A stretch of 62,459 nucleotides of DNA from assembly GCA_963839205.1 (NCBI GenBank), contig CAWITU010000006.1, positions 1 through 62,459 on the forward strand, given 5' to 3'. The notes under the pieces were generated by a model. That model searched no databases and was not told the origin of the DNA. It worked only from the letters and a program-made list of their open reading frames with translations. Every line of letters begins with the position of its first letter. The first letter of the stretch is position 1. The stretch comes from an uncultured bacterium. Its GTDB lineage: Bacteria; Patescibacteriota; Minisyncoccia; Phycocordibacterales; CAWITU01. Positions 1 through 62,459 of the stretch are shown here, piece by piece. Made by a program: the position numbers and the translations under genes.

Positions 1-31
1 TTGGAATGGTTGATAAGATAATTAAAAAATA

Positions 32-934
32 ATGGCAACACTTTATACTGAAAAATCTCACAATGTTGCAAAAACCTGGATCTTCATGGGGTTTTTCTTG
101 GTGTTAGTTGTCGCGTTAGGTTGGTTTCTAAGTTACTACTATAATGATCCTGCGATTTTATATTTTGCAGTTATTTTTAGTGTGGTTATGAATATTTGGA
201 GTTATTGGTTTTCGGACAAAGTGGCGCTTTCAATGTCACGGGCTCAACCTGCTCCAAAAGAACAGTATCCAGATTTATATAATATTGTTGAAAATCTTTC
301 AATCACTGCCGGACTTCCAATGCCTAAGATTTATATAATTAATGATGGAGCTCCGAATGCTTTTGCGACTGGGCGAAATAAAAATCATGCTTCAATTGCA
401 GTTACTTCGGGACTTCTTTCAATGATGAATAAGACAGAATTAGAGGGAGTAATTGCACATGAACTTTCTCATGTTGGCAATCGAGATATTTTGATTTCCT
501 CAGTTGTGGTAGTCCTTGTTGGATTTATTACTTTGGCAGCGGACTGGTTTATTAGAGTTTCTTTTTGGGGAGGAGGGGGGAGGAAAAATAATAATGAAGG
601 ACAAGCGGGAGCAATTATTGCAATTGTTGGAATTATTTTTGTGGTTCTTTCGCCAATTCTGGCGACGTTAATACAGTTGGCGATTTCAAGGAGGCGCGAA
701 TCATTGGCAGATGCTTCGGGGGCATTATTAACTCGATACCCAGCAGGCCTTGCTGACGCCCTTCAGAAAATTTCGAATTATGACCAGCCAATGATTCGCG
801 CTTCAAACGCGACGGCTCATCTTTTCATTTCAAATCCGTTTGGCCCACATCAAAAAACTAGTTGGATTGCTAAACTTTTCATGACCCATCCACCGATTGA
901 GGAGAGGATCGCGCTACTCCGAAAGATGTCTTAG
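32..934 (+). CDS. htpX: M48-family membrane zinc metalloprotease HtpX
   Basis: 300-aa ORF with N-terminal TM helices, an HExxH zinc site (IAHELSHVGNRD) and C-terminal MTHPPIEERI, all typical of HtpX. Confidence 0.9.
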   Translation: MATLYTEKSHNVAKTWIFMGFFLVLVVALGWFLSYYYNDPAILYFAVIFSVVMNIWSYWFSDKVALSMSRAQPAPKEQYPDLYNIVENLSITAGLPMPKIYIINDGAPNAFATGRNKNHASIAVTSGLLSMMNKTELEGVIAHELSHVGNRDILISSVVVVLVGFITLAADWFIRVSFWGGGGRKNNNEGQAGAIIAIVGIIFVVLSPILATLIQLAISRRRESLADASGALLTRYPAGLADALQKISNYDQPMIRASNATAHLFISNPFGPHQKTSWIAKLFMTHPPIEERIALLRKMS

Positions 935-985
935 TTTCGAAGAACAGTACTCACACTATTCTTCTTCACTAAATATAAACAAATC

Positions 986-1010
986 GGCCGCCCATCTGTA
1001 GTGGGCGGCC
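986..1010. terminator. GC-rich stem-loop between convergent genes
   Basis: GGCCGCCCA-tctgtag-TGGGCGGCC, a 9-bp perfect stem just after the htpX stop. Only a weak T tract (TTAATT) follows. Confidence 0.5.
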
Positions 1011-1051
1011 TTAATTAACTATCAAGTACTTGGTTGAACCAAGACACGAAC

Positions 1052-1602
1052 TCACCTTGGAGGGCCATCCTTCTCGAAAGCTCCCCATTCCTCTACCTTC
1101 AACCGTAGTGGGTAATTCCCTCGTTTACCTCCAAGACCAGAAAATGTTTTCGTCCACGGACTATTTCTCGCTCCGTAAAGGCCGACAGTGGCCCTCGCTT
1201 TATTATCCGGTTCGTAGATATTGTAAATCGATACGATTTCCCGAATATCGATAAAAATGTCTGACCCCGAATCAATCTTGGGTGTAAAGAACGGAGAGAA
1301 ATCCAGGTCAACTTTTTTTGGAGGATGAATCTTCTGAACACTCAGTTGGGGTTCGGGTTTTGAAACCGGCACCTCCTTAATCTCTGGTACGGTTCCTTTT
1401 TTCCCGTTTCCTCCCACCCTTCATTTCGACAGGGGTGTTTACTCGGTTTCAGTGACAAGGACCTCAACTCTGCCATCGTCACCTGGTCTTGTACTAAAGC
1501 CCCATCCTTCCAACTCGCCTTCATCTCTTTGGCTAACTCGGGCCGGAATGACCCTAAGGATACCCAACCATCAGGTAACTCATTGAATCTTGGTGTTTTC
1601 AT
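1052..1602 (-). CDS. Hypothetical protein, frame broken once in an A-run; higher G+C than flanks
   Basis: ORFs 1342..1602 and 1052..1417 join into one ~183-aa frame if one A is removed from GGGAAAAAAGG (~1395-1403). No recognisable motifs. Confidence 0.4.
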
Positions 1603-1698
1603 AGAAAACTCCTTTCACGGTGAGTCTAGTCTTTCTGTCGCCGTTGTCAATAATCAATTGTTTTTCCCTCAAAACTCATGTATCTTGATTGAATCACT

Positions 1699-1788
1699 GG
1701 AGGGTTCGCATAGTGGTCTAGTGCGCAGTCCTGGAAAGACTGTATGTGGGAAACCGCATCGAGGGTTCGAATCCCTCACCCTCCGCCA
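1699..1788 (+). tRNA. tRNA-Ser (anticodon GGA), long variable arm, CCA encoded
   Basis: Acceptor GGAGGGT/ACCCTCC, anticodon stem CAGTC/GACTG with loop CTGGAAA, long extra arm, T-loop GGTTCGAATCC, 3' GCCA. Confidence 0.9.
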
Positions 1789-2026
1789 AGGGTTTTTAGT
1801 ATCGGAAGACTCGGAGGCCTATATTTAGAGCCATATTTTTAGGGTAGTTCGAATCTGACACATCGACCCCTCAGAGGCTCGAACTTTTGATGGCTAAACA
1901 ATTTTTATTGTGGAGCGATTCGTGCTGGAACCATTAGCGGTCAAGCTCTATTTAGTCCGTTTTAATGTTTTGAGAAAGACACTCCGACGGCACTAGAGTG
2001 TATAAAACATCATATTTAATTTAAAT

Positions 2027-2726
2027 CTAAATATTAGCGCCAAAAGGCCAATTCTCTTCTCCGGGTTTTTTAGGCTCTTTTTGGTAAAGTACTTTTCCAT
2101 CTTTACCCTTAATAAGAATTACTCTTGAATTCTCGTCCCAAAGTTCACCACGCGAATTTGAATAACCACCAGAGCCTCTAGTGTTTTGTGTCATAAAGCT
2201 TTTAGTATCCTGATGTCTAACAAACATTCGCGTTATCTCGTCACCAACTACTATTGCTCCATCTGTAAGTGACCCGATATTTACGAAAAGGGAAATAATA
2301 TTTTGTTTCTTCTGTTGGAGACTCATCACCATTTCTTATCATCTTTAATATAGATCTAGGCTGAGCAGGTTCATATCCATTCTTGAGAGCCTCTGATACT
2401 TCTGGTGCATCTTTAAAAATGTGTTGAACTCCCACTCCTACATACTTCGATAAATCTGGCTTTAAGATTTCATAGTTCAATTTGAAATCACGATCAGCTT
2501 GATGTTTTTCTTTATCGTCTGCGTATGAGTCATCATTAATCTTCACATCTTCTAGATGTTCTTGTGCGTTTGCACGAGCTAAATCAGGATTTTCGGTTTC
2601 TGAATTTCTCATTTCTCTAAGCTCATCAGCTAATTTTTGACGATTCTCATTTGAATCATTTACATTATCTAAACTTTCCCTGAGTAGAAGATATTGATTT
2701 TCAGCATTCCATGATCTGCTTGGCAT
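2027..2726 (-). CDS. Hypothetical protein (two overlapping ORFs, one frameshift near 2330)
   Basis: ORFs 2241..2726 and 2027..2332 overlap in different frames and read as one ~230-aa acidic protein. No known motif. Confidence 0.4.
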
Positions 2727-2928
2727 AGTTATTAATTAAAGCTATTAGATTAGACTTCGATTATAACATATCCCTTAATAAGTAAATCACACCATCTATA
2801 TGGCCACTCGGCACTCAATATAGTGAGGGGATTCAGACGAGTCTTAGTGAGCTAATTCAAAAAAATAATGAATTTACCTCCTGACGATTCTCAAATATTA
2901 AACTTTTCCTATTTGTTCAAAGTAATCT

Positions 2929-3129
2929 TCAATCTATTGGACCTTCATCAGTTTCCCATCCTTCCGTCTTTATATCAGGAAAATCTTTTTTAAATGTCTC
3001 CATTTTTTGAGCACCCCTTTCGCCTCCTGCACTTGTAAAATTGAATGTCCACTCTCCTTCTTTAAGTACTTGAGCATTTTTAGGCAAACCAACTTTTTCC
3101 TGTATATTCAAATCTGGATATGGTAGCAT
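2929..3129 (-). CDS. Small hypothetical protein
   Basis: 66-aa ORF only. Confidence 0.3.
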   Translation of the reverse strand: MLPYPDLNIQEKVGLPKNAQVLKEGEWTFNFTSAGGERGAQKMETFKKDFPDIKTEGWETDEGPID

Positions 3130-3194
3130 TTCCTTAATCCATGACCACTAATCAACAAAATCCATACTTAGTAAAATAGTGAATTATATAATAT

Positions 3195-3944
3195 ATGCAA
3201 GAAGCCAAAAATATTGATACACACAAAAACAAATTTTCATTTTCATTGGAAAAGTCTGGAGATATTTCCATTGAACAAGAAACAAAAACTCGAGAGTCTT
3301 TAGATAAAGCGATTAGTGAACTAGAAAAAGAATGGTTCTTGTCTTCACCTGTTAATATCTTCGTGCACCTTATGAGTGATGAAAAATTTCGAGAAGGAGC
3401 TAAAGAGGGTGACCCCCATTCCAAAAAGTATTGTTTCTTACTTCGAGATCAATTTGACAATCGGGTGTATGTTAATACGAGTATTTTTTCTGTTTTGCCA
3501 GAAAAAGTAAATACTATGATAAAGCATGAATTGGCTCATATTGTTGTGGGAAATCTGGTTAATAATCCATCTGCATACAGAAAATCTTTCATTCTAGAAG
3601 AGGGTACTGCGGGACTCGATAATGCAACAGAACTTCTTGTCGAAAAACTTAAAAGGAAGGAATTGTAAAAGTCCCTGACCCGCTTTCCATTGATACTTTT
3701 GATCGCCTAAAAGCTATGGGAGGAGATACAAATCTAGAGCCATTCACTGATCAGCTCGGGTATCTAGTTTTATTCAGCTTCCTCAACTGTTTAAAGGAAA
3801 AACACGGAGGAGAAAAGATTATAGAGGTATATAAAAAATTAAGTGTATGAAACTTCCCTACAAGATGCATACAAGGAAGTATGTGGGGAGGATTTGGTAG
3901 AGGTTGCTAAGAAGTGGAAACAATACATTGAAGGTTTGTCTTAA
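3195..3944 (+). CDS. Peptidase-MA-like (HExxH) domain protein with two compensating frameshifts
   Basis: MIKHELAHIVVGN zinc-protease motif. The frame leaves at the A-run near 3651-3660, continues as ...KVPDPLSIDTFDRLKAMGGD...EVYKKLS, then returns to the original frame near 3848 and ends at 3944. Confidence 0.5.
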
Positions 3945-3981
3945 ATTGATTTTTAAGCAATAGTGCATTCAGTTTCGAACT

Positions 3982-5321
3982 TTATAAGCTTTCTACTGGC
4001 TGTTCAATCGTAACAATTTTTGCAGTAATCTTTATCCTTGATTTAAAGCACCCCATCAAACTTCGCTTCTCTTCGTTTGACCCTTCCATCAATATGTACT
4101 TCGCATAGGTCTTCAGATCAATTTCATTGTGCTTTGATGTAGAGCTACCCATTCCAGACACTCCTCGGTTGAATTTGTTATGTCGCTTCAGTTCCTCGTT
4201 GAATTTTATTTCCACCCCCGTCTGATTCAGATCTATTTGATCCATAATCTTTATGAGCTGTTCTACCAGTTCGTCTTCTCGTAAATATTGACTCTTGCAG
4301 GTGCGATCCCTTGATCTTCCACATCCATAATATATGTACTTGGCGACAGTACCGTTTTTAAGTTGTTTGTACTTTTCTTGCCCAGACAGACTTGAGCCAC
4401 ACAGGCCACATATCAATAATTTTGTGAATGAAAACTCATGGCTTTGTCTTTGGATGTTATCTCTTGTCAGTTGCTGTTGTACTTGATCGTAGAGGTCTTT
4501 GGTTATGATGTTCGGATGTTTGCCGGCGTACCAATTACCAGATTTTTTAGGGTATTCAAATGTTCCGTAATAAACAGGGTTTATCAGAATCCGATAAATA
4601 TTTCCAAGTGCTAGGTGGTGATTGTTTACTGTACGAAAATTCAGATCAAATTTTAGCCAATGATACACTTTTCTACCTGACCATTTTTCATAAGCTACTT
4701 TCTCAAACATCTTTCTTATAACAGGGGCTCTTTCTGGGTCAAGTATTAAACAGCATTTTCTATCTGCAAGTTTTTCCTTGAGATATCCAGTAGGGGAAGG
4801 TGCTGGCCAGAGCCCATTTCTACTCTAGTCCGTAAGCCTCTCTTTACATTAATTCCTCGATTATCATTTTCGAGTTTAGCCTGTCATCCTAAAATCATCA
4901 GCAGAAATTTCTCATTCGGATTGTTAGTGAATCTTTGACTGTACGTTCGGATTTCAACCAGAAGTCCTTTATCAATTAAATCCACCACTCGACCCAGATC
5001 TCCTCCATTACGAGAGATTCTATCTGGTGACCATGTGAGTAACCCATTGAATTTCTGAAGCTCAATATCTCTCATGATCTCGTTGAATACCGGTCTCTCG
5101 CCATTGTCTTTAGCTGAATGACTTTCCCTCCGAATGTCCACCACATCCAACCCATCTCGTTCTGCCACCTGAAGCATCTCTTTAACCTGACTGTCGATTG
5201 AGAGAATCTGCCTCTCGGAGCTCTCGGTACTTTTTCTAGCGTAAAGCAGGTATTTAACCTTTACAGGGATTGGTACTTCTTTGGCCACCACCCCACTTGG
5301 CCTTTGTATTGTGTTATTCAT
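3982..5321 (-). CDS. Large serine recombinase, frame-disrupted (at least 2 shifts)
   Basis: N-terminal resolvase domain with catalytic-Ser motif YARKSTESSERQ (ORF 4884..5321). The linker KLENDNRGINVKRGLRTRVEMG is in a third frame. The C-terminal recombinase plus Cys-rich zinc-ribbon region is ORF 3982..4710. Confidence 0.8.
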
Positions 5322-5464
5322 ATACCTAAGAGATGACGCGAAGCGTCTCAGGTGTCTAGAGCCTTGGGTGTTAGGCTACGGAGGAGGGGGAATGTCTAGG
5401 AAATTCTTATACTTGCTTCTGTTTTTCTCAAAGATTGTTTTTGTGTTACTGTATTACTAATACT

Positions 5465-7052
5465 ATGCCTTACTATAACGACGGAAAGAACAATTACTCT
5501 TCGAACCCAGCTGAGCGCCCACCTCAAAGTCCTCCTGAACAAGTATCAAGCAGGATGTTTAATGTTGCGGGTAATGTTGATGAGGTGGTACATCCAGAAC
5601 GTAAAGAAACATTTAATCAGGCGGGTACAGAATTTGCTTCAGGTAATTTTGATAAAGGTCAGAGAGTACTAGAAACAGAAGGGAGTTGGAATGACGATAT
5701 TCGTGGTGTAGCAACTGATGCCAATAAGGCAGAACAAGAAAGAACGGGTGAAAAACCTCTTGATCTTGATGGTGCAAAATCGGTTTTTGATTCTTCAGCT
5801 GATCAACTTGAAAGCTCTGGTACAGAAGAAGATAAAAGAGGCGCGCAAATTGTTAGGGGATTGTGAGGGGGACAGAAATGCCGGGGCGAAAAAGGTGTTC
5901 AAGGGATTGATGAAGCTCTAAAATATCTTGAGGGTACTCTGCAATCCCAAAACAGAATACTTGATAGTTTACCACCTGAATTACGTAACGAGACACTTAA
6001 TCAAATAAAAGCAAAAAGAGCCGCTCGTGATACTTTGTATGCTGAAAAACAAAAAAGAGTTCAGGAACTTAAAGAACTCGGAGAAAGCAAAGCAGCTGAA
6101 GTCACTACCGGTAAGGTTACTGCGGGATTAGAAAATTTATATGATAACGTCGGTATACCCCAAGAAACACCTTCAAGACAGGAATTACTAAAACGTGCGG
6201 GTTCAATGCAAGGTGAAGAGCTTGAAGTGTTTGGTAATGAATTAATAAGGATAACTGCGGAATATAACCGAACACAGGATCAGAAAGCTCTAGACGCTGC
6301 TTTGAGTGATCTTGCTACAAGGAAATTTACAAAAGCTGAAGTTGTAGATAAGCGAAAACAGGCCACACAAAGTAAACTCGAAGCGGTTCGAAAGTCTTTA
6401 GGGATAAATCCAGAGCAAAGCCAAAAAGTTGAAGGGAAAGAATCCCCTGAAGCTAGATTACAGAAATATAAAGCCTATGAAGGGCATAAGAGTTCTGTGG
6501 AAAGAGTTGTAAAAAGTTTACAAGAGGCACGCAACAATCTTGAAAAATCAAATAATATTTCTTCTGCTTTGACCATGTTTGAGGGGACAATTTCTATGCT
6601 TACGCAGAGCGCTAATTCTGAAGACATTGAAAAATTAAAGGGTCAACCAATTGATTTAGAAAAAGAGAAACGAATGTTTGGTATTGAAGATAGTGCTTTA
6701 GATGAATATATACAGATGAGAGGGGCGCAGAACGCTCTGGGTGAAGGAAGGTCTGTTAAAGAGGTTTTGGATACTATGGAAAAAGGTCTTAGTGATAAGT
6801 ATGGTATTTCAAAGACAGAAACTGAAAAAGCAAAAACTCTAAAGGATTTAGATGCATTAAAAATTGCTGGGAATATTACCGCTGAATCAACTGATGATCC
6901 TGGTCTAGTCGGGAGCAATAAAAGAGGTTAAGGGCGTTGGGTATCATATTCCGGATGTCCCTCAATATAATGTGAATGGTGGTTTAGTTAATACTTTTAA
7001 TAAAGATATAAATGCTCGACCAAATGTTGTGACATATAAATTAAATAAATAA
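5465..7052 (+). CDS. Hypothetical coiled-coil protein (~530 aa) spread over three frames
   Basis: ORFs 5435..5866, 6035..6931 and the open frame to the TAA at 7050 read continuously when frames are switched near 5860-5900 and 6925. Charged and Q/E/K-rich. Confidence 0.4.
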
Positions 7053-7053
7053 A

Positions 7054-7980
7054 ATGAAAAATGAATTTCCACCACAAGAAGATAATACAGTTACGAATGA
7101 ACCAGTTGAGTCTGAAACTTCTACTGTAGAGGTTACTAATTCCAACGAGGCAGATAATCAAGGTGAATTAGCGGAACATGATAATGAACAGACTTCTGAA
7201 CAAGTATCAACAGACAAAGTTGAAGGAGAGGACGTTTTAGCTGAGGATGAATCAAAAAATGAAAAAGAGGAAGAAAGGCAACGCCAACTCGAAGTAGTGA
7301 GAGGTAATCTCAATCCTCCTGATAATGAATCACGAAGTGAAAAGCAAAAAATCTGGGACGATAAGCTAAAAGAAATAGAACAAATTACTGACGCTGTCGG
7401 GAAACCAATTGAGGAGGGAATTATGGAAACAGTTGTTGCTTTTAATGTTATGGAAATTAATACCTCACAGTCATGTGCGGGACATGAGGATATGGAAGGG
7501 GGTCAAAGACTATGGCCATGGGTTGAAATATCTGCTCCAGATAAACCAGAAAATCAATTTGAGGGGGAAGATGAAATCTTTGAAAAAATTGCTAAAGCAA
7601 ATGAAATTAAACCTGATGATCTAAAAAAAGGTAAACCACGAGAACTTTGGGTGCAAGCTCTGACCGAGGCTGCTAGAAATCCTAAACACTTGTTTACCAA
7701 AATTGGGAAAAGAAAAATAGCGAACTCTATAAATTAGTTCTGGAACTTCTTAAAATTCTATGAAGAAAGAGAGACAGATGAAGACATAAGATTAAAATTA
7801 GATGAAAGTAATGGCGGATCTTTTGAGATAAGTAGTGAAAAGGCCGCACTGTTTAAATTAATGGATGGTGATTTGACTCTACAAGAACGACAAGATCTTG
7901 CAAAAAAACTTCCTAAACGTCGTGAAGAAATGAGAGCCTTCACTGAATTCCTAAAAGATTGTTTTTTCAATAAAAAATAG
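7054..7980 (+). CDS. Hypothetical acidic protein with an in-frame TAG or a compensating frameshift pair near 7683-7760
   Basis: ORF 7054..7737 is followed in the same frame by an open frame to 7980 (FWNFLKFYEERETDED...). The alternate frame reads TLVYQNWEKKNSELYKLVLELLKIL across the stop. Confidence 0.4.
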
Positions 7981-8260
7981 TGCTCACTCTGTAGGATAAC
8001 CCATTTTTATAGGCATTTGTAGGCATTTCAACTTTGAAATTGTTCCGACTTACGTGCCTAAGTTTAATCTCGGAAAAAGTGCTGTAATATCCTTGTGGGG
8101 CCTTGCGCGTGGGGTACTTAACCCACGTACCCCTCATCTACAAGCGTCCACGCATCACTTTCCGAAAGTGCTGTAGGCGCGGAGTGGCGAAGAACCTCAC
8201 TTTTGCTAAAAACGTGGTAATATATGGGGCATAATAATAGCGCGTTTTAATTATAAAAAT

Positions 8261-8722
8261 ATGAAATTCGAATCACCACGATCAAATATAGAGGGAGAAG
8301 GATTTATCATGAAAGAGGAAACTCCCTCTCGGCCCAAAAGTGACATTTCCGTTGAGTTTCGACCTGGTGAATCTACGGATAGTGCACTTGCGGAAAGAGA
8401 AAAGAAGCGAGATATAGAAATGAAGCGGATAGAGAATTTCACTGCAGCTGATCACATGGAGGAGTTTATTAGACCATTGGCTACAAATGGAAAAATTTAT
8501 TCAGAGACTTTGTTGGTCAAGCCAGACGGTACGTTTGACACCCAAACACGCGGTGATGGAATGGTGCCGATGATGTCTACATTAGGAGAAGTGACAAACC
8601 AGAATGAACTGTACATGTTGGCTAAGGAAATTCAAGATAAGCATCCTAAATATAAAATTTCTTTTGAAAAAGATCGCGAGGGTAAATGGATTAAATATTC
8701 CATAATTGAGGTAAGATTATAA
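8261..8722 (+). CDS. Hypothetical protein
   Basis: 153-aa ORF with no recognisable motif. Confidence 0.45.
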   Translation: MKFESPRSNIEGEGFIMKEETPSRPKSDISVEFRPGESTDSALAEREKKRDIEMKRIENFTAADHMEEFIRPLATNGKIYSETLLVKPDGTFDTQTRGDGMVPMMSTLGEVTNQNELYMLAKEIQDKHPKYKISFEKDREGKWIKYSIIEVRL

Positions 8723-8921
8723 AATAACGGGTAATATTCCCTTTCATGAAAGTACTGAAAAGACTGAATTGAATTCCAATAAAAAATCGGATATCTCATA
8801 GAGTCGTTGCGACAGTTTATGATATTACATATGCTAGACTTAACGCTATTCGGACATCGTCCCACACTCCCCGCCAGAAATGAAAACAAGCGGAAATCGT
8901 CTGTATTGATATAATACAAAC

Positions 8922-9497
8922 ATGACAATTATTCCATGGATAATTTTAATTTGTTGGGCAACGTTTCTTCTTTACTGGATTATTTCTTCGTTTGGAATAA
9001 AGCGCGATATTAGGCGTACTAATTGGGGACGTGAGTGGTTGATTCGTATCGCTGTCATTATCGCAATCGTTATCTTTATAGATTCCACCTCTTCATTTGG
9101 AAACTTTGCTCGACGTGGTGAATTTTATGGTCACCCAACGACCGGAGCACTCGCAACTATCGGTGCGGTGTTATGCATAGTCGGTATTGCTATTGCGATC
9201 TGGGCTCGAGTACATCTCGGCCGAGATTGGAGTCCGGCACCAGCCCTAAAAGAGGGACATGAACTTGTGACATCTGGACCATACAAGTTTGTTCGTCACC
9301 CAATCTATACTGGAATTATTTTGGCAGTTCTCGGTTCAACGCTCACGATCCCCGTTTGGATTATTATGTTTTTTGTTATTTCTGGAATGTTCATTTGGCG
9401 AGTGCACGTTGAAGAGGAACTTATGATGAAGCAATTTCCAGATAAGTACCCAGAATATAAAAAAAGAACCTGGGCATTAATACCTTTTGTGTGGTGA
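8922..9497 (+). CDS. Isoprenylcysteine carboxyl / phospholipid methyltransferase-family membrane protein
   Basis: 191 aa, 4-5 TM helices, C-terminal GPYKFVRHPIYTG...EEEL pattern typical of the ICMT/PEMT family. Confidence 0.7.
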   Translation: MTIIPWIILICWATFLLYWIISSFGIKRDIRRTNWGREWLIRIAVIIAIVIFIDSTSSFGNFARRGEFYGHPTTGALATIGAVLCIVGIAIAIWARVHLGRDWSPAPALKEGHELVTSGPYKFVRHPIYTGIILAVLGSTLTIPVWIIMFFVISGMFIWRVHVEEELMMKQFPDKYPEYKKRTWALIPFVW

Positions 9498-9534
9498 GGA
9501 TTTGATGGAGGGCGCTTCTAAATAAAGATTTTTC

Positions 9535-9565
9535 ACGGCCAGTAATGAATTTCATTACTGGCCGT
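9535..9565. repeat. 31-nt perfect palindrome after the ICMT-like gene (possible terminator)
   Basis: ACGGCCAGTAATGAA-t-TTCATTACTGGCCGT. No clear U tract on either strand. Confidence 0.6.
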
Positions 9566-9682
9566 CTAAAATGCATGATGAATCTGAGGTGTCCTCTTAA
9601 AGTGGTGAAGGATATCTTAAAAACCTTCAAGATCTGAAGGTCTGTTGTTTTGAATAATTAAAAGAATCATAACTATAAAATT

Positions 9683-12376
9683 ATGAAAAAAGCTTTTATC
9701 TCGGTCTTATTAGGAGGAAGTACCTTCGCCCTAGGTTTATTCCTCGTGGGTCACGCTCTTGTCTTTGCTGCTGCCGGCACCCCACCAGTTCCTGGCAACC
9801 TAATCACCAATGCCCAAATGCAGAGTGCCTCGACGTCCCCCAATAGTCCTGATAATTGGACTACAGGTGGTTATGGATCAACAACCATAACTTATAACTA
9901 TCCACTGCCTGGGCCACAACCTGGGGACGTTGCTGCGAAAGTTACTTTGTCCAATTATGTAAATGGAGCAGGTGAATGGTTTTTCCAAAATGTTCCTGTC
10001 GTAGGTAAAAACGTATATCAATTTGCAGATTCATACAATTCAGATATTGAAAGTAATATTATCGCTCAATGGACTTTGAGTAATGGTTCATTTGCATATG
10101 ATGCCATTGCGACACTCCCACCAACTAATGGTGCATGGGCAAATACTCCACAAGAAGTTTTTCCGGCTCCAGCTAATGCGGTTTCGGTTACCGTTCTTCA
10201 TTTGATTACAAATACTAACGGTACTCTAGAGACCACAAATTACGCACTCACAAATTATGTTCCAACTGGCCAAGGTGCTTTTTCTAAAGCTATGGTGTCA
10301 TTAACTTTTGACGATGGATACACATCACAATTCTTTAACGCTAATCCAATTTTAAGTGCCGCTGGTATTCCAGGAACCTATTACATAATTACTGATCCAA
10401 TTCTTGAAGCAACAGCCAATCCCTCAGTAAATATGTTTATTGGCTCTGGTATTTCAACTTCAACTGTTACCTCTACATCAACCGTAAAGTGGGGAGACAT
10501 CACTAACTCTGGTACAGCTGGGGCAATATACACTGACCCAACTTACCAAATTTATACATTTACTGACACTTATACATCCACAGCTTCAAGTTCTATAACA
10601 GTTGATTACTGTTCCGTTGCCACCGTTGGAAACTGTGCTCCAGGGAATGTACTCGCAATGAATATAGGTTCGGTGCCAGCGGGTAATAATTTACAGACTG
10701 ATATTTCATTTACTCTTCCAACCATAGGGGGTAATACCGTAACACCAATCAGTATTATTCAAAGCCTAAATCAGAGTGGTTCAATTACAGTTTCAAATCC
10801 ATCACTTGTTGAGTATCAAACTTATATGACTGAATCTGAGCTTCAGACCCTCCAAGCTGAAGGTAATGAAATAGACTCGCATACAAAAACACATCCAGAC
10901 CTAAGCTTGATAACATTAACCACAGCAAGTTCGACTGACGAAATTCTTGGTTCACGTACGGCGCTATTATCTTTTGGAATGACTCCAGCCGACGGCTTTG
11001 CTTATCCATTTGGAAATTACAATACTAGTGTTAAACAGATGGTTGGAAGTTCTGGATATGATAATGCTCGAACAGTAGACGTCGGTTTCAATTCAACATC
11101 AAGCGACCCGCTACTTCTTAAGAGTGAGAGTGTCACTGCATCCACAACATTAGATACCGTTGAATCATGGATTGATACAGCAGTCGCAAATAAATGGTGG
11201 TTGGTAATTACTCTTCATGATGTTGACCCAGCAGATATCATTGCTAAGAATGGCGAAACTTATGCTGTTACGCCAGCCATGCTCCAAAGTATTGTCTCTT
11301 ATCTTAAGAGTGCTAAGCAGAGTGGTAGCTTAAATGTTACAACTATGGATCAAGGTCTTGCTGTGTTAAATAATTCAACGCCACCACCTCCACCACCAGT
11401 TCCAACGATTGCAATTACTCCGACAACATTACCTAATGGAACCGTTGGTACTTCGTACAGTCAAACACTATCCGCATCAACGACTGCCACAGGTCCATTC
11501 ACTTGGTCTGTTTCATCCGGCTCATTACCTCAAGGTCTAATACTTAACGCTTCTTCAACAACAATTTCTGGAACTCCAACAACGGCTGGAACATCAACAT
11601 TTAATATTTTTGTGACAAATGGTACCGCATCAACAACAAAAACTTATAGTATAGGTATCAATAGTGCACCGGTAATAGGCACACCAATCACAATCACCCC
11701 AACAACCTTACCTAATGGCACCGTCGGCACCTCATACAGTCAAACCCTAACCGCATCTACAACTGCCTCAGGTCCATTCACTTGGACAGTTTCATCAGGT
11801 ACCTTGCCACAAGGTCTAACCTTTGATGCATCGTCAACAGCTATCACCGGAACTCCAACTACTGCAGGGTCATCCAATTTTAACGTCACAGTTACTAACG
11901 GTACCGCTTCAACTACTCAGCCGTATAGTCTAACTATTGATGCTGCGCCAGTTCAGTCTTCTGGCGGGGGTGGTGGCGGAGGAGGTGGTAGTGGCGCAGC
12001 TGTTTACTATTCTGGTGGCGGAGGGGGTGGAGGATCGTATTCCTCCTCGGTCTCAACTACCACTAGTACGACAACACCAACTGTTGTAATCATCGGAAGT
12101 TCAACTCAATCAACAACGACTCCAACCACAACACCACCAGTTTTGTCACTATTCCGATTCACACATTATCTATATTACGGCCTTCATCATCCAGATGTAA
12201 TGGAACTACAAAAGCGATTAATGTCCGAAGGGTTCTTTAATGGGCCAATCACTGGTTACTTCGGACCACTCACTAGAGCTTCTGTAATGGCCTATCAAAG
12301 AAGTCATCACATCTCTGTGGTTGGGAGCGTTGGCCCGCTTACCCGAGGATCGCTCAATGAGAGTTTTGGAGGATAG
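9683..12376 (+). CDS. Secreted multidomain cell-envelope protein: NodB-type polysaccharide deacetylase, 2 Ig-like repeats, Gly-rich linker, peptidoglycan-binding domain
   Basis: Signal peptide. TFDDGY and DSHTKTHPDL deacetylase motifs. Two ~93-aa repeats (TPTTLPNGTVGTSYSQTL...GPFTW.VSSG.LPQGL). G8/G7 runs. C-terminal PG_binding_1-like YYGLHHPDVMELQKRL...GYFGPLTRASV. Confidence 0.8.
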   Translation: MKKAFISVLLGGSTFALGLFLVGHALVFAAAGTPPVPGNLITNAQMQSASTSPNSPDNWTTGGYGSTTITYNYPLPGPQPGDVAAKVTLSNYVNGAGEWFFQNVPVVGKNVYQFADSYNSDIESNIIAQWTLSNGSFAYDAIATLPPTNGAWANTPQEVFPAPANAVSVTVLHLITNTNGTLETTNYALTNYVPTGQGAFSKAMVSLTFDDGYTSQFFNANPILSAAGIPGTYYIITDPILEATANPSVNMFIGSGISTSTVTSTSTVKWGDITNSGTAGAIYTDPTYQIYTFTDTYTSTASSSITVDYCSVATVGNCAPGNVLAMNIGSVPAGNNLQTDISFTLPTIGGNTVTPISIIQSLNQSGSITVSNPSLVEYQTYMTESELQTLQAEGNEIDSHTKTHPDLSLITLTTASSTDEILGSRTALLSFGMTPADGFAYPFGNYNTSVKQMVGSSGYDNARTVDVGFNSTSSDPLLLKSESVTASTTLDTVESWIDTAVANKWWLVITLHDVDPADIIAKNGETYAVTPAMLQSIVSYLKSAKQSGSLNVTTMDQGLAVLNNSTPPPPPPVPTIAITPTTLPNGTVGTSYSQTLSASTTATGPFTWSVSSGSLPQGLILNASSTTISGTPTTAGTSTFNIFVTNGTASTTKTYSIGINSAPVIGTPITITPTTLPNGTVGTSYSQTLTASTTASGPFTWTVSSGTLPQGLTFDASSTAITGTPTTAGSSNFNVTVTNGTASTTQPYSLTIDAAPVQSSGGGGGGGGGSGAAVYYSGGGGGGGSYSSSVSTTTSTTTPTVVIIGSSTQSTTTPTTTPPVLSLFRFTHYLYYGLHHPDVMELQKRLMSEGFFNGPITGYFGPLTRASVMAYQRSHHISVVGSVGPLTRGSLNESFGG
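11398..11955 (+). repeat. Tandem ~279-bp coding repeat (2 units) inside the surface protein
   Basis: The unit starting ~11414 recurs at ~11693 and encodes near-identical Ig-like modules. Confidence 0.85.
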
Positions 12377-12406
12377 AATAATTCCATTATTAGTATAAAC
12401 AAAAAA

Positions 12407-12449
12407 CCGTCCTGCTTTGCTCTTTGTGGAGCTTCGCAGGACGGTTTTT
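12407..12449. terminator. Bidirectional intrinsic terminator
   Basis: AAAAAA-CCGTCCTGC...GCAGGACGG-TTTTT between convergent genes. Confidence 0.8.
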
Positions 12450-12542
12450 ATAGTCTGGATAGTCAGACTAGTCTTCCGTGGTCATTTGGATTTGAAAGAT
12501 CTTCGATGATGAGCATTTTGTCCTTACCACTTTTATCTGCCA

Positions 12543-12830
12543 TCAAAATATCGATGGCGATGGGACCCGCTCCACCTTGCCTGGTGGCACCCAAAAACCT
12601 TGGCGGTTTATTCCTGAATCACTGCAACCAGAATGTAGGCAACCGATAAAACATTGTGGGTCCTTATCGTATCTCACTGCATGTTTAGGAATCTCGTACT
12701 TACCATCCAAAGTATAAAGGGTGATGGGATCACCGATATGGATTGGTGATTCGCACACTGCACATTTGATTGCCATCTTTCCTATGCATTCCAGACAGTA
12801 ATCTGGTTTGCCATTTTTCGCTAGAGGCAT
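12543..12830 (-). CDS. Cys-rich (zinc-ribbon-like) small protein; may extend to an ATG at ~12962 via a frameshift
   Basis: 95-aa ORF with CLEC...CAVC and further Cys/His. An upstream 50-codon frame (MEKMLFSLRLHWLIISSF...) abuts it. Confidence 0.4.
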   Translation of the reverse strand: MPLAKNGKPDYCLECIGKMAIKCAVCESPIHIGDPITLYTLDGKYEIPKHAVRYDKDPQCFIGCLHSGCSDSGINRQGFWVPPGKVERVPSPSIF

Positions 12831-13069
12831 TGTGGTGATGATGGTTTCACCGAATGAGGTGGTATGCCGGTTCTATTAGTTCTATGGCCGCAGACGTTGG
12901 CCTTGTAGGTTTTCCTCATAAAAGACGAAATAATGAGCCAATGAAGGCGAAGGCTAAAGAGCATTTTTTCCATGCAACTCCTTTGGTTGTGTTGTTTGTC
13001 TGGATACTACTGCAAAGCCAATTTTAAGTCTAGGTGTCAATTACACCTCGAATTATGTATAATTTTTGA

Positions 13070-14315
13070 ATGGCAAAGTTTAGTAGAAGCGTTAAAAAAA
13101 TTACGAAAATTATTGGACCTGGTCTTATCACCGGCGCGGCCGATGATGGTCCGCAATTTAGTTACGTCAAACTGTGGACAGTTCTTTTATGGTCATACCT
13201 TAATGACGGCAGTTCAGGAAGCTTGTGCTCGAATTGGAGTTGTAACTGGCAAGGGAATTGCAGCAGTAATTAAAGAACATTATTCCAAATATGTTTTGTA
13301 TTCAGTAATTTTTCTTATTCTAATAGCAAATACAATAAATATCGGAGCGGACCTGGGTGCGATGGCCGCAGCTACCAAATTAATTATTCCAGTTCCGTTT
13401 TCGATTTTGATTCTTGGTTTTACAGCTCTTATTCTAGTTTTAGAGATATTTATTTCCTACAAAAATTACGCCAAAATACTAAAATGGCTGAGCTTGGCAC
13501 TACTTTCTTATATCGTAACGGTTTTTATTGTGCAGGAACCATGGCTAACTCTTGTGAGGGCAACTTTAATTCCACACTTTGAATTTAGTTTTGCCTTCTT
13601 ATTTATTATTACAGGCGTTCTCGGGACAACGATTTCTCCATATATGTTTTTCTGGGAAGCATCTGAAGAGGTTGAGGAGGAACATGCAAAACATTTGATA
13701 CATAATGGAAAACCAAAGGTCACTAAAGCATTTATGAAATCACTTCGTCTAGATAATTTTCTTGGTATGTTATCTTCTCAGATTGCAACGTGGTGCATTA
13801 TTGTAGTTTCAGCCACAGTGCTTAATCAAAATGGAGTAGTAAATATTGCGACAGCTTCGGATGCGGCACGTGCCCTAGAGCCGTTGGTGCACACTTTTCC
13901 GTACGCCGGTTTTTTAGCAAAACTTATTTTCTCTGTTGGAATTATTGGGTTAGGTTTGCTTGCCGTTCCAGTGCTTTCGGCCTCAGCTTCCTATGCTGTT
14001 TCTGAAGCATTTAGTTGGCACGAAGGACTTAGTTTAAAACTGAAGCTTGGGCACGGTTTCTATGGAGTAATTACTATTGCAACAATTATCGGTTTAATAA
14101 TTAATTTTATTGGTCTTGATCCAGTCAAGGCTTTGGTTCTGGCAGCAGTAATTAATGGAGTTATCGCCGTCCCGCTCATTTTTATAATTGCTAAAATTGC
14201 TTCTAGTAAAGAAATAATGGGCGAATATAAAAGTGGAACACTTTCAGTTATATTTGTCTGGCTGACATTTATAATAATGACTGCGGCGGCAGTTTGTATG
14301 TTCTCTGTCTTGTAA
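13070..14315 (+). CDS. mntH: NRAMP-family divalent metal transporter (MntH-like), one frameshift near 13150
   Basis: N-terminus MAKFSRSVKKITKIIGPGLITGAADDGP (ORF 13070..) joins ...NLVTSNCGQFFYGHTLMTAVQEACARIGVVTGKG of ORF 12972..14315. Polytopic membrane protein. Confidence 0.8.
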
Positions 14316-14373
14316 TTGAATTTGTTGAGAAATATTTTTAGCTCTTGAGCGTCTACTTATATATAATTAAACT

Positions 14374-14754
14374 ATGGATAAAGATAAAATCAAAAAAGAA
14401 AATCCGGAACTTTATCACGTCGCATATGAGAAGGGTACAGAGGCACCGTTTACTGGGAAGTACGTGCATAGCGAAGAAGATGGAATGTATAAATGTGCGG
14501 TTTGTGGGCAGGATCTTTTCAAAAGCGACGCAAAATTTGACTCTGGTACTGGCTGGCCAAGTTTTGATGAAGCGATTCCTGGAAGTGTAAAACCTGAAGA
14601 AGATAGTAGTCTTGGAATGAGCCGCACCGAAGTCATCTGTTCCCGGTGCGGCTCCCACTTGGGCCATCTCTTCAACGATGGCCCAACTAAAACCGGCAAA
14701 CGGTATTGCCTAAATTCCGTTTGCCTAGATTTAAAACCTGAATTGGACAACTGA
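14374..14754 (+). CDS. msrB: Peptide-methionine (R)-S-oxide reductase MsrB
   Basis: 126 aa with CxxC pairs, the GTGWPSF motif and RYCLNS catalytic Cys region. Confidence 0.9.
   Translation: MDKDKIKKENPELYHVAYEKGTEAPFTGKYVHSEEDGMYKCAVCGQDLFKSDAKFDSGTGWPSFDEAIPGSVKPEEDSSLGMSRTEVICSRCGSHLGHLFNDGPTKTGKRYCLNSVCLDLKPELDN
14619..14654. repeat. Intragenic GC-rich hairpin in msrB (11-bp perfect stem)
   Basis: GAGCCGCACCG, 14 nt, CGGTGCGGCTC, within the codons for SRTEVICSRCGS. Confidence 0.9.
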
Positions 14755-14784
14755 TAATTTTGCGATAAAATAAGGGCTTGTTTT

Positions 14785-14858
14785 GGGCCTATGGTATAGC
14801 AGTAACACGCGTCCATGGCATGGACGAGTCCGGGGTGCGATTCCCCGTAGGTCCACCA
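14785..14858 (+). tRNA. tRNA-Ala (anticodon GGC), CCA encoded
   Basis: Acceptor GGGCCTA/TAGGTCC with G3:U70, anticodon loop ATGGCAT, T-loop GTGCGATTCCCC, 3' ACCA. Confidence 0.85.
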
Positions 14859-15707
14859 TGAAAAAAATAAAATCAGTTGTATATGTTAGTGACCTAGATA
14901 GTTTTGTGTTCCCAAATGAGGCAGTTATGCCAATAACCGATATCGCTTTCCAACGAGCCATCGGTGTTTTTGAGGCGCTATTAGTTGTAAATGGAAAGAC
15001 AATCTCTCTGACTGATCATCTTAAAAGACTTAAACATTCAGCAAAGGCCTTGGGTATTCATTTTCCTTGGTCATTTTCATTTTTGGAAAAGAAAGCACTT
15101 GAAGGTATTAAAATTATTGGGCTTAAGGAAGTGGCTGTCAGAATTCTTATAACTGGTGGAGATAGTGAATATCTTTTGCCCTCTCAAAAACCAAGACTTT
15201 ATATTTGGGTCAAGGAAGAACCGATTCCAGAAGATCTTTATACAAAAGGGGTAGCTGTGCACATTTCTCAGCTTCATAGAATTGTTCCGAAAATAAAGTC
15301 CCTCAATTATGTTAACCGCTTCAGTTGCTTACGCTCATGCAAGGAAGCAGGGGTACTTTGATGCACTTCACACCGATATTTACGGAAATATTACTGAGGG
15401 GACCACATTCAATTTCGCTATTAGAGTTGGTGATACTTTGATTACCCCAAAGAAAAATACACTTGATGGTACAACGATGGCTAAGATAATTTATTTTGCT
15501 AAAAAACTTAAGCTAAAAGTAAAGAGAGAGCCAATCTCTCAAAAGGATGTAAGTAGAGCGGATGAGGCTTTCATAACCGGATCAATTAAGAAGGTTGTGC
15601 CGGTTGTGAGAGTTGATAAACAAAAGATTGGAAACGGTAAACCTGGCGAATATACAAAAGTATTGATGCAAAAATTTGATGACTATGTTTCAGGGAAAAT
15701 AAAGTGA
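14858..15707 (+). CDS. Class IV (branched-chain / D-amino-acid) aminotransferase, one frameshift near 15310-15360
   Basis: MKKIKSVVYV...PITDIAFQRAIGVFEAL and IKSLNY (catalytic Lys region). The C-terminal half is in ORF 15309..15707. The ATG shares its A with the tRNA CCA end. Confidence 0.75.
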
Positions 15708-16195
15708 CGAAATTCAACACTCAGAGAAAGATTATTTTGGGGATTATCTGCGTCATAATTGTTGGCTGTCTTCTTGGTTATACATATCATGTAGAAAAAA
15801 ATCCTGTAAAAAACATCCCTACAGGAATAGCCACTATCACCTTAGATCAATCAACGATTATGGCTTCAATTGCTAACACTGATGCATTAAGGGAAAAAGG
15901 GTTGGGTGGTGTAAATTCTTTGAATTCCAACCAAGGGATGTTTTTTATGTTTGATACCCCAGGACTATATGGTTTCTGGATGAAAGATATGCTTATTCCA
16001 ATAGACATGATTTGGTTGGATCAAAATCTTAAGGTGGTATATATAGAGTCAAATGTTTTGCCGTCGACGTATCCTGCCGTTTTTACTCCAACTTCATCTT
16101 CAATGTACGTACTTGAAACTCAAAGTGGTTTTGTGGAGAAAAATTCTATTAAGGTAGGCGATACAGCCAAAATTCTCTCAATAACTTCTAAATGA
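15704..16195 (+). CDS. DUF192-family protein
   Basis: N-terminal TM helix and the GMFFMF...FWMKDMLIPIDMIWLD pattern typical of DUF192/COG1430. Confidence 0.65.
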   Translation: MTKFNTQRKIILGIICVIIVGCLLGYTYHVEKNPVKNIPTGIATITLDQSTIMASIANTDALREKGLGGVNSLNSNQGMFFMFDTPGLYGFWMKDMLIPIDMIWLDQNLKVVYIESNVLPSTYPAVFTPTSSSMYVLETQSGFVEKNSIKVGDTAKILSITSK

Positions 16196-17287
16196 TTGCT
16201 ATCTTTCTATCTATCATATTTATAATACTGCTTTTAGGGCATACGCTCTTGTATTTTTTTGTTGTTAGTATTTTTTCTGTTTCGAATCCAATTATCCTAC
16301 TTGATTTGAAACTGCTAACGGTTCTTCTGTCGCTTACTTTTATTTTAGGATCTGCCGGATCATCTGTACAAAATAATCTTGTTACTAGATATTTTTATCG
16401 AGCGTCTGCGGTTTGGCTTTCATTTTTCATATATCTATTTTTTGGAGCGGTTATTTATTATATTGCTTTGATTTTTGGTGCATCTGTAATTTCGGGTCAG
16501 GTACTCTTAGTTTTAGCACTTGGTTTGTCTTTATACGGATTGATTCACGCTCAAATTATTAAAAAAGTTCATATCAAAATTAACTTACCTAATTTGCCAG
16601 AGTCTTGGATTGGTAAAAAGGCGGTATTTTTAAGTGATTTACATTTGGGGCAGGTGAGAGGTAAGAAATTTTTAGAAAAAATTGTCTCAGTAATTCAGAA
16701 GGAATCTCCTGATATTATTTTTATTTCCGGTGATATTTATGATGGGGTTAAGGTTGATGCTCAAGATATCGTCTCTCCATTTAGAAATCTGAGTCCAATT
16801 CATGGAATATTTTTTGTGATGGGGAATCATGAGGAATTCAGAGAGAATAATGGTTACTCTGAGGCGCTCCGTTCAAGTGGGGTCAAAATTCTTGAAGACG
16901 AACTTGTTGTTATTGATGGTAGTTCAAATTGTTGGAGTTGATTACAAAACTACCGAGAAAAGAAGTGATTTTGAAAAAGTACTCAGTTCGCTTCCAATTG
17001 ACGCCAACCTTCCTTCGATTCTATTGAAACATGTGCCGTCTAATTTGGATGTGGCCGAAAAGCGAGGCATAAGCCTCGGCCTTTTCGGCCACACTCACCG
17101 AGCCCAAGTTTTCCCTTTTAGTATTATTACCCACTTTGTTTACAAAGGTTTTGACTACGGTCTTAAAAAATTAGGGAAGATGCAGGTCTACACATCATCT
17201 GGGGTTGGAACTTGGGGACCTCCAATTCGAGTCGGTTCTAATTCAGAGATTGTTATCTTGAATTTCTCTATTGCAAAATCTGCTTAG
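16192..17287 (+). CDS. Membrane-anchored metallophosphoesterase, one frameshift near 16900
   Basis: Calcineurin-like motifs LSDLHLG, SGDIYDG, GNHE and GHTH across ORFs 16192..16941 and 16829..17287. Confidence 0.75.
17050..17093. repeat. Intragenic nested hairpin in the metallophosphoesterase gene (13 + 6 bp)
   Basis: TGTGGCCGAAAAG-CGAGGC-ataa-GCCTCG-gc-CTTTTCGGCCACA, coding ...VAEKRGISLGLFGHT... Confidence 0.9.
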
Positions 17288-17315
17288 ATGTGGTATTATA
17301 TATAGGTATTTAGCT

Positions 17316-17334
17316 CCTTGAAATTCAAGGTTTT
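17316..17334 (+). terminator. Short stem-loop plus TTTT after the phosphoesterase gene
   Basis: CCTTGAA-a-TTCAAGG followed by TTTT. Confidence 0.5.
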
Positions 17335-17503
17335 CACCATGGCCTAGAGTGGCTTTCAGTAGGCCTTTCTATGCTGTGGTGAAAGGTGACCTGTCTTTAA
17401 CAGGCAGGAAGATTCCTTAAACCAACGAGAAACAATCAGTAGGAGAACCAAAGATTGAAACTCACAGCACGAAAGTAAAACTGCAAATGAAAGGAACGCC
17501 ATT

Positions 17504-18247
17504 ATGGCTACCAAACAACAGATACCCGTACTCGCAGGGGCAATAGTGAGTAAACAAGAGAGTTTCGCCGCTCTCCCCGACAAAGATGCCCAATGGGCTA
17601 TCGAAAACACCGACGAAGCGATTCGTCTTGCCGTCGAGGCAATTCAGAATCGTGGAGGTTTCATCAAACGGAGAAGCAAGATGCCGATCGAGATTGATGA
17701 ACAGCTCAAACTGTGGCAGGAGTTCTACGAACTCTACTTCGGACTCGAAGATGTCAAAACCATCGACCCCGAGCGTCCCAACCCGTCAGTTCGGTTCAAG
17801 CAGCTTGTTGTCGTCGCGAAGGGTATCACTCTGAACGACGTACTCAAAGCCATGCGGACTAAGATGAAGGTGTGGAGCTACACCGAGGACCTCAACAGTG
17901 CTGTTCCCACCAATGAGCGCTCCGCCGACAAGGGTCACTATGCGATCTATGTCCGGGACACCATCGAAGCCGACGAAGAGCTTCGTAACACCTCGGTCAA
18001 TGAAATCGCCAAAAAGAAAACGGCGACGATGACACTCCTCGAGCGCATGCTCTTGGAACTCTTCATCTTTCATTGGACAGGTGAACACCTGGACGTGAAG
18101 AACGTTACTCTCTGTGCAGGCTCGCGTGACTCGGACGGCGACGTCCCGGGCGTCGATTGGTGCGACAACGAGGTTCGGATCAGCTGGTGCCGCACCGACG
18201 ACTCCGGCGACGATCTCCGAGCTCGTGCAGTGCAGTTTGTCGGATAA
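17504..18247 (+). CDS. Orphan hypothetical protein on a higher-G+C patch
   Basis: 247-aa ORF with coding-like composition and AAAGGA 8 nt upstream of the ATG. No motif I recognise. All overlapping ORFs look like shadows. Confidence 0.55.
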   Translation: MATKQQIPVLAGAIVSKQESFAALPDKDAQWAIENTDEAIRLAVEAIQNRGGFIKRRSKMPIEIDEQLKLWQEFYELYFGLEDVKTIDPERPNPSVRFKQLVVVAKGITLNDVLKAMRTKMKVWSYTEDLNSAVPTNERSADKGHYAIYVRDTIEADEELRNTSVNEIAKKKTATMTLLERMLLELFIFHWTGEHLDVKNVTLCAGSRDSDGDVPGVDWCDNEVRISWCRTDDSGDDLRARAVQFVG

Positions 18248-18401
18248 TCCTTGCACCTGTAACCTTGAATCCTTGTCCGCCATTTTTTTCTTTGGCGGAC
18301 ACACAAAAATCGTCACCTTTGCGCAAGCAGGGGTGGCGATTTCTTTTTTATAACTGTACCTTTAACATTGCTTATTTCTTATAATGTTTTATAATATTGA
18401 C

Positions 18402-18750
18402 TGGCTTGGATCGGGTAATCGCCCCTGCGTAGCTTTAGCGAAGCAGGGGAGGAAAGTCCGAACACTTGTCAGCCATGTTGGCTAGACAGCAGAGTAGCGG
18501 GTAACGCCCGTCTGGAGCAATCCAAGAGGTGCGAGCAGAGACGCCGGTATCCGAAAGGGTAGGGCATCCTTATGGGATGAGTCTGTTATAGCAAATAGAG
18601 AGTGAAACGGCAAAATCCTTACTTAAGTGCAAGGCCGTGCCCCAATGGGGAGTGCCGCTTGATTCCAAAAGTAATTTTGGAACTAGATAAATGATTATCC
18701 ATGTCTACTTTGGTAGGCTGGACAGAATTCGGCTTATAGATCCAAGTCCA
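18402..18750 (+). ncRNA. rnpB: RNase P RNA, bacterial type A
   Basis: P1 CTTGGATC/GATCCAAG and the conserved GAGGAAAGTCCG, GGGTAACGCCC and ACAGAATTCGGCTTATAG blocks. TATAAT at 18390-18395. Confidence 0.85.
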
Positions 18751-18756
18751 TACATG

Positions 18757-18796
18757 AAAACCACCCTAGGCTTAGACCGAGGGTGGTTTTCTTTTT
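18757..18796 (+). terminator. Intrinsic terminator after rnpB
   Basis: AAAACCACCCT...AGGGTGGTTTT followed by CTTTTT. Confidence 0.8.
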
Positions 18797-18825
18797 ATCG
18801 TCTCTGCCTATATAATGAGCCCAAC

Positions 18826-20505
18826 ATGAACCGGATTTTCCGCTTCTTTCATTCAGAAACAAATGGCATACACCAGGCAGCATATCTGTTGGCATTTTTT
18901 TCATTTCTTTCTCAGATATTAGCTCTCTTTCGAGATAGGTTGTTGGCTGGAATTTTTGGAGCTTCGTCTTCTCTTGATATTTATTATGCGGCTTTTCGAA
19001 TTCCAGATTTTATTTTTGCTACGGTCGGGTCAATGGTTTCCATTTCTATTCTGATTCCATTTTTAACTAGATGGGGGGAATCAGACAATGAGAAAACTAA
19101 AAAATTTCTCGACTCGATGCTTTCAGGATTTTCGATAATTATGATTGTGGTCTGCGGTATCACTTTTGTCATAATTCCTTATCTTGTTAGTTTTATTCTT
19201 CCTGGTATTACAGATCCCAAAAATGTTCACGAACTAATTAATATCACAAGAATTCTCTTGTTATCACCACTTTTTCTTGGCTTCTCAAACCTTTTGGCCA
19301 CGATTACCCAAATGCACAAAAGGTTTTTCCTTTATAGTTTGAGCCCAATTGTTTATAACCTATCAATTATGGTTGGTGCAGCCTTTCTTTCAACACGCTT
19401 TGGTATATATGGCGTTATTTTTGGAGTTGTCTTTGGTTGTCTTCTCCATTTTGCCATTCAAATTCCTTATATTCTTGAAAAGGGGCTCTTACCTAGGTTT
19501 ACATTCCATCTCGATTTTAATGATATAAAAGCGGTTTCACTACTATCAATTCCTAGAACGATTGCTTTGTCAGCAAGCAATATTGCTCTAATCTTTATAA
19601 CTTCTTTTGCTTCTCTCATGTCCGTTGGTTCAATTGCAATTTTTAACTTTTCAATTAATCTTCAGTCAGTGCCACTCTCTATTATTGGAGTAAGCTACGC
19701 CTCGGCAGCTTTTCCAGTCTTGGCACTTCTATACTCCTCTGGCGAAACAAAAAAGTTTATTGACCAAACAGTTACTGCTGCTCGCCACATACTATTTCTT
19801 TCATTGCCAGTCACTACGCTCTTTATTGTTCTCCGTGCCCAGATAGTTAGAACGATTCTTGGAAATGGAATGTTTAATTGGGTTGATACTAGATTGACCG
19901 CTGCTTGCGTTGCTCTTTTTTCTATATCATTAATTGCACAAGAATTAGATCTTCTATTTGTCAGGGCATACTACGCTTCGGGTAATACTCGGAAACCTCT
20001 CTATATTAATGCGGCGACGACCGTTGGTGATATTGGTTTTCCTTTTATTTTGATTCTCATCTTTGAACATTACCCAATGTTCCAATATTTTATTGAGAGT
20101 CTTTTTAAGGTTGATGGTCTGCCGGGAACAGTAGTACTCATGCTTCCTCTTGGTTTTTCGATTGGCGAAATTCTAAATTTAGTTGTCTTCTGCTATTTCT
20201 TTAATAAGGACTTTGGAGGATTCTTAGCACCTATTTGGAAAACATTCCGTCAGTCTTTTGTGGCGTCTGTGATTATGGCTTTTGCAGCTTATATTTCACT
20301 TCCATTTTTTTCAAGTATTTTTAGTACCGACACCTTGATTGGAATCTTTTCTCAAGGATTTTTTGCGGGAATTACTGGTATTGCAATCGGTATATTAGTA
20401 TTAATGGCGCTTAAAAATAAAGAATTATTTGAATTATATGAAGTTGTACATAAGAAGATCTGGAAACCAACTGAGGTTATCGTGCCAGGTCCTGAGAGTA
20501 TATAG
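18826..20505 (+). CDS. murJ: Lipid II flippase MurJ (MviN family)
   Basis: Start taken at MNRIFRFFHSE... because the upstream part of ORF 18691 overlaps rnpB. ~14 TM helices and typical ...LALFRDRLLAGIFGAS...YYAAFRIPD. Confidence 0.85.
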   Translation: MNRIFRFFHSETNGIHQAAYLLAFFSFLSQILALFRDRLLAGIFGASSSLDIYYAAFRIPDFIFATVGSMVSISILIPFLTRWGESDNEKTKKFLDSMLSGFSIIMIVVCGITFVIIPYLVSFILPGITDPKNVHELINITRILLLSPLFLGFSNLLATITQMHKRFFLYSLSPIVYNLSIMVGAAFLSTRFGIYGVIFGVVFGCLLHFAIQIPYILEKGLLPRFTFHLDFNDIKAVSLLSIPRTIALSASNIALIFITSFASLMSVGSIAIFNFSINLQSVPLSIIGVSYASAAFPVLALLYSSGETKKFIDQTVTAARHILFLSLPVTTLFIVLRAQIVRTILGNGMFNWVDTRLTAACVALFSISLIAQELDLLFVRAYYASGNTRKPLYINAATTVGDIGFPFILILIFEHYPMFQYFIESLFKVDGLPGTVVLMLPLGFSIGEILNLVVFCYFFNKDFGGFLAPIWKTFRQSFVASVIMAFAAYISLPFFSSIFSTDTLIGIFSQGFFAGITGIAIGILVLMALKNKELFELYEVVHKKIWKPTEVIVPGPESI

Positions 20506-20535
20506 AGTCTAATCTCTGTGATATAGTTTCGTTCT

Positions 20536-22335
20536 ATGGATTTGAAGCACATCAGAAATTTCTCAATAATAGCCCATATAGACCATGGTAAATCTACCTT
20601 GGCGGATAGGTTGTTGGAGGTGACCAATACTATTGAAAAACGCAAAATGCATGACCGGGTTCTTGATGATATGGAGCTGGAAAAGGAAAAAGGGATTACG
20701 ATTAAGATGCGTCCAGTTAGGATGGAATACCAAGGTTATATTCTCAATTTAATTGATACTCCAGGACATATAGATTTTTCATATGAAGTGTCGCGCGCCA
20801 TCAAGGCAGTTGAAGGGTCAATACTTTTGGTGGACTCGACACAAGGAGTACAGGCGCAAACGCTCACGACGCTCGGGATGGCGCGCGAATCGGGTCTTAC
20901 GATTATCCCAGTTCTAACTAAGATTGATTCTCCACTCGCTCGGGTTCCTGAAGCAACTGAGGAGCTAGCGGAACTTTTAGGTAGTTCGGAGGATGATGTT
21001 ATTTTAACGTCTGGGAAAACCGGAGAAGGCGTTGAAAAACTTCTGCAGGAACTTATAAAGAGAGTGCCGCCGCCCGAGAGTCCTTCGGACTCTCCCGTGG
21101 GCGGCGGTGGAAACGATTCTCGTTCTCTTATTTTTGATTTCCAATATTCAAATCATACTGGCGTAATTATTTTTGCACGAGTAATGGATGGAACTGTCGC
21201 TAAGGGCGACGCGCTTATTTTTAAAGCTTCTGGTGAGAGATTCACTGCTCTTGAAGTCGGAGTTTTTACGCCTGACGCATCACCGAGAGAATCTCTCTCT
21301 GCTGGGGAAATCGGTTATATTGTAACTGGTATTAAAAGACCAGGTATTGCTTCAGTTGGAGATACCGTCTCTGGAATTCGTTCGAGACTTCCAGCTCTAC
21401 CTGGCTACATGACTCCGTCACCAGTAGTCTGGGCATCAATCTATCCTGAAAGCCAAGATGATTTTGAAATGTTAAAACAGGCTTTGGGAAAACTTCGATT
21501 ATCGGATTCATCTTTTACTTACGAAGAAGAATCATCGGGAACACTTGGGCGTGGGTTTAGATGTGGTTTCCTCGGACTTCTTCACCTTGAAATTATTACT
21601 GAGCGTTTGAAAAGAGAATTTAATTTAACTCTTGTTGTTGCCACACCCTCAATTACTTATGAAGTTGAATATAGGAATGGTAAAAAAGCCACGATTTATT
21701 CACCGGCATTATTTCCAGAACAACACGAAATAGTTTCGGTGCAGGAACCGTTAGTTAAAGTTAAAGTTATTACGCCATCGGAATATATCAGCCCGATTAT
21801 CCAACTATTGTTTGATCACGAGGGTGAAGTTATCGAGACCAAAACTAAGCACGATAATCGCTCGGAGCTCACTATCAGGATGCCTCTTCGGGAACTTATG
21901 AGGAATTTTTTTGATGAAATAAAAAGTGTTTCGTCGGGTTTTGCTTCGCTTTCCTATGAATTTGATGGATCTCGCAAAGCAGATGTAACTCGATTAGATA
22001 TACTGGTGGCAGAAGAAATTGTTCCCGCATTTTCACGTGTGGTAGCAACTCGAAGAATTGAGATTGAGGCTGAGAAGGCTGCCGAAAATTTATATAAAGT
22101 TTTACCTCGCCAAATGTTTGCAACCAAAATTTGGGCAAAGGGTTTAGGAAGAATTATTTCTTCAAGAACTCTTCCTGCCATGCAAAAAAATGTTACCCAA
22201 CATATGTATGGAGGGGACAGAACTCGCAAAATGAAATTATGGAAGAAACAGAAAGAAGGGAAAAAAAGAATGAAGGCCGAGGGTACGGTCAATATTCCTC
22301 ACGATGTTTTTATTAAGATGATGAAAGGAGAATAA
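20536..22335 (+). CDS. lepA: Elongation factor 4 (LepA)
   Basis: 599 aa with GTPase motifs AHIDHGKST, DTPGH and TKID, plus the LepA C-terminal domain. Confidence 0.95.
   Translation: MDLKHIRNFSIIAHIDHGKSTLADRLLEVTNTIEKRKMHDRVLDDMELEKEKGITIKMRPVRMEYQGYILNLIDTPGHIDFSYEVSRAIKAVEGSILLVDSTQGVQAQTLTTLGMARESGLTIIPVLTKIDSPLARVPEATEELAELLGSSEDDVILTSGKTGEGVEKLLQELIKRVPPPESPSDSPVGGGGNDSRSLIFDFQYSNHTGVIIFARVMDGTVAKGDALIFKASGERFTALEVGVFTPDASPRESLSAGEIGYIVTGIKRPGIASVGDTVSGIRSRLPALPGYMTPSPVVWASIYPESQDDFEMLKQALGKLRLSDSSFTYEEESSGTLGRGFRCGFLGLLHLEIITERLKREFNLTLVVATPSITYEVEYRNGKKATIYSPALFPEQHEIVSVQEPLVKVKVITPSEYISPIIQLLFDHEGEVIETKTKHDNRSELTIRMPLRELMRNFFDEIKSVSSGFASLSYEFDGSRKADVTRLDILVAEEIVPAFSRVVATRRIEIEAEKAAENLYKVLPRQMFATKIWAKGLGRIISSRTLPAMQKNVTQHMYGGDRTRKMKLWKKQKEGKKRMKAEGTVNIPHDVFIKMMKGE
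20791..20888. repeat. Long-range 12-bp perfect inverted repeat in lepA enclosing 74 nt
   Basis: TCGCGCGCCATC (20791-20802) pairs with GATGGCGCGCGA (20877-20888). Confidence 0.85.
21067..21107. repeat. Intragenic nested GC hairpin in lepA (9 + 8 bp)
   Basis: CCGCCGCCC-GAGAGTCC-ttc-GGACTCTC-ccgt-GGGCGGCGG, coding PPPESPSDSPVGGG. Confidence 0.9.
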
Positions 22336-22449
22336 CTATCTGTAACTCAAAGCCGGGAAGTAAAGGAGTATCATCGTAATAATAACGAGCACTCCAAGTA
22401 CGATTGAAATTACGTTTAGTATTTTGCGTCCGCGTTTAGTCCAAAGCAT
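22336..22449 (-). CDS. Possible 37-aa single-TM peptide
   Basis: My own translation gives MLWTKRGRKILNVISIVLGVLVIITMILLYFPALSYR. No other support. Confidence 0.2.
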   Translation of the reverse strand: MLWTKRGRKILNVISIVLGVLVIITMILLYFPALSYR

Positions 22450-22495
22450 ATAGTTCGATTAAATTAAAGTGGATAATGCTATATAATAGCTTAAC

Positions 22496-22876
22496 ATGAA
22501 GGAATTTCAAGATAAGCGTAAAACAGAAAGGCGACTTTATTCCAAATTCACGATTGTCGTCTTAGTGATCATACTACTTTTTCTTATTAAGGGCACTTGG
22601 GATATTTATCAAAAAGACAGGCAAAGCCTAAATGACTTGGCTATTTCGAATAAGGAGTTGGCTGATTTGCAAAGCCGAAATGATTATTTAAGTGGGCAAG
22701 TAGCAAAACTCGAGACTACATCGGGTCAGGAAGAAGAAATTCGCCAAAAATTTCAAGTGGCAAAGCCTGGTGAAAATGTCATAATCATCGTGCCGAGTGC
22801 TTCAGGTACGGTAGCTTCTAGTACTCCAGGTGGGGTTTTTGGAGGTATTTGGGAGTTCATTAAGAATTTGTTTTAG
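22496..22876 (+). CDS. FtsB/DivIC-like septum-formation coiled-coil protein
   Basis: 126 aa: basic N-terminus, one TM helix, then a coiled coil. Confidence 0.5.
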   Translation: MKEFQDKRKTERRLYSKFTIVVLVIILLFLIKGTWDIYQKDRQSLNDLAISNKELADLQSRNDYLSGQVAKLETTSGQEEEIRQKFQVAKPGENVIIIVPSASGTVASSTPGGVFGGIWEFIKNLF

Positions 22877-22904
22877 ATTACCCCTCGACTTCGCTCGGGG
22901 AAAT

Positions 22905-22978
22905 GCGAGATTAGTTTAGTGGTAGAACTTGTGCTTCCCAAGCATAGGGCGCCGGTCCGATTCCGGCATCTCGCACCA
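22905..22978 (+). tRNA. tRNA-Gly (anticodon CCC), CCA encoded
   Basis: Acceptor GCGAGAT/ATCTCGC, anticodon loop TTCCCAA, T-loop GGTCCGATTCCGG. Confidence 0.85.
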
Positions 22979-23016
22979 AGATTTGCTGTATCAATTTTAA
23001 AAGGTATAATACCCGC

Positions 23017-23262
23017 ATGAAAAAAGTATCACTTTACACGACACCGACGTGTGTATATTGCAAATCGGTTAAGGAATTATTCAAAGAATTTAACGTCCAA
23101 TACGACGAATACAATGTTGCGACTGATTTAGCTAAAAGACAGGAAATGGTAGACATTAGCGGTCAGCTTGGTGTGCCAGTTATAAAAATTGATGAAGAAG
23201 TCATTGTTGGTTTTGATAGGAAAGGTCTTATCAAGTCTCTCGGGGTAGAAGAAAAGAAATAA
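23017..23262 (+). CDS. Glutaredoxin / NrdH-like thioredoxin-fold protein
   Basis: 81 aa with a CVYC active site and GVPVIKIDEE pattern. Confidence 0.8.
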   Translation: MKKVSLYTTPTCVYCKSVKELFKEFNVQYDEYNVATDLAKRQEMVDISGQLGVPVIKIDEEVIVGFDRKGLIKSLGVEEKK

Positions 23263-23264
23263 CC

Positions 23265-23336
23265 GCCTTTATAGTTCAATGGATAGAACAACTCCGTCCT
23301 AAGGAGTAAATGTAGGTTCGATTCCTGCTAAAGGCA
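23265..23336 (+). tRNA. tRNA-Arg (anticodon CCU), no encoded CCA
   Basis: Acceptor GCCTTTA/TAAAGGC, anticodon stem ACTCC/GGAGT with loop GTCCTAA, T-loop GGTTCGATTCC. Confidence 0.85.
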
Positions 23337-23343
23337 TTTGCAT

Positions 23344-24207
23344 ATGATAATTCTTAAAACTGAATCTACAAAAGACTACGAACTCCTAGATTCTGGAAAT
23401 GGAGAAAAATTGGAACGTTTTGGCCAATTTGTTTTGGCGCGCCCAGATCCTCAGGCTCTCTGGTCAAAAAGACTTTCTGAGAAGGAATGGAATAGATCTA
23501 ATGCTGTATTTTTGAAAGGGGCGGAAACGAAGTGGAAAAATAAAAATGTACCTGAGAAGTGGGAAATAAATCTTTCTGATTTAACTTTCTCTATCCGACT
23601 AGGCAAATTTAAACACCCTGGAGTTTTTCCAGAACAAGCACCAAATTGGGAGTGGATGGAAAATTTAATTAAAGGAAAGAAAAATATAAGGGTACTTAAT
23701 TTGTTTGGATATACCGGTGGAGCAACGCTTGCTTGTCTTAAAGCGGGTGCGGAAGTTACCCATGTTGACGCATCAAGGGTTGCGGTTACTCAGGCTAAAG
23801 AAAACGCTGAGCTCTCAGGACTTTCCGATAAACCAGTTAGATGGATACTTGATGACGCACTAACTTTCATAAAACGAGAAATTAAACGAGGAAATAAATA
23901 TGATGGAATTATTATGGATCCGCCTGCTTTTGGAAGAGGGCCAAAAGGGGAGATTTGGAAAATAGAGGATGCCTTTATTGATTTTGTTGAGAAGACTAAA
24001 GAACTTCTTTCAAATAAACCCCTGTTCTATTTAATAAATGGTTATGCTTCGGGATATTCAGCTTTAGCTTACGAAGAAAATATAAGATCAATTCACGATC
24101 AGTTTGGAGGTGAAATTGAAAGTGGGGAATTAGCAATCGTTGAGTCGGAAAGTGGTAGGCTCCTACCAGCAGGTATCTTCGCAAGTTGGTCTGCGTCAAA
24201 GAAATAA
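23344..24207 (+). CDS. Class I SAM-dependent methyltransferase (RlmI/RlmK-like)
   Basis: GYTGGATLA SAM-binding loop and the IIMDPPAFGRG motif. A TTG at 23338 or the ATG at 23344 lies 1-7 nt after the tRNA. Confidence 0.7.
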   Translation: MIILKTESTKDYELLDSGNGEKLERFGQFVLARPDPQALWSKRLSEKEWNRSNAVFLKGAETKWKNKNVPEKWEINLSDLTFSIRLGKFKHPGVFPEQAPNWEWMENLIKGKKNIRVLNLFGYTGGATLACLKAGAEVTHVDASRVAVTQAKENAELSGLSDKPVRWILDDALTFIKREIKRGNKYDGIIMDPPAFGRGPKGEIWKIEDAFIDFVEKTKELLSNKPLFYLINGYASGYSALAYEENIRSIHDQFGGEIESGELAIVESESGRLLPAGIFASWSASKK

Positions 24208-24222
24208 GATTTCTCAAATTAA

Positions 24223-25426
24223 ATGTCGATATCTTTTAAGATTGAGAAGAAACTAAAAGGGAAACTTGGAAGAGCCGGCGTTTTAACGACTCCTCATGGG
24301 GAGGTTAAAACGCCGGCTTTTGTTTCTGTCGGAACCAAGGCGACTGTAAAGGCTATGACTCCTGAAGAAATGAGAGAAGCTAATGTTCAGATTCTAATTG
24401 CTAATACTTACCATCTATATTTGCAACCGGGTTTTGAGATTATCCAGAAAGCGGGCGGAATCCATAAGTTTATGAATTGGAATGGACCAATCATGACAGA
24501 CTCCGGTGGTTTCCAAGCTTTTTCACTCGGCGCCGCTTATGGAAAAAATATTAGTAAATTAGTTAAAGGTGGAGAAGAGTTACTGCTTACCGATCAAGAA
24601 GAAAAAAGGATGACGACGAGGCTTTCAAGATTTCTGGTATCGATGAAGGTGGAGTGATGTTTCGATCAATTATTGACGGAAGTGCACATTACTTCACACC
24701 TCAAAAATCAATTGAAATTCAGCATGCACTAGGCGCAGATATTATTTTTGCTTTTGATGAATGTACTTCACCTACTGAACCGATAAATTATCAAAAGCAG
24801 GCATTAGATAGGACACATCGTTGGGCAAAGAAGAGTTTGGAACATCATGAAAAACTAAAGATCGAGATCAAGCATTATTTGGAATTGTACAAGGAGGCAG
24901 GCATGAGGAACTTCGTAAAGAAAGTGCAAAGATAATTGGTGATATGAATTTTGCTGGTTTTGGTATAGGCGGTTCTTTTGCAAAGGAAGACATGAGTACT
25001 GCTGTTGAATGGGTGAATGGTATTCTTCCAGAGGGAAAACCTAGACATCTTTTAGGAATTGGAGAGCCAGCAGATCTTTTTGGAGCAGTTGAAAATGGAT
25101 GTGATCTATTTGATTGTGTGACACCTACTCGATTGGCTCGAAATGGTACTTTGTATACAAAAACTGGGAAAATAAATATTTTTAATGCTAAGTTTCGAGA
25201 TGATTTCTCGGAGCTAGATATTGGTTGTGAGTGTTATGCCTGTAAGAATTTTACGAGGGCATATGTTTCTCATCTTTTTAGATCTGATGAAATATTGGCT
25301 TCAACTCTAGCCTCAATTCATAATACTTATTTTTTGAATTCCTTAGTCGGAAAAATGAGAGAATCAATCTTGAATGATTCGTTTGAGGATTTTAAAAAAG
25401 AATTCTACTCCGAGTACGTTTCTTAA
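24223..25426 (+). CDS. tgt: Queuine tRNA-ribosyltransferase, two frameshifts (~24650 and the A-run ~24855)
   Basis: [33 protein letters not shown] (seen after a frame switch), GFGIGG, and the zinc site CxC..C...H across three ORFs. Confidence 0.85.
24273..24318. repeat. Intragenic hairpin in tgt (15-bp perfect outer stem + 4 bp)
   Basis: AGCCGGCGTTTTAAC-ga-CTCC-tcatgg-GGAG-GTTAAAACGCCGGCT, coding [17 protein letters not shown]. Confidence 0.95.
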
Positions 25427-25428
25427 GA

Positions 25429-27050
<1,622 letters not shown>

Positions 27051-27057
27051 TTAATTA

Positions 27058-27999
27058 TTAAACGGTTAAGGCTTCGGCACCGGCGGTGATCTCGGTGATT
27101 TCTTTGGTAATGGTTGCTTGGCGCGCTTTGTTATATGAAATGCTAAGAGATCCAATAAGCTCCTTGGCATTGTCTGATGCACTTCTCATCGCAACCATAC
27201 GAGAAGAATGTTCAGCGGCGTTGGACTCTAGGATACAACTGTAAATTTCAACATTTAAAAGTATTGGAATTATTTCTGCTAAGACAGCCTCAACTGATGG
27301 TTCAAAAAGATATTGTGCTTGTGTTTTTTTGTCAGTTTCTTTGAAAGCTTCTGGAAGTCCAGAGTAACGGCCAGATTCAGGAATAATATTTTTAATTATT
27401 TCCTCAATTGTTTTAACTTCAACTGGAATTAATTCTCTCTGAATGACTTGCTGTTTGAGTGCAGAAAGAAAGTTTGTATAAAAAATAATGACTTTGTTGT
27501 AGTTACCTGATAGGTAAGAGTCTTTAATAAATTCAGAGATTGGAACGGTTTTCTCGATTGAGGTTATGTCACCATTTCCAATAAATTCAGCTGGTACATT
27601 GTAGCCGCGGCGTTTAAAGTAGTTAACGCCGCGACGGCCGACAGCAACGATATCGGCCGTGTCTTTTTTGTCCGCGCCGCCAATAAATTTCTCGGCGGCG
27701 CTTATAACCTTACTATTCAAAGATCCAGCTAGTCCTTTGTCCGAAGTAATAACTAAAAGGCAGGTCTTACCAGTTTTTCTTTTTTGGAAGAATGGGGAGG
27801 CGGCAATTTCCCGAGCAGAAACGTGCGCTCGAATATTTTTGAGAACTTTGAGAGCGGACAATGCGTAAGGTCTCGCCGAAATTGCTGCCGCTTCACTCTT
27901 TCTCATTTTTACAGCCGAAACTGCTTCCATCGCTTTGGTAATTTGGCGAATATTCTTAGTTGCCTTTATTCGGTTTTGGATTACTCTTCCGGTTGCCAT
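27058..27999 (-). CDS. atpG: ATP synthase gamma subunit
   Basis: 313 aa, N-terminal ...IKATKNIRQITKAMEAVSAVKMRK and C-terminal ITKEITEI..GAEAL. Confidence 0.9.
   Translation of the reverse strand: MATGRVIQNRIKATKNIRQITKAMEAVSAVKMRKSEAAAISARPYALSALKVLKNIRAHVSAREIAASPFFQKRKTGKTCLLVITSDKGLAGSLNSKVISAAEKFIGGADKKDTADIVAVGRRGVNYFKRRGYNVPAEFIGNGDITSIEKTVPISEFIKDSYLSGNYNKVIIFYTNFLSALKQQVIQRELIPVEVKTIEEIIKNIIPESGRYSGLPEAFKETDKKTQAQYLFEPSVEAVLAEIIPILLNVEIYSCILESNAAEHSSRMVAMRSASDNAKELIGSLSISYNKARQATITKEITEITAGAEALTV
27606..27701. repeat. Three tandem GC hairpins in atpG (9, 8 and 8 bp)
   Basis: CGCGGCGTT/AACGCCGCG (27606-27633), ACGGCCGA/TCGGCCGT (27634-27660) and GCGCCGCC/GGCGGCGC (27674-27701). Confidence 0.9.
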
Positions 28000-28000
28000 T

Positions 28001-29533
28001 TTATTTATTAAAGTAATTTTCGCTAAAATCTTTGCAAGCTGCGTGTAAAGCCTTATCTATTTCAGGAGTGATTTCTCCTTTATCTTTGAGTCCAGAAATA
28101 ATATTCGGATTTCTCTCTTCAACAAAACGTAACAGTCCTTTTTCAAATAGTGAAACCTTTTCAACTGGAGTTGTGTCCATATAACCCTTTGTGGCGGCAA
28201 ATATAGAAACTACCTGCTCATAAAATGGAATGCTTCTGTACTGAGGCTGTTTCAAAAGTTCGGTTAGTCTGCGTCCTCGGTCAATTTTATTTTTAGTTGA
28301 TGCATCAAGGTCTTGTCCGAATTGAGCGAAAGCAGCTAATTCTCTAAACTGTGCCAATTCAAGTCGAAGTGTACCGGCCACTTTTTTCATAGCTTTGGTT
28401 TGTGCAGCCGATCCAACACGAGAAACAGAGAGACCGACGTTGATGGCAGGTCTAATACCTTGATAGAAAAGTTCTGGCTCAAGATAAATTTGTCCGTCAG
28501 TAATAGAAATAACGTTGGTTGGAATGTAAGCGGAAATATCTCCAAGTTGAGTTTCAATAATTGGAAGGGCTGTCATTGAACCACCACCATTTTCTTTATT
28601 AAGTCTGGCAGCTCGTTCGAGAAGTCTGGAATGCAAATAGAAAATGTCTCCTGGGTAAGCTTCACGGCCTGGAGGTCGTCTAAGTAAAAGAGAAATTTGT
28701 CTGTAGGCCCATGCATGTTTTGAAAGATCATCGTACACAACCAAAACATCTTTCCCTTTATTCATAAAATATTCTCCAATCGTACAGCCAGCGTAAGGAG
28801 CAATGTACTGTAGGGAAGCTGGAGAGGCAGAACCAGCGACGATAACAATTGTGTAATCCATCGCCCCAGTTTCTCTAAGGCGCTCTACGATTTGAGCAAT
28901 TTTTGATTCCTTCTGTCCGATAGCAACGTAAATACAGATAGGTGTTCCGAAACGGCTCTCATTTTTCTGATTGATGATGGCATCAATTGCAATTGCGGTC
29001 TTACCAGTTTGTCTGTCACCGATAATAAGCTGACGTTGGCCACGGCCAATTGGAATCATTCCGTCGATTGCTTTGATACCGGTATGAAGAGGAGTGTTGA
29101 CAGCTTGTCTTACAATAACTGATGGAGCAATTTTTTCTAGGGGTTGCCTTTCCATATTTTCAGTTTTGATTGGAGCCTTTCCATCAATTGGTTGGCCCAA
29201 TGGATTGAGAACGCGTCCAATTAGGGCTTCTCCAACAGGGATTGAAAGAATTTCACCGACAGCTTTAACTTTTTGGCCCTCCTTAATATTTTCCGCGTTT
29301 CCCAACACAATCGTTCCGATTGAATCTTCCTCAAGGTTCAAGGCGAGTCCAAGCACGCTTTCTGTTTCTGTTTGGAATTCAAGCATTTCTGAGGCACGAA
29401 CATTTTGAAGTCCTCTAACTTTTGCTACACCATCAGATACGCTTATAACTTCACCAACGTGAGAAACAACTGGACCTAATTCAAGTCCTGCTATCTCACT
29501 TTTTAATTGTTCAATTATTAAATTTCTATTCAT
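28001..29533 (-). CDS. atpA: ATP synthase alpha subunit
   Basis: Walker A GDRQTGKT and typical alpha-subunit sequence. Confidence 0.95.
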
Positions 29534-29537
29534 ATGC

Positions 29538-29906
29538 TTATTTAAATGCTTCGCGAAGTCTATTAATTCTGCCGCTAATTGTATTGTCTACAAAAATATC
29601 TCTAATCTGGAGTGCCGTGCCTTTGACCGAAATATTTTTTTCAACAGTCGCCCGCACAGTTCTGCCGTGAATTTCTTTTGGCATTTCGACATGGCCACTT
29701 GTTATCCCGGAGAGTTCTAAGGCATTCTCTTTTTCGTCAAACATTCTATTTAGTTCGGCGATGACTTCATCTGCTTTTTTTAGTTGATTATTCCTCTTAA
29801 GAACATGGACAAAAGAGGTGATAATTTCAGGTTTTTTGGCAGATGGAGTCTGTTCAATGACTTCAAATAAGGCTTTAGCGTATTGTTTTACGGTAGTCTT
29901 CTTCAT
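29538..29906 (-). CDS. atpH: ATP synthase delta (OSCP) subunit, short form
   Basis: Operon position between atpF and atpA, and YAKALFEV at the N-terminus. Confidence 0.7.
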
Positions 29907-30436
29907 TTGGTTTTTGCGTAAAGAGACGAAGCGTAAGCACTTTTGATAAATGAAACAGCTTCATCTGCCATCTTCTCTTGTTCTTTTTTGCCGATGACGT
30001 CTCCAACTGTTTTTTCAACTGCGGTAATAACAAGGTCAGCAACTTCTTCTTTAAGTTCAAGGCGAAGTTTTTCTCGGTCATCGTCTACTCGAGCATTGGC
30101 TGAGGTTACAATGTGAAGAGCTTCACTCTCAGCGTCTTTTATTTTTTCTTGCCTTACTCGTTCTGCTGAAGTTTCTGCTTCCTGAATAATTGTTTCGGAG
30201 TCTTTTCGAGCTTTAGATAGAATCTCGTCTTTTAAAATAGAGATTTCTTTTAATTTCTTTTCTGTTTCGTCAGTAAGGTCAGCATTCTTCTTAATATCAG
30301 ATCTTCTTTTTTCTAAAACTGCAAGAATTGGTTTGTAAGCATAACGATTGAGAAGCCACATAAGAATAGCAAAATTAATCGCTTGAGCGATTAATAATCT
30401 CCAATCAATACCTAAATTGAATAAAAGACCCGACAT
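29903..30436 (-). CDS. atpF: ATP synthase b subunit
   Basis: One N-terminal TM helix followed by a long charged helix, in the expected operon position. Confidence 0.8.
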   Translation of the reverse strand: MSGLLFNLGIDWRLLIAQAINFAILMWLLNRYAYKPILAVLEKRRSDIKKNADLTDETEKKLKEISILKDEILSKARKDSETIIQEAETSAERVRQEKIKDAESEALHIVTSANARVDDDREKLRLELKEEVADLVITAVEKTVGDVIGKKEQEKMADEAVSFIKSAYASSLYAKTK

Positions 30437-30441
30437 TCTTT

Positions 30442-30828
<387 letters not shown>

Positions 30829-31469
30829 TTAATTCGAATGTGCAACTGATGCGTCCATGCTAATTTGTTCAACGTGGGGAATATTCACACCAGTACAGCT
30901 GTACTTTAAGACCTCGCCTTCGCGAAGCCGAACTTCGAGAACTTTTTGGTGAGCCGGCGAATTGATTGTGCAAGCCTCGAGAACCATTGCTTGAAGCAGG
31001 ATTGGGTGGCCGACAATCAATAATCGAGCGGGGAAAAGGATTGGGTCTGGTTTCGTTAATAATGTCCAAAATTTTCCTCATCCCATTTTCCCCATATCGA
31101 GTTAAAAGATCTCCGAAAATATGTTCTCGATATTCGGCCAACGTCGCCGAATTAAGATTTTTTTTCATGGTCTTCAGGTTCACACCATCTCTGGCCTTTG
31201 GGAAATCCCAATTCATCGGCCTTGACGATAGGGGGACACTTCTCATGTCGTTGAAGGATGATCCCAACTGTTTGCTTGGTTTGAATTGTGGGCGAGATGA
31301 TTGCTAAGTTGAAGTTCGTATCAGACAACTTGTGGGACAACTTAACAATTTGGTCCGCTCCTTTTTCGCTGAGCGGCCGGGTTGTATCATCGGGTCCCTC
31401 TGTTATCTGTCCATGCACAACAAAGTAAATGGTGCTGTAAGGTACTGCCAGAGTCGGTAATAGTTTCAT
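30829..31469 (-). CDS. Histidine-phosphatase (PGAM/SixA-like) family protein with two frameshifts; higher G+C
   Basis: MKLLPTLAVPYSTIYFVVHGQ... (RHG-type motif with V for R) ...LIVGHPILLQAM, the second His motif, spread over ORFs 31152..31562, 30869..31267 and 30829..31020. Confidence 0.6.
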
Positions 31470-31558
31470 GTGCGATTTCCTTTTTTTTGTAAATATACAG
31501 TCCTGCCGCCACTTAGTCAAAAATGGCCCGTTATCAGGATATTTTAAAGTTGGAGAGA

Positions 31559-32314
31559 TCAATGTTGTTCAAGTGGAACCATCGCCGTTGAGAAATAAAC
31601 CATTGCGAGAATAGCGAAAACAAGGGCTTGGATTAGACCCACAACTACTTCCAGACCTAAGAATGGAACTGGTATGAGATAGGGTACTAGATATGTCATA
31701 ACTGCTAAAAGGATTTCCCCAGCCAGGATATTTCCAAAAAGACGAAACGAGAGTGAGATAATTTTGCCGAATTCGCTTATAAATTCTAGAATGCCGACGA
31801 AAAATTCCATCGGATTTTGAAATCGAAAAAACTTTTTCAGGTGCCCCTTGAGACCAAGAGTTGCTAGGCCTAGAATGTGGCTTACGGTGACGACAATTAG
31901 AGTTAGAGCGAGAGTCATGCTCAAATCAGAATTAACTGAGCGAAATATTGGAACTAGATCATTTTTGCCACCAACAATTCTTTCAAATCCAATTGCGCTT
32001 AATCCTGGGATAATACCAAACCAATTTGAAAATAAGATAAGGAAAAAGAGTGTCCCAACAGCCGGTAAAAATCTAATGACTTGTTTGCGGTCACCCGTAA
32101 GTGTTGCCAGGAAATCAATAAAAGCATCAAAAATCATTTCGACTGCATTTTGGAATTTCCCAGGAACCCGATCATTTCTAGCCAAAACTTTTGAAAGGTA
32201 AATTGATACTGCAATCAATATGATAACTATCACCCAGGATGTTAAGATGGTGTTGGTTAGGGGGAAGCCCCAGATATAGGTTAGTATTTCGCCTTTGATT
32301 GATATTGGATTCAT
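31559..32314 (-). CDS. atpB: ATP synthase a subunit
   Basis: 251 aa, polytopic, with the conserved Arg region LSFRLFGNILAGE. Confidence 0.9.
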   Translation of the reverse strand: MNPISIKGEILTYIWGFPLTNTILTSWVIVIILIAVSIYLSKVLARNDRVPGKFQNAVEMIFDAFIDFLATLTGDRKQVIRFLPAVGTLFFLILFSNWFGIIPGLSAIGFERIVGGKNDLVPIFRSVNSDLSMTLALTLIVVTVSHILGLATLGLKGHLKKFFRFQNPMEFFVGILEFISEFGKIISLSFRLFGNILAGEILLAVMTYLVPYLIPVPFLGLEVVVGLIQALVFAILAMVYFSTAMVPLEQH

Positions 32315-32339
32315 GAAGTTTATTAAGTATAGTTAAATT

Positions 32340-34373
32340 ATGGGATTATTCAAATTATCGACAAAATTTAGCCCGGCCGGGGATCAGCCAAATGCAATCA
32401 AAGAATTGGTGGCTGGACTCAAAAAAGGTTTCCGAGAGGAGACTCTTCTTGGTGTGACTGGGTCCGGTAAGACTTTTACGGCCGCTAATGTTATTACTCA
32501 AATAAATAAACCGACTTTAGTTATTGCTCACAATAAAACACTCGCCGCTCAGTTGGCTCAGGAATATCGGGAATTTTTTCCAGAGAATGCTGTTCATTAT
32601 TTTGTTTCTTATTACGACTACTATCAGCCGGAAGCGTACATGCCGGTGTCTGATACATATATAGAGAAGGAGGCGATGATCAATGAAGAGATTGATCGCC
32701 TGCGTCACGCTTCGACGCAGGCGCTTTTGACTCGACGCGACGTCATTATCGTCGCGTCGGTCTCCTGTATCTATGGTTTAGGTTCTCCAGTTGAATATGA
32801 AAAAGTAAATTTGAGGATTGAGGTTGGACAGAAAATTGGCAGAGCCGAACTTCTCCGAAAATTAATTGATATTCATTTTGAAAGGACGAATGCTGACTTA
32901 GATCCTGGATTGTTTCGCGCTATTGGTAATTCAATAGAAATAATGCCCGTTAGTGAAAAAGTAATTTACAAAATTGATTTTGATGGAGAGAAAATTGGAA
33001 CAATTTTGAAAGTGGATGCGATTTCTAGAAGTATCATTGAAGAGATTAAAACTTTCTTCCTATTTCCAGCGAAGCACTTCATTACTAATGAAGACGAGAA
33101 AAACCGAGCTCTAAAAAGTATTAAAGAGGAATTGAATGACCAATTAGCCGTATTTGAAAAAGAAGGAAAGCTTCTTGAAGCTGAACGATTAAAACGCCGA
33201 ACTAATTATGATCTGGCTCTTATTAGAGAAGTCGGTTATTGCAATGGTATTGAAAATTATTCTAGACATTTTTCTGGAAAGGGCCCAGGTGAGCCACCAG
33301 ATTCACTGCTTTCATACTTTCCCTCGACTACGCTCGGGACAGGTCCAAACAAAAAGCAGGTTCCTGATTTTCTAACCATTATTGATGAATCTCACGTTAC
33401 AGTTCCTCAATTAAATGGAATGTACGCTGGAGATGCCTCCAGAAAGAAGACTCTTATTGAGCACGGATTTCGTCTTCCGTCCGCTGCCGATAACAGGCCA
33501 CTTAAATTTCCAGAATTTATGGAACGGGTTGGACAGATTATTTATACCTCAGCTACTCCAAGTAATTATGAAAGGACACAAAGTAAATTAATTGTTGAAC
33601 AAGTGATTAGGCCAACTGGTTTAGTTGACCCAATGATTGAGGTTAAACCAATTGTTGAAAAAGGAAAATATAAAGGACAGATTTTTGATTTTATTGAGCA
33701 AGCTGAGATTGAAATCAAAAAAGGTAATCGTGTCATTGCAACCACGCTTACTAAAAAAATGGCGGAGGATTTAAGTGAGTACCTCAAAGAGAAAAAAATT
33801 AAAGCTGAATATCTTCACAGTGATATTGAGACACTAGACCGCATCGAAATATTAACAAATTTTCGTAGAGGCAAATTTGATGTGCTTGTTGGGGTTAACC
33901 TTCTTCGTGAAGGATTGGATTTACCAGAATTAACTCTTATTGGAATTTTGGATGCGGACAAGGAAGGTTTTTTGCGTTCGGATACTGCTCTCATTCAGAC
34001 AATTGGAAGGGCGGCGCGTAATATCGATGGTCGCGTGATCCTATATGCCGACCACATGACAGGTTCGATGGAGCGATCGATCGGAGAAACCACGCGCCGC
34101 CGCACTCTTCAAACAAAATACAATAAAGACAATGGCATTACTCCAAAAACAATCATTAAGAAAATAAAAGATATCACTGAAGAGATGAGAACTGATCGCG
34201 AGAAGGCTGCAACAGAGCTTGCTCGCATTGATGAATCACGTTTTAAGAAAAATCCGACAAAACTTATCAAGGAAAAAGAAAAGCAAATGAATGACGCCGT
34301 TAAAGTTCTAGACTTCGAAACCGCCGCTCTAATTCGAGATGAAATTAGACTTTTGCAGTCTAAAAACAAATAG
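32340..34373 (+). CDS. uvrB: Excinuclease ABC subunit B
   Basis: GVTGSGKT, DESHVTVPQ, QTIGRAARN and the C-terminal UVR domain. Confidence 0.95.
   Translation: MGLFKLSTKFSPAGDQPNAIKELVAGLKKGFREETLLGVTGSGKTFTAANVITQINKPTLVIAHNKTLAAQLAQEYREFFPENAVHYFVSYYDYYQPEAYMPVSDTYIEKEAMINEEIDRLRHASTQALLTRRDVIIVASVSCIYGLGSPVEYEKVNLRIEVGQKIGRAELLRKLIDIHFERTNADLDPGLFRAIGNSIEIMPVSEKVIYKIDFDGEKIGTILKVDAISRSIIEEIKTFFLFPAKHFITNEDEKNRALKSIKEELNDQLAVFEKEGKLLEAERLKRRTNYDLALIREVGYCNGIENYSRHFSGKGPGEPPDSLLSYFPSTTLGTGPNKKQVPDFLTIIDESHVTVPQLNGMYAGDASRKKTLIEHGFRLPSAADNRPLKFPEFMERVGQIIYTSATPSNYERTQSKLIVEQVIRPTGLVDPMIEVKPIVEKGKYKGQIFDFIEQAEIEIKKGNRVIATTLTKKMAEDLSEYLKEKKIKAEYLHSDIETLDRIEILTNFRRGKFDVLVGVNLLREGLDLPELTLIGILDADKEGFLRSDTALIQTIGRAARNIDGRVILYADHMTGSMERSIGETTRRRTLQTKYNKDNGITPKTIIKKIKDITEEMRTDREKAATELARIDESRFKKNPTKLIKEKEKQMNDAVKVLDFETAALIRDEIRLLQSKNK
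32697..32759. repeat. Two tandem 10-bp perfect GC hairpins in uvrB
   Basis: CGCCTGCGTC-acgcttc-GACGCAGGCG and CGACGCGACG-tcattat-CGTCGCGTCG, within the codons for the conserved RLRHASTQALLTRRDVIIVASV. Confidence 0.95.
34010..34101. repeat. Long-range 10-bp perfect inverted repeat in uvrB enclosing 72 nt
   Basis: GGCGGCGCGT (34010-34019) pairs with ACGCGCCGCC (34092-34101), coding GRAAR and TRRR. Confidence 0.85.
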
Positions 34374-34431
34374 GGTACTATTGTCTGGCCTATACAACCC
34401 CTAAGCGCTAATGCCGGGGTATTTATCCTAT

Positions 34432-37035
34432 ATGCCAAACAAGGATTCAAAAAATTTAAATAATAACGATGAGTTGATTATTAAAGGTGCTCGAACTCAT
34501 AACCTTAAAAACATCACTGTTTCTATGCCTAGAAACAAGATGATTGTTTTTACTGGGCTTTCGGGATCCGGTAAATCATCTTTGGCTTTTGATACTATTT
34601 TTGCGGAAGGGCAGAGAAGATATGTTGAATCACTTTCTTCGTATGCTCGACAATTTTTGCGTCAAATGCAGAAGCCAGATGTTGATGAAATAATTGGACT
34701 TTCTCCAGCTATTTCAATAGATCAGAAATCAAGATCAAATAATCCGCGTTCGACGGTGGCGACTATCACTGAAATTTATGACTATTTGCGCGTGCTCTAT
34801 GCTCGAGTTGGTAAACCTCATTGTTTAATTTGCGGAAGAGAAATTAAGAAACTTTCAAAGGAAGAAATTATGGATGCTATTTTGACGACCGTGAGATCAA
34901 TTGATATTACCGGGAAGGAGAAAAAAATAATGGGGGTTAATTACTCTAGTGCTAAGTTTCAAATTCTGGCTCCACTTGTAATCGGTCGCAAAGGTGAATA
35001 CTACCAACTTCTTTATGATCTTTTGGGTAAGGGTTATGAATCATGTTTTGATTGATGGTTCACTCAAAAAACTTCGTGAGCAAATCATTCTTTCAAAAAA
35101 CAAAAAACACGATATTGATGTGGTGGTTGATGAATTTTATTTCTCCGAACTTCACGAAAACAAAGCCGGGTTTACTGAACGGTTAAGTGAATCAATTGAA
35201 AAATCATTGGAAGAATCGGATGGTCTGATTCGTATTCGTACGGGCGAGGAAAGTCATTTGATTTCTTCAAAATTCATGTGTCCTTACGACGGTTTCTCTT
35301 TCCCAGAAGTTGAACCACGTCTATTTTCATTTAATTCTCCGTATGGAGCATGCCCAGAATGTAATGGCCTAGGTACAAGACATTTTTTTGGTAATGAACC
35401 ATGTCCTGTATGTAATGGAGCACGTTTAAGACCAGAAGCTCTACACGTCTTTCTTGATACGGAGAAAAAAACTAACATTGTTAATTTGGCAGAGATGTCT
35501 ATTAAGAATGCTATTCATTTTTTCAAAACGCTTAAACTCTCTGCGAAAGAAAAAGAAATATCTAAAGTACCTATTCGTGAAATTCAATCACGTCTGATAT
35601 TTATGGAAAATGTCGGTATTGAATATTTGACGCTTGATAGAAGGGCAAATACTCTGTCCGGTGGGGAAGCCCAAAGGATAAGATTAGCTTCTCAGCTTGG
35701 CTCTGGTCTTGTAGGAGCACTCTACGTTTTGGATGAACCAACAATAGGTCTTCATTCTCGTGATAATGATCGGCTGATTAAAACTCTTTTGAATTTAAGA
35801 GACATGGGCAATACCATAATTGTGGTTGAACACGATGAAGATACAATTTTCTCATCTGATTATATTGTTGATATTGGCCCAGGCGCCGGAGTTCATGGTG
35901 GCCATGTCGTTGTTTCAGGATATTTGGATAAGCTCTTAACCGCCAAGAAAAATGATTCTAAATCATTGACCCTTGCTTACTTAAGAGAGGAGGAAAAGAT
36001 AGAAGTTCCAAAAAAGCGCCGAACTGAAAATAAAGGATCTCTTAAAATTGCTGGAGGACATATTTTCAATATTAAAGAATATGAATATTGAAGTTCCCGC
36101 TAGCAAAATTAATTTCCGTAACTGGTGTGTCTGGTTCGGGAAAGTCCTCATTCGTGTATGAGATTATTCATAAAAATCTTCAGGCTAGATTTGAGATGAA
36201 ATATAGAACCAATGATGTTTTTAATTGCTCCTCGTTTACTGGGACTGAATATGTTAATCGTTCGATTTTGATTGATCAGTCTCCAATTGGTAGAACTCCA
36301 AGGTCAAACCCAGCCACATATACTGGCGCTTTCACTCATATAAGAGATTTGTTTGCTTCTACGGCTGAAGCTCGAGCCCGTGGCTGGAAAGCCAATAGAT
36401 TCTCATTTAACGTCAAAGGTGGACGCTGCGAAAATTGTGACGGTAATGGAATGATTGAAGTTGAAATGCATTTCTTGCCGACAGTTTATGTTACTTGTGA
36501 CGTCTGTAATGGTAAGAGATTTATGAAAGAAACGCTTGAGGTGAAATATAAAAAGAAAAATATTTACGATATTTTACATATGACGGTTGAGGAAGCCCTG
36601 ACTTTCTTTGAGGATATTCCATCAATCTATGATCGAATTAAAACTCTTGATGAAGTGGGTCTTGGGTATCTGGAACTTGGACAATCTGCTACAACGCTTT
36701 CTGGTGGGGAAGCTCAGCGCGTTAAAATTTCTTCAGAACTTTATAGGCCACATCTTCAGAAGACAATTTATTTACTAGATGAGCCGACTATCGGTCTTCA
36801 CTATGAGGATGTTCGAAAATTAATAGAAATATTGGATAGATTAGTTTCGAAAGGAAATACAGTAATTGTTATTGAACATAATATGGACGTGATTAAGAGT
36901 TCAGATTACGTAATTGATATTGGTCCTGAAGGGGGAGATGGTGGTGGTAATATTGTAGCGAAAGGAACTCCAGAAGAAGTTGCTAATTCTCCAAAATCTT
37001 ACACTGGAACGTATTTAAAAAGAGTTCTTAGATAA
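34432..37035 (+). CDS. uvrA: Excinuclease ABC subunit A, at least 3 indels
   Basis: Three consecutive ORFs carry the UvrA ABC and zinc-finger motifs. Junctions are ~35040 and 36075-36100. At the latter, AAAG and CCC each carry one extra base relative to the reading ...[29 protein letters not shown]. Confidence 0.9.
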
Positions 37036-37042
37036 AAAAACA

Positions 37043-37069
37043 GGGAGCCACGTGATGTTCGTGGCTCCC
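37043..37069. terminator. Stem-loop between convergent uvrA and a small membrane gene
   Basis: GGGAGCCACG-tgatgtt-CGTGGCTCCC. A T7 run follows on the minus strand. Confidence 0.75.
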
Positions 37070-37097
37070 ATTAAAATGGAAAAATTGTATTGTCGGA

Positions 37098-37346
37098 TTA
37101 GTGTCGGAAGCTGGTTAGTTTGAAACCGGATACATACAGCAGAAACGATAGCCCCCCACTGATAAATGCGCTTAGATTTGGGTCGGCATAGTGTTTCGTG
37201 ACGCTGTAGACTGGCCACGCTACGAAGAACCAAATCAAGAGTGCAGTTATCCCAAAGAGGCCAACATTTACCATTAACCTTGAGTACCAAGTCTCGCCCG
37301 TATCAACAACCTCTTTCCTATCGTTATCGTTTTTTATAGAACTCAC
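37098..37346 (-). CDS. Small membrane protein (2 TM)
   Basis: 82-aa ORF with two hydrophobic helices and a terminator downstream. Confidence 0.5.
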   Translation of the reverse strand: MSSIKNDNDRKEVVDTGETWYSRLMVNVGLFGITALLIWFFVAWPVYSVTKHYADPNLSAFISGGLSFLLYVSGFKLTSFRH

Positions 37347-37366
37347 CTCCCTTCGTTTGAATTAAA

Positions 37367-38659
37367 ATGATACAATATATTAATAATAAGTCAATGAGTT
37401 ATCCACAAGCCAATTTATCGATAAAAAACAAAGTTAATAAGCTCCCAGATACTCCTGGAGTTTACTTTTTTCTAGGTTCAAAAAAAGAAATACTTTATAT
37501 CGGCAAAGCCACTTCACTTAAAGACAGGGTGAAGAGTTATTTTTCAGGAGGACTATTTGAGGCTAGAGGTCCACTTATTTAAAAGATGGTCGGGGAAGCC
37601 AAAAGTATAGATTTTAAAAAGACTGATTCAGTACTTGAAGCGGTTTTGCTAGAAGCTGACTTAATAAAAAAATTCCAACCTAGATATAACACTAAAGAAA
37701 AAGACGATAAGAGTAATAATTGCGTTGTCATAACAAAAGAGTCATATCCGAAGATTTTAATTGTTCGTAAAAAAGACCTCACCGAACTTAAAGCTTCAGG
37801 TCAGAAATTTAAAGATGTTTTTGGCCCATTTCCATCGGCTGGAATTTTACGCGAAGCTCTAAAAATTATTCGAAAGATATTTCCATACCGTGATGAAAAA
37901 TGTGTTTCTTACGAGGAACAAATTAATAAGGGAAAAGTTCCAAAACCCTGTTTTAATCGACAAATTGGTCTTTGTCCTGGTGTTTGCACTGGTGAAATAT
38001 CAAAAATAGATTATGCAAAAACTATTAGAAATATAGAACTTATGTTTCAGGGTAAGAAAGATAGACTAATTCAAAAACTTGAAAGGGAAATGAAAGTTTC
38101 TGCTAAGAAAAGGGAATTCGAAAAAGCTGGTGAGGCTAGAAATAATATTTATGCACTAAAACATATCCAAGATGTTTCCTTGGTTAAGGTTGACGATTCT
38201 CCCTCTGTCCCGGCCGAAACTTTTAGGATTGAATCTTATGACATTGCTCATATGGGTGGAGGAAATACTGTTGGCGTAATGGTAGTTTTGGAAAATCGTC
38301 TTGCTAAAAAGGATGACTACAGAAAATTTCGGATTCGACAAAAGACAGGTGGTGATGATCTTGCTGCGCTCAGAGAAGTTATCACCAGAAGGTTGGGACA
38401 TCCAGAGTGGCCGACAGCTGATCTTGTTGTAATTGACGGCGGCCCGACCCAGCTTCGGGCCGCCGAGAGTCTTTTCCCAGAAAATACTAAAATAGTTTCG
38501 GTAGTTAAGGATGCAACCCATAAACCTGATCACATTCTCGGGAACCCAGAAATTATCAATAAATATAAGAAGGAAATCCTTCTTTCAAACTCTGAATCCC
38601 ACCGCTTTGCTATTGCGTATCATAGGAAAAGAAGGGGTAGTACTTTTAAAAAAGTGTAA
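37367..38659 (+). CDS. uvrC: Excinuclease ABC subunit C with an in-frame TAA at 37580-37582
   Basis: GIY-YIG N-terminus (PGVYFF...ILYIGKA) and ORF 37586..38659 are in the same frame, separated by a single stop (...[16 protein letters not shown]...). Confidence 0.85.
38437..38465. repeat. Intragenic GC hairpin in uvrC (11 bp)
   Basis: CGGCGGCCCGA-cccagct-TCGGGCCGCCG, coding [11 protein letters not shown]. Confidence 0.9.
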
Positions 38660-38667
38660 AAAATAGG

Positions 38668-38696
38668 TTGACAAACTAGATTAAACTTGTTAATAT
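38668..38696 (+). promoter_or_regulatory. Near-consensus sigma-70 promoter with extended -10
   Basis: TTGACA, a 17-nt spacer ending in TGT, then TAATAT. Confidence 0.65.
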
Positions 38697-38702
38697 ACAC
38701 TA

Positions 38703-39006
38703 AATTCGAACCATGATTTTTGATATAGATTTGGAACGGGGATGGAGTCAAACAAGGCTAGCCCACCTTTGCTAGCTTAATGTTCGTCGCTCGGGCCGCC
38801 TCGATTGCTGTGGGTTTTTCATCCGAAGTTTTGCCGTTTGGTTTACGGCTGGGTGCTTTACCACTTGCGGTTGTGCCTACGGGCCTCTGTCTCTACACGG
38901 ACTCTGTCGTTTGGTTGGGCTCTACTAGGCCTGACCGAGTCGAAAAGCGAACGACTGGTAATCCTGTCCGCCCCTGGAACTACTTCGTCCCCGTTCCCAC
39001 GTTTTA
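38703..39006 (+). ncRNA. Candidate structured RNA of unknown family (GC-rich, 16-bp closing helix)
   Basis: 38733-38748 GGAACGGGGATGGAGT pairs with 38982-38997 ACTTCGTCCCCGTTCC. There are 16 pairs, and 2 G-U pairs are valid only on the plus strand. Internal hairpins at 38755-38778, 38833-38849 and 38935-38958. GTTTTAT follows the helix. No convincing ORF. Confidence 0.45.
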
Positions 39007-39168
39007 TATAAGCCGTCACTTTATTATGCAATTTTGTTGGAGGGAGGACCTTCAGGACTATTGCTAAATATTGTGGCGGCTTTTTCCATGCCCGTTTTTG
39101 AATTATATTTGTTCGGATTACGTGTAAGCCAGCTTCCACATATCTTCGCCAGCTATTATAATGATTGC

Positions 39169-40144
39169 ATGTCAAATAATATTAGAGTGGCAGTTCTCCG
39201 CGGTGGCCCATCAAGTGAATATGAAGTGTCTCTCAGAACTGGCTCTGCTGTTTTAAAAAATATTCCTGAAAAATATAAAGCATACGATGTCTTCATAGAT
39301 AAAGAAGGTAATTGGAATTTTGAGGGAACCAGAATCCAACCTTATGAAGTTGGTAGTCGAGTAGATGTTGTTTTTAACGCTCTTCATGGAGAATATGGAG
39401 AAGACGGCAAGGTCCAAAAGATTCTTGAGGATCACGCAATTCCATTTACTGGTTCAGGGTCATTAGCCTCGGCCATTGGGATGAACAAGTCACTATCTAA
39501 AAATTTCTTTAAATTTGCTGGAATAAAAACAGCTATCCACTTAGTCATAACTCAAGACGAAGCCACCCCCGAAAAAATACTTGAAATTTTTAAGACATTT
39601 CCTCATCCATCAATTGTGAAGCCGGTTTCAGCTGGATCATCAGTTGGGGTATCAATTGTGAGGACTTTTGATGATTTACCAATAGCCCTACAAAAAGCTT
39701 TCAGTGTTTCTCCAATAGCGATGATTGAAGAATATATTGATGGTGTAGAAGCAACTTGTGGAGTCATAAGTAAATTTCGAGGTAAGGAAGTTTATTCACT
39801 TCTTCCAATTGAGATTAGAAAACCAAAATCAAAAAGTGTTTTTGATTATGAAGATAAGTATTCGCCAACCTCTGGAGCAGAAGAAATTTGCCCAGGCAAT
39901 TTTTCAGAAGATGATAACAAACTATTCAAGAAGCCGCCAGAGATATTCACCAAGCTCTTAATTTGAGACATTATTCTCGATCTGATTTCATTGTTCATCC
40001 TAAAAGGGGAGTCTATGCACTTGAAGTAAATACCTTACCAGGGCTTACTGAAAGTTCACTTGTGCCAAAATCACTTGCTGCGGTTGGCTGCACGCTTCAG
40101 AGTTTATAGACCATCTAATTGGTTTGGCTTTGAATCGTAATTAA
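39169..40144 (+). CDS. ddl: D-alanine--D-alanine ligase, two frameshifts near the 3' end
   Basis: MSNNIRVAVLRGGPSSEYEVSL..., ATP-grasp core. The tail ...LRHYSRSDFIVHPKRGVYALEVNTLPGLTESSLVPKSLAAVG...EFIDHLIGLALNRN is recovered by switching frames. Confidence 0.85.
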
Positions 40145-40167
40145 AATTAGTGTAGTATGCCTGTCAC

Positions 40168-40240
40168 GGGCCCTTAGCTTAGTTGGTAGAGCGCCTCATT
40201 TGCAATGAGGAGGTCACCGGTTCGAATCCGGTAGGGTCCA
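40168..40240 (+). tRNA. tRNA-Ala (anticodon UGC), no encoded CCA
   Basis: Acceptor GGGCCCT/AGGGTCC with G3:U70, anticodon loop TTTGCAA, T-loop GGTTCGAATCC. Confidence 0.9.
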
Positions 40241-41670
40241 CAATCATCAATATTAAAGCGGTTCGCGATCTCTTGAAAGGCCAACGACGGCTTCAATTCT
40301 ACCTTTTTTCCCTCTACCTCTCGGTTCGAGGTGCAGATATTGACCATTTCACGTTTTTCTTCGGGTAATGCCATTTGATGGCTTAACCAAGCGCTTCCAG
40401 CCAGTTCGAGGAATTTTTCCAATCGCTCTGGTTGCTGCGCTGCCGTTAGGCGCCTAAATTTGCCAGATTTTCCTCAACGGCTTTTTGATCAAAAAGCAGG
40501 CTCTTCTTTCTTTCCTCAAACATAATTTTATCGAGGGCCTGATCCAAGTAGGCGTCGGTCAAGCGATTTAGCCTGTCTTTGATTTGGTCGTTTCGTAGAT
40601 TCAGGCTTCTAGTCTCCTCTTCCCGTCTACTTGTCCAGGTCTCTCGCAATCTCATAACTCTGGGTTTTAAATACGCCTTCTCGTCTTCATCAAAGCTAAT
40701 GTGTTCAAAGAAGCGTGCCACCCCTGTCTCGACAGTTTCTTCTCTAACCGCAGTTCTTGGAAAGTGCTTGCTGTGGCACCGATAGTACACATTCCCTTTC
40801 TGCCGCTCACCAACGAGGGAATAGTGACAAGTCGCACAGGAAAGCATCCGACGAAACTGAAATGTATGCCGATGGCTACGAGCATGTATCCTGCCGGTCA
40901 GAACGGCGTGTACGCGATCAAATAATGCCTTTCCTATGAGGGGTTCGTGAATGCCAATAAAGCTCTCGCCGGTCTTTTGAATGTGGATAAGCCCGATATA
41001 AAAGGAATTATTGAGGAGAGTCGTTAATCCGGCCTTGGTTACCCTGCCGCCGTTGCGGTTGTGCAAACCAAGCCGCTGGAGTTCCTCTCCCAAAGTTTCA
41101 AAACTGTACTGAGCACTCCCATACAACTCAAATGTTTTACGAACCAAGGGGCCTTTGATGGGATCAATGGTTTTGGGCATACCTTTGCCTTGATCGACGT
41201 ATCCTAAAGGTGCACGTAATGGATAGAGTCCCTGCTTCAAACGACCGTAGAAGCCTTTGCGGGTTTCCTCCGAAGATTTCTGATGTAATCGGCAGAAACG
41301 ACCGCCTGAATGTCAGCGGAGAGACGCCCACCTCTGGATTGAAGATCGAGGCTTTCGGTTACAAAATGCACTTCGACGCCCTGATCCGACAGTTCGCCAA
41401 TAGCCGCCCAATCTTTCAGATTTCGTGCGCCACGATCAAGTTTGTGCAAAATGATTCCGTGAGACTTTGCAGTACGTAAAAGTTTAAGTGCTTTGTTAAA
41501 TATTGGACGCCCCTGCTTGGCAGCAGTCTCCATCTCTTCAAGCCAAAGAGTGATATTAAATGGTTGCGTTCAGCATAACGCAAAATGGCATCGCGCTGTT
41601 CTTGAAGTGAGACCCCTTTCGTTCCTTGTTTGACAGTGGAAACACGAATGTATCCTATATATTCCTTCAT
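40174..41670 (-). CDS. Large serine recombinase, frame-disrupted (at least 3 shifts); last ORF runs antisense into tRNA-Ala
   Basis: N-terminus MKEYIGYIRVSTVKQ (catalytic Ser), a resolvase domain split over ORFs 41416..41670 and 41237..41533, the recombinase plus zinc-ribbon domain 40446..41240, and the tail ORF 40174..40422. Confidence 0.75.
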
Positions 41671-42028
41671 TATTGAGGTTGACGTTTATGCTAAAATAAT
41701 AATTCTATCGGACTCATCGTATCGTATTTGTACTTGGTGTCAATTGAGCCTCTGGTTGATCCCTTTCCAATTCTATGCGCTCAAAAATGCGTAGCACAAG
41801 TGCGAGATACCGATCTAGAGTGTCTTCCACTTCTACAAGCTCCTTTTCGTTTAGATGTGGGTACAAATCGCGAAGAGTTGGGGCGGTTTTGTTATCCATG
41901 TACGACCGAGGATACCGCTAGATAGATGAGAGCTAAAGACGGTAAAGTTTTCCTAATCTGGCAACTTTGCTGTTCCTTGATGATTGTATCACCGCTCCTA
42001 GTCTATGCGACACAATAGATCGTTTAGG
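40241..42028. mobile_element. Putative integrated-element remnant abutting the tRNA-Ala 3' end
   Basis: G+C rises abruptly right after the tRNA. Contains only a broken serine recombinase and a 61-aa ORF, and is followed by IS30. Confidence 0.45.
41714..41899 (-). CDS. Small hypothetical protein upstream of the recombinase
   Basis: 61-aa ORF, helical and charged. Confidence 0.35.
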   Translation of the reverse strand: MDNKTAPTLRDLYPHLNEKELVEVEDTLDRYLALVLRIFERIELERDQPEAQLTPSTNTIR

Positions 42029-43072
42029 TTCAACAAGTAATTGCAACACTTTGAGATAATCAAGGTGTTATGAAATTTAAACATTTTTCGATCGAGGAGC
42101 GTGAGAAAATACAGGAAATGCTCTGGCAAAAAACCTCGGTCAGAACAATTGCCAGAGCATTAGGTCGAAGTCCATCATCGGTTTCAAGGGAAATCAATCG
42201 CAACATTCCACTAAGGCGGTCATATCGTCCACGACTAGCTAATAATCGGGCAGAAGAGAAAAGAAAGTGTCGTGGTCGGAAACTCAGGTTGAAAAGCTTC
42301 TTTGTGAGGCAGTATGTTGTTACCCAACTTAAAGCTGGATTTTCTCCAGAACAAATCTCCGGCCGTCTCCATTACCACTATCCAGAGGAATCAATCTCTC
42401 ATGAAGCCATATACCAGTACATCTACTCTCAGGTCCATCGAAACGGTCATGGCTACATGAGACCTAACTACCATGACTTACGTCCATACCTCAAAAGAAG
42501 ACACAAAAGAAGAATGCGAAAAGGAATGCGTAAAAGTCAAAGAATCTTCAAGCCTAAAGGCCTATCTATTGAGCTTCGACCAAAAGAAGTCGAACAAAGA
42601 AAAGTCGTTGGACACTGGGAAGGAGATTCGATGATTTCAAGAAAAAGCAAAATCGGCTTGAACACCTTAGTCGAGAGAAAGACCGGTCTGGTCTTCATCA
42701 CAAAGATTTCTGATCGCACCGCAAAAGAAACAAGTGACGCTGTGATCAACAGACTCGGTGCCCTTCCTAAAGAAGTCCGAGAAACTATCACTGTCGACAA
42801 TGGAACCGAAAACTCTGATTACAAAAAAATTGAAACAGCTCTAAACATATCCTGCTACTTCGCCCACCCATACTGCTCAGGGGAACGTGGTACCAACGAA
42901 AACACCAATGGCCTCATCAGGTGGTACTTTCCTAAAGGCACAGATTTTGCGACAATCCCTGATGAGGCCATTCAAGAAGTGGAAAATCGACTTAACAATC
43001 GTCCACGCAAGCGACTTGGATGGAGAACTCCATTAGAAGCATTTAATGAAAGTGTTGCATTTACACATTGAA
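42029..43072 (+). mobile_element. IS30-family insertion sequence with imperfect terminal inverted repeats
   Basis: The left end TTCAACAAGTAATTGCAACACTTT (42029-42052) matches the reverse complement of the right end AAAGTGTTGCATTTACACATTGAA (43049-43072) at 20/24. The right repeat overlaps the transposase stop. No clear target duplication seen. Confidence 0.75.
42070..43071 (+). CDS. IS30-family DDE transposase
   Basis: 333 aa with an N-terminal HTH (...SVRTIARALGRSPSSVSREINRN), HWEGDSMI and DNGTEN blocks, and C-terminal NENTNGLIRWYFPKGTDF...LNNRPRKRLGW. Confidence 0.9.
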   Translation: MKFKHFSIEEREKIQEMLWQKTSVRTIARALGRSPSSVSREINRNIPLRRSYRPRLANNRAEEKRKCRGRKLRLKSFFVRQYVVTQLKAGFSPEQISGRLHYHYPEESISHEAIYQYIYSQVHRNGHGYMRPNYHDLRPYLKRRHKRRMRKGMRKSQRIFKPKGLSIELRPKEVEQRKVVGHWEGDSMISRKSKIGLNTLVERKTGLVFITKISDRTAKETSDAVINRLGALPKEVRETITVDNGTENSDYKKIETALNISCYFAHPYCSGERGTNENTNGLIRWYFPKGTDFATIPDEAIQEVENRLNNRPRKRLGWRTPLEAFNESVAFTH

Positions 43073-43197
43073 TGTACCGGATAAACAGTTGACTTGTAAG
43101 TGAATATATGCTATGTTTATAGTACAAATTTATCGTTTGAAATTAAGTCGATTTTTATAGCAATATTTTGTACTTATTAGAATTTAATTAACCATAC

Positions 43198-43395
43198 ATG
43201 ACAGGAACTATCAAAAAGCTCACTGACAAAGGTTTTGGTTTCATTACATCAGAAGGTATGACAAAAGATCTCTTTTTTCATAGCAATTCTCTTGTTGGAG
43301 TACAGTACGCTGATCTTCACGAGGGAGACACTGTGTCTTTTGAAACTGAAGACGGCCCAAAAGGAATGAGCGCCGTAAACGTTCAGAAAGCATAA
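43198..43395 (+). CDS. cspA: Cold-shock protein (CspA family)
   Basis: 65 aa with RNP1 KGFGFI and an RNP2-like LFFHSNS. Confidence 0.9.
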   Translation: MTGTIKKLTDKGFGFITSEGMTKDLFFHSNSLVGVQYADLHEGDTVSFETEDGPKGMSAVNVQKA

Positions 43396-43421
43396 GCTTA
43401 CAAAATTTGTAACTTACAAAA

Positions 43422-43449
43422 GGCCAGCCCCTTAAGGGGCTGGCCTTTT
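43422..43449. terminator. Bidirectional intrinsic terminator
   Basis: AAAA-GGCCAGCCCC-ttaa-GGGGCTGGCC-TTTT between convergent genes. Confidence 0.85.
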
Positions 43450-43451
43450 GT

Positions 43452-44978
43452 TTATGCAAAACCTGGGAAATAATCTATTTTGATATTAGATCTTTTGACG
43501 CCCATTTTGATCAAGGATTCTTTGTAGGAACTAACCATACCTTGTGGTCCAGAAATATAGAAAATTCTATTCTTGTAATCTGGAACTTCAGCCCTAACCA
43601 TCTGAGCATTGATTGGACCACTATACCCTGCACTTTTTTGATCAGTAATAGCATAGACAGTTTTTATACCCAACTTTCTATAAGCTTCATCAAATACTTC
43701 CTCATAAAGTACGTCGGTAGCAGATCGGTTTGAATACAATAGAACAACATCTCTTTTTTCATTGGTATCAATCAAATATTGAATCATACTTCTAAAAGGT
43801 GTAACTCCAATCCCACCTGCGATAAAGGTGATCTTCTTTTTTTTATTTTTTGGTAAAGTAAAATCTCCAGAAAGTTGGCCAGCCATTATTGATGATCCAA
43901 GTCTCATTGAAAGCAAGGCCTTCTTAAATGAGCTAGCTGGTTCATAAAATTTTATCCCTAACTTAATCTCAGGCTCTGTGGGTGAAGATGAAAGGGTGAA
44001 GTACCTTCGAACACTTCTATTGTCAGGGTCAGCATGTTCAAGAGTTAGTTCCATATATTGTCCTGGCTTGTACTTAATTGGTCTATCGCTCGTATAGGCA
44101 AATTCATATGAGTCAGGGGATAAAGGAATAATTTCTTTGAGCCTTAACATCATTTTATATTTAGGACTGACAATGTATGCAAAAATATTTCCAACAAGAA
44201 GGGCGAGCTCTGGGGTGAAATAGAATGACCCAACACTTACGTTTGGTAAGAATAGAAACCCAACACCCGCACCATATAAAATTCTAAGTAATCTGGATGG
44301 TGGTGTCGTGGCTGGTTCAGTGAGCATCACAGTTCCGAAGAAAAATACTGGAGTATAAAGTAGTGATTGATTTAAGGAAGTTAAAATATTAAGTCCATGA
44401 TCAAAATTAAAATAGGCAATTCCTAAAGTAAATATTCCAATGAAAGATACAAATAAATCAAAGCGATGAATTTTGCGAACGATTAGTAAACCACCAATGA
44501 GTACAAAGGGAACCATAATAGGAGTTCCAATCCACCAGCTTGCTGACAAGCCCAGAACAGCACTCGTTATGGCTACACCAATTGCCGCTGGATTAAATAC
44601 CTGCTTTCCTCTTATAGCTAAAATATATTTAGAGGCCATTGACCAAGCTGAAGCCCAAAAGGCAATTGCTAAAAATTGTAAATCTAATGGGTTTGATGGG
44701 GGAGTAATGATAAGGGCGAGAATAAGAACAGTAATCCAAATTGATTCTGGGTTTGATGGTACTTCAAATATTCGAGCAAATATTTCATTAGTTAGCCAAC
44801 AAACGCAGTAAATTAAAGCAACTGAAAATAATAAATAAATTGGGCCATAAGGCAAAATACCAAAGAAACCAAATATTCCGGCTATAACTAATAAGACAAT
44901 TAATTCATAAACCACCACACGATACATAGTGATTTTATTAAGTAAATCGTCAATAAGTTTTAAAATATTTCTAATCAT
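43452..44978 (-). CDS. Polytopic membrane domain fused to an FNR-like FAD/NAD(P)-binding reductase
   Basis: ~260 aa with about 8 TM helices, then RRYFTLSSSP (the RxYS FAD motif), GGIGVTPF (NAD(P) motif) and C-terminal YISGP. Confidence 0.75.
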   Translation of the reverse strand: MIRNILKLIDDLLNKITMYRVVVYELIVLLVIAGIFGFFGILPYGPIYLLFSVALIYCVCWLTNEIFARIFEVPSNPESIWITVLILALIITPPSNPLDLQFLAIAFWASAWSMASKYILAIRGKQVFNPAAIGVAITSAVLGLSASWWIGTPIMVPFVLIGGLLIVRKIHRFDLFVSFIGIFTLGIAYFNFDHGLNILTSLNQSLLYTPVFFFGTVMLTEPATTPPSRLLRILYGAGVGFLFLPNVSVGSFYFTPELALLVGNIFAYIVSPKYKMMLRLKEIIPLSPDSYEFAYTSDRPIKYKPGQYMELTLEHADPDNRSVRRYFTLSSSPTEPEIKLGIKFYEPASSFKKALLSMRLGSSIMAGQLSGDFTLPKNKKKKITFIAGGIGVTPFRSMIQYLIDTNEKRDVVLLYSNRSATDVLYEEVFDEAYRKLGIKTVYAITDQKSAGYSGPINAQMVRAEVPDYKNRIFYISGPQGMVSSYKESLIKMGVKRSNIKIDYFPGFA

Positions 44979-45722
44979 GGGTTGTGTATTTTTTAAATCC
45001 GCTTGTCATGGTGGCTATCCCATTTTTATCAATTGAATATCCTTCAAACTCTTCAAGATTTCTCTATAAAATTTATGCCATCTTTACCCATTGCAAATAC
45101 TGAAGTGGCGAAACGATCTGCTTCATATATGTTCGGCCCAATAACAGTCAAACTAACAATATCAGATTCAACAGCTTTCTTTGTCAGTGGATTATAAATA
45201 TGTTGACCTCGTAGATAAGTGCCCGAAGTAGCTACACCATGACCTTTTGGGTATATAACTTTAATTATTTCCTCTCGATTAAACGGATCTCGAATTCCAA
45301 CACTCCATTCCTCGCCACTTTTGTTTTTGCCCGATGTTTGAATATCACCTCCAACATCAACATAAAAATTATGACAGTCAAGAGATTGAAGAAGTCTTGC
45401 CGAATTATTAATAGCCCAACCTTTGACGAGCCCAGAAGGATCGTACAACCCATCTGGCTTTTTTATATCAAAATATCCGTGATGTAAGTTTTTTTGTTTC
45501 TTCAGATAAATCAAAAACTTCTTTCATTTCATTACTACAATTAAAAAGTGAAATTTCTCCTCTGTTTATTTGAGAAATTTCACTCTCAGTTTTATAAGTA
45601 CTGAATTTAGTATCAATGTGAATTAAATAATCAAAAACTTTATCAAAATGTGTTTGATTTGTCTCTGGATCTACGATTTCAACAAATACAGGCATGCCCA
45701 TAATTTCGCGAGACTGTTTCAT
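44971..45722 (-). CDS. apbE: FAD:protein FMN transferase (ApbE family), two frameshifts
   Basis: ...EISQINRGE..., GLVKGWA and VDVGGD motifs across ORFs 45468..45722 and 45053..45514. The tail ...EEFEGYSIDKNGIATMTSGF is in a third frame, and the stop overlaps the downstream ATG. Confidence 0.75.
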
Positions 45723-45724
45723 TT

Positions 45725-46273
45725 TTAACTTTTAGCTTGTGATAGAGCAGAAGCAAGTGACTCACGAAATGCGGCGCTAGTATCACTAGCACCTGAAACG
45801 CCGTTGACGTTAGCACTTTGAGCCTGAATCGCTTCGCTTTGTAGGGAAGGCATTGCTTGATTGTTGATAAAACGAGAAGTGCTTCGGTCGTTTGGATACT
45901 GCAGGAATGTTACATCTGTAAGTTTTCCGCCTGTAACAGTGGCTTGAACCTGTACATTACCGTAGTAAGCGTTCGCAGTACTCCCAACATAGGTACCGTC
46001 TACGTATTGTCCGGTAGGTTTCGTTACAACAGGTGTTGGTGTGGGGGTAGGTTTTGTGGATTTAGTTGCCTTTGTCTTAGTGGGTGTAGTTTTGGTAACA
46101 CTGTTGTATGTAGTTTGGATCGTTGTGGTTATAGTGGTTTTATTATTTGTTGTCTGGCTAGTTGAGGAATTATCAGCAACATACTGCATAGTCGTAGTAT
46201 TCGTAAAATATTGGTATAGGCCGTAACCGATAAAGGCTAAGACAAAGGTTAATGATGTGAAAAATTTTTTCAT
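45725..46273 (-). CDS. Exported FMN-binding-domain protein with a C-terminal flavinylation motif
   Basis: Signal/TM MKKFFTSLTFVLAFIG, a Thr-rich linker, then an FMN_bind-like domain ending ...VNGVSGASDTSAAF (an [ST]GA[ST]-type acceptor). Confidence 0.75.
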   Translation of the reverse strand: MKKFFTSLTFVLAFIGYGLYQYFTNTTTMQYVADNSSTSQTTNNKTTITTTIQTTYNSVTKTTPTKTKATKSTKPTPTPTPVVTKPTGQYVDGTYVGSTANAYYGNVQVQATVTGGKLTDVTFLQYPNDRSTSRFINNQAMPSLQSEAIQAQSANVNGVSGASDTSAAFRESLASALSQAKS

Positions 46274-46373
46274 ACGTGCACTATTATACGACACAACTAT
46301 GCCCAAGGTTGTGTATTGCGAAAAAGCTGTAAATTAGGCATAATTATAAACATAATAATTACTATATAAATCA

Positions 46374-48918
46374 ATGTCTAATAACCCAGAGGGACAACCA
46401 TCACGAGATTCTATCAAAGCTCAGATTGCTGAAATCGACGGCAAAATAACCGAAGCTAGAAATTCAATTAGTGCTCGTAATGTTCAAAAAAGTGAATTAA
46501 GAGGTCAACTAAGTACTCCTGAAGAAATTGAAAAAGGTGATTTTTCCAAAGAGGAACGTGCCGACCTTCTCGCAACTAATGAGGAGATAAAAACAAACAT
46601 AAGAAGTATTGATAATGTTATTAAGGAAACTAAGAAGGAAATTGAGGCACTTGAAAATTCAAAAGCGCCTTTGGCTGAAGCTTTAAGTAAGATGGAAGGT
46701 GAGGCACCAACTGAAGAAAAAAAGAAAGAAGATAAAAAAACAACAGCAGAAACAAAGAAGGAAAAAACAGTCGATGTAACCCCAAAAAATGAAGTTATTC
46801 CAACAAATCCAATGTCTAAAGCATTTGATGGAATTAATATCGCTACGGTTGAAGGTCCAATAATGAGTAGAAAAGAGAAGAAAGCAAAAAAGAACAAAAA
46901 GGAACAAGTTGCAGCTGAAGTTGGAGTTGAGAGTAAGCCAGAAGAAAAACCAACAGATAAATCATTAAAACTTAAAGAGGTTAATAATTTCAGTGAATTA
47001 AAAAAGTTCTGGGTGAATCCGGATGTTAATAATGTTATTTCCAGAATTGAACTTGCTGCGTATGGTCTAAAGAAGGATCCAACATCTGAAGGAGCAAAGA
47101 AAAATTTTATTCGTTTCTTCCGTGGAATAAATCCACATTCAGAAGTAACACAGGATAAGGCTATTCAATTTACATCTGATGTTTCAGGGATTTCATTCGA
47201 GGAGTTGGAGGGTTATCTTCAGGATCCAAATTATAAGAACCTTGGTCCAGAAGAAGAAAAGAAAGAGAAAAAAGCTGAAGAGAAAGCTCCAGTTAGTGAA
47301 AGAGAAAAACTTTTTAAAGAAGCCGAAACCTTCAAGGATTTAAGAAAACTATATCCAGATGTCTTGAGTATCCAAAATAGTTTAACTAAGGCTGAGAAAA
47401 TATTGAATAGTTTGAAGGAAAAACCAGAAGACCAGGAATTGAAAGAAAATTTGGCTAAAATTGTGAGCGAGGAAGGAATTTTGAATGAGAGCCCAATATT
47501 TGTTGAGGCTTTTCTTAGAGTTGCATCCCTTGTCTCTGGGTTATCTGTTGAAGAATTAAATTCTGTATTTAAGATGGAAACTAAATCAGAAAAGACTGAG
47601 AAAAAAGAAAAAGTTAAAAGCCCACCACGCATTATTCCAAAAATTATTGAAACTCCAAAAAAGACTGATGAGACAAAGAAAGAAGAACCAAAAGCCGATA
47701 GCGAGAAGGAGGAAAAACTAACTTTACTTATTGCCAAAGCTGAATCATTTGATGCCCTTTATCTTATGTTGGAAAACATTAAGGAAGTTCAGGGCTCAGA
47801 AGTTCTTTTTAAGTTTGATGATCCTGATTCAACTAGGAATTTAAAGTACATTATAGAAGGAGTACGTGCAAAGGCTTTTTCAATTGATTGTGTTACTAGA
47901 ACATATGGATTTAGAGATAAGGTTGCGGAATTGCTCAAAGAAATAACTCCACCACCACTTCCTGAAGAATATTTGAAATCGGTTGAGTTGTCGCATCAGA
48001 TGACAGATGCGCGAGGTCTGTACATAATTGAGCACCAAAAATATTTAAAATCAAAAAAAGAGCCAGGATATCTAGATAATATTAGAGCCAAACTTTTTGG
48101 AGTTAAACCTGAAAAAGAAGAGGCTTTACCACAAGCACTCAGAGAGGCCAAGGAGGCTTATGAAAAAATTAAAATTGCCTATGGTGCCTCACTTTGGAAT
48201 CTAAAAAGTAGTCAGTTAGAGATTGGTCAGCTAAGTCCAGATGATATTGATTTTTTGACTTTTGAAGCTAGGGGAAGGGATTATACTTCTGATTTTTCTG
48301 CAAACAAGGAGAAAGAGATTGCATCTGGAAAAATTTCACCAGAGGAGAAAAATCTTTTATTAAAAAATTATAAATCCGGAGAGATTTTTAAAAGAACAGT
48401 TTTAGATGAGCGAGAAATTTTGGTTAAAGCTCAAAGTGAAACTTGGCCTCCAAAAGAAAAGAATCTCATCTTCAAGTGTCTTGATGCTTATCATCGACAA
48501 CCTAGACTTATTAAATTTGCGATATCCGCAGCTGTTTTGAGTGCGCCAATTGCCGCAACTGGAGGTTTGTCAGGTTTCGTTATGATGGGTGGGTATCGTT
48601 TTGCTAGAGCCGCTCTTAGCTTTCGGTGCGGCATACGGAGTTGGTACAGCATTTGATACTTTTATTAAGGATAAAAGTCCCGAATATTATAAAGGGCAAG
48701 AGAATAAAATTCGTCATCAATTTTCAAAAGGAGATTTTAATGAAAAAGAGGCATCTCTTAGAATTCAGAAAGCTCGAGAAGAGGAGGTAAGTATGAGAAA
48801 TAAAAGACTTCTTGCAAAGAGGCTGGCAATGCTTGCAACAGGTGCCGGTGTCGGAGCCTTTGCTGGGCATTTCCAATCAGAAGCTTTGAGTGCTGTAGCG
48901 ACCACCAAGTTTGATTGA
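46374..48918 (+). CDS. Very large Lys/Glu-rich coiled-coil protein with C-terminal TM segments, one frameshift ~48600
   Basis: The 760-aa ORF continues in ORF 48589..48918. Low-complexity KE-rich repeats and hydrophobic helices near the end. Confidence 0.5.
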
Positions 48919-49583
48919 GTCAGTACCGGGCACTGGACCAGTACATATTGAACCAGAACATATTTTGCCACAAACTGCACCTGTCAATGGAGAGCATGTC
49001 ACGGGACTTCCAGAAGCACCAGTAACATCACCGCATGTGCCAGGTGTGATTGATGAAAATACACCTAGTGGACCAATTTATGGCGATAATCATATTAGTG
49101 GTTTGGAGAACGCCCCTGCGGCAAATGCGGAACACATCACGGGTCTTCCAAGGGCTACCGATGCTACAGAGGTTGTTTCGAATCCTAGTCGTTTTGGAGA
49201 AATTATTCCATCGCATCGGATCTGGCGAAGATATGTGGCATATTACAAAAAATGTCTTAAGAAAAAGTGTTCCTGGATTTAGTGGTTTATCAGAAGCTGG
49301 ACAGACAAATGCAATCGACACTCTTTATCAAAAATTTGTTCATATGTCGCCTTCGGAACTTAGAAGCATCGGTATTACGAGTGGTGACTATTCAGTCATA
49401 AATGATCGTATGCATATAAATGGAGGAGGTGTCTTTACGGCCGAAAATTTAAGAAAAGCAGTACAACATGCTCAAAATACTATTGAGCATAGTCCAGTGA
49501 AGATGGCACATATAATGGACAATATTCCAATATTCAGAACTACAGGAGTTTGCATCCAGGTGAAAAAATCACCGAATCATTAG
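48911..49583 (+). CDS. Hypothetical protein, or continuation of the preceding gene; one frameshift ~49230
   Basis: Three short repeats: GEHVTGLPEAP, DNHISGLENAP and AEHITGLPRAT. Continues in ORF 49050..49583. Confidence 0.35.
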
Positions 49584-49609
49584 CAAATCGATTATCTAAC
49601 TACTAATAT

Positions 49610-49924
49610 ATGAATAACGATCTATTAAAAACAAATTTGATTACAGCTCTCGGCATTAATAATTTGTCAGAGGAAAAACAAGAAGAGATTATAATCCAAG
49701 CTGGAAATGTAATTTTTCAAGGAGTTTTAAATAAAGTTATTCCGCTTTTAACTGATTCAGAAAAGACCGAATTTGAAAAAATTCTTGATAATTCGAACGG
49801 AGATACGATTGGAATGCTCAATTTTCTTCAGGCAAAAGTTCCAAATCTTGAGCGAATAATTCAAGGAGAAGTGGCTGATTTCAAACAAGAGAGCTTGAAC
49901 GTGATGTCTGGTATTGGAAAATAA
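49610..49924 (+). CDS. Small hypothetical protein
   Basis: 104-aa ORF, helical. Confidence 0.45.
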   Translation: MNNDLLKTNLITALGINNLSEEKQEEIIIQAGNVIFQGVLNKVIPLLTDSEKTEFEKILDNSNGDTIGMLNFLQAKVPNLERIIQGEVADFKQESLNVMSGIGK

Positions 49925-49929
49925 TATGT

Positions 49930-50530
49930 TTGGGCTTTCAAGAAGAGCTCACTATTCTCAAAAGACTTTCATCACCGATTAAAATTCAGGATTTTCTTGA
50001 TAGTTTGCCGATTAATTTTGAGAAAGGCGGGGAGACCTACATGTCTCCCCGCCGAGTTTTGCAAACTGGAAAAGCTCATTGCCTGGAGGGGGCACTACTT
50101 GCCGCACTGGCATTGTGGCTTCAAGGTGAAGAGCCACTATTACTTGATTTAAGAAGTGTTCCATCTGATATTGATTCATGTTGTTGCTTTGTATAAGCGT
50201 AATGGTTATTGGGAGCGATAAGTAAGACTAATCACTCAAGTCTTCGTTTTAGAGACCCAGTTTATAAAACTCCCCGTGAACTAGCTGTATCGTATTTTCA
50301 TGAATATTTCGTGAATGAGACTGGTAAGAAGACACTTCCGAAGTTATGCGAATCCATTTAATCTTAAGAAAATTAAAACTAATTGGATAACAGCCGAAAA
50401 AGAACTTTTTGAAATTCCGGAAATTCTTATGCGCAAAAACATTTTCCAATTTACCCTGAAGCAAATCAGAAATATATTCGTAAAGGCCGATCAAATGGAA
50501 AGAAGGGCGGGGAACTTATTGAATTTATAA
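49930..50530 (+). CDS. Transglutaminase-like / papain-fold candidate, frameshift near 50185
   Basis: GKAHCLEGALLAALAL (Cys) in ORF 49930..50196, then DIDHVVALYKRNGYWGAISK (His) after a frame switch. The tail is in ORF 50315..50530. Confidence 0.45.
50026..50053. repeat. Intragenic GC hairpin (11 bp) in the transglutaminase-like gene
   Basis: GGCGGGGAGAC-ctacat-GTCTCCCCGCC. Confidence 0.9.
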
Positions 50531-50567
50531 GCCTATAGAAGGAGTTTAATTTGTTAACATTATTCTA

Positions 50568-51518
50568 ATGTCAAAGAAAATTCTATTATCTGGAGTAAAA
50601 CCAACCGGCCGACCTCATATAGGCAATTATTTTGGTGCCATGAAGCAGTTTGTTGATATGCAGGATAAATTTGATTGCTTCTATCATGATTCCTGATTAT
50701 CATGCTCTAAATACTATTCAGGATGGTAAGCAGATGAAAGAACTCATACTTGATTTGGCATTAGATTATCTCGCTATTGGACTTAATCCAGATAAAGTAA
50801 ATATCTTCAAACAATCCGATGTGTTAGAACATACGGAGCTTGCTTGGATTTTTGATGCCATTACAACGATGCCATATTTGATGAGAGCGCATGCCTTTAA
50901 GGATGCTGAAGCAAAAAATAAAGAAATAACCGTTGGGACTTTTAATTACCCAATGCTTATGGCTTCGGATATTCTTCTCTATGATGCGGACGTTGTGCCG
51001 GTTGGCCTTGATCAGAAACAGCATGTTGAAATTACTCAGAGATACTGCCGAAAAATTTAATAGAATTTTTGGGGAAGTATTCAAGTTGCCAGAGGCTTTA
51101 ATTATGAAAGAAGTTGCTGACTATTCCTGGTATCGATGGTCAAAAGATGAGTAAAAGTTATAACAATACCATTCCACTTTTTGCGACGGATGCAGAAATT
51201 GAAAAAGCTGTAATGGGTATTGTGACTGATTCGTCCGGTGAGTTGCCAGTCAATGTTTACAATATCCACAAACTTTTTAGAGACACAGAATATTTGGATA
51301 AGTTGTACTCTGAAAATAAGGGTAAGTACAAAATATTAAAGGAGGCCTTGATTGCAGATTTGAAAGCTTTGATTTCACCGCTTAGAGCTAATAGAGCTAA
51401 ATTTGAGAATGATATTGAGAAAGTGAAAGAGATTTTGGAAAAGGGAAAAGCGGCCGCGCAAGGTCGCGCGGCCGCCAAAATGGCTTCTGTCCGCTCCAAA
51501 ATTGGCGTAAGTTTTTAA
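50568..51518 (+). CDS. trpS: Tryptophan--tRNA ligase, at least 3 frameshifts
   Basis: [24 protein letters not shown] (HIGH) and KMSKS at ~51140, in pieces across frames 3, 1, 2 and 3. Confidence 0.85.
51450..51475. repeat. Intragenic GC hairpin in trpS (10 bp, all G/C)
   Basis: GCGGCCGCGC-aaggtc-GCGCGGCCGC, 43 nt before the stop codon. Confidence 0.9.
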
Positions 51519-51616
51519 ATACTATGATTTTAAATAAATATATAACAAGCTGGTCTGGTTTTATATAATATTTCAAAAGTATTTTCTTTTGTCGTGAAAT
51601 ATACAAAAGGAAATAT

Positions 51617-52234
51617 ATGACATACACCTCAGTTAATAATCGTTGTTTGGTAAATTTTGACAGACTCAATCTTCCAATAACGGAGGAGGAAGGTCTGAGA
51701 GTTCTTTATTCGAAAGGGTTTGTTTCTCAAGATATTGATATTATTTCTATTGCTCGGAGTCTTGTCGGTCAGGCTGTCTACCGTCGCGGTGCAAGAATGG
51801 TTGAGGCCCCTGCAGTTTTTGACTGCTCTAGTTTTATAAAGTGGCTTTATGGTCAAAAGGGTCTTTATCTGCCAAGACGATCAATTCAACAACGTAAAGT
51901 TGGTGAATCCGTGCCCGTTAAGAATTTGTCAGATGGCGATGTCATTTTCGTTTCTGGCTATATTGATTACTTTGACTCAGATCCAGCCGATGGGGTCGGC
52001 CATGTTGGTATATACACTGGAGAGGGAACGGTAATTCATGCCGCCAATAGAAGGTTAGGAGTTGTCGAAACAAAATTTGAAAGGTTTATAGGTACAAATA
52101 AGTTCCGTGATATTAGAAGGTATGTTCCAAAGGAATATAAACATCACACGCTTATTTGCCCAAAAGAAATGGAAATAGAGTCATCTGACGATATCCGTTG
52201 GGTAAAATTCTCCAAAATCTTCCAAAATAAATAA
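51617..52234 (+). CDS. NlpC/P60 (C40) cell-wall peptidase
   Basis: FDCSSFIKWLY (Cys) and GHVGIYTGEG...HA (His). Confidence 0.75.
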   Translation: MTYTSVNNRCLVNFDRLNLPITEEEGLRVLYSKGFVSQDIDIISIARSLVGQAVYRRGARMVEAPAVFDCSSFIKWLYGQKGLYLPRRSIQQRKVGESVPVKNLSDGDVIFVSGYIDYFDSDPADGVGHVGIYTGEGTVIHAANRRLGVVETKFERFIGTNKFRDIRRYVPKEYKHHTLICPKEMEIESSDDIRWVKFSKIFQNK

Positions 52235-52236
52235 TT

Positions 52237-52270
52237 GGCCCGGCGAATAATGATTTCGCCGGGCCTTTGT
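52237..52270 (+). terminator. Intrinsic terminator
   Basis: GGCCCGGCGA-ataatgatt-TCGCCGGGCC followed by TTTGT. Confidence 0.8.
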
Positions 52271-52309
52271 GTTAATCTGTATTAATCTGGGTCTAACCTG
52301 GATAATTTC

Positions 52310-54094
52310 ATGCCCAAACAATATCCAAAAGTCACAGTTAAAGATGTTTTTAATTCCTATTGGGAGGCGCTCCGAGTTTTCAGGGGTACCTTTGCGCTAA
52401 CTATTTTTCTTATAGTCACGGCAACCATTTTCGATATTGTCTCTCCGCTATACTATCGAACATTTTTTAATATTTTGAACACTGCAACTGATAAGGCATC
52501 AGCTGGTAAGTCACTTCTTGGAGCACTTTTAATGATTTTGTTTTTGAATCTGTGCTCGTGGGTTTGTTACAGAGCAGCAACATTCGCAAATGCAAAATTT
52601 CAAATAGGTGGTATTGCAAAGCTTCGTCAGCAAGGATTCAATTATCTTTTAAATCACTCTTATACATTTTTTGCTAATAATTTTACCGGTTCATTAACCC
52701 AAAGGATTAATCGATATGCTCGTGCCTTTGAGCGTCTATGTGACAGAGTTGTTTGGAACGTCATTCCACTCCTAGTTAGAATTCTAGGTATTGCTTTGAT
52801 TGTTTGGTTTATAAAACCAGCTATAACTTGGGTCATTATTATTTGGGTGGCACTTTTTATCACATTTAATTATTTCTTTGCTCGCTATAAAGATAAGTAT
52901 GATAAAAAGAAAGCGGAAATGGATTCAAAGGCTACAGCTGTTCTTTCTGATGCAATTACTAATCACAATACTATCCAACTTTTTGCTGGTTATGGTAGAG
53001 AGACAGATAGATATCGCGGGGTAACAGATGAGCAGGCAGCGGTCACTCGCTTTGCTTGGAATATGGACGGAGTAATGGAAGCGATTCAAGCCCTTCTTAT
53101 TATTTTTATGGAATTTTTGCTTTTCTTTTTCTCTATAAAATATTGGCAAGCCGGAACGATTACACTTGGTACTTTTGTACTTTTTCAATCTTATTTAATA
53201 GGCCTTGGTGGAAGGCTTTGGGATTTCAGTCGGGTTGTCAGAGATTTCTATGAGGGTTTTAGTGATGCTGAAGAATTAGTTGAAATGTTGAAATTACCAC
53301 ACGAGATTAAGGATTTACCAGGAGCAAAAGATTTTGTATTTAAAAAAGGTGAAGTGTCCTTTCAAAAGGTTTCATTTAGTTTTAATGAAACAAGAACTGT
53401 GCTTGATGATATTAATATGACGATTGATGGTGGGCAAAAAGTAGCTTTGATTGGGCCTTCTGGAGCTGGAAAATCTACAATTGTCAGGCTATTACTTAGA
53501 TTCTATGAAGTTGGGAAAGGAACTATTTTTATAGATGGTCAGGATGTTAAATATTTAACACAAGATAGTTTGCATAATGCGATAAGCTTGGTGCCACAAG
53601 ACCCGATTTTATTTCATCGAACACTTATGGAAAATATTCGTTATGGTAAGAAAGGCGCGACAAACGCTGAAGTAATTGAGGCCGCTAGATTAGCTCATTG
53701 TCACGAGTTTATTGATGATTTGCCAAAACGTTATGACACATATGTTGGAGAGCGAGGTATCAAACTTTCTGGTGGTGAAAGACAGCGCGTGGCAATTGCA
53801 AGAGCTATTCTCAAAAATGCTCCAATTCTAATCTTGGATGAAGCCACCTCAAGTCTCGATTCTTATTCCGAAATGCTTATCCAGGATGCACTGGTAAATT
53901 TGATGAAAGGGAAGACAACAATTGTTATCGCACATCGACTTTCAACAATCAGAAAGATGGATAGAATTATTGTTGTCAAAGACGGTTCGATTCTTGAAGA
54001 GGGAACGCATAAGGAACTTCTCAAGAAAGATGAGAGCCTTTATAAAAAACTTTGGGAACTTCAAGCCGGTGGATTTATTTCGGCAGAAATATAA
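52310..54094 (+). CDS. ABC exporter, fused permease and ATPase (MsbA-like type I)
   Basis: 6-TM domain plus Walker A GPSGAGKST, signature LSGGERQR and Walker B ILILDEATS. Confidence 0.9.
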   Translation: MPKQYPKVTVKDVFNSYWEALRVFRGTFALTIFLIVTATIFDIVSPLYYRTFFNILNTATDKASAGKSLLGALLMILFLNLCSWVCYRAATFANAKFQIGGIAKLRQQGFNYLLNHSYTFFANNFTGSLTQRINRYARAFERLCDRVVWNVIPLLVRILGIALIVWFIKPAITWVIIIWVALFITFNYFFARYKDKYDKKKAEMDSKATAVLSDAITNHNTIQLFAGYGRETDRYRGVTDEQAAVTRFAWNMDGVMEAIQALLIIFMEFLLFFFSIKYWQAGTITLGTFVLFQSYLIGLGGRLWDFSRVVRDFYEGFSDAEELVEMLKLPHEIKDLPGAKDFVFKKGEVSFQKVSFSFNETRTVLDDINMTIDGGQKVALIGPSGAGKSTIVRLLLRFYEVGKGTIFIDGQDVKYLTQDSLHNAISLVPQDPILFHRTLMENIRYGKKGATNAEVIEAARLAHCHEFIDDLPKRYDTYVGERGIKLSGGERQRVAIARAILKNAPILILDEATSSLDSYSEMLIQDALVNLMKGKTTIVIAHRLSTIRKMDRIIVVKDGSILEEGTHKELLKKDESLYKKLWELQAGGFISAEI

Positions 54095-54129
54095 GAGATT
54101 GAAATAAGAGCTCAAAAACGTTATTCTTA

Positions 54130-54867
54130 TTGGATATGAACCCATCTTTTCAGGTTAAAACAGAAGTATTTGAGGGGCCACTTGATCTACTTCTTTCGTT
54201 GGTAGAGAAAAGAAAACTCTTCGTGAACGACATCTCACTTTCACAAGTGACTGACGATTATATCTCTCATGTCAGCAATCTACCAGATTTTTCAATTCCA
54301 GACCGAGCTAATTTTATTTTAATTGCCTCAACACTCCTTCTTATCAAATCAAAATCACTTCTACCAACCCTTAATTTGACCGAAGAAGAAACTCAGAGTG
54401 TAGCGGATCTTGAAAAACGTCTAGCTCTTCTTAAGAGATTTAGAGAATTAAGTATTGGTGTTAGGGAATTATTTGGGGCTAATATAATTTTCCCAAAGAA
54501 CCAGCACAATATTATTCAACCCATTTTTTCACCGGACAAAAGTATGACAGTTACTAATTTTTTAGTAGCTATTAGAACTGTAATTAATAGCCTTCCTAAG
54601 AAGGAATTTTTACCAAAGGTAGTGATTGATAAAGTTATTTCACTTGAGGAGATGATAGAAAATTTGAGTAAGAGGATTTCGGGCGCTATTAAAATGAGTT
54701 TTAAAGATTTTGCCAAAGTTGGTAAGGAACAAAGAACAAATATTATTGTCAGTTTTTTGGCGATGTTGGAGTTGGTCAAGCAGGGGGTAATCAGGGTGAG
54801 TCAGGAGACCGCATTCTCAGATATTCAAATGGAAAGCGACACAGTCGATATTCCAAGATATAATTAA
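54130..54867 (+). CDS. scpA: Segregation and condensation protein A
   Basis: FEGPLDLLLSLVEKRKL...ITDDY pattern, followed by scpB. Confidence 0.85.
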   Translation: MDMNPSFQVKTEVFEGPLDLLLSLVEKRKLFVNDISLSQVTDDYISHVSNLPDFSIPDRANFILIASTLLLIKSKSLLPTLNLTEEETQSVADLEKRLALLKRFRELSIGVRELFGANIIFPKNQHNIIQPIFSPDKSMTVTNFLVAIRTVINSLPKKEFLPKVVIDKVISLEEMIENLSKRISGAIKMSFKDFAKVGKEQRTNIIVSFLAMLELVKQGVIRVSQETAFSDIQMESDTVDIPRYN

Positions 54868-54871
54868 GAAT

Positions 54872-55444
54872 ATGACACTCTCATCGCGCATTGAAGCAAT
54901 ACTATTTTGGAAAGGAGAACCAGTTTCTTTTAAAAAACTGGCTGAAATCCTTGATGTTTCAAAAGAACAAGTTCGAGATGCGTTGGAGGGGCTAGACGAA
55001 TCATTGAAAGATAGAGGAATTACCTTGGTTAGAAAGGATGATGAAGTGCTGCTTGGAACATCACGAGAAATGTCGGCTTTGATTGAGAAACTAACCAAAG
55101 AGGAATTGATGAAGGATTTGGGAAAGGCAGGATTAGAAACACTTTCAATTATTTTATATAAAGGACCAATCAAGAGATCAGAAATTGATTACATACGTGG
55201 CGTTAATTCGGCTTTTATTGTCAGAAATCTTTTGGTTCGTGGTTTGGTTGAAAGAATTAGCGATTCGAAAGACCAACGAGGATATCTTTATAGACCAACT
55301 TTTGACTTGATGACTTATTTAGGAGTTTCAAAAATTCAGGATTTACCAGAATATACAGCTGTCGGTGAGGAACTTTTACGTTTTGCCGCTTCAGCAGAAG
55401 AAGAATCTAAAACAGAAAATAACGATGTTCAGACAGAAAATTAG
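54872..55444 (+). CDS. scpB: Segregation and condensation protein B
   Basis: IEAILFWKGEPVS..., a winged-helix pair, ...IRGVNS...L..RGLV. Confidence 0.85.
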   Translation: MTLSSRIEAILFWKGEPVSFKKLAEILDVSKEQVRDALEGLDESLKDRGITLVRKDDEVLLGTSREMSALIEKLTKEELMKDLGKAGLETLSIILYKGPIKRSEIDYIRGVNSAFIVRNLLVRGLVERISDSKDQRGYLYRPTFDLMTYLGVSKIQDLPEYTAVGEELLRFAASAEEESKTENNDVQTEN

Positions 55445-56354
55445 CAGTGAGGTAATGGTTGTTGGTGGAATTATGATTGCACTCGCTCTCATTATTTCTT
55501 ATGCCAGTGAAGTAGTTAATTGGAAAGCGACAGCCGCAATAACTTCTTCAAGCACAGTTCTCGCTGATAACATCCCTAACCCATTTGATAATGTTTCTAT
55601 TACAGCTCAAAGTGCCTATGTTTATGATTTGAAAACAGGGACGATGCTTTACGAAAAAGATGCTGATGTTGTAAGACCATTAGCATCGCTTACAAAACTA
55701 ATGACTGCACTAGTTGCTTCAGAGGAACTTTCAACATCGAGCGTTGTGACTATTACTCAAGAGGCATTGGACCAAGATGGTTCTAACGGCCTTGTTTTGG
55801 GTGAGCGCTTCACCTTCAAAAACCTCCTGAATTTTACACTTATGGTTTCATCTAATGCCGGTGCCGCCGCCATCGCCGAGGCGGCGGCGCCGACTAGTCC
55901 CACCGAATTCATTACCGACATGAATTCTAAAGCTAACGAACTCGGGTTCAACTCACTTCTTTTCTATAATCCAACTGGTCTGGATGTTTCAACTGCTGAA
56001 TCCGGTGGATATGGTTCTGCTAAAGACATTAGTAATTTATTTATTTATATCCTTAGTCATAATCCAGACATTCTTTCAAACACAAAATATCCTAGTGGCA
56101 GTTTTACATCGTTAAATGGAATCGTGCACACTATTTCTAACACAGACGTCGCTATACCACACATCACTGATATAATTGCTTCCAAGACAGGTTATACTGA
56201 TTTGGCTGGTGGAAATGTTATTGTTACTTTTGATGAAGATATCGGACATCCGATACTTATTACGATCCTTGGTTCAACATTTGATGGTAGATTCACAGAT
56301 GCCGAGACATTAGCATCAACCACAATGGCTTATTTCACTTCCCATGATAACTGA
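55425..56354 (+). CDS. Serine-type D-Ala-D-Ala carboxypeptidase (PBP5-like)
   Basis: SxxK (SLTKLMT), SxN (SSN) and KTG (SKTGYT) motifs, with an N-terminal TM anchor. Confidence 0.8.
   Translation: MFRQKISSEVMVVGGIMIALALIISYASEVVNWKATAAITSSSTVLADNIPNPFDNVSITAQSAYVYDLKTGTMLYEKDADVVRPLASLTKLMTALVASEELSTSSVVTITQEALDQDGSNGLVLGERFTFKNLLNFTLMVSSNAGAAAIAEAAAPTSPTEFITDMNSKANELGFNSLLFYNPTGLDVSTAESGGYGSAKDISNLFIYILSHNPDILSNTKYPSGSFTSLNGIVHTISNTDVAIPHITDIIASKTGYTDLAGGNVIVTFDEDIGHPILITILGSTFDGRFTDAETLASTTMAYFTSHDN
55861..55890. repeat. Intragenic GC hairpin in the D-Ala-D-Ala carboxypeptidase gene (9 bp, 11 with one G-U)
   Basis: GCCGCCGCC-atcgccga-GGCGGCGGC, coding AAAIAEAAA. Confidence 0.85.
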
Positions 56355-57417
56355 AATTCTTAAAGTAATTATCCCCGCAATCGTTTCATTTGTTGTTGGT
56401 ATTGGTATAACTCCAATACTTACAGATTTTCTCTATTCCAATAAAATGTGGAAAAAGAAAGCGGGGAAGGTGGCTTTTGATGGTAAAGAGACTCCAATAT
56501 TTAATTCTCTTCATAAAGAAAAAGAAGTTGGAACTCCTCGAATGGGAGGAATTATTATTTGGGCAAGTGTCTTTATAACCGCAATTCTTTTCTGGCTTAT
56601 TGCCGAGCTGTTTCCAAATAGTTCACTAGTTAATTTTGATTTTGTTAGTAGGAGTGAAACCTGGATCCCATTCTCAACTTTAATTGTTGGAGCACTTTTC
56701 GGTTTGATTGATGATCTCTTGGAAGTTGGAGTACTAAGGAAAAAAAATATTGGAGGATTAGCCCTTAGATACAGGCTCATAGTCATTTCTGCTTTGGGTC
56801 TAGCTTGCGGTATTTGGTTTTATCAAAAACTCGGTATTTCAACCGTCAGTCTTCCCGAAGGACTGCATATTCAGTTCGGGGGATTCTTTCCAATATTTTT
56901 TATGATTGTGGCTGCAGCTGTTTATTCTGGCGGTGTTATTGATGGCCTAGATGGCTTAGCTGGAGGCGTATTTGCAGCTATCTTTACAGCTTATGGTTCC
57001 ATCGCTTTTATTGAATTTCATTATGATTTGGCCGCTTTTTGTGCAGCCGTTCTTGGTGGAATCTTGGCATTTCTTTGGTTTAATATTCCACCAGCTCGTT
57101 TCTACATGTCAGAGACAGGAAGCATGGGGCTCACCATAACTGTCTCTGTTATTGCTTTTATGACAGATTCATTGAGTAAGGGGACCGGAGTGATGGTTTT
57201 ACCGATAATTGCGTTTCCGCTTGTTCTAGCATCCTTGTCGGTAATTATTCAAGTTCTTTCAAAGAAATTTCGACATGGTAAAAAAGTTTTTCTGGTTGCT
57301 CCAATTCATCACCACTTTGAAGCTCAAGGTTGGCCGGCATACAAAATCACAATGAGGTTTTGGATTATTGCTCTCATCAGCGCAATTCTTGGAGTAGCTA
57401 TCTCCATCGTTAGGTAG
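56344..57417 (+). CDS. mraY: Phospho-N-acetylmuramoyl-pentapeptide transferase
   Basis: GTPRMGG, DDLLEV, GVIDGLDGLA and PIHHHFE motifs. Confidence 0.9.
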   Translation: MITEILKVIIPAIVSFVVGIGITPILTDFLYSNKMWKKKAGKVAFDGKETPIFNSLHKEKEVGTPRMGGIIIWASVFITAILFWLIAELFPNSSLVNFDFVSRSETWIPFSTLIVGALFGLIDDLLEVGVLRKKNIGGLALRYRLIVISALGLACGIWFYQKLGISTVSLPEGLHIQFGGFFPIFFMIVAAAVYSGGVIDGLDGLAGGVFAAIFTAYGSIAFIEFHYDLAAFCAAVLGGILAFLWFNIPPARFYMSETGSMGLTITVSVIAFMTDSLSKGTGVMVLPIIAFPLVLASLSVIIQVLSKKFRHGKKVFLVAPIHHHFEAQGWPAYKITMRFWIIALISAILGVAISIVR

Positions 57418-57436
57418 TCTATGATAATATAACTGC

Positions 57437-58540
57437 ATGGTACACAAGAAAGTCGATAGACCATTTTTTTGGTTTTTTATTATTTTAGTTGTTTCCGGTC
57501 TATTTATTTTTTCTTCTGCGTCATTGGGTCTTTTGGCGAGAACAAATAACACTTTTTATTCTACAACCTTCAATCAACTTTTTTTCGGGCTTTTTCTGGG
57601 AACGATTGCTTGTTTTGTTGCGACTAATATCAAGTTAGACTTCTTCAAAAAATATGCTTTTTTCATATTTTTATTCTCAACAGTACTTATGGTTCTAGTT
57701 TTTGTTCCGCATATTGGTTTTGCTTCAGGTGGTGCTAAACGATGGATTTTAGTCGGTCCTCTTTCATTCCAGCCAGCAGAGCTTTATAAACTATCTTTTG
57801 TAATTTATTTAGCGGCTTGGATTTCTAATGTTAAAGGCAAAATTGGTACTTTTAAATTTGGTCTCATCCCATTCGTCATCATCACTACCATAAGTGCAGG
57901 ATTACTTTTTCTACAGCCAGATACAGACACTTTTTTTATAATATTTTTTGCTGGCTTAACAATGTATGTGGTTGGGGGGTGTCGTTTAAGAGATATCGGA
58001 GTTCTCATTCTTTTAGGACTTCTGGGCTTTGGTTTGGTGTATGTCACTCGTCCATACATTCGCGAACGTGTTAACTCATTTATACATCCATCTAGTAACT
58101 CTCTAACTTCAAGTTATCAGCTTCAGCAATCGCAAATTGCTATAGGCTCGGGCGAAATTTTTGGAAAAGGTTTCGGACAGAGCGTCCAAAAATTTAATTT
58201 CTTGCCCGAGCCGACAGGGGATTCAATTTTTGCTGTAGCCGCAGAAGAGTTTGGATTTCTCGGTAGTTCTCTTATCATTATTATATTTTTACTATTTGCT
58301 CTTCGGGGTCTTCGAATTGCTATGAATACTCAGGATAGCTTTGGAAGGCTTTTAGTCATTGGTTTGGTCATTCTTATAATTTCAGGTTCGTACATTAATA
58401 TAGCCTCAATGCTTGGTGTCTTGCCTTTGTCAGGTACCCCATTACTTTTCGTAAGTCATGGCGGTACAGCACTACTTTTTGCGATGCTTGAGGCTGGGCT
58501 TATCCTGAATGTTTCCAGATACCAGAAAACTATTAGATAG
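57437..58540 (+). CDS. ftsW: SEDS-family peptidoglycan polymerase FtsW/RodA
   Basis: 10-TM protein with QPAELYK, PDTDT and LPLSGTPLLFVSHGGT motifs, in dcw-cluster context. Confidence 0.85.
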   Translation: MVHKKVDRPFFWFFIILVVSGLFIFSSASLGLLARTNNTFYSTTFNQLFFGLFLGTIACFVATNIKLDFFKKYAFFIFLFSTVLMVLVFVPHIGFASGGAKRWILVGPLSFQPAELYKLSFVIYLAAWISNVKGKIGTFKFGLIPFVIITTISAGLLFLQPDTDTFFIIFFAGLTMYVVGGCRLRDIGVLILLGLLGFGLVYVTRPYIRERVNSFIHPSSNSLTSSYQLQQSQIAIGSGEIFGKGFGQSVQKFNFLPEPTGDSIFAVAAEEFGFLGSSLIIIIFLLFALRGLRIAMNTQDSFGRLLVIGLVILIISGSYINIASMLGVLPLSGTPLLFVSHGGTALLFAMLEAGLILNVSRYQKTIR

Positions 58541-58568
58541 AATATCTTAAGTAGTATAAAATAAGGTT

Positions 58569-59699
58569 ATGAAAATTTTACTTACAGGAGGCGGAACCGG
58601 AGGACATTTCTATCCGATTATTGCTATTACAGAAGAATTAATTCAATTATCTAAAGAGAAGAAGCTCTTAAAGCCAAAAATTTATTACATGGCTGATTCT
58701 CCATACAATCCAAGAATTCTTTTTGATCACGATATAATTTTCAAAAAAGTTTCAGCAGGGAAGATGAGGAGGTATTTCTCTGTTTCAAATTTCTTTGATT
58801 ACTTTAAAACCGCTTTCGGATCAATGAGTGCTGTATGGCAGTTGTTCTTCCTTTTTCCAGACGTAGTTTTTGGAAAGGGTGGATATTCCAGCTTTCCTGC
58901 TGTCTTTGCTGCTAGAATTCTGGGTATTCCAGTAGTGATTCACGAATCTGATAGTGAACCGGGTAGAGTAAATGCTTGGGCAGGGAAATTTGCAAAGCGC
59001 ATCGCTCTTTCATATCCAGAAGCAGCAAAATATTTTCCAGAAGGTAAAACAGCTTTTACTGGTAATCCTGTTAGGTCTGAGATAAAAATTCCTGCAACAA
59101 GTGGTGCCAAGGAATATTTGAATCTTGAAACAGGGGTGCCAACGATTGTCGTCCTCGGTGGATCTCAGGGTAGTAAAAAAATAAACGATGTCATTTTAGA
59201 TGCTTTGCCTGATTTGGTTTCAAAATATCAGGTTATTCATCAAACTGGTGTTAAAAATTTTAAAGAAGTCAGGGGGGTAGCAGACTTAATTCTTCAATCA
59301 AACAGTAATGCTTCGCGATACAAGCCATTTGATTATTTAAACAATTTAGCGATGCGTATGGCCGCAGGGGCGGCAGATTTGGTTATTTCACGATCTGGGT
59401 CAACTATATTTGAGATTGCAATTTGGGGGCTTCCATCAATTCTCATTCCAATTCCAGAATCTGTAAGCCATGATCAAATAAAAAATGCTTTTAGTTATGC
59501 TTCAACTGGGGCGGCGGAAATTATTCAGGAAAACAATCTTACCCGTGAGGTTTTTGTAAGTGAAGTTGAAAGGGTTATGGGGAATACTGCACTTAAGGAC
59601 AAAATGCGTGCGGCGGCTCGGGCTTTTGCAAAGCCCGACGCCGCACGCAAAATCGCTGAGCAGATTATTGAGATTGCTCTGACTCACGAAACTGACTAA
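58569..59699 (+). CDS. murG: UDP-GlcNAc:lipid I GlcNAc transferase
   Basis: GGGTGGHFYP N-terminus and the VISRSGSTIFE motif. Confidence 0.9.
   Translation: MKILLTGGGTGGHFYPIIAITEELIQLSKEKKLLKPKIYYMADSPYNPRILFDHDIIFKKVSAGKMRRYFSVSNFFDYFKTAFGSMSAVWQLFFLFPDVVFGKGGYSSFPAVFAARILGIPVVIHESDSEPGRVNAWAGKFAKRIALSYPEAAKYFPEGKTAFTGNPVRSEIKIPATSGAKEYLNLETGVPTIVVLGGSQGSKKINDVILDALPDLVSKYQVIHQTGVKNFKEVRGVADLILQSNSNASRYKPFDYLNNLAMRMAAGAADLVISRSGSTIFEIAIWGLPSILIPIPESVSHDQIKNAFSYASTGAAEIIQENNLTREVFVSEVERVMGNTALKDKMRAAARAFAKPDAARKIAEQIIEIALTHETD
59605..59649. repeat. Intragenic nested hairpin in murG (11 + 8 bp)
   Basis: TGCGTGCGGCG-gct-CGGGCTTT-tgc-AAAGCCCG-a-CGCCGCACGCA, 50 nt before the stop codon. Confidence 0.95.
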
Positions 59700-59753
59700 T
59701 TGTCGTTTGACGTTGACAGGAAAGCCATCCACCTATAGAATTCTGTCTTAATT

Positions 59754-60221
59754 ATGAACGACGAAAAAGAATATATATCAAAAGAGAAGTTTAATGAATT
59801 AACAGTTGAGCTCGATCATCTTAAGAAAGTTAAGAGACGAGAAGTGGCTGAAGATCTTGAGCATGCCAAGTCACTAGGTGACTTATCTGAGAACGCTGAG
59901 TATCAGGAAGCTAGACAAGCACAAGCTGAGACTGAAGTTAGAATTTCCAAAATCGAGGCTATTCTTAAGAATGCAGAAATTGTTATTTCTCATCATTCAA
60001 CTATTGCTGAAGTAGGTTCAACTATTACAATTCAAAAAGAAGGCGAGGGTAATGAAAAGATTTACAATCTCGTAGGTAGCGAAGAGGCTGATTCAGCTTC
60101 TGGTAAAATTTCTATTAATTCTCCACTGGGAACCGCTCTTCAGGGCAAGAAGGCTGGTGATGCGTTCATCCTATCAACTCCATCAGGTAAGATGTCTTAC
60201 AAGGTTGTTAATATTAAGTAG
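59754..60221 (+). CDS. greA: Transcription elongation factor GreA
   Basis: GDLSENAEYQEAR coiled-coil tip and the C-terminal SINSPLGTAL..K..GD. Confidence 0.9.
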   Translation: MNDEKEYISKEKFNELTVELDHLKKVKRREVAEDLEHAKSLGDLSENAEYQEARQAQAETEVRISKIEAILKNAEIVISHHSTIAEVGSTITIQKEGEGNEKIYNLVGSEEADSASGKISINSPLGTALQGKKAGDAFILSTPSGKMSYKVVNIK

Positions 60222-60262
60222 GCTTTTATAAAGCTCTATTTCAGTTTATACTAAGAGTACCA

Positions 60263-61726
60263 ATGTCTTTTGATGATATCCGTTCCGAAAGAGTAAAAAA
60301 ATTAGAGAAATTAAAAAGTCTCGGTATTAATCCATACCCAGCGGAATCTTCAATCTCTATAACCTTATCGGAATTAATCACTAAATTTGATTCTATTTCG
60401 GCCGCTGGAAAATCAGAAACAATCGGCGGCCGCCTCATGTCCAAGCGTGGTCAAGGTGCTATTGTCTTTGCTGATTTGTATGATGGTACTGCGAAGTTTC
60501 AAGTATTACTTAAAAAAGATATTCTGGGGGAAGAGCAATTTTCTATATTTACTGACACAACTGATGTCGGAGACTTTATGGAAGTTTCCGGTACATTGTT
60601 TTTAACTAAAACTGGTGAGAAGACCCTTGAAGCCAAAAGTTGGAAAATGCTTTCAAAGAGCCTTCGTCCGCTTCCAGAGAAATGGCATGGCCTCCAAGAC
60701 ACCGAGGAGCGCTTTAGAAGACGCTATTTGGATGTCTTGATGAATCATGACGTCAGAGACAGATTCGTCGTAAGATCGAAGATAATCTCCGCTATCAGAA
60801 GTTTTTATGATAACAAGGGTTTTATTGAAGTTGAGACCCCACGCCTTCAATCACTTGCAGGTGGTGCTACAGCCTTACCATTCGTTACCCACCACAATGC
60901 GCTAGATATTGATTTTTATCTCACAATTGCTCAAGAGTTATATTTGAAGGAACTTCTAGTTGGAGGGTTCACTAAAGTCTATGAAATCGGCAGAAAATTC
61001 AGAAATGAAGGGATTGATACAACTCACAATCCTGAATTTACCATGCTTGAATCAAATGAAGCTTATGTTGATGCGAAAGCTCAGAGAGAATTTATTGAAG
61101 AATTATTTAAAAAATTAGTTAAGAATATATTTGATACTGAATCAATTCAATACGATGAGGTATCAATTGATTTTGCCCCAAAGTTTGAAGTTATAACTTT
61201 TTACGACTTGATTAAGAAGTTTGCAGATGTTGAAAATCCAGAATCACTTTCTCAATCTGAAGCATTTGATAAAGCCGTTTCGCTCGGTGGTAAAGTAGGG
61301 AAGACAGATTCGCTAGATAAATTACTTGATGTGATTTATAAGAAAGCTTGCAGACATCATTTGATTGAACCAACTTTTATTATTGAATATCCTGAAGCCT
61401 TTAATCCATTTTCAAAACGCAAAGCTGATAATCCATCAATAATTGATAGATTTCAGTTAGTTGTTGGGGGTCTTGAAATAGTGAATGCTTTTTCAGAATT
61501 GAATGATCCAATTGATCAGGCTGTTCGTTATGAAGAGCAAAAAAAAGAAAACATGGTGAGGGCGAAATTTCTCCATCTGATAAAGAATATCTTGAGGCAA
61601 TGGAATACGGTATGCCACCAATGGGAGGGATTGGGATCGGAATTGATAGGGTAGCGATGCTTTTCACAAATTCTAAAAATATTTCGCGAAGTCATTTTGT
61701 TTCCAACGCTCCGACCTAGGGCGTAA
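60263..61726 (+). CDS. lysS: Lysine--tRNA ligase (class II), two frameshifts near the 3' end
   Basis: OB-fold N-domain and class II motifs (FRNEGID..HNPEFT). The tail ...[44 protein letters not shown] is recovered by frame switching. Confidence 0.9.
60399..60432. repeat. Weaker intragenic GC inverted repeat in lysS (7 bp)
   Basis: CGGCCGC, 20 nt, GCGGCCG. Confidence 0.6.
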
Positions 61727-61750
61727 TTGCTTCAGAAAAATCATCTTTTA

Positions 61751-61777
61751 AAACCGCTGTAAAAGGCGGTTTTTTTT
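61751..61777 (+). terminator. Intrinsic terminator after lysS
   Basis: AAACCGC-tgtaaaa-GGCGGTTT within a T8 run. Confidence 0.75.
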
Positions 61778-61849
61778 ACTATTTATTGTGGATAACTTTG
61801 GTTGCAAATGGGCCTTGGTGTTATAAAATGGTATCAAGTGGGAAAAGGT

Positions 61850-62310
61850 GGTAACGTGCGCGAAAAAGTGGCTGCCGACCTGAACGCCGGGATAAAATAC
61901 AAACGCGGTAGGCAGAAGCGTGGCGTGGGGGCCGATGCGGACTTGAGGGCCGACAACCGCGTACGCGCCGATGTGGGCGTTTTCGCCGATGATGGGCAGT
62001 TGGATCGATGACGGCAGTCGGATGAATTCCGGGCCGATAAGACGGCGGCTGATAAAAGAGGCCGAGCGCGCGGGAGAAGCGTGGTAGGGATTCTTGATGC
62101 GCAGGGTGGCGGCGGAGATTTCCTGAAATTCAGGTTCGACGAGGACGGCGGCGGCGCGCGTTTTTCGGGCGAGCGCGGTGTAGCGGACGTTGGCGACGAA
62201 GGTGATTTCGGTGGGGCCGGCTTCTTCAATGCCGCTGACGCCGGTAACTGGATGGTCGGGTCGCCGCGGAGTTCCGCGCCGAGCTTCGTTGCTAATTCGC
62301 CGAGGTTCAT
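61850..62310 (-). pseudogene. lpxD: 5' fragment of lpxD (UDP-3-O-acylglucosamine N-acyltransferase), high G+C, truncated with 3 frameshifts
   Basis: The minus strand reads MNLGELATKLGAELRGDPTIQ / VTGVSGIEEAGPTEITFVANVRYTALARKTRAAAVLVEPEFQEISAATLRIKNPYHA / FSRALGLFYQPPSYRPGIHPTAVIDPTA / IGENAHIGAYAVVGPQVRIGPHATLLP... across three frames. This is the typical LpxD N-domain plus first hexapeptide repeats. Similarity stops near 61850, where G+C drops. Confidence 0.7.
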
Positions 62311-62459
62311 TGAGGAAATTGTAAAGGGTTGGGCCCGATCGGCGCGTTTCGGAACTGGTGATCTTCGGGATCGCCGGTGATACGACCCAGGCGATAGGTC
62401 AGGGGCAACTTGACGTCTCGTCACCACTCAGGAGAATTTGCCCTCCGAACTCCCGAGTT

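Follow-up and report, generated by a model that had tools for sequence, protein, structure and literature searches.

Stable GC-rich stem-loops with conserved pairing inside core genes of an AT-rich CPR bacterium

Why would an AT-rich bacterium carry perfect GC-rich hairpins inside its core genes? The question arises from a 62,459-nt contig (the window, meaning the whole stretch analysed) of a member of the Paceibacterota/Parcubacteria (CPR) whose genome is AT-rich. A sequence-only reading had reported such hairpins in conserved housekeeping coding sequences (CDSs), and the window was scanned exhaustively for perfect inverted repeats. About 18 very stable GC-rich stem-loops lie inside core protein-coding genes (Table 1), and Pfam confirmed the gene names. 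The hairpins were found where they had been placed, except at lepA 20791, where there is no stem of at least 6 bp, and at uvrB 34010, where only a 6-bp stem exists, at 34028; the scan added two in msrB, at 14659 and 14695. Two geometries recur: a 9-12-bp stem with a 6-8-nt loop, and a nested form of 41-46 nt with 16-20 bp and a 2-4-nt bulge. Minimum free energy (MFE) z-scores range from -3.7 to -8.5. Stem GC content spans 0.53-1.0, so that the description of the stems as almost pure G/C fits most but not all of them. The hairpins occupy no common position within their genes, and no window hairpin has an internal mismatch with at least 4 pairs on both sides. The longest substring common to any two is 9 nt of low-complexity GCC/GGC; therefore, they are not a dispersed repeat or MITE, in agreement with the earlier view that they are unrelated in sequence and not REP copies. 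No direct-repeat family was found among them, and an Rfam gathering scan returned RNase P RNA and tRNAs only, the hairpins matching no RNA family.

Table 1. Stem-loops within coding sequences of the window and their state in the sister genome or in relatives (positions counted from the first nucleotide of the window).
Gene	Position	Strand	Structure	Comparison and context
msrB	14619..14654	+	11-bp perfect stem, GC 0.82, 14-nt loop (scan)	Kept in sister: two C->U opposite G (G.U), one change at loop-closing pair
msrB	14659..14686	+	10-bp stem, 8-nt loop (scan)	Sister stem identical, one loop substitution
msrB	14695..14725	+	9-bp stem, 13-nt loop (scan)	Sister stem identical, two loop substitutions
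metallophosphoesterase	17050..17093	+	Nested, 13-bp outer + 6-bp inner, 2-nt bulge, 4-nt loop; -34.6 kcal/mol, z -8.5	19/19 pairs conserved in sister; loop AUAA -> GUUA
lepA	21067..21107	+	Nested, 9-bp outer + 8-bp inner, UUCG-containing loop; -35.5 kcal/mol	Outside coverage of sister contigs; right arm within lineage-specific 7-aa insertion (about 21100-21120), partner conserved PPP codons
tgt	24273..24318	+	Nested, 15-bp outer + 4-bp inner helix, one U.G; -36.6 kcal/mol, z -8.5	50 nt into CDS, then UUUUGUUUCU; missing from six relatives; window arms carry I->L, H->T, D->E, I->V replacements
atpC	25469..25511	-	Nested, 10-bp outer + 6-bp inner, 3-nt bulge; -33.2 kcal/mol	Missing from relatives L087 and L082, whose residues differ here
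atpC	25523..25551	-	Second, weaker: 6 + 3 bp (+ strand coordinates), 1-nt bulge	
atpC	25563..25580	-	Third, weaker: 7-8-bp palindrome GACGGTGA/TCACCGTC (read from sequence)	
atpG	27604..27635	-	9-bp perfect stem (27606), G.U extension on sense strand only	
atpG	27634..27660	-	8-bp perfect stem; sense strand only, + G.U + one pair	Arm includes K->R replacement
atpG	27674..27701	-	8-bp all-GC stem; sense strand, + G.U + one pair	Sense-strand 3' arm includes 2-aa (GG) insertion
uvrB	32697..32723	+	10-bp stem, 7-nt loop; encodes RLRHASTQA	Sister stem 100% conserved, 2 loop changes; relative L082 has identical peptide via other codons, no hairpin
uvrB	32733..32759	+	10-bp stem, 7-nt loop; encodes RRDVIIVAS	
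uvrC	38437..38465	+	11-bp stem, GC 0.91, 7-nt loop	Five relatives without hairpin
unnamed ORF (49930-50196)	50026..50053	+	11-bp stem, 6-nt loop	
trpS	51450..51475	+	10-bp all-GC stem, 6-nt loop	Stop codon 43 nt downstream; sister has one C->U (G.U; Ala->Val), 3 loop changes
S11 D-Ala-D-Ala carboxypeptidase	55860..55891	+	12 pairs with one U.G (9 bp perfect), 8-nt loop	U.G pair in window; sister all Watson-Crick
murG	59605..59649	+	Nested, 11-bp outer + 9-bp inner, 2-nt bulge, 3-nt loop; -36.9 kcal/mol, z -7.4	Stop codon 50 nt downstream
lysS	60399..60432	+	9 pairs incl. one U.G (7 bp perfect), 16-nt loop	G.U position swapped between window and sister

The claim that these hairpins are real and far above chance was borne out, since neither codon nor dinucleotide shuffles reproduced the stems. 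The whole window holds 14 stems of at least 9 bp with at least 75% GC, versus 0 in 30 dinucleotide shuffles. Within CDSs there are 11 perfect stems of at least 9 bp and at least 75% G+C, whereas 40 synonymous-codon shuffles averaged 0.125, with no more than 1 in any; for stems of at least 10 bp the counts are 8 and 0. Controls that preserve local GC3 were likewise exceeded. When codons were randomised within their G/C-ending class, folds became much weaker, the observed ones falling in the top 0.1-2.6% for 14/17, and the ratio of observed to best achievable MFE for the encoded peptide has a median of ~0.94. AT-rich stems were at chance level (10 vs 6.3 expected) and are broken in the sister genome described below. 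Density is also exceptional among CPR bacteria, with 2.2 GC-rich stems per 10 kb here and 0.06 in 26 low-GC CPR loci (161 kb), ~36-fold fewer.

The arms became complementary through G/C-ending synonyms, together with tolerated replacements and short in-frame insertions. In uvrB, pairing is made purely by synonymous G/C-ending codons, with changes spread over both arms; each third position pairs with the first position of the opposite arm and no amino acid was changed. A single conversion tract would therefore have altered amino acids there. The proposal that pairing is achieved by synonymous choice thus holds for uvrB but is incomplete elsewhere: tgt, atpC, atpG and uvrC have amino-acid replacements in their arms, in each case including clusters of neighbouring replacements, and in-frame insertions supply one arm in lepA (+7 aa) and atpG (+2 aa), the opposite arm being conserved coding sequence. 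Orthologue alignments of uvrB, tgt and uvrC are gap-free across the whole hairpin, and in more distant relatives identical or similar peptides are encoded by sequence that forms no hairpin.

Since divergence from a sister species, the pairs have been almost frozen, with loops and nearby silent sites changing freely. The comparison is throughout one of two genomes, the window and a single sister with ~80-85% nucleotide identity (15-20% diverged; three ENA contigs) that was assembled independently from another sample. The same hairpins occur at the same codons in both, with different loops and flanks. Third codon positions differ at 5/80 sites in stems (6%), compared with 12/28 in loops (43%), 2679/7022 in other CDS (38%) and 38/81 in GC-rich patches that form no hairpin (47%); the constraint on stems is significant against both background CDS and these patches (Fisher's test; p = 1e-10 and 3e-9). 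For G/C third positions, 2/62 changed in stems versus 1156/2157 in the background (p = 1.5e-17). Orthologue comparison had been suggested as a check, and the sister indeed keeps the pairing, with one compensatory change: murG 59624/59632 is T-A in the window and C-G in the sister, and the change on the right side replaces K by R. In the rnpB terminator at 18756, A-T has likewise given way to G-C. The stems behave here like a conserved cis-acting RNA structure, with slower change at paired than at unpaired sites and with pairing kept when changes occur. One hairpin was gained or lost between the sisters (L086:12633, sister-only, versus window 16497).

The form of the tolerated changes bears on the molecule in which pairing acts. 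In the two genomes, all one-sided stem changes (6/6) leave C/U facing G on the sense strand, and none gives A.C. In atpG, which is on the minus strand, 3/3 hairpins extend via G.U on the sense strand only, and a minus-strand gene of the sister has two sense-strand G.U pairs of the same kind. Because the tolerated non-Watson-Crick pairs are sense-strand G.U in genes on either strand, the pairing appears to matter in RNA and not in DNA. Numbers are small in both tests of this asymmetry: the G.U extension test gave 4:1 (p = 0.19), and the asymmetry of sister changes, corrected for opportunity, gave p ~0.1.

The explanation that we prefer, with our confidence evenly balanced, is that these are lineage-specific, structure-defined and selectively maintained stem-loops superimposed on coding sequence, most likely acting in the sense mRNA. 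Such a hairpin would work by its shape, either blocking or offering a grip to an enzyme that is processive or specific for double strands; candidate partners are the translating ribosome, RNA polymerase at a hairpin-dependent pause, an exoribonuclease and, for the five nested 16-20-bp hairpins, RNase III. As a first guess, such hairpins may regulate how the mRNA is processed or degraded, or how fast elongation proceeds. A short-range template-switch (fold-back) mutation probably seeded some of the arms in a single step. Several points count against action in mRNA. The stems are almost perfectly Watson-Crick, a 'binary' perfection that is uncommon in RNA helices under selection. Within a CDS, hairpins of -25 to -37 kcal/mol are expected to hinder translation. 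The variable position within genes, the absence of a U-tract outside tgt and the negative Rfam scan count here too. Inserted or cluster-replaced arms, as read from the alignments, appear to be explained by templated mutation no less well than by selection acting site by site. Elsewhere, 'binary' perfection has been put forward as an argument that the arms correct each other at the DNA level (PMC6649704).

The main alternative, which we regard as possible but somewhat unlikely, is that these are DNA-level, self-perpetuating 'coding palindromes' with no RNA function. Frequent short-range template switching at stable GC-rich quasi-palindromes would create perfect repeats and keep their arms mutually corrected, owing to a lineage-specific replication or repair quirk, for example the loss of a nuclease that keeps fold-back synthesis in check; protein selection would filter the outcomes, and the repeats would persist as neutral or selfish features. 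This account is consistent with the near-total arm perfection and absence of internally mismatched versions, with the arms made by insertion or by clustered replacement, with the restriction to genus level at a density ~36-fold above relatives, and with hairpin turnover between the sisters. It also has precedents (PMC5941160, PMC6649704, PMC8794818): conserved perfect inverted repeats in Proteobacteria have been ascribed to template switching (PMC5941160), which makes and maintains hairpins (PMC8794818). In a survey of perfect inverted repeat density across 118,019 genomes, the CPR groups Campbellbacteria and Kaiserbacteria rank top (PMC13155455). However, AT-rich perfect repeats are here neither in excess nor conserved, and a DNA-level process would thus need to act on GC-rich stems only. 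In addition, G.U-type mismatches stay uncorrected, the sister msrB hairpin having three changes, and the tolerated mismatches track the sense strand, minus-strand atpG included, a pattern not expected of a replication-strand process. The unaltered amino acids of uvrB likewise argue against conversion. An mRNA-level element and a hairpin-perfecting mutational process were both among the options raised by the sequence-only reading, and these are the two explanations still standing.

The remaining candidates carry less weight. Latent intragenic terminators or pause hairpins, active only when translation is uncoupled from transcription and serving as a polarity or coupling device, are improbable, and they would be a sub-case of action in mRNA rather than an independent explanation. 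The simple class (10-11-bp GC stem, 6-7-nt loop) does share its geometry with post-stop-codon hairpins at 986, 37043 and 52237, and the tgt hairpin is followed by UUUGUUUCU and uvrB 32697 by CUUUUG. Nevertheless, most CDS hairpins lack a sense-strand U-tract, a U-run occurring only at tgt 24273 (and weakly at uvrB 32697). Intrinsic terminators and mRNA-stabilising hairpins, including REP-type 3′ barriers, resemble ours in their GC-rich 9-12-bp stems and short loops, but all sites here are inside ORFs and have no consensus. A 3′ barrier upstream of the stop codon would give non-stop mRNA. It is very unlikely that the hairpins are a by-product of GC-rich or rare codon clusters, or of Ala/Gly/Arg/Pro-rich segments that are self-complementary by chance. 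Many arms encode A, G, R or P runs and about half of the GC-rich 30-nt patches form no hairpin, but the weaker folds after class-preserving randomisation and the divergence of the non-hairpin patches (47% vs 6%) largely refute this origin, and the murG compensatory change also speaks against it. Equally hard to sustain is an origin as small mobile palindromic insertions, MITEs included. Rickettsia palindromic elements, yeast mitochondrial GC clusters and byp elements are hairpin-forming and relatively GC-rich in AT-rich genomes, as here, and the small in-frame insertions in lepA and atpG would suit such a source. These elements are, however, mobile, with a common sequence and as insertions relative to orthologues (byps being untranslated), whereas our hairpins have no consensus of the kind that unites such families or REP/BIME copies and are mostly gap-free recodings of conserved residues. 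The lepA and atpG insertions provide one arm only, the other being conserved coding sequence, and for most sites the gap-free alignments (uvrB, tgt, uvrC) refute insertion. Homopolymer frameshifts occur in tgt, trpS and other genes of the window contig. Such errors would fit an artefact of assembling or polishing error-prone long reads, which we consider extremely improbable given that the independent sister assembly carries these hairpins at matching codons and differs in loops and flanks.

A stem-loop family of this kind is undescribed in bacteria. The view that no described system explains the hairpins nevertheless overlooked the coding palindromes of Nematomorpha (hairworm) mitochondria, reported in 2019 (PMC6649704), and the literature on template switching (PMC5941160, PMC8794818). 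Template switching at quasi-palindromes (PMC5941160, PMC8794818, PMC8604942) likewise yields an excess of perfect short inverted repeats that rises with arm length and is conserved across species, and multinucleotide changes and small indels that lengthen the match between arms, within coding sequence too. Those studies concern mostly non-coding repeats or rare events in yeast genes, and none describes a dense GC-rich stem family confined to the housekeeping CDSs of one lineage; the composition-independent excess typical of the process, which would include AT-rich repeats, is absent here. The nearest analogue is the hairworm system. In both, perfect inverted repeats that are wholly intragenic and unrelated in sequence lie in functional genes, both arms are translated into conserved protein, code degeneracy is used for pairing, and gain and loss are lineage-specific with near-binary perfection; for Nematomorpha, template switching or conversion has been suggested to maintain the repeats actively. 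The host here is a CPR bacterium and not a mitochondrion, and arms are 8-15 bp (16-20 bp when nested) compared with up to 284 bp. In contrast to the hairworm palindromes, the stems are strongly GC-rich although the genome is AT-rich, the constraint on pairs relative to loops is directly seen between two species, and the tolerated sense-strand G.U mismatches point to RNA.

Full enumeration of perfect inverted repeats across the window recovered 18 of the 20 hairpins listed in the sequence-only reading (lepA 20791 and uvrB 34010 failed) and identified two additional hairpins in msrB. Stems of at least 9 bp with 3–30-nt loops numbered 34, compared with 8.8 in dinucleotide shuffles, and 14 stems of at least 9 bp had a G+C content of at least 75%, compared with none in 30 dinucleotide shuffles. 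As a stricter control, which the sequence-only reading had called for, synonymous codons were shuffled within each gene. The excess persisted, with 11 GC-rich stems within CDSs versus 0.125 in the shuffles, and 8 versus 0 for GC-rich CDS stems of at least 10 bp; AT-rich stems were at chance level (10 observed versus 6.3). When the G/C- or A/T-ending class was held for each codon, the real encodings still folded far better than the alternatives, and at the median they attained ∼94% of the best folding energy available to the peptide under any choice of synonymous codons. Predicted RNA energies of the hairpins were −24 to −37 kcal/mol, with z-scores of −3.7 to −8.5. The hairpins are real, and their origin as a by-product of GC patches or rare codons was rejected by the class-preserving codon control and by the non-conservation of GC-rich patches without hairpins.

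The longest sequence that any two hairpins had in common was 9 nt of GCC/GGC low complexity, and with nothing further in common among the copies, a dispersed repeat was rejected. What recurs is geometry. The simple form has a stem of 9–12 bp and a loop of 6–8 nt, resembling the hairpins just past stop codons in this genome, and the nested form has 16–20 bp with a small bulge. Since this geometry recurs, it hints at recognition by shape. The hairpins had no common position within genes, and the codon phase of pairing showed no clear preference (4, 5 and 3 hairpins across the three phases). Most sites were negative in a U-tract test and a clear U-tract was present only at tgt; therefore, the CDS hairpins are not canonical terminators.

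The sequence-only reading attributed the pairing to synonymous codon choice, which holds for uvrB, where five third positions have shifted to G or C, each of which now pairs with the first base of a codon in the opposite arm, without any amino-acid change. Elsewhere the arms involve replacements, namely I to L, H to T, D to E and I to V in tgt, K to R, R to V and D to N in atpG, and several each in uvrC and atpC. Insertions also contribute. In lepA, the right arm comes from seven residues (GGGGNDS, 21100–21120) inserted between the G domain and domain II. Two CPR LepA sequences lack this insertion, and the DNA encoding it reverse-complements conserved Pro-Pro-Pro codons. In atpG, a 2-residue GG insertion makes one arm. 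The synonymous-choice claim is therefore only partly right, and the force building the hairpins is strong enough to shift protein sequence.

We compared the window with a sister genome, represented by three contigs (ENA sample ERZ25039472) that align to ∼23 kb of it at 78–85% nucleotide identity, a span that excludes the atp operon and the tgt, lepA 21067, uvrC and 50026 hairpins. AtpD/AtpC homologue searches, one with an E-value cut-off of 1e-150 that may have concealed fragmentary sister matches, and a JGI metagenome scan returned only relatives of up to 84% identity. An exact 46-mer had no match among GTDB genomes, and exact look-up did not recover the window's UvrB. All 12 helices within the covered span were present in the sister. 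Of the third codon positions, 5/80 had diverged within stems, against 12/28 within loops and 2679/7022 across the rest of the CDS, so that silent-site divergence in stems is lowered about six-fold. Where the window has G or C at a third position, the base had changed at 2/62 stem sites versus 1156/2157 sites elsewhere (P = 1.5e-17). GC-rich non-hairpin patches had diverged at 38/81 third positions (P = 3e-9 versus stems), and therefore it is pairing, not GC-richness, that is conserved. One murG pair had changed on both sides, from T-A in the window to C-G in the sister, with the right-hand change replacing Lys by Arg, and the RNase P terminator hairpin showed a compensatory A-T to G-C change. 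The AT-rich stems of the window were mostly broken in the sister. One hairpin was found in the sister only, indicating turnover.

Further GC-rich stems of 10–12 bp lie in sister genes outside the window span (16100–16130, 16493–16519 and 19220–19250 on contig L085; 12245–12276 on contig L086), and a GC-rich 11-bp stem occurs within atpA (6759–6788) of L082, a relative's locus with the same atp-uvrB-uvrA-uvrC synteny and a UvrB 80% identical to that of the window. The trait therefore spans the sister genome and may extend at low density to the wider clade. In uvrB, L082 encodes an identical RLRHASTQA and a near-identical RKDVIIVAS with different codons, and the hairpin is absent. The atpC, tgt, lepA, atpG and uvrC hairpins were likewise absent from the relatives compared. 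Across 26 low-GC CPR loci (161 kb) a single GC-rich stem was found, equivalent to 0.06 per 10 kb versus 2.2 in the window. Low-GC uvrB-region loci from many phyla had no GC-rich stems, except for L002, which has three (7966, 8196 and 13383); it was rejected as a second case on the two stems checked, 7966 and 8196, both of which are intergenic and upstream of uvrB.

The stems are strikingly perfect in Watson–Crick terms. The hairpins might be coding palindromes that maintain themselves at the DNA level without a function, and this perfection fits arm-to-arm correction, as proposed for coding palindromes of hairworm mitochondria (PMC6649704) and conserved perfect repeats in E. coli (PMC5941160). 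Several observations make this explanation the less likely one. In each of the six one-sided stem differences between the genomes (lysS being read manually), the sense strand has C/U facing G, with no A·C, although the counts are small and the opportunity-corrected P value is ∼0.1. Each of the three minus-strand atpG hairpins gains two pairs through G·U available only on the sense strand, and two sense-strand G·U pairs occur likewise in a sister gene on the minus strand. A census of pairing extensions gave G·U to A·C at 4:1, which at these small counts is not significant alone (P = 0.19). This sense-strand asymmetry is suggestive of RNA. In addition, AT-rich repeats were not in excess and the sister msrB hairpin holds three uncorrected changes, which argues against a generic, efficient conversion. 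No window hairpin had an internal mismatch flanked by at least 4 pairs on each side, hence a census of single-mismatch hairpins provided no G·U to A·C ratio, and sense versus antisense folding energies were uninformative because the stems are Watson–Crick perfect.

On balance, we read the hairpins, at about even confidence, as sense-mRNA stem-loops that are selectively maintained; template-switch mutation probably seeded some of the arms. Candidate readers of their shape would be RNA polymerase, the ribosome or exonucleases, to which the stems could present a pause or roadblock, and RNase III is a candidate for the nested form. More tentatively, a genus-level CPR lineage could have evolved a genome-wide, shape-only layer of near-maximally stable GC-rich hairpins in housekeeping mRNAs by means of synonymous and near-synonymous changes and small insertions. 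This layer would be selected for a role in RNA metabolism or elongation control without a described bacterial counterpart, possibly offsetting machinery lost from the reduced genome. We found no description of such a hairpin family in the literature on bacteria, and the closest analogue, the hairworm palindromes, is mitochondrial. If selection acts on the pairs in mRNA, they form a dense, clean natural case in which secondary structure takes precedence over codon preference, and at times over the protein sequence, in core genes unrelated to one another, and would reveal an unrecognised mechanism of regulation or RNA handling in the CPR bacteria, which are poorly understood. If they are maintained in DNA, they would be the first bacterial counterpart to the hairworm palindromes and a tractable case of fold-back template switching shaping genes. 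Under either reading, they can mislead analyses of codon usage, selection (dS) and gene transfer. In a 2026 survey, the CPR groups Campbellbacteria and Kaiserbacteria ranked first among all phyla for density of perfect inverted repeats, a result left unexplained there (PMC13155455); the hairpins may partly explain the high ranking of some CPR groups.

The housekeeping genes in the 62,459-bp window (39.5% G+C) are those of a candidate-phyla-radiation bacterium. The closest GTDB species representatives to its UvrB were at most 73% identical, the top matches being Parcubacteria/Paceibacterota MAGs, and affiliation in a large protein collection agrees with this placement. Pfam confirmed msrB, lepA, tgt, atpC, atpG, uvrC, the S11 carboxypeptidase and murG. 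Rfam matched RNase P RNA and five tRNAs, and none of the hairpins. Frameshifts at homopolymer runs interrupt several genes, including tgt and trpS, and the sister assembly is similarly fragmented. Conserved genes are split at tgt 24223–25426 (breaks near 24600 and 24860), trpS 50568–51518, 16829–16941 and 34994–35055, as frameshifts at A-runs or overlapping ORF pieces. Genetic code 4/25 (UGA as sense) was rejected for the broken ORFs, since it does not mend these breaks; therefore, the contig resembles the product of error-prone long-read assembly, unless the broken genes are pseudogenes. The splits point to long-read consensus errors over recoding, with pseudogenisation as the alternative. 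Mobile-element genes (Pfam) sit in flanking islands, and the three islands contained no CDS hairpins of the GC-rich type.

Other features of the window
Feature	Position	Match or composition	Remarks
Mobile island, split serine recombinase	3982–5321	Pfam: resolvase, recombinase, zinc ribbon	
Tandem repeats, two × 271 nt	11403–12030	74% identical; Gly-rich GGTGGNGG repeat run	Within 897-aa He_PIG/polysaccharide-deacetylase/peptidoglycan-binding protein
GC-rich segment, ∼1.1 kb	17267–18363	247-aa ORF (17504–18247), no Pfam match	Between phosphoesterase gene and rnpB; no counterpart in sister contig L086 (alignment gap)
RNase P RNA	18403–18791	Rfam, 119.7 bits	Followed by 12-bp hairpin and U-run; true start of the MurJ ORF, called at 18691, is probably further downstream
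Perfect 12-bp GC-rich palindrome	30787–30811	1-nt centre; minus strand then UUUUUC	Within atp operon, start of minus-strand ORF 30442–30813; possible intra-operon site for processing or stability
Mobile island, second recombinase	40168–41240	Pfam	Adjoins tRNA-Ala
Mobile island, IS30-like transposase	42070–43071	Pfam: HTH_38, rve	
Perfect 36-bp palindrome	43416–43451	18-bp arms, A-run/T-run flanks	Between convergent genes; probably a bidirectional intrinsic terminator
Contig end	61834–62427	∼65–74% G+C vs 39% overall; 197-aa minus-strand ORF, no Pfam match	Strong predicted folds are due to composition, outside the CDS hairpin group

Follow-up and report, generated by a model that had tools for sequence, protein, structure and literature searches.

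Probable template-switch origin of an in-frame GC-rich hairpin in the lepA gene of an uncultured Paceibacteria lineage

Introduction

The lepA gene of an uncultured bacterium carries a GC-rich stem-loop at a point where the encoded protein, translation elongation factor 4 (EF4), is longer than its homologs. A first-pass annotation of this DNA took the stem-loop for an in-frame insertion and likened it to Rickettsia palindromic elements (RPEs) and mitochondrial GC clusters. The locus thus raises the question of how a palindrome came to lie within a housekeeping gene: whether it arrived as a mobile element, is kept as an RNA structure, follows from the genetic code, or was copied from the gene itself. 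The whole stretch of 62,459 nucleotides (62 kb), termed here the window, was analysed together with orthologous loci. We assign a probability of roughly 0.6 to the reading that the hairpin is the mutational scar of an inverted duplication produced by fold-back template switching, rather than a mobile element or a regulatory RNA.

Gene context and the long-range helix

The lepA gene occupies positions 20536..22335 of the forward strand as an open reading frame of 599 amino acids with the frame intact. The identity of the product is supported by Paceibacteria EF4 proteins that are ~75% identical, by the presence of the Pfam domains GTP_EFTU, EFG_III, EFG_C and LepA_C, by the match to Thermus thermophilus EF4 (5imq, E = 7e-163), and by the conserved synteny MurJ-lepA-DivIC. 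No relative above 75% amino acid identity was found in the databases searched, and the LepA protein of the window is not on record in public assemblies. Two inverted repeats were described in this gene, a 12-bp long-range helix and a nested hairpin, and both are situated inside the coding sequence.

The 12-bp helix is formed by the 5' arm TCGCGCGCCATC (20791..20802, forward strand), which covers codons S86 R87 A88 I89 of the conserved motif SRA(L/I), and the 3' arm GATGGCGCGCGA (20877..20888, forward strand), which covers the codons (G)MAR(E) of the conserved motif MARE. As first described, the arms are perfect reverse complements 74 nt apart at exactly these positions. Given the amino acids and the codon usage, about 8 of the 12 positions would be expected to pair, and the probability of 12 of 12 is ~8e-4 for this pair, so that the helix is only weakly beyond chance. 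I89 replaces a leucine that is at least 90% conserved. A conserved helix was considered as a candidate and rejected, as only 4-10 of the 12 pairs are formed in orthologs. The helix is real, though it results largely from the complementary codons of two conserved peptide motifs.

Structure and stability of the nested hairpin

The nested hairpin spans 21067-21107 (41 nt, forward strand) and consists of 9 + 8 Watson-Crick pairs, a 3-nt loop and a 4-nt bulge; its sequence and coordinates are exactly those given in the first-pass annotation. The outer 5' arm, CCGCCGCCC (21067..21075), comprises the codons of the conserved PPP, residues 178-180, and is followed by the inner 5' arm, GAGAGTCC (21076..21083), which encodes E181 S182 P183. 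The RNA fold places a TTC loop at 21084..21086. The inner 3' arm, GGACTCTC (21087..21094), lies within S184 D185 S186 P187 and is separated by the bulge CCGT (21095..21098), seen in both sequence and fold, from the outer 3' arm, GGGCGGCGG (21099..21107), which contains the wobble base of V188 and the codons of G189 G190 G191. The encoded peptide is PPPESPSDSPVGG. RNAfold extends the stem outward in both the minimum-energy and the centroid structures, giving a predicted stem-loop at 21060..21121 in which the weaker outer part pairs GAGAGT (21060-21065) with ATTCTC (21116-21121) and G21066 with T21108.

The hairpin has a GC content of 78%, compared with 42% for lepA and 39.5% for the 62-kb window. 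The predicted RNA has a minimum free energy (MFE) of -39.9 kcal/mol over 76 nt, with z = -4.9 against dinucleotide shuffles, and ranks first in stability among ~12,500 sliding 60-nt windows of the 62-kb stretch. When the same peptide was resampled with synonymous codons, the mean energy was -20.4 +/- 3.5 kcal/mol and 0 of 3000 versions reached the observed value, which lies 5.5 sd lower. All wobble positions match across the 17 pairs, and rare GC-rich codons are used on both arms; the three PPP codons have frequencies of 0.14 (CCG), 0.14 (CCG) and 0.08 (CCC) in the window, a joint frequency of ~0.002. The fold energy is nearly equal on the two strands (-37.6 sense, -36.7 antisense), and all pairs are of the Watson-Crick type. 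The purity of the pairing and the symmetry of the strands are as expected for a copy made at the level of DNA.

Signatures of known RNA or DNA elements were also sought. Rfam returned no match to the hairpin (the best hit, with E = 3.9, falls well short of the gathering score), no intrinsic terminator was called here by the terminator scan, no slippery heptamer for frameshifting is seen upstream of the stem (CTT ATA AAG AGA GTG), and the bases before the stem, AGAGTG, lack the GTAG or CGTC tag of REP sequences.

Extra residues in the linker

The hairpin overlaps the linker that joins the G domain to domain II, ESPSDSPVGGGGNDSRS (21076..21126, forward strand), residues 181-197. Counted from PPP to LIFDF, this segment is 17 residues long, as compared with 12 residues in the nearest relatives (75% identity) and 10 in EF4 of solved structure; among relatives in general the mode is 11-12 and the range 10-58. 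Comparison with orthologs therefore bears out the proposed indel, as the linker is not of normal length in this gene. When T. thermophilus EF4 is aligned by HMMER, a gap of 7 residues falls opposite GGGGNDS, in agreement with the earlier estimate of about seven extra residues (21 nt relative to classical EF4), while the excess over the nearest relatives is 5 residues, a net gain of 15 nt. MAFFT likewise opens a 15-nt gap against the closest relatives, and the surrounding 40 nt are not alignable. At least two peptide alignments are equally plausible, in which either ESPS of the window corresponds to DSPS of the relatives or the second DS of the window corresponds to their DS.

The part of the earlier description that does not hold is the insertion of the hairpin as a whole. 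The PxP motif is conserved in all orthologs examined, and the Gly tract of the 3' arm is absent from all 119 homolog proteins and all 90 orthologous loci examined. The hairpin is not a self-contained insert: its outer 5' arm consists of PPP codons that homologs have as well, and the novelty is confined to the Gly-rich 3' arm. The homolog comparison thus identifies one arm as ancestral and the other as its derived reverse complement. Over the same region, the folds of the closest relatives reach no more than -17 to -19 kcal/mol, and close orthologs are without a strong fold at this site.

The AF2 model shows coil at residues 177-195, with pLDDT below 50 at 184-191. The linker is a disordered surface segment, and nowhere else does EF4 vary as much in length within this clade.

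Recurrence in other lineages and along the window

Five other Paceibacteria lineages carry highly significant hairpins within insertions at the same linker, unrelated in sequence to that of the window. L070 has a perfect stem of 21 bp; L045 and L074 have imperfect palindromes of ~100-150 nt with both arms inside the insertion; a further linker hairpin is found in L067; and L105, which came from a prospective test of four further long linkers, has a perfect stem of 25 bp (z = -11.8). An MFE z of -3.5 or lower was obtained for 6 of 23 linkers of at least 15 residues and for 0 of 65 shorter ones (Fisher P = 1.9e-4); the other 17 long linkers have no significant fold. Analogous in-frame hairpins occur in at least 8 independent assemblies from different studies.

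The association extends beyond the linker. Among 84 distinct lepA coding sequences, 7 perfect stems of at least 12 bp were observed against 0.3 expected, and five of the seven overlap lineage-specific insertions, as against 3.7% of random footprints (P = 1.3e-6). At another loop, which is not a domain boundary, an arm of conserved codons pairs with an arm at the edge of an insertion in L076 (17 bp), L063 (13 bp) and L079 (12 bp). Perfect stems without an indel are found on the SPAE/SAGE motifs of L066 and L076. A separate comparison of inserted DNA with its 45-nt flanks, which depends on where the gap is placed, was noisy: 3 of 41 insertions had a reverse-complement match of 9 nt or more, against 2 of 41 with a direct match.

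Perfect stems are likewise in excess in the coding sequences of the window as compared with synonymous shuffles, with 14 observed against 2.0 expected at 10 bp or more and 8 against 0.55 at 11 bp or more. For GC-rich stems the counts are 10 observed and 0.2 expected, a ~50-fold enrichment. The GC-rich hairpins of the window have no consensus in common. Other coding hairpins of the window are located in UvrB, UvrC and ATP synthase; the UvrB stretches RLRHASTQA and RRDVIIVAS and the UvrC stretches are presumably conserved motifs. The excess of GC-rich stems on apparently conserved motifs of UvrB, UvrC, ATP synthase and other proteins suggests that the underlying process, or selection for stable stems, is unusually visible in this genome.

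Proposed origin of the hairpin

Perfect hairpins, and changes of several residues in coding DNA, are known to arise by template switching (PMC8794818, PMC5941160, PMC8604942, PMC6649704). We infer that DNA synthesis through the lepA linker in an ancestor of this lineage switched template briefly, when the nascent strand either folded back or copied the complementary strand. A reverse-complement copy of PPP and the adjacent E-S-P codons would thereby have been written a few bases downstream, giving the nested 9+8-bp perfect inverted repeat and the net +15 nt relative to the closest kin. This proposal is supported by the homologs, all of which have the PPP arm and none of which has the complementary Gly tract. 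The 4-nt bulge and the 17 nt of both 3' arms add up to 21 nt, or 7 codons, which keeps the frame; only such an in-frame outcome would have survived, and the insertion would be tolerated because its site, which separates the G domain from domain II, is a disordered linker at the protein surface. The same process may operate throughout the genome and the clade and may perfect quasi-palindromes intrinsic to the codons, perhaps including the SRAI/MARE helix. We propose that GC-rich stems are favoured because stable stems nucleate fold-back more readily.

Several observations sit poorly with the simplest form of this mechanism. A single simple fold-back would give a perfect 17-bp stem, and to produce the 4-nt bulge a further step or a complex event is needed; more than one step is thus probable. 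An average ancestral arm, plainly copied, does not predict rare codons, so that their use on both arms requires either selection for stem stability or a mutation bias that depends on stability to be added. The insertions of L045 and L074 contain both arms of their palindromes. The comparison of insertions with their flanks gave hardly more reverse-complement than direct matches. Finally, 23 identical nt are shared by the L070 lepA arm and a hairpin lying between genes on a different contig of its metagenome-assembled genome (MAG), so that the class may include at least some hairpins that were not copied purely locally.

Alternative explanations

The best surviving alternative, which we nevertheless consider unlikely, is that the stem-loop is kept for a function: it might stabilise the mRNA, serve as a protein-binding site in DNA or RNA, or slow the ribosome. 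A pause where the G domain gives way to domain II, directly behind the stall-prone PPP, might aid co-translational folding. Selection would account for the rare GC-rich codons on both arms, including those of the conserved PPP, for an energy so far below that of the codon-resampled versions, for strong hairpins at the same domain boundary in six lineages, and for the enrichment of GC-rich stems in the coding sequences of the window. It is opposed by the weak folds of the closest relatives, by the lack of a significant fold in most long linkers, and by the pairing of hairpin with insertion at a loop outside any domain boundary. The stem is also symmetric between strands, has no dependence on G-U pairs and carries neither an Rfam match nor a terminator signature.

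With a slightly lower probability, Paceibacteria (CPR) may carry an undescribed class of short, low-copy coding hairpins that are either actively maintained for a function of the DNA or RNA, or spread by a copying mechanism specific to hairpins and able to act between loci. By analogy with RPEs and the palindromes of Nematomorpha, members of such a class, often GC-rich, might repeatedly expand protein loops in frame. Hints in this direction are the 7- to 50-fold excess of perfect stems in the coding sequences of the window, the arms of rare codons, the six lineages with hairpins at one EF4 linker, and the 23-nt identity between a lepA hairpin and an intergenic one within one MAG.

Insertion of a mobile palindromic element resembling RPEs, mitochondrial GC clusters or REP/MITE sequences, as the first-pass annotation had suggested, is improbable. 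Such an element would explain why the palindrome is GC-rich while the genome is AT-rich, and why it coincides with an in-frame insertion; the shared arm of L070 and the wholly inserted palindromes of L045 and L074 would fit it too. The outer 5' arm, however, is made of the conserved PPP codons, and the palindrome therefore cannot have come as a unit. Nor does it behave as a dispersed repeat: no second copy was found in the 62-kb window with up to 3 mismatches allowed, in the GTDB representative genomes or in the JGI metagenome contigs, and blastn-short against all fetched loci gave no further copy. Between lineages the hairpins are unrelated in sequence; the arm of L045 occurs only once in its own genome, and that of L070 has exactly one further copy, the intergenic one. 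At 41 nt, the hairpin is also far shorter than RPEs of ~150 bp (PMC10969869).

A coincidence of the genetic code is about equally improbable. Ordinary slippage or an indel would then have produced a linker rich in Pro, Ser and Gly, and a hairpin would appear with no templated event, because Pro (CCN) and Gly (GGN) codons, as well as those of E-S-P and D-S-P, are complementary by the code. The considerable mean stability of the resampled versions shows what the peptide alone contributes; the 12-bp helix, with most of its pairs forced by SRA/MARE, and the indel-free stems of L066 and L076 behave likewise. This account does not predict an energy that none of the resampled versions attains, the match of every wobble base together with the use of rare codons, or the clade-wide association of long stems with insertions (P ~1e-6).

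An artefact of assembly or sequencing, such as a chimeric fold-back read in the contig, is very improbable, even though the sole run with the organism (soil metagenome X1; X2 and X3 are without it) has 2-3x depth and leaves 20836-21315 uncovered, and a neighbouring TrpS-like gene is broken by frameshifts, so that the contig is not above suspicion: the change is internal and keeps the frame, both flanks are collinear with orthologs, independent assemblies contain analogous hairpins, and fold-back chimeras mostly give large inverted junctions or palindromes at contig ends.

Implications

The lepA hairpin itself is most likely an ordinary mutational scar in a tolerant linker and one footprint of a recurrent process; we infer that it has no function. 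Its value lies in the indication that template switching, beyond perfecting inverted repeats, would extend the loops of housekeeping proteins while keeping the frame, and would do so recurrently and independently across a clade of bacteria with reduced genomes. Such insertions would change several residues in one step. They can mimic the insertion of mobile elements, "conserved" RNA structures or positive selection, and can mislead alignment, phylogeny and scans for RNA structure.

Comparison with known systems

GC clusters of yeast mitochondria can sit in frame in var1. Together with bacterial REP sequences they resemble the lepA hairpin in being short GC-rich palindromes in AT-rich DNA (PMC3733652). 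They form, however, high-copy families recognised by a consensus or by tags (GTAG/CGTC for REPs), and REPs lie outside genes (PMC3733652), whereas the lepA hairpin is single-copy and intragenic, with neither consensus nor tag.

RPEs (Ogata et al. 2000, summarised in PMC10969869) share with the lepA hairpin a palindrome placed in frame in housekeeping genes at a site compatible with the protein fold, here the coil linker of the AF2 model. RPEs form multi-copy families of ~150 bp that encode a conserved peptide, and no part of the palindrome belongs to the host gene (PMC10969869). The lepA hairpin, in contrast, is single-copy in the data searched, belongs to no such family of wholly foreign elements of ~100-150 bp, and takes half of its outer stem from the gene's own PPP codons.

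The coding palindromes of Nematomorpha are closer in kind, as they are perfect inverted repeats in translated genes that are gained and lost between species and for which an origin by template switching has been proposed. These repeats reach 284 bp and are numerous in each genome, with conserved residues on both arms and no indel. The lepA hairpin falls outside this type by its length, its one novel arm and its indel; the UvrB and UvrC hairpins of the window fit it better.

In yeast, template switching within coding sequences (PMC8604942) homogenises arms, alters neighbouring residues and recurs in parallel, with no need for adaptation, and the lepA case is similar in these respects. Most of the yeast events are limited to a few residues, changed by substitution or by inversion of the spacer, whereas the Paceibacteria linkers gain 5 to ~45 residues.

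The nearest counterparts are the template-switch events described by the Ripley model and by the four-point model of Loytynoja and Goldman (PMC8794818, PMC5453318, PMC5941160). The lepA hairpin differs from the usual cases in lying in an essential-type housekeeping gene, where it is filtered for frame and adds 5-7 residues, and in its 4-nt bulge and strong GC and rare-codon bias; with the nearest outgroup at 75% identity, its switch points, unlike those of the four-point cases, are not reconstructable. It agrees with them in being a perfect Watson-Crick inverted repeat that probably arose within one lineage as an insertion and is unique and local, with one arm pre-existing and the other its reverse complement. 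In the window, as in genomes shaped by template switching, perfect inverted repeats are in excess, and the excess grows with the length of the arm.

The lepA hairpin and its setting

The window has a GC content of ~39.5%, and its source genome is uncultured and Patescibacteria/Paceibacteria-like; its EF4 finds its best homologs among MAG proteins annotated as Paceibacterota, Parcubacteria or similar, with identities of at most 75%. EF4 is encoded by lepA (20536-22335, + strand, 599 aa). The gene order is kept in relatives, with MurJ on the 5' side and a DivIC-like gene followed by an RNA-methyltransferase-like gene on the 3' side, and in the relatives a glutaredoxin gene sits between the latter two. 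At 18403-18752 (+), a class A bacterial RNase P RNA (119.7 bits) extends into the beginning of the longest MurJ ORF (18691-20505), so the true MurJ start must be further downstream.

The hairpin in lepA occupies 21067-21107 and reads CCGCCGCCC-GAGAGTCC-ttc-GGACTCTC-ccgt-GGGCGGCGG, with 17 Watson-Crick pairs. The first-pass annotation had given the sequences and positions of this hairpin and of a 12-bp long-range helix in the same gene, and both are exact on direct check. Folded within 76 nt of sequence, the hairpin has an energy of -39.9 kcal/mol (z = -4.9 relative to dinucleotide-shuffled sequences), and it is the most stable 60-nt fold anywhere in the window (-37.6). Its GC content is 78%, compared with 42% for lepA, and its GC3 is 0.71 compared with 0.34 across the gene. 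Its rare codons are CCG (0.14, twice), CCC (0.08), GTG (0.14) and GGC (0.15, twice). The 3' half comprises 8 + 4 + 9 = 21 nt, which is exactly seven codons.

The hairpin is not a self-contained insert. The conserved PPP codons, of which P178 and P180 do not vary in a 40-sequence alignment, themselves form its outer 5' arm, CCGCCGCCC; the outer 3' arm, GGGCGGCGG, encodes a Gly tract that is absent from all of 119 homolog proteins and from ~90 orthologous loci. The window's strongest coding hairpins are equally stable on both strands, which fits a Watson-Crick copy at the DNA level; nothing in this symmetry points to RNA-specific (G-U tolerant) selection.

An Rfam search of the hairpin matched no family (best E = 3.9), a terminator scan did not report it, and no slippery heptamer was seen upstream on reading the sequence. 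A dispersed repeat was considered and rejected, as no further copy was found in the window (up to 3 mismatches), in JGI metagenome contigs or in GTDB representative genomes.

Length variation of the linker

The segment between the PPP and LIFDF motifs, which joins the G domain and domain II, is 17 aa long in the window (ESPSDSPVGGGGNDSRS). When it is aligned by HMMER with the solved EF4 of T. thermophilus (PPPKGDPEAPLKALIFD), a 7-residue gap faces GGGGNDS; relative to classical EF4, the earlier estimate of about seven extra residues is therefore right. The linker of the nearest relatives is 12 aa, e.g. DEEIIDSPSFRA, which reduces the excess to 5 aa or 15 nt. Identity to the closest relative reaches only 75%, and the 40 nt surrounding the gap do not align. 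Among 84 distinct orthologous sequences the linker length ranges from 10 to 58 aa with a mode of 11-12 aa, and no other part of EF4 varies as much in length in the clade. An AlphaFold2 model built on the 40-sequence alignment predicts a helix at 166-176, a coil at 177-195 and a strand at 196-205, with pLDDT < 50 at 184-191. The coil and the low pLDDT place the extra residues in a surface linker, predicted to be disordered, that joins the G domain to domain II.

Hairpins at the linker and across lepA in orthologs

A fold z-score was computed on the linker DNA of every ortholog. All 65 linkers shorter than 15 aa have z between -1.9 and +2.0, and the five lowest scores of the initial set all belong to insertion-bearing linkers. 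These are L070 (43 aa, z = -6.3, a perfect GC-rich stem of 21 bp), L045 (58 aa, z = -5.4), the window (17 aa, z = -4.6), L074 (56 aa, z = -4.3) and L067 (37 aa, z = -3.5), where L numbers denote loci of other Paceibacteria lineages; in L045 and L074 the insertion contains both arms. In a prospective test, the DNA of four additional long-linker homologs was retrieved and the linker folded, and one of them (L105, lepA at 501-2339) has a perfect 25-bp stem, CAGAAACGGGGTCAGGAGCCCTTTT / AAAAGGGCTCCTGACCCCGTTTCTG, with a 16-nt loop and z = -11.8. This stem covers the entire 22-aa linker, from the last PxP codon to the codon just before LVFDF. In total, strong structure is present in 6 of the 23 long linkers and in none of the 65 short linkers (Fisher P = 1.9e-4), and the hairpins of different lineages have no sequence in common.

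The L105 stem is the most extreme coding hairpin found in this analysis. The L045 and L074 linkers form in-frame imperfect palindromes of ~100-150 nt, and in L045 an internal segment is seemingly same-oriented on both arms, possibly a spacer inversion.

The association extends to the whole gene. In the 84 distinct lepA orthologs, seven perfect stems of at least 12 bp were observed, compared with 0.3 expected from synonymous-codon shuffles, and five of the seven overlap lineage-specific insertions (P = 1.3e-6; insertions hold only 1.5% of residues, and a footprint of 15 codons placed at random would meet one in 3.7% of cases). Three of these cases are at another variable loop of the G domain, where they have the diagnostic geometry, with one arm made of conserved codons and the other of the insertion edge: L076 (17 bp, conserved left arm YQGE), L063 (13 bp, conserved right arm ILNLID) and L079 (12 bp, conserved left arm RMAW). 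The perfect stems free of indels fall on codon-intrinsic quasi-palindromes, e.g. SPAE/SAGE (L066, L076).

The 12-bp long-range helix

The helix pairs 20791-20802 with 20877-20888 exactly, and its arms encode S-R-A-I and (G)M-A-R-E. The codons TCN CGN GCN are inherently complementary to GCN CGN GA, so that the peptide by itself predicts ~8 of the 12 pairs, and coincidence of the genetic code explains much of this helix. In orthologs 4-10 of the positions are paired, with no conservation. The probability of 12/12 for the SRAI / (G)MARE pair is ~8e-4; a perfect helix requires rare GC-rich wobble bases and Ile (ATC) at position 89, which is Leu in at least 90% of homologs. Since this ATC is the reverse complement of G|AT in the partner arm, the helix is either the upper tail of chance or a further quasi-palindrome correction. 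The latter is plausible but unproven, given that the whole window has 11 inverted repeats with perfect arms of 12 bp or more separated by 20-150 nt, compared with 0.83 in Markov simulations. The distant ortholog L063 (SRAI/QMARQ) likewise has Ile for Leu in SRA(L/I), with the same GC-rich codons and 10 of 12 pairs, which may be a parallel correction.

Other coding hairpins in the window

Synonymous shuffles predict 2.0 perfect coding hairpins with stems of 10 bp or more and 0.55 with stems of 11 bp or more, whereas the window has 14 and 8, respectively; these counts use crude ORF calls and loops of 3-30, and some stems lie in short ORFs (perhaps miscalls) or near gene ends. GC-rich coding stems number 10 against 0.2 expected. 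The clear in-gene cases are GC-rich, perfect, 9-11 bp long, rich in rare codons and located in housekeeping genes: UvrB (32697-32723, RLRHASTQA; 32733-32759, RRDVIIVAS), UvrC (38437-38465), ATP synthase gamma (27606-27633) and epsilon (25469-25511), D-Ala-D-Ala carboxypeptidase (55863-55888) and MurG (59605-59649), together with a GC-rich perfect hairpin at 51450-51475. Both UvrB peptides and the UvrC stretch look like conserved motifs.

At ~50500-51518, a TrpS/TyrS-like gene for a class I tRNA synthetase (Pfam tRNA-synt_1b) is broken across at least four reading-frame segments and is the sole long gene noticed as obviously broken in the window; pseudogenization, sequencing frameshifts or recoding may be responsible. 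The gene at 9683-12376 encodes a large secreted-type protein with polysaccharide deacetylase, He_PIG and PG-binding domains, and its Gly-rich, low-complexity segment at 11941-12065 folds strongly on the sense strand only (-28.2 vs -13.4). The ORF at 14415-14816 (-; 133 aa, no Pfam match) carries three consecutive perfect hairpins of 9-11 bp (14619-14725), and part of it coincides with tRNA-Ala (14785-14858, +); instead of a gene, this may be a stretch of structured DNA or RNA that is non-coding.

Origin of the hairpin

We favor, with a probability of roughly 0.6, an inverted duplication by template switching that was tolerated in the hypervariable linker. On the simplest view, DNA synthesis would undergo a fold-back switch, within or between strands, and copy a short stretch from the reverse complement of its neighbor. 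This would either generate a new inverted repeat together with an insertion or make an existing quasi-palindrome perfect. Purifying selection would retain in-frame outcomes in tolerant loops only, which would explain the clustering of hairpins at the two indel-tolerant sites of EF4. As a plain 17-nt copy would shift the frame, the 4-nt bulge may belong to a complex event or be what remains of ancestral bases that separated two successive copies.

A structure selected for its function, e.g. a ribosome pause at the domain boundary after the stall-prone PPP, would account for the rare-codon bias of both arms and the recurrence of strong hairpins at one site. This explanation is weakened by the lack of such a hairpin in close relatives, the 17 of 23 long linkers that are unstructured, the identical events at a loop other than a domain boundary and the absence of any covariation.

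Insertion of a mobile palindromic element is disfavored for the window. The first-pass annotation had likened the hairpin to Rickettsia palindromic elements or mitochondrial GC clusters; this is unsupported, as the PPP arm is ancestral and the hairpin single-copy in the data searched. For the class, the idea keeps some plausibility from the L070/L088 lepA linker hairpin (L088 4690-4744; MAG JBAZRX01), which matches, over 23 identical nt (CATCTTTTCGAGGCGAGGCCTCG), an intergenic hairpin of 10-11 bp on a different contig of the same MAG (L087 4391-4433), the intergenic form occurring only once in that genome; this match could stem from template switching between loci, from membership of a repeat family or from misassembly. 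Against it, the arm of L045 is single-copy in its own genome.

An assembly artefact is unlikely: the frame is preserved, the flanks are collinear, and comparable cases occur in eight or more independent assemblies. Pure coincidence of the genetic code is excluded statistically for the hairpin: with the peptide fixed and codons sampled from the window's own usage, the mean energy is -20.4 +/- 3.5, and 0 of 3000 draws are as low as observed.

The recurrent association of hairpins with insertions across Paceibacteria EF4 is a more interesting by-product than the window hairpin itself. Template switching is an established mutational mechanism (PMC8794818, PMC5453318, PMC5941160), which rewrites several adjacent codons in yeast genes (PMC8604942) and has been proposed for coding palindromes in Nematomorpha mitochondria (PMC6649704). 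The lepA hairpin would be a further example of such an event.

Follow-up and report, generated by a model that had tools for sequence, protein, structure and literature searches.

The 512-nt spacer between uvrC and ddl (38660-39171) in the genome of an uncultured member of the Paceibacteria (Patescibacteria/CPR) carries a GC-rich stretch of about 350 nt, in which two 16-nt arms pair into a closing helix, P1, that encloses 265 nt. The stretch and its helices are missing from the syntenic loci of the relatives examined, and no homologue was returned from the collections searched. We read it, tentatively, as a MITE-like insertion or the remnant of one, specific to this lineage, probably foreign, and placed before the uvrC terminator. 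The feature itself is real, but it is an orphan, and a structured RNA is not demonstrable.

The GC-rich stretch and its closing helix

The window, meaning the whole stretch of DNA that was analysed, is 62,459 nt long, and all of the coordinates refer to it. The features of the locus are collected in Table 1. The next gene downstream of the element is ddl, and its ATG begins at 39172. The hairpin with its U-tract, the third copy of the arm motif and the ddl promoter match do not appear in the preliminary description of this DNA.

Table 1. Features of the uvrC-ddl spacer and inverted repeats inside genes of the window
Feature	Position	Strand	Details
uvrC stop codon TAA	38657..38659	+	translation; tblastn with a relative's UvrC
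Sigma-70-like promoter match TTGACA-17-(TGn)TAATAT	38668..38696	+	predicted start near 38703
Weak direct repeat TTTTTGATATAGATTTG	38717..38733, matching 39095-39111	+	14/17 positions
5' arm of P1 / left inverted repeat GGAACGGGGATGGAGT	38733..38748	+	
Interior, GC-rich and A-poor	38749..38981	+	233 nt; 55% G+C, 15% A; G-U-rich predicted helices
Small interior hairpins	38755-78; 38833-49	+	
12-bp interior helix	38910-21 / 38928-39	+	5 G-U pairs
Alternative interior hairpin	38935-58	+	absent from the MFE structure
3' arm of P1 / right inverted repeat ACTTCGTCCCCGTTCC, then CACGTTTTAT	38982..38997	+	
73-nt imperfect hairpin and U-tract	39010..39087 (hairpin 39010-39082)	+	z -2.98; stem pairing probability 0.7-1.0
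Third arm-motif copy AACGGGCATGGA	39085..39096	-	11/12 complementary to 38735-46
ddl promoter match TCCACA-16-TATAAT	39135..39162	+	9 nt before the ATG
Intragenic inverted repeats	691-708/787-804; 15805-20/15934-49; 38437-38465; 17050-17093		

A patch with a G+C content far above the background had been reported, and this was borne out. The element has 56% G+C and 15% A, versus 39.5% G+C in the window. A scan of the intergenic gaps showed that the focal spacer is the only long gap of the window in which high G+C is paired with a strong folding z-score. Its z-score is -5.5 on the plus strand and -2.2 on the minus strand, and it stands out among the other long gaps, which range from about 0 to -1.8 except for 43069-43454 (z -4.7), where a terminator stem is located. 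The RNase P RNA encoded in the window served as control, with a z-score of -3.96 at 50% G+C. Only in the window is the uvrC-ddl spacer markedly richer in G+C than its surroundings; this is not seen in the loci of the relatives.

The 16 consecutive pairs of P1, two of them G-U on the plus strand, are present as described earlier, and all transcript models gave them a pairing probability of about 1.0. A count across the window of stems that reach 16 bp or more, contain no more than two G-U pairs and span up to 450 nt gave five, versus 0.33 in composition-preserving block shuffles. Therefore, P1 is very unlikely to have arisen by chance. With the limit lowered to 14 bp, the window holds 14 stems against 3.7 expected. 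Perfect or near-perfect inverted repeats of 13-18 bp also lie inside coding sequences (an M48 peptidase, a DUF192 protein and uvrC), conserved protein regions included; mRNA structure and template-switch mutation are both possibilities for their origin. Two of these intragenic hairpins had been noted as sharing 10-mers with the element, possibly by chance, and chance is indeed the level observed: 19 10-mers of the element recur elsewhere in the window, where 22 +/- 6 were expected.

The plus strand had been proposed as the RNA strand, and it does fold better than the minus strand. For 38700-39010, with P1 included, the z-score is -3.40 on the plus strand versus -1.55 on the minus strand, in line with the asymmetry of the whole spacer. 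Among the mismatches in the arms, 10 of 14 transitions are G-U on the plus strand and four are A-C (p ~0.09), a bias that leans slightly towards selection at the RNA level. The interior behaves differently once P1 is removed. Its z-score is -1.27, and 24 of 200 shuffles fold as well. G-U pairs make up 14 of the 70 predicted interior pairs (20%). Complementary segments do exist for each of the three well-formed hairpins that had been claimed inside the element, and one of these hairpins falls outside the MFE structure. Thus, the GC island and the non-chance long-range helix of the structured-RNA reading stand, but a richly structured interior finds no statistical support (z -1.3), and the evidence argues only weakly for a functional or structured RNA. 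An outer pairing of the spacer ends (38695-38729 with 39100-39126) was dropped as evidence; it occurs in the MFE structure, but its duplex test gave a z-score of -1.0 (p 0.125). Among the relatives put through this test of 5' end against 3' end, no more than one or two gave a significant result.

Two signals flank the element on the plus strand. Upstream, the near-consensus promoter match reported earlier is present. However, the window holds 22 matches that score 10/12 or better, against 33 +/- 4.5 in shuffles; there is no enrichment, and the match alone is no evidence of a promoter. Downstream, a hairpin begins thirteen bases past the 3' arm; its 10-bp base stem (AAGCCGUCAC / GUGGCGGCUU) contains one U-G pair. 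Together with its U-tract, it resembles an intrinsic terminator of the plus strand and probably ends transcription of uvrC and of the element. No other terminator was seen between the uvrC stop and 39010.

Searches for homologues and comparison with relatives

Rfam, whose families include tmRNA, SRP RNA, 6S, T-box, riboswitches and RNase P, was searched with 38660-39010 and gave no match at the gathering threshold, nor at E <= 10 with lax filters; the matches nearby (39063-39189) are chance only. ARAGORN with default settings reported neither a tmRNA nor a tRNA, and thresholds of 60-70% gave only implausible 'permuted' calls on the opposite strand. A tmRNA was therefore rejected, and the element fits no recognisable RNA family, as had been stated. 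Rfam searches of the loci of 20 relatives and of two other GC islands returned tRNAs and RNase P only. No homologue of the element was found by nhmmer or blastn in 98 loci and the window, nor by blastn against phage and plasmid records. Exact and two-arm patterns returned nothing from viral contigs, and a single 17-mer match (L018) is a chance one. Peptide-pattern scans of viral contigs and JGI metagenomes returned no related copy.

At the protein level, the nearest Ddl is 53% identical and belongs to Candidatus Taylorbacteria (L001), and a search of 5.8 billion protein clusters gave about 60% identity for the nearest UvrC. In exact look-ups, the window's own proteins are singletons or not on record. 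Since they are singletons, there appears to be no close relative of the source genome in the collections reached.

The reading frames across the element had been described as noise, and the searches agree, with neither homologues nor a Pfam domain. Pfam gave nothing for four spacer ORFs. The 95-aa ORF on the plus strand (38780-39067) has no relatives in the 5.8 billion clusters, the viral contigs or the JGI metagenomes. The 105-aa ORF on the minus strand (38858-39175), present in the public record as a 93-aa gene (P0121), matches only itself among 1.84 billion representative proteins and forms a singleton cluster. A six-frame concatenate gave nothing at E <= 1, although the expected self-match to P0121 was also not returned, possibly through saturation of word matches. 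Both ORFs are open across the island; the first is located between the promoter match and the hairpin, and the second is a predicted protein on record. A horizontally acquired small protein gene in either frame is nonetheless very improbable. Besides the lack of domains and homologues, the minus-strand ORF overlaps the ddl promoter and start, the A-poor strand is nearly stop-free by composition alone, and the peptides are either rich in arginine and proline or hydrophobic in a generic way.

The comparison set consisted of 97 uvrC-containing loci from related Paceibacteria. The gene order uvrA-uvrC-ddl-tRNA-Ala(UGC) recurs in them. Across the 51 loci with ddl directly downstream, the uvrC-ddl gap ranges from -2 to 1377 nt; it is 74 nt or less in 17 of them, clusters at 128-143 nt, and is as short as 22-33 nt in L001 and L015/16. 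No locus shows sequence similarity to the window's spacer, and the spacers of the relatives cannot be aligned with one another at the DNA or the translated level. An Rfam family was found in none of them. Of the synteny that the preliminary description proposed to check (uvrC, element, ddl), the gene order recurs and the element does not. Relatives lacking the helices had been named there as an observation that would count against an RNA, and this is in effect what was found, because the syntenic regions lack the element altogether. The nhmmer and blastn comparison proposed for the relatives likewise gave no homologue and, as the relatives lack both element and helices, no conservation or covariation support for an RNA gene.

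Many of the relatives' uvrC-ddl spacers have z-scores of -4 to -7.6, often on both strands. In the same loci, 32 control intergenic gaps of 190-700 nt gave a median minimum z-score of -4.2, and 53% of them were below -4. Hairpin-dense spacers are thus the rule in this clade, and strong folding is not distinctive. A conserved, fast-evolving syntenic RNA at uvrC-ddl was rejected, since the spacers are not alignable and control spacers fold equally strongly. Long spacers in these Paceibacteria (loci L012-L098) are packed with very stable hairpins that are not conserved, some with z-scores of -9 to -13 on both strands; L093 1120-1722 and L079 4514-4894 are extreme examples. Such spacers may reflect a clade-wide phenomenon of palindromic elements or terminators. 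A broader version of the RNA reading, in which they are clade-wide fast-evolving structured RNAs or palindromic mobile elements, is possible.

The last 20 nt of the relatives' spacers (L022-L098) carry TGnTATAAT or TATACT, 8-15 nt before the ddl ATG, in nearly all cases; the counterpart in the window is 39157-39172. From these motifs, ddl mRNAs throughout the clade are predicted to have no leader or almost none. Because such a motif directly precedes the ATG in nearly every relative, ddl of the window is likewise predicted to be transcribed on its own, from its own promoter, as an essentially leaderless or near-leaderless mRNA. A promoter so close to the ATG argues against a ddl leader or riboswitch. 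This candidate was rejected, as the promoter is adjacent to the ATG in the window and in the relatives and the element is missing from the latter.

In relatives with spacers of about 140 nt, a hairpin is followed by the ddl promoter. The corresponding part of the window (39010-39171, 162 nt) resembles this common layout. Therefore, the extra 350 nt or so (38660-39009) look as if they were inserted between the uvrC stop and the terminator.

The same layout bears on a cis-acting reading, in which the element is a 3'-UTR, a terminator/insulator module or an attenuator that would stabilise or end the uvrC message and uncouple ddl from it. Pairing of 38735-46 with 39085-96 might, in addition, modulate read-through into ddl. 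The only terminator after the uvrC stop is the hairpin with its U-tract, the 5' arm has two complementary partners, and the spacers of about 140 nt in the relatives show a simpler version of hairpin and ddl promoter. On the other hand, the ddl promoter leaves the element outside the normal ddl leader. The alternative pairing has an energy of -20.5 kcal/mol versus -28.8 for P1, and a probability of about 0 in the thermodynamic ensemble. Also, a simple hairpin suffices in the relatives, and 265 nt of additional GC-rich sequence would be left unexplained. We consider this reading improbable.

A stand-alone sRNA gene has better prospects, and we hold it to be possible though doubtful. An orphan transcript of about 385 nt (~38703-39087) would start from the upstream promoter match, contain a 5' domain closed by P1 and end at the terminator. 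Its role would perhaps be protein sequestration or regulation in trans, and the gene would have been acquired or have evolved only in this lineage. A promoter match, a structured body and a hairpin with a U-tract are all on the plus strand. The GC-rich island in an AT-rich genome is comparable with the RNase P RNA in composition and z-score (-3.40 against -3.96), and no other long gap of the window has both high G+C and a strong z-score. Besides, folding is strand-asymmetric, G-U pairs occur in both P1 and the terminator stem, and there is neither a coding signal nor a protein homologue in any frame. Against this reading, the element has no homologue and hence no covariation, and it is missing from the syntenic loci. 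Its interior is not significantly structured, contains 15% A and relies on many predicted G-U pairs. Promoter-like matches are not enriched, and spacers of this clade commonly reach strong z-scores. The narrower proposal, that an independently transcribed structured sRNA of about 385 nt in one deep-branching Paceibacteria lineage represents a new orphan ncRNA class acquired horizontally by a minimal CPR genome, is slightly more doubtful still.

Repeats around the element and its origin

The arm motif AACGGGNAYGRA, also written GGAACGGGGAYGRAGT, occurs three times within 360 bp, versus 0.12 expected per window for a pattern that was derived from these same copies. The third copy could be an alternative pairing partner of the 5' arm or a solo terminal repeat. 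The weak direct repeat has one copy adjoining the left arm and the other adjoining the third motif copy; its local alignment is weak (p ~0.03), and it may be a decayed target duplication. No clean target-site duplication was found at the 16-bp arms, and direct repeats flanking the hairpin at 39010-82 are not significant. Within the 62-kb window, the element is present in a single copy. There are no tandem repeats, and a TIGR- or CRISPR-like array was rejected on this ground.

With 16-bp inverted repeats at its boundaries and a third, partial copy nearby, the element resembles a small non-autonomous MITE-like element. As in a MITE, the terminal repeats bound a short stretch, here 233 bp, in which neither a transposase nor a protein homologue was found. 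On this preferred reading, foreign-looking DNA of 56% G+C would have entered the uvrC-ddl spacer of one Paceibacteria lineage, bounded by the inverted repeats, with a third partial copy 90 nt further on. The insert would have come to lie between the uvrC stop and the hairpin with its U-tract, and ddl would be served by its own promoter. A transcript crossing the insert, whether by read-through from uvrC or from the match at 38668, would have its two arms paired, closing off a domain of 265 nt, and would terminate at the hairpin near 39087. The closed structure would then be a by-product of the inverted repeats and not a selected RNA fold.

Several observations are consistent with such an insertion. 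The gaps of syntenic relatives are as short as 22-33 nt, and their cluster at 128-143 nt is about the size of 39010-39171. No locus shares sequence with the window's spacer, which alone is much GC-richer than its surroundings. Other GC-rich foreign DNA is found nearby (a serine recombinase, an IS30 element and an lpxD fragment). The inverted repeat is non-chance, its motif recurs and a weak direct repeat flanks it. Besides, the interior lacks significant structure, G-U pairs account for 20% of the pairs predicted in it, and hairpin-rich, non-conserved spacers are generic in the clade. Other points weigh against a MITE. There is one copy in the window and none in viral contigs or JGI metagenomes. 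A target duplication at the arms is missing, and the repeat at the alternative boundary is weak. The one transposase of the window (IS30) has unrelated terminal repeats. The element is GC-rich, whereas prokaryotic MITEs are typically AT-rich (PMC10969869). Also, the plus strand folds better, and the arms show the G-U bias described above.

The inverted repeats could also be read as the boundaries of an inverton, a 233-bp segment flipped by a site-specific recombinase. Inverted repeats of such a length on either side of a few hundred bp, upstream of a gene, are the usual geometry, and a serine recombinase gene is located 1.4 kb away. However, 38749-38981 contains no promoter-like site on either strand, and the ddl promoter is outside the segment. 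The domains of the recombinase (Recombinase and Zn-ribbon) are those of a large integrase; its gene is frameshifted and adjoins tRNA-Ala as that of an island integrase does. An inverton is extremely unlikely.

Neighbourhood and known systems

Further DNA of unusual composition or condition is located in the same contig. Downstream of ddl, a tRNA-Ala(UGC) is followed by a GC-rich (~50% G+C), frameshifted large serine recombinase with Recombinase and Zn-ribbon domains (40168-41670 together), and this stretch looks like the remnant of an integrated island. An IS30-family transposase follows (42029-43072), with 24-bp terminal repeats at 42029-52 and 43049-72. These repeats differ from the arms of the element, and a link between the two was rejected. 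The contig end on the minus strand (61834-62459, 61% G+C) encodes, once two or more frameshifts are bridged, an LpxD N-terminal domain with hexapeptide repeats (Pfam E=2e-19). As a gene of LPS synthesis is out of place in a CPR genome, this fragment is either foreign DNA or a chimeric contig end. The recombinase stretch, the IS30 copy and the lpxD fragment indicate that the contig contains foreign DNA. Elsewhere, a 247-aa ORF (17504-18247, ~52% G+C) without a Pfam domain is located directly upstream of the RNase P RNA gene (18403-18752); it is probably an orphan gene of foreign origin. At 11403-11952, within an 897-aa ORF (9683-12376), two 271-nt units that are 74% identical lie in tandem and correspond to a repeated protein domain.

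Several adjacent genes of the window are interrupted. The uvrA gene (34411-37035) runs through three frames that change near 35045 and 36080, uvrC (37367-38659) has an in-frame TAA at 37580-82, ddl (39172-40109) is frameshifted around 39891-39933, and the large serine recombinase is in three ORFs (40446-41670). Either widespread pseudogenes or an indel-prone assembly would account for them. The frameshifts in uvrA, ddl and the recombinase, the stop in uvrC and the out-of-place lpxD end also raise the question of whether the island is an assembly artefact, namely a chimeric insertion of reads from a GC-richer organism. We give this a very small chance. Native syntenic genes flank the island on both sides in one contig, its flanks are AT-rich and native-looking with promoter and terminator signals, and short internal chimeras are unusual.

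If the element is an insertion, a streamlined CPR genome has tolerated foreign or mobile DNA in one of its few permissive spacers. In that case, the GC island, the helix that closes it and the signals of a promoter and a terminator together mimic an RNA gene, which calls for caution in GC-based ncRNA screens. To our knowledge, almost no regulatory RNAs are known in the Paceibacteria/CPR group; if the sRNA is real, it would be a lineage-restricted ncRNA in this group. The hairpin-packed spacers of the Paceibacteria and the inverted repeats inside conserved coding sequence may interest more widely than this locus.

Four kinds of known system were compared with the element. It shares with the promoter-driven retron msr-msd ncRNAs (~150-300 nt) ends that are paired by inverted repeats (a1/a2 in the retron). 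However, the gene that comes next is ddl and not a reverse transcriptase gene, and there is no Rfam or protein signal, so a retron ncRNA was rejected. The hairpin and U-tract at 39010-39087 have a long stem, like other Rho-independent terminators of the window (such as 24270-24321 and 43416-43451), and the order of hairpin and ddl promoter is that of the hairpin-rich Paceibacteria spacers. Unlike terminators, the P1 domain upstream is far larger at 265 nt and has no counterpart in the relatives.

The GC-rich ncRNA genes of AT-rich genomes (RNase P RNA, tmRNA, SRP RNA, 6S RNA and the large orphan ncRNAs from screens of GC content and intergenic-region length) are also GC islands in long intergenic regions. 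Like the element, they are closed by a terminal helix and carry promoter- and terminator-like signals on a single strand, and the z-score of the whole element is similar to that of the window's RNase P RNA. Unlike these genes, the element has no Rfam match, tRNA-like end, SRP helix-8 motif or 6S layout. It also differs from them in its lack of homologues and covariation, its interior that is not significantly structured and its very low A content.

Prokaryotic MITEs include Correia, ERIC and QMITE2 of Coxiella; their transcripts characteristically form stable stem-loops, their direct repeats decay with time, and their copy number can be as low as 1 (PMC10969869). The element departs from them in being GC-rich in an AT-rich host and seen in one copy, in having neither a clean target duplication nor a cognate IS with matching ends, and in its long, non-palindromic interior. 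On the other hand, like prokaryotic MITEs, it is a few hundred bp long, has terminal inverted repeats within their range of 10-50 bp and encodes no transposase. The flanking direct repeats of MITEs may decay, and their copies may be very few, so the weak flanking repeat and the one copy seen here would have parallels among them. Like them, it is intergenic and placed beside promoter and terminator signals, and its predicted transcript is a long stem closed by the repeats.
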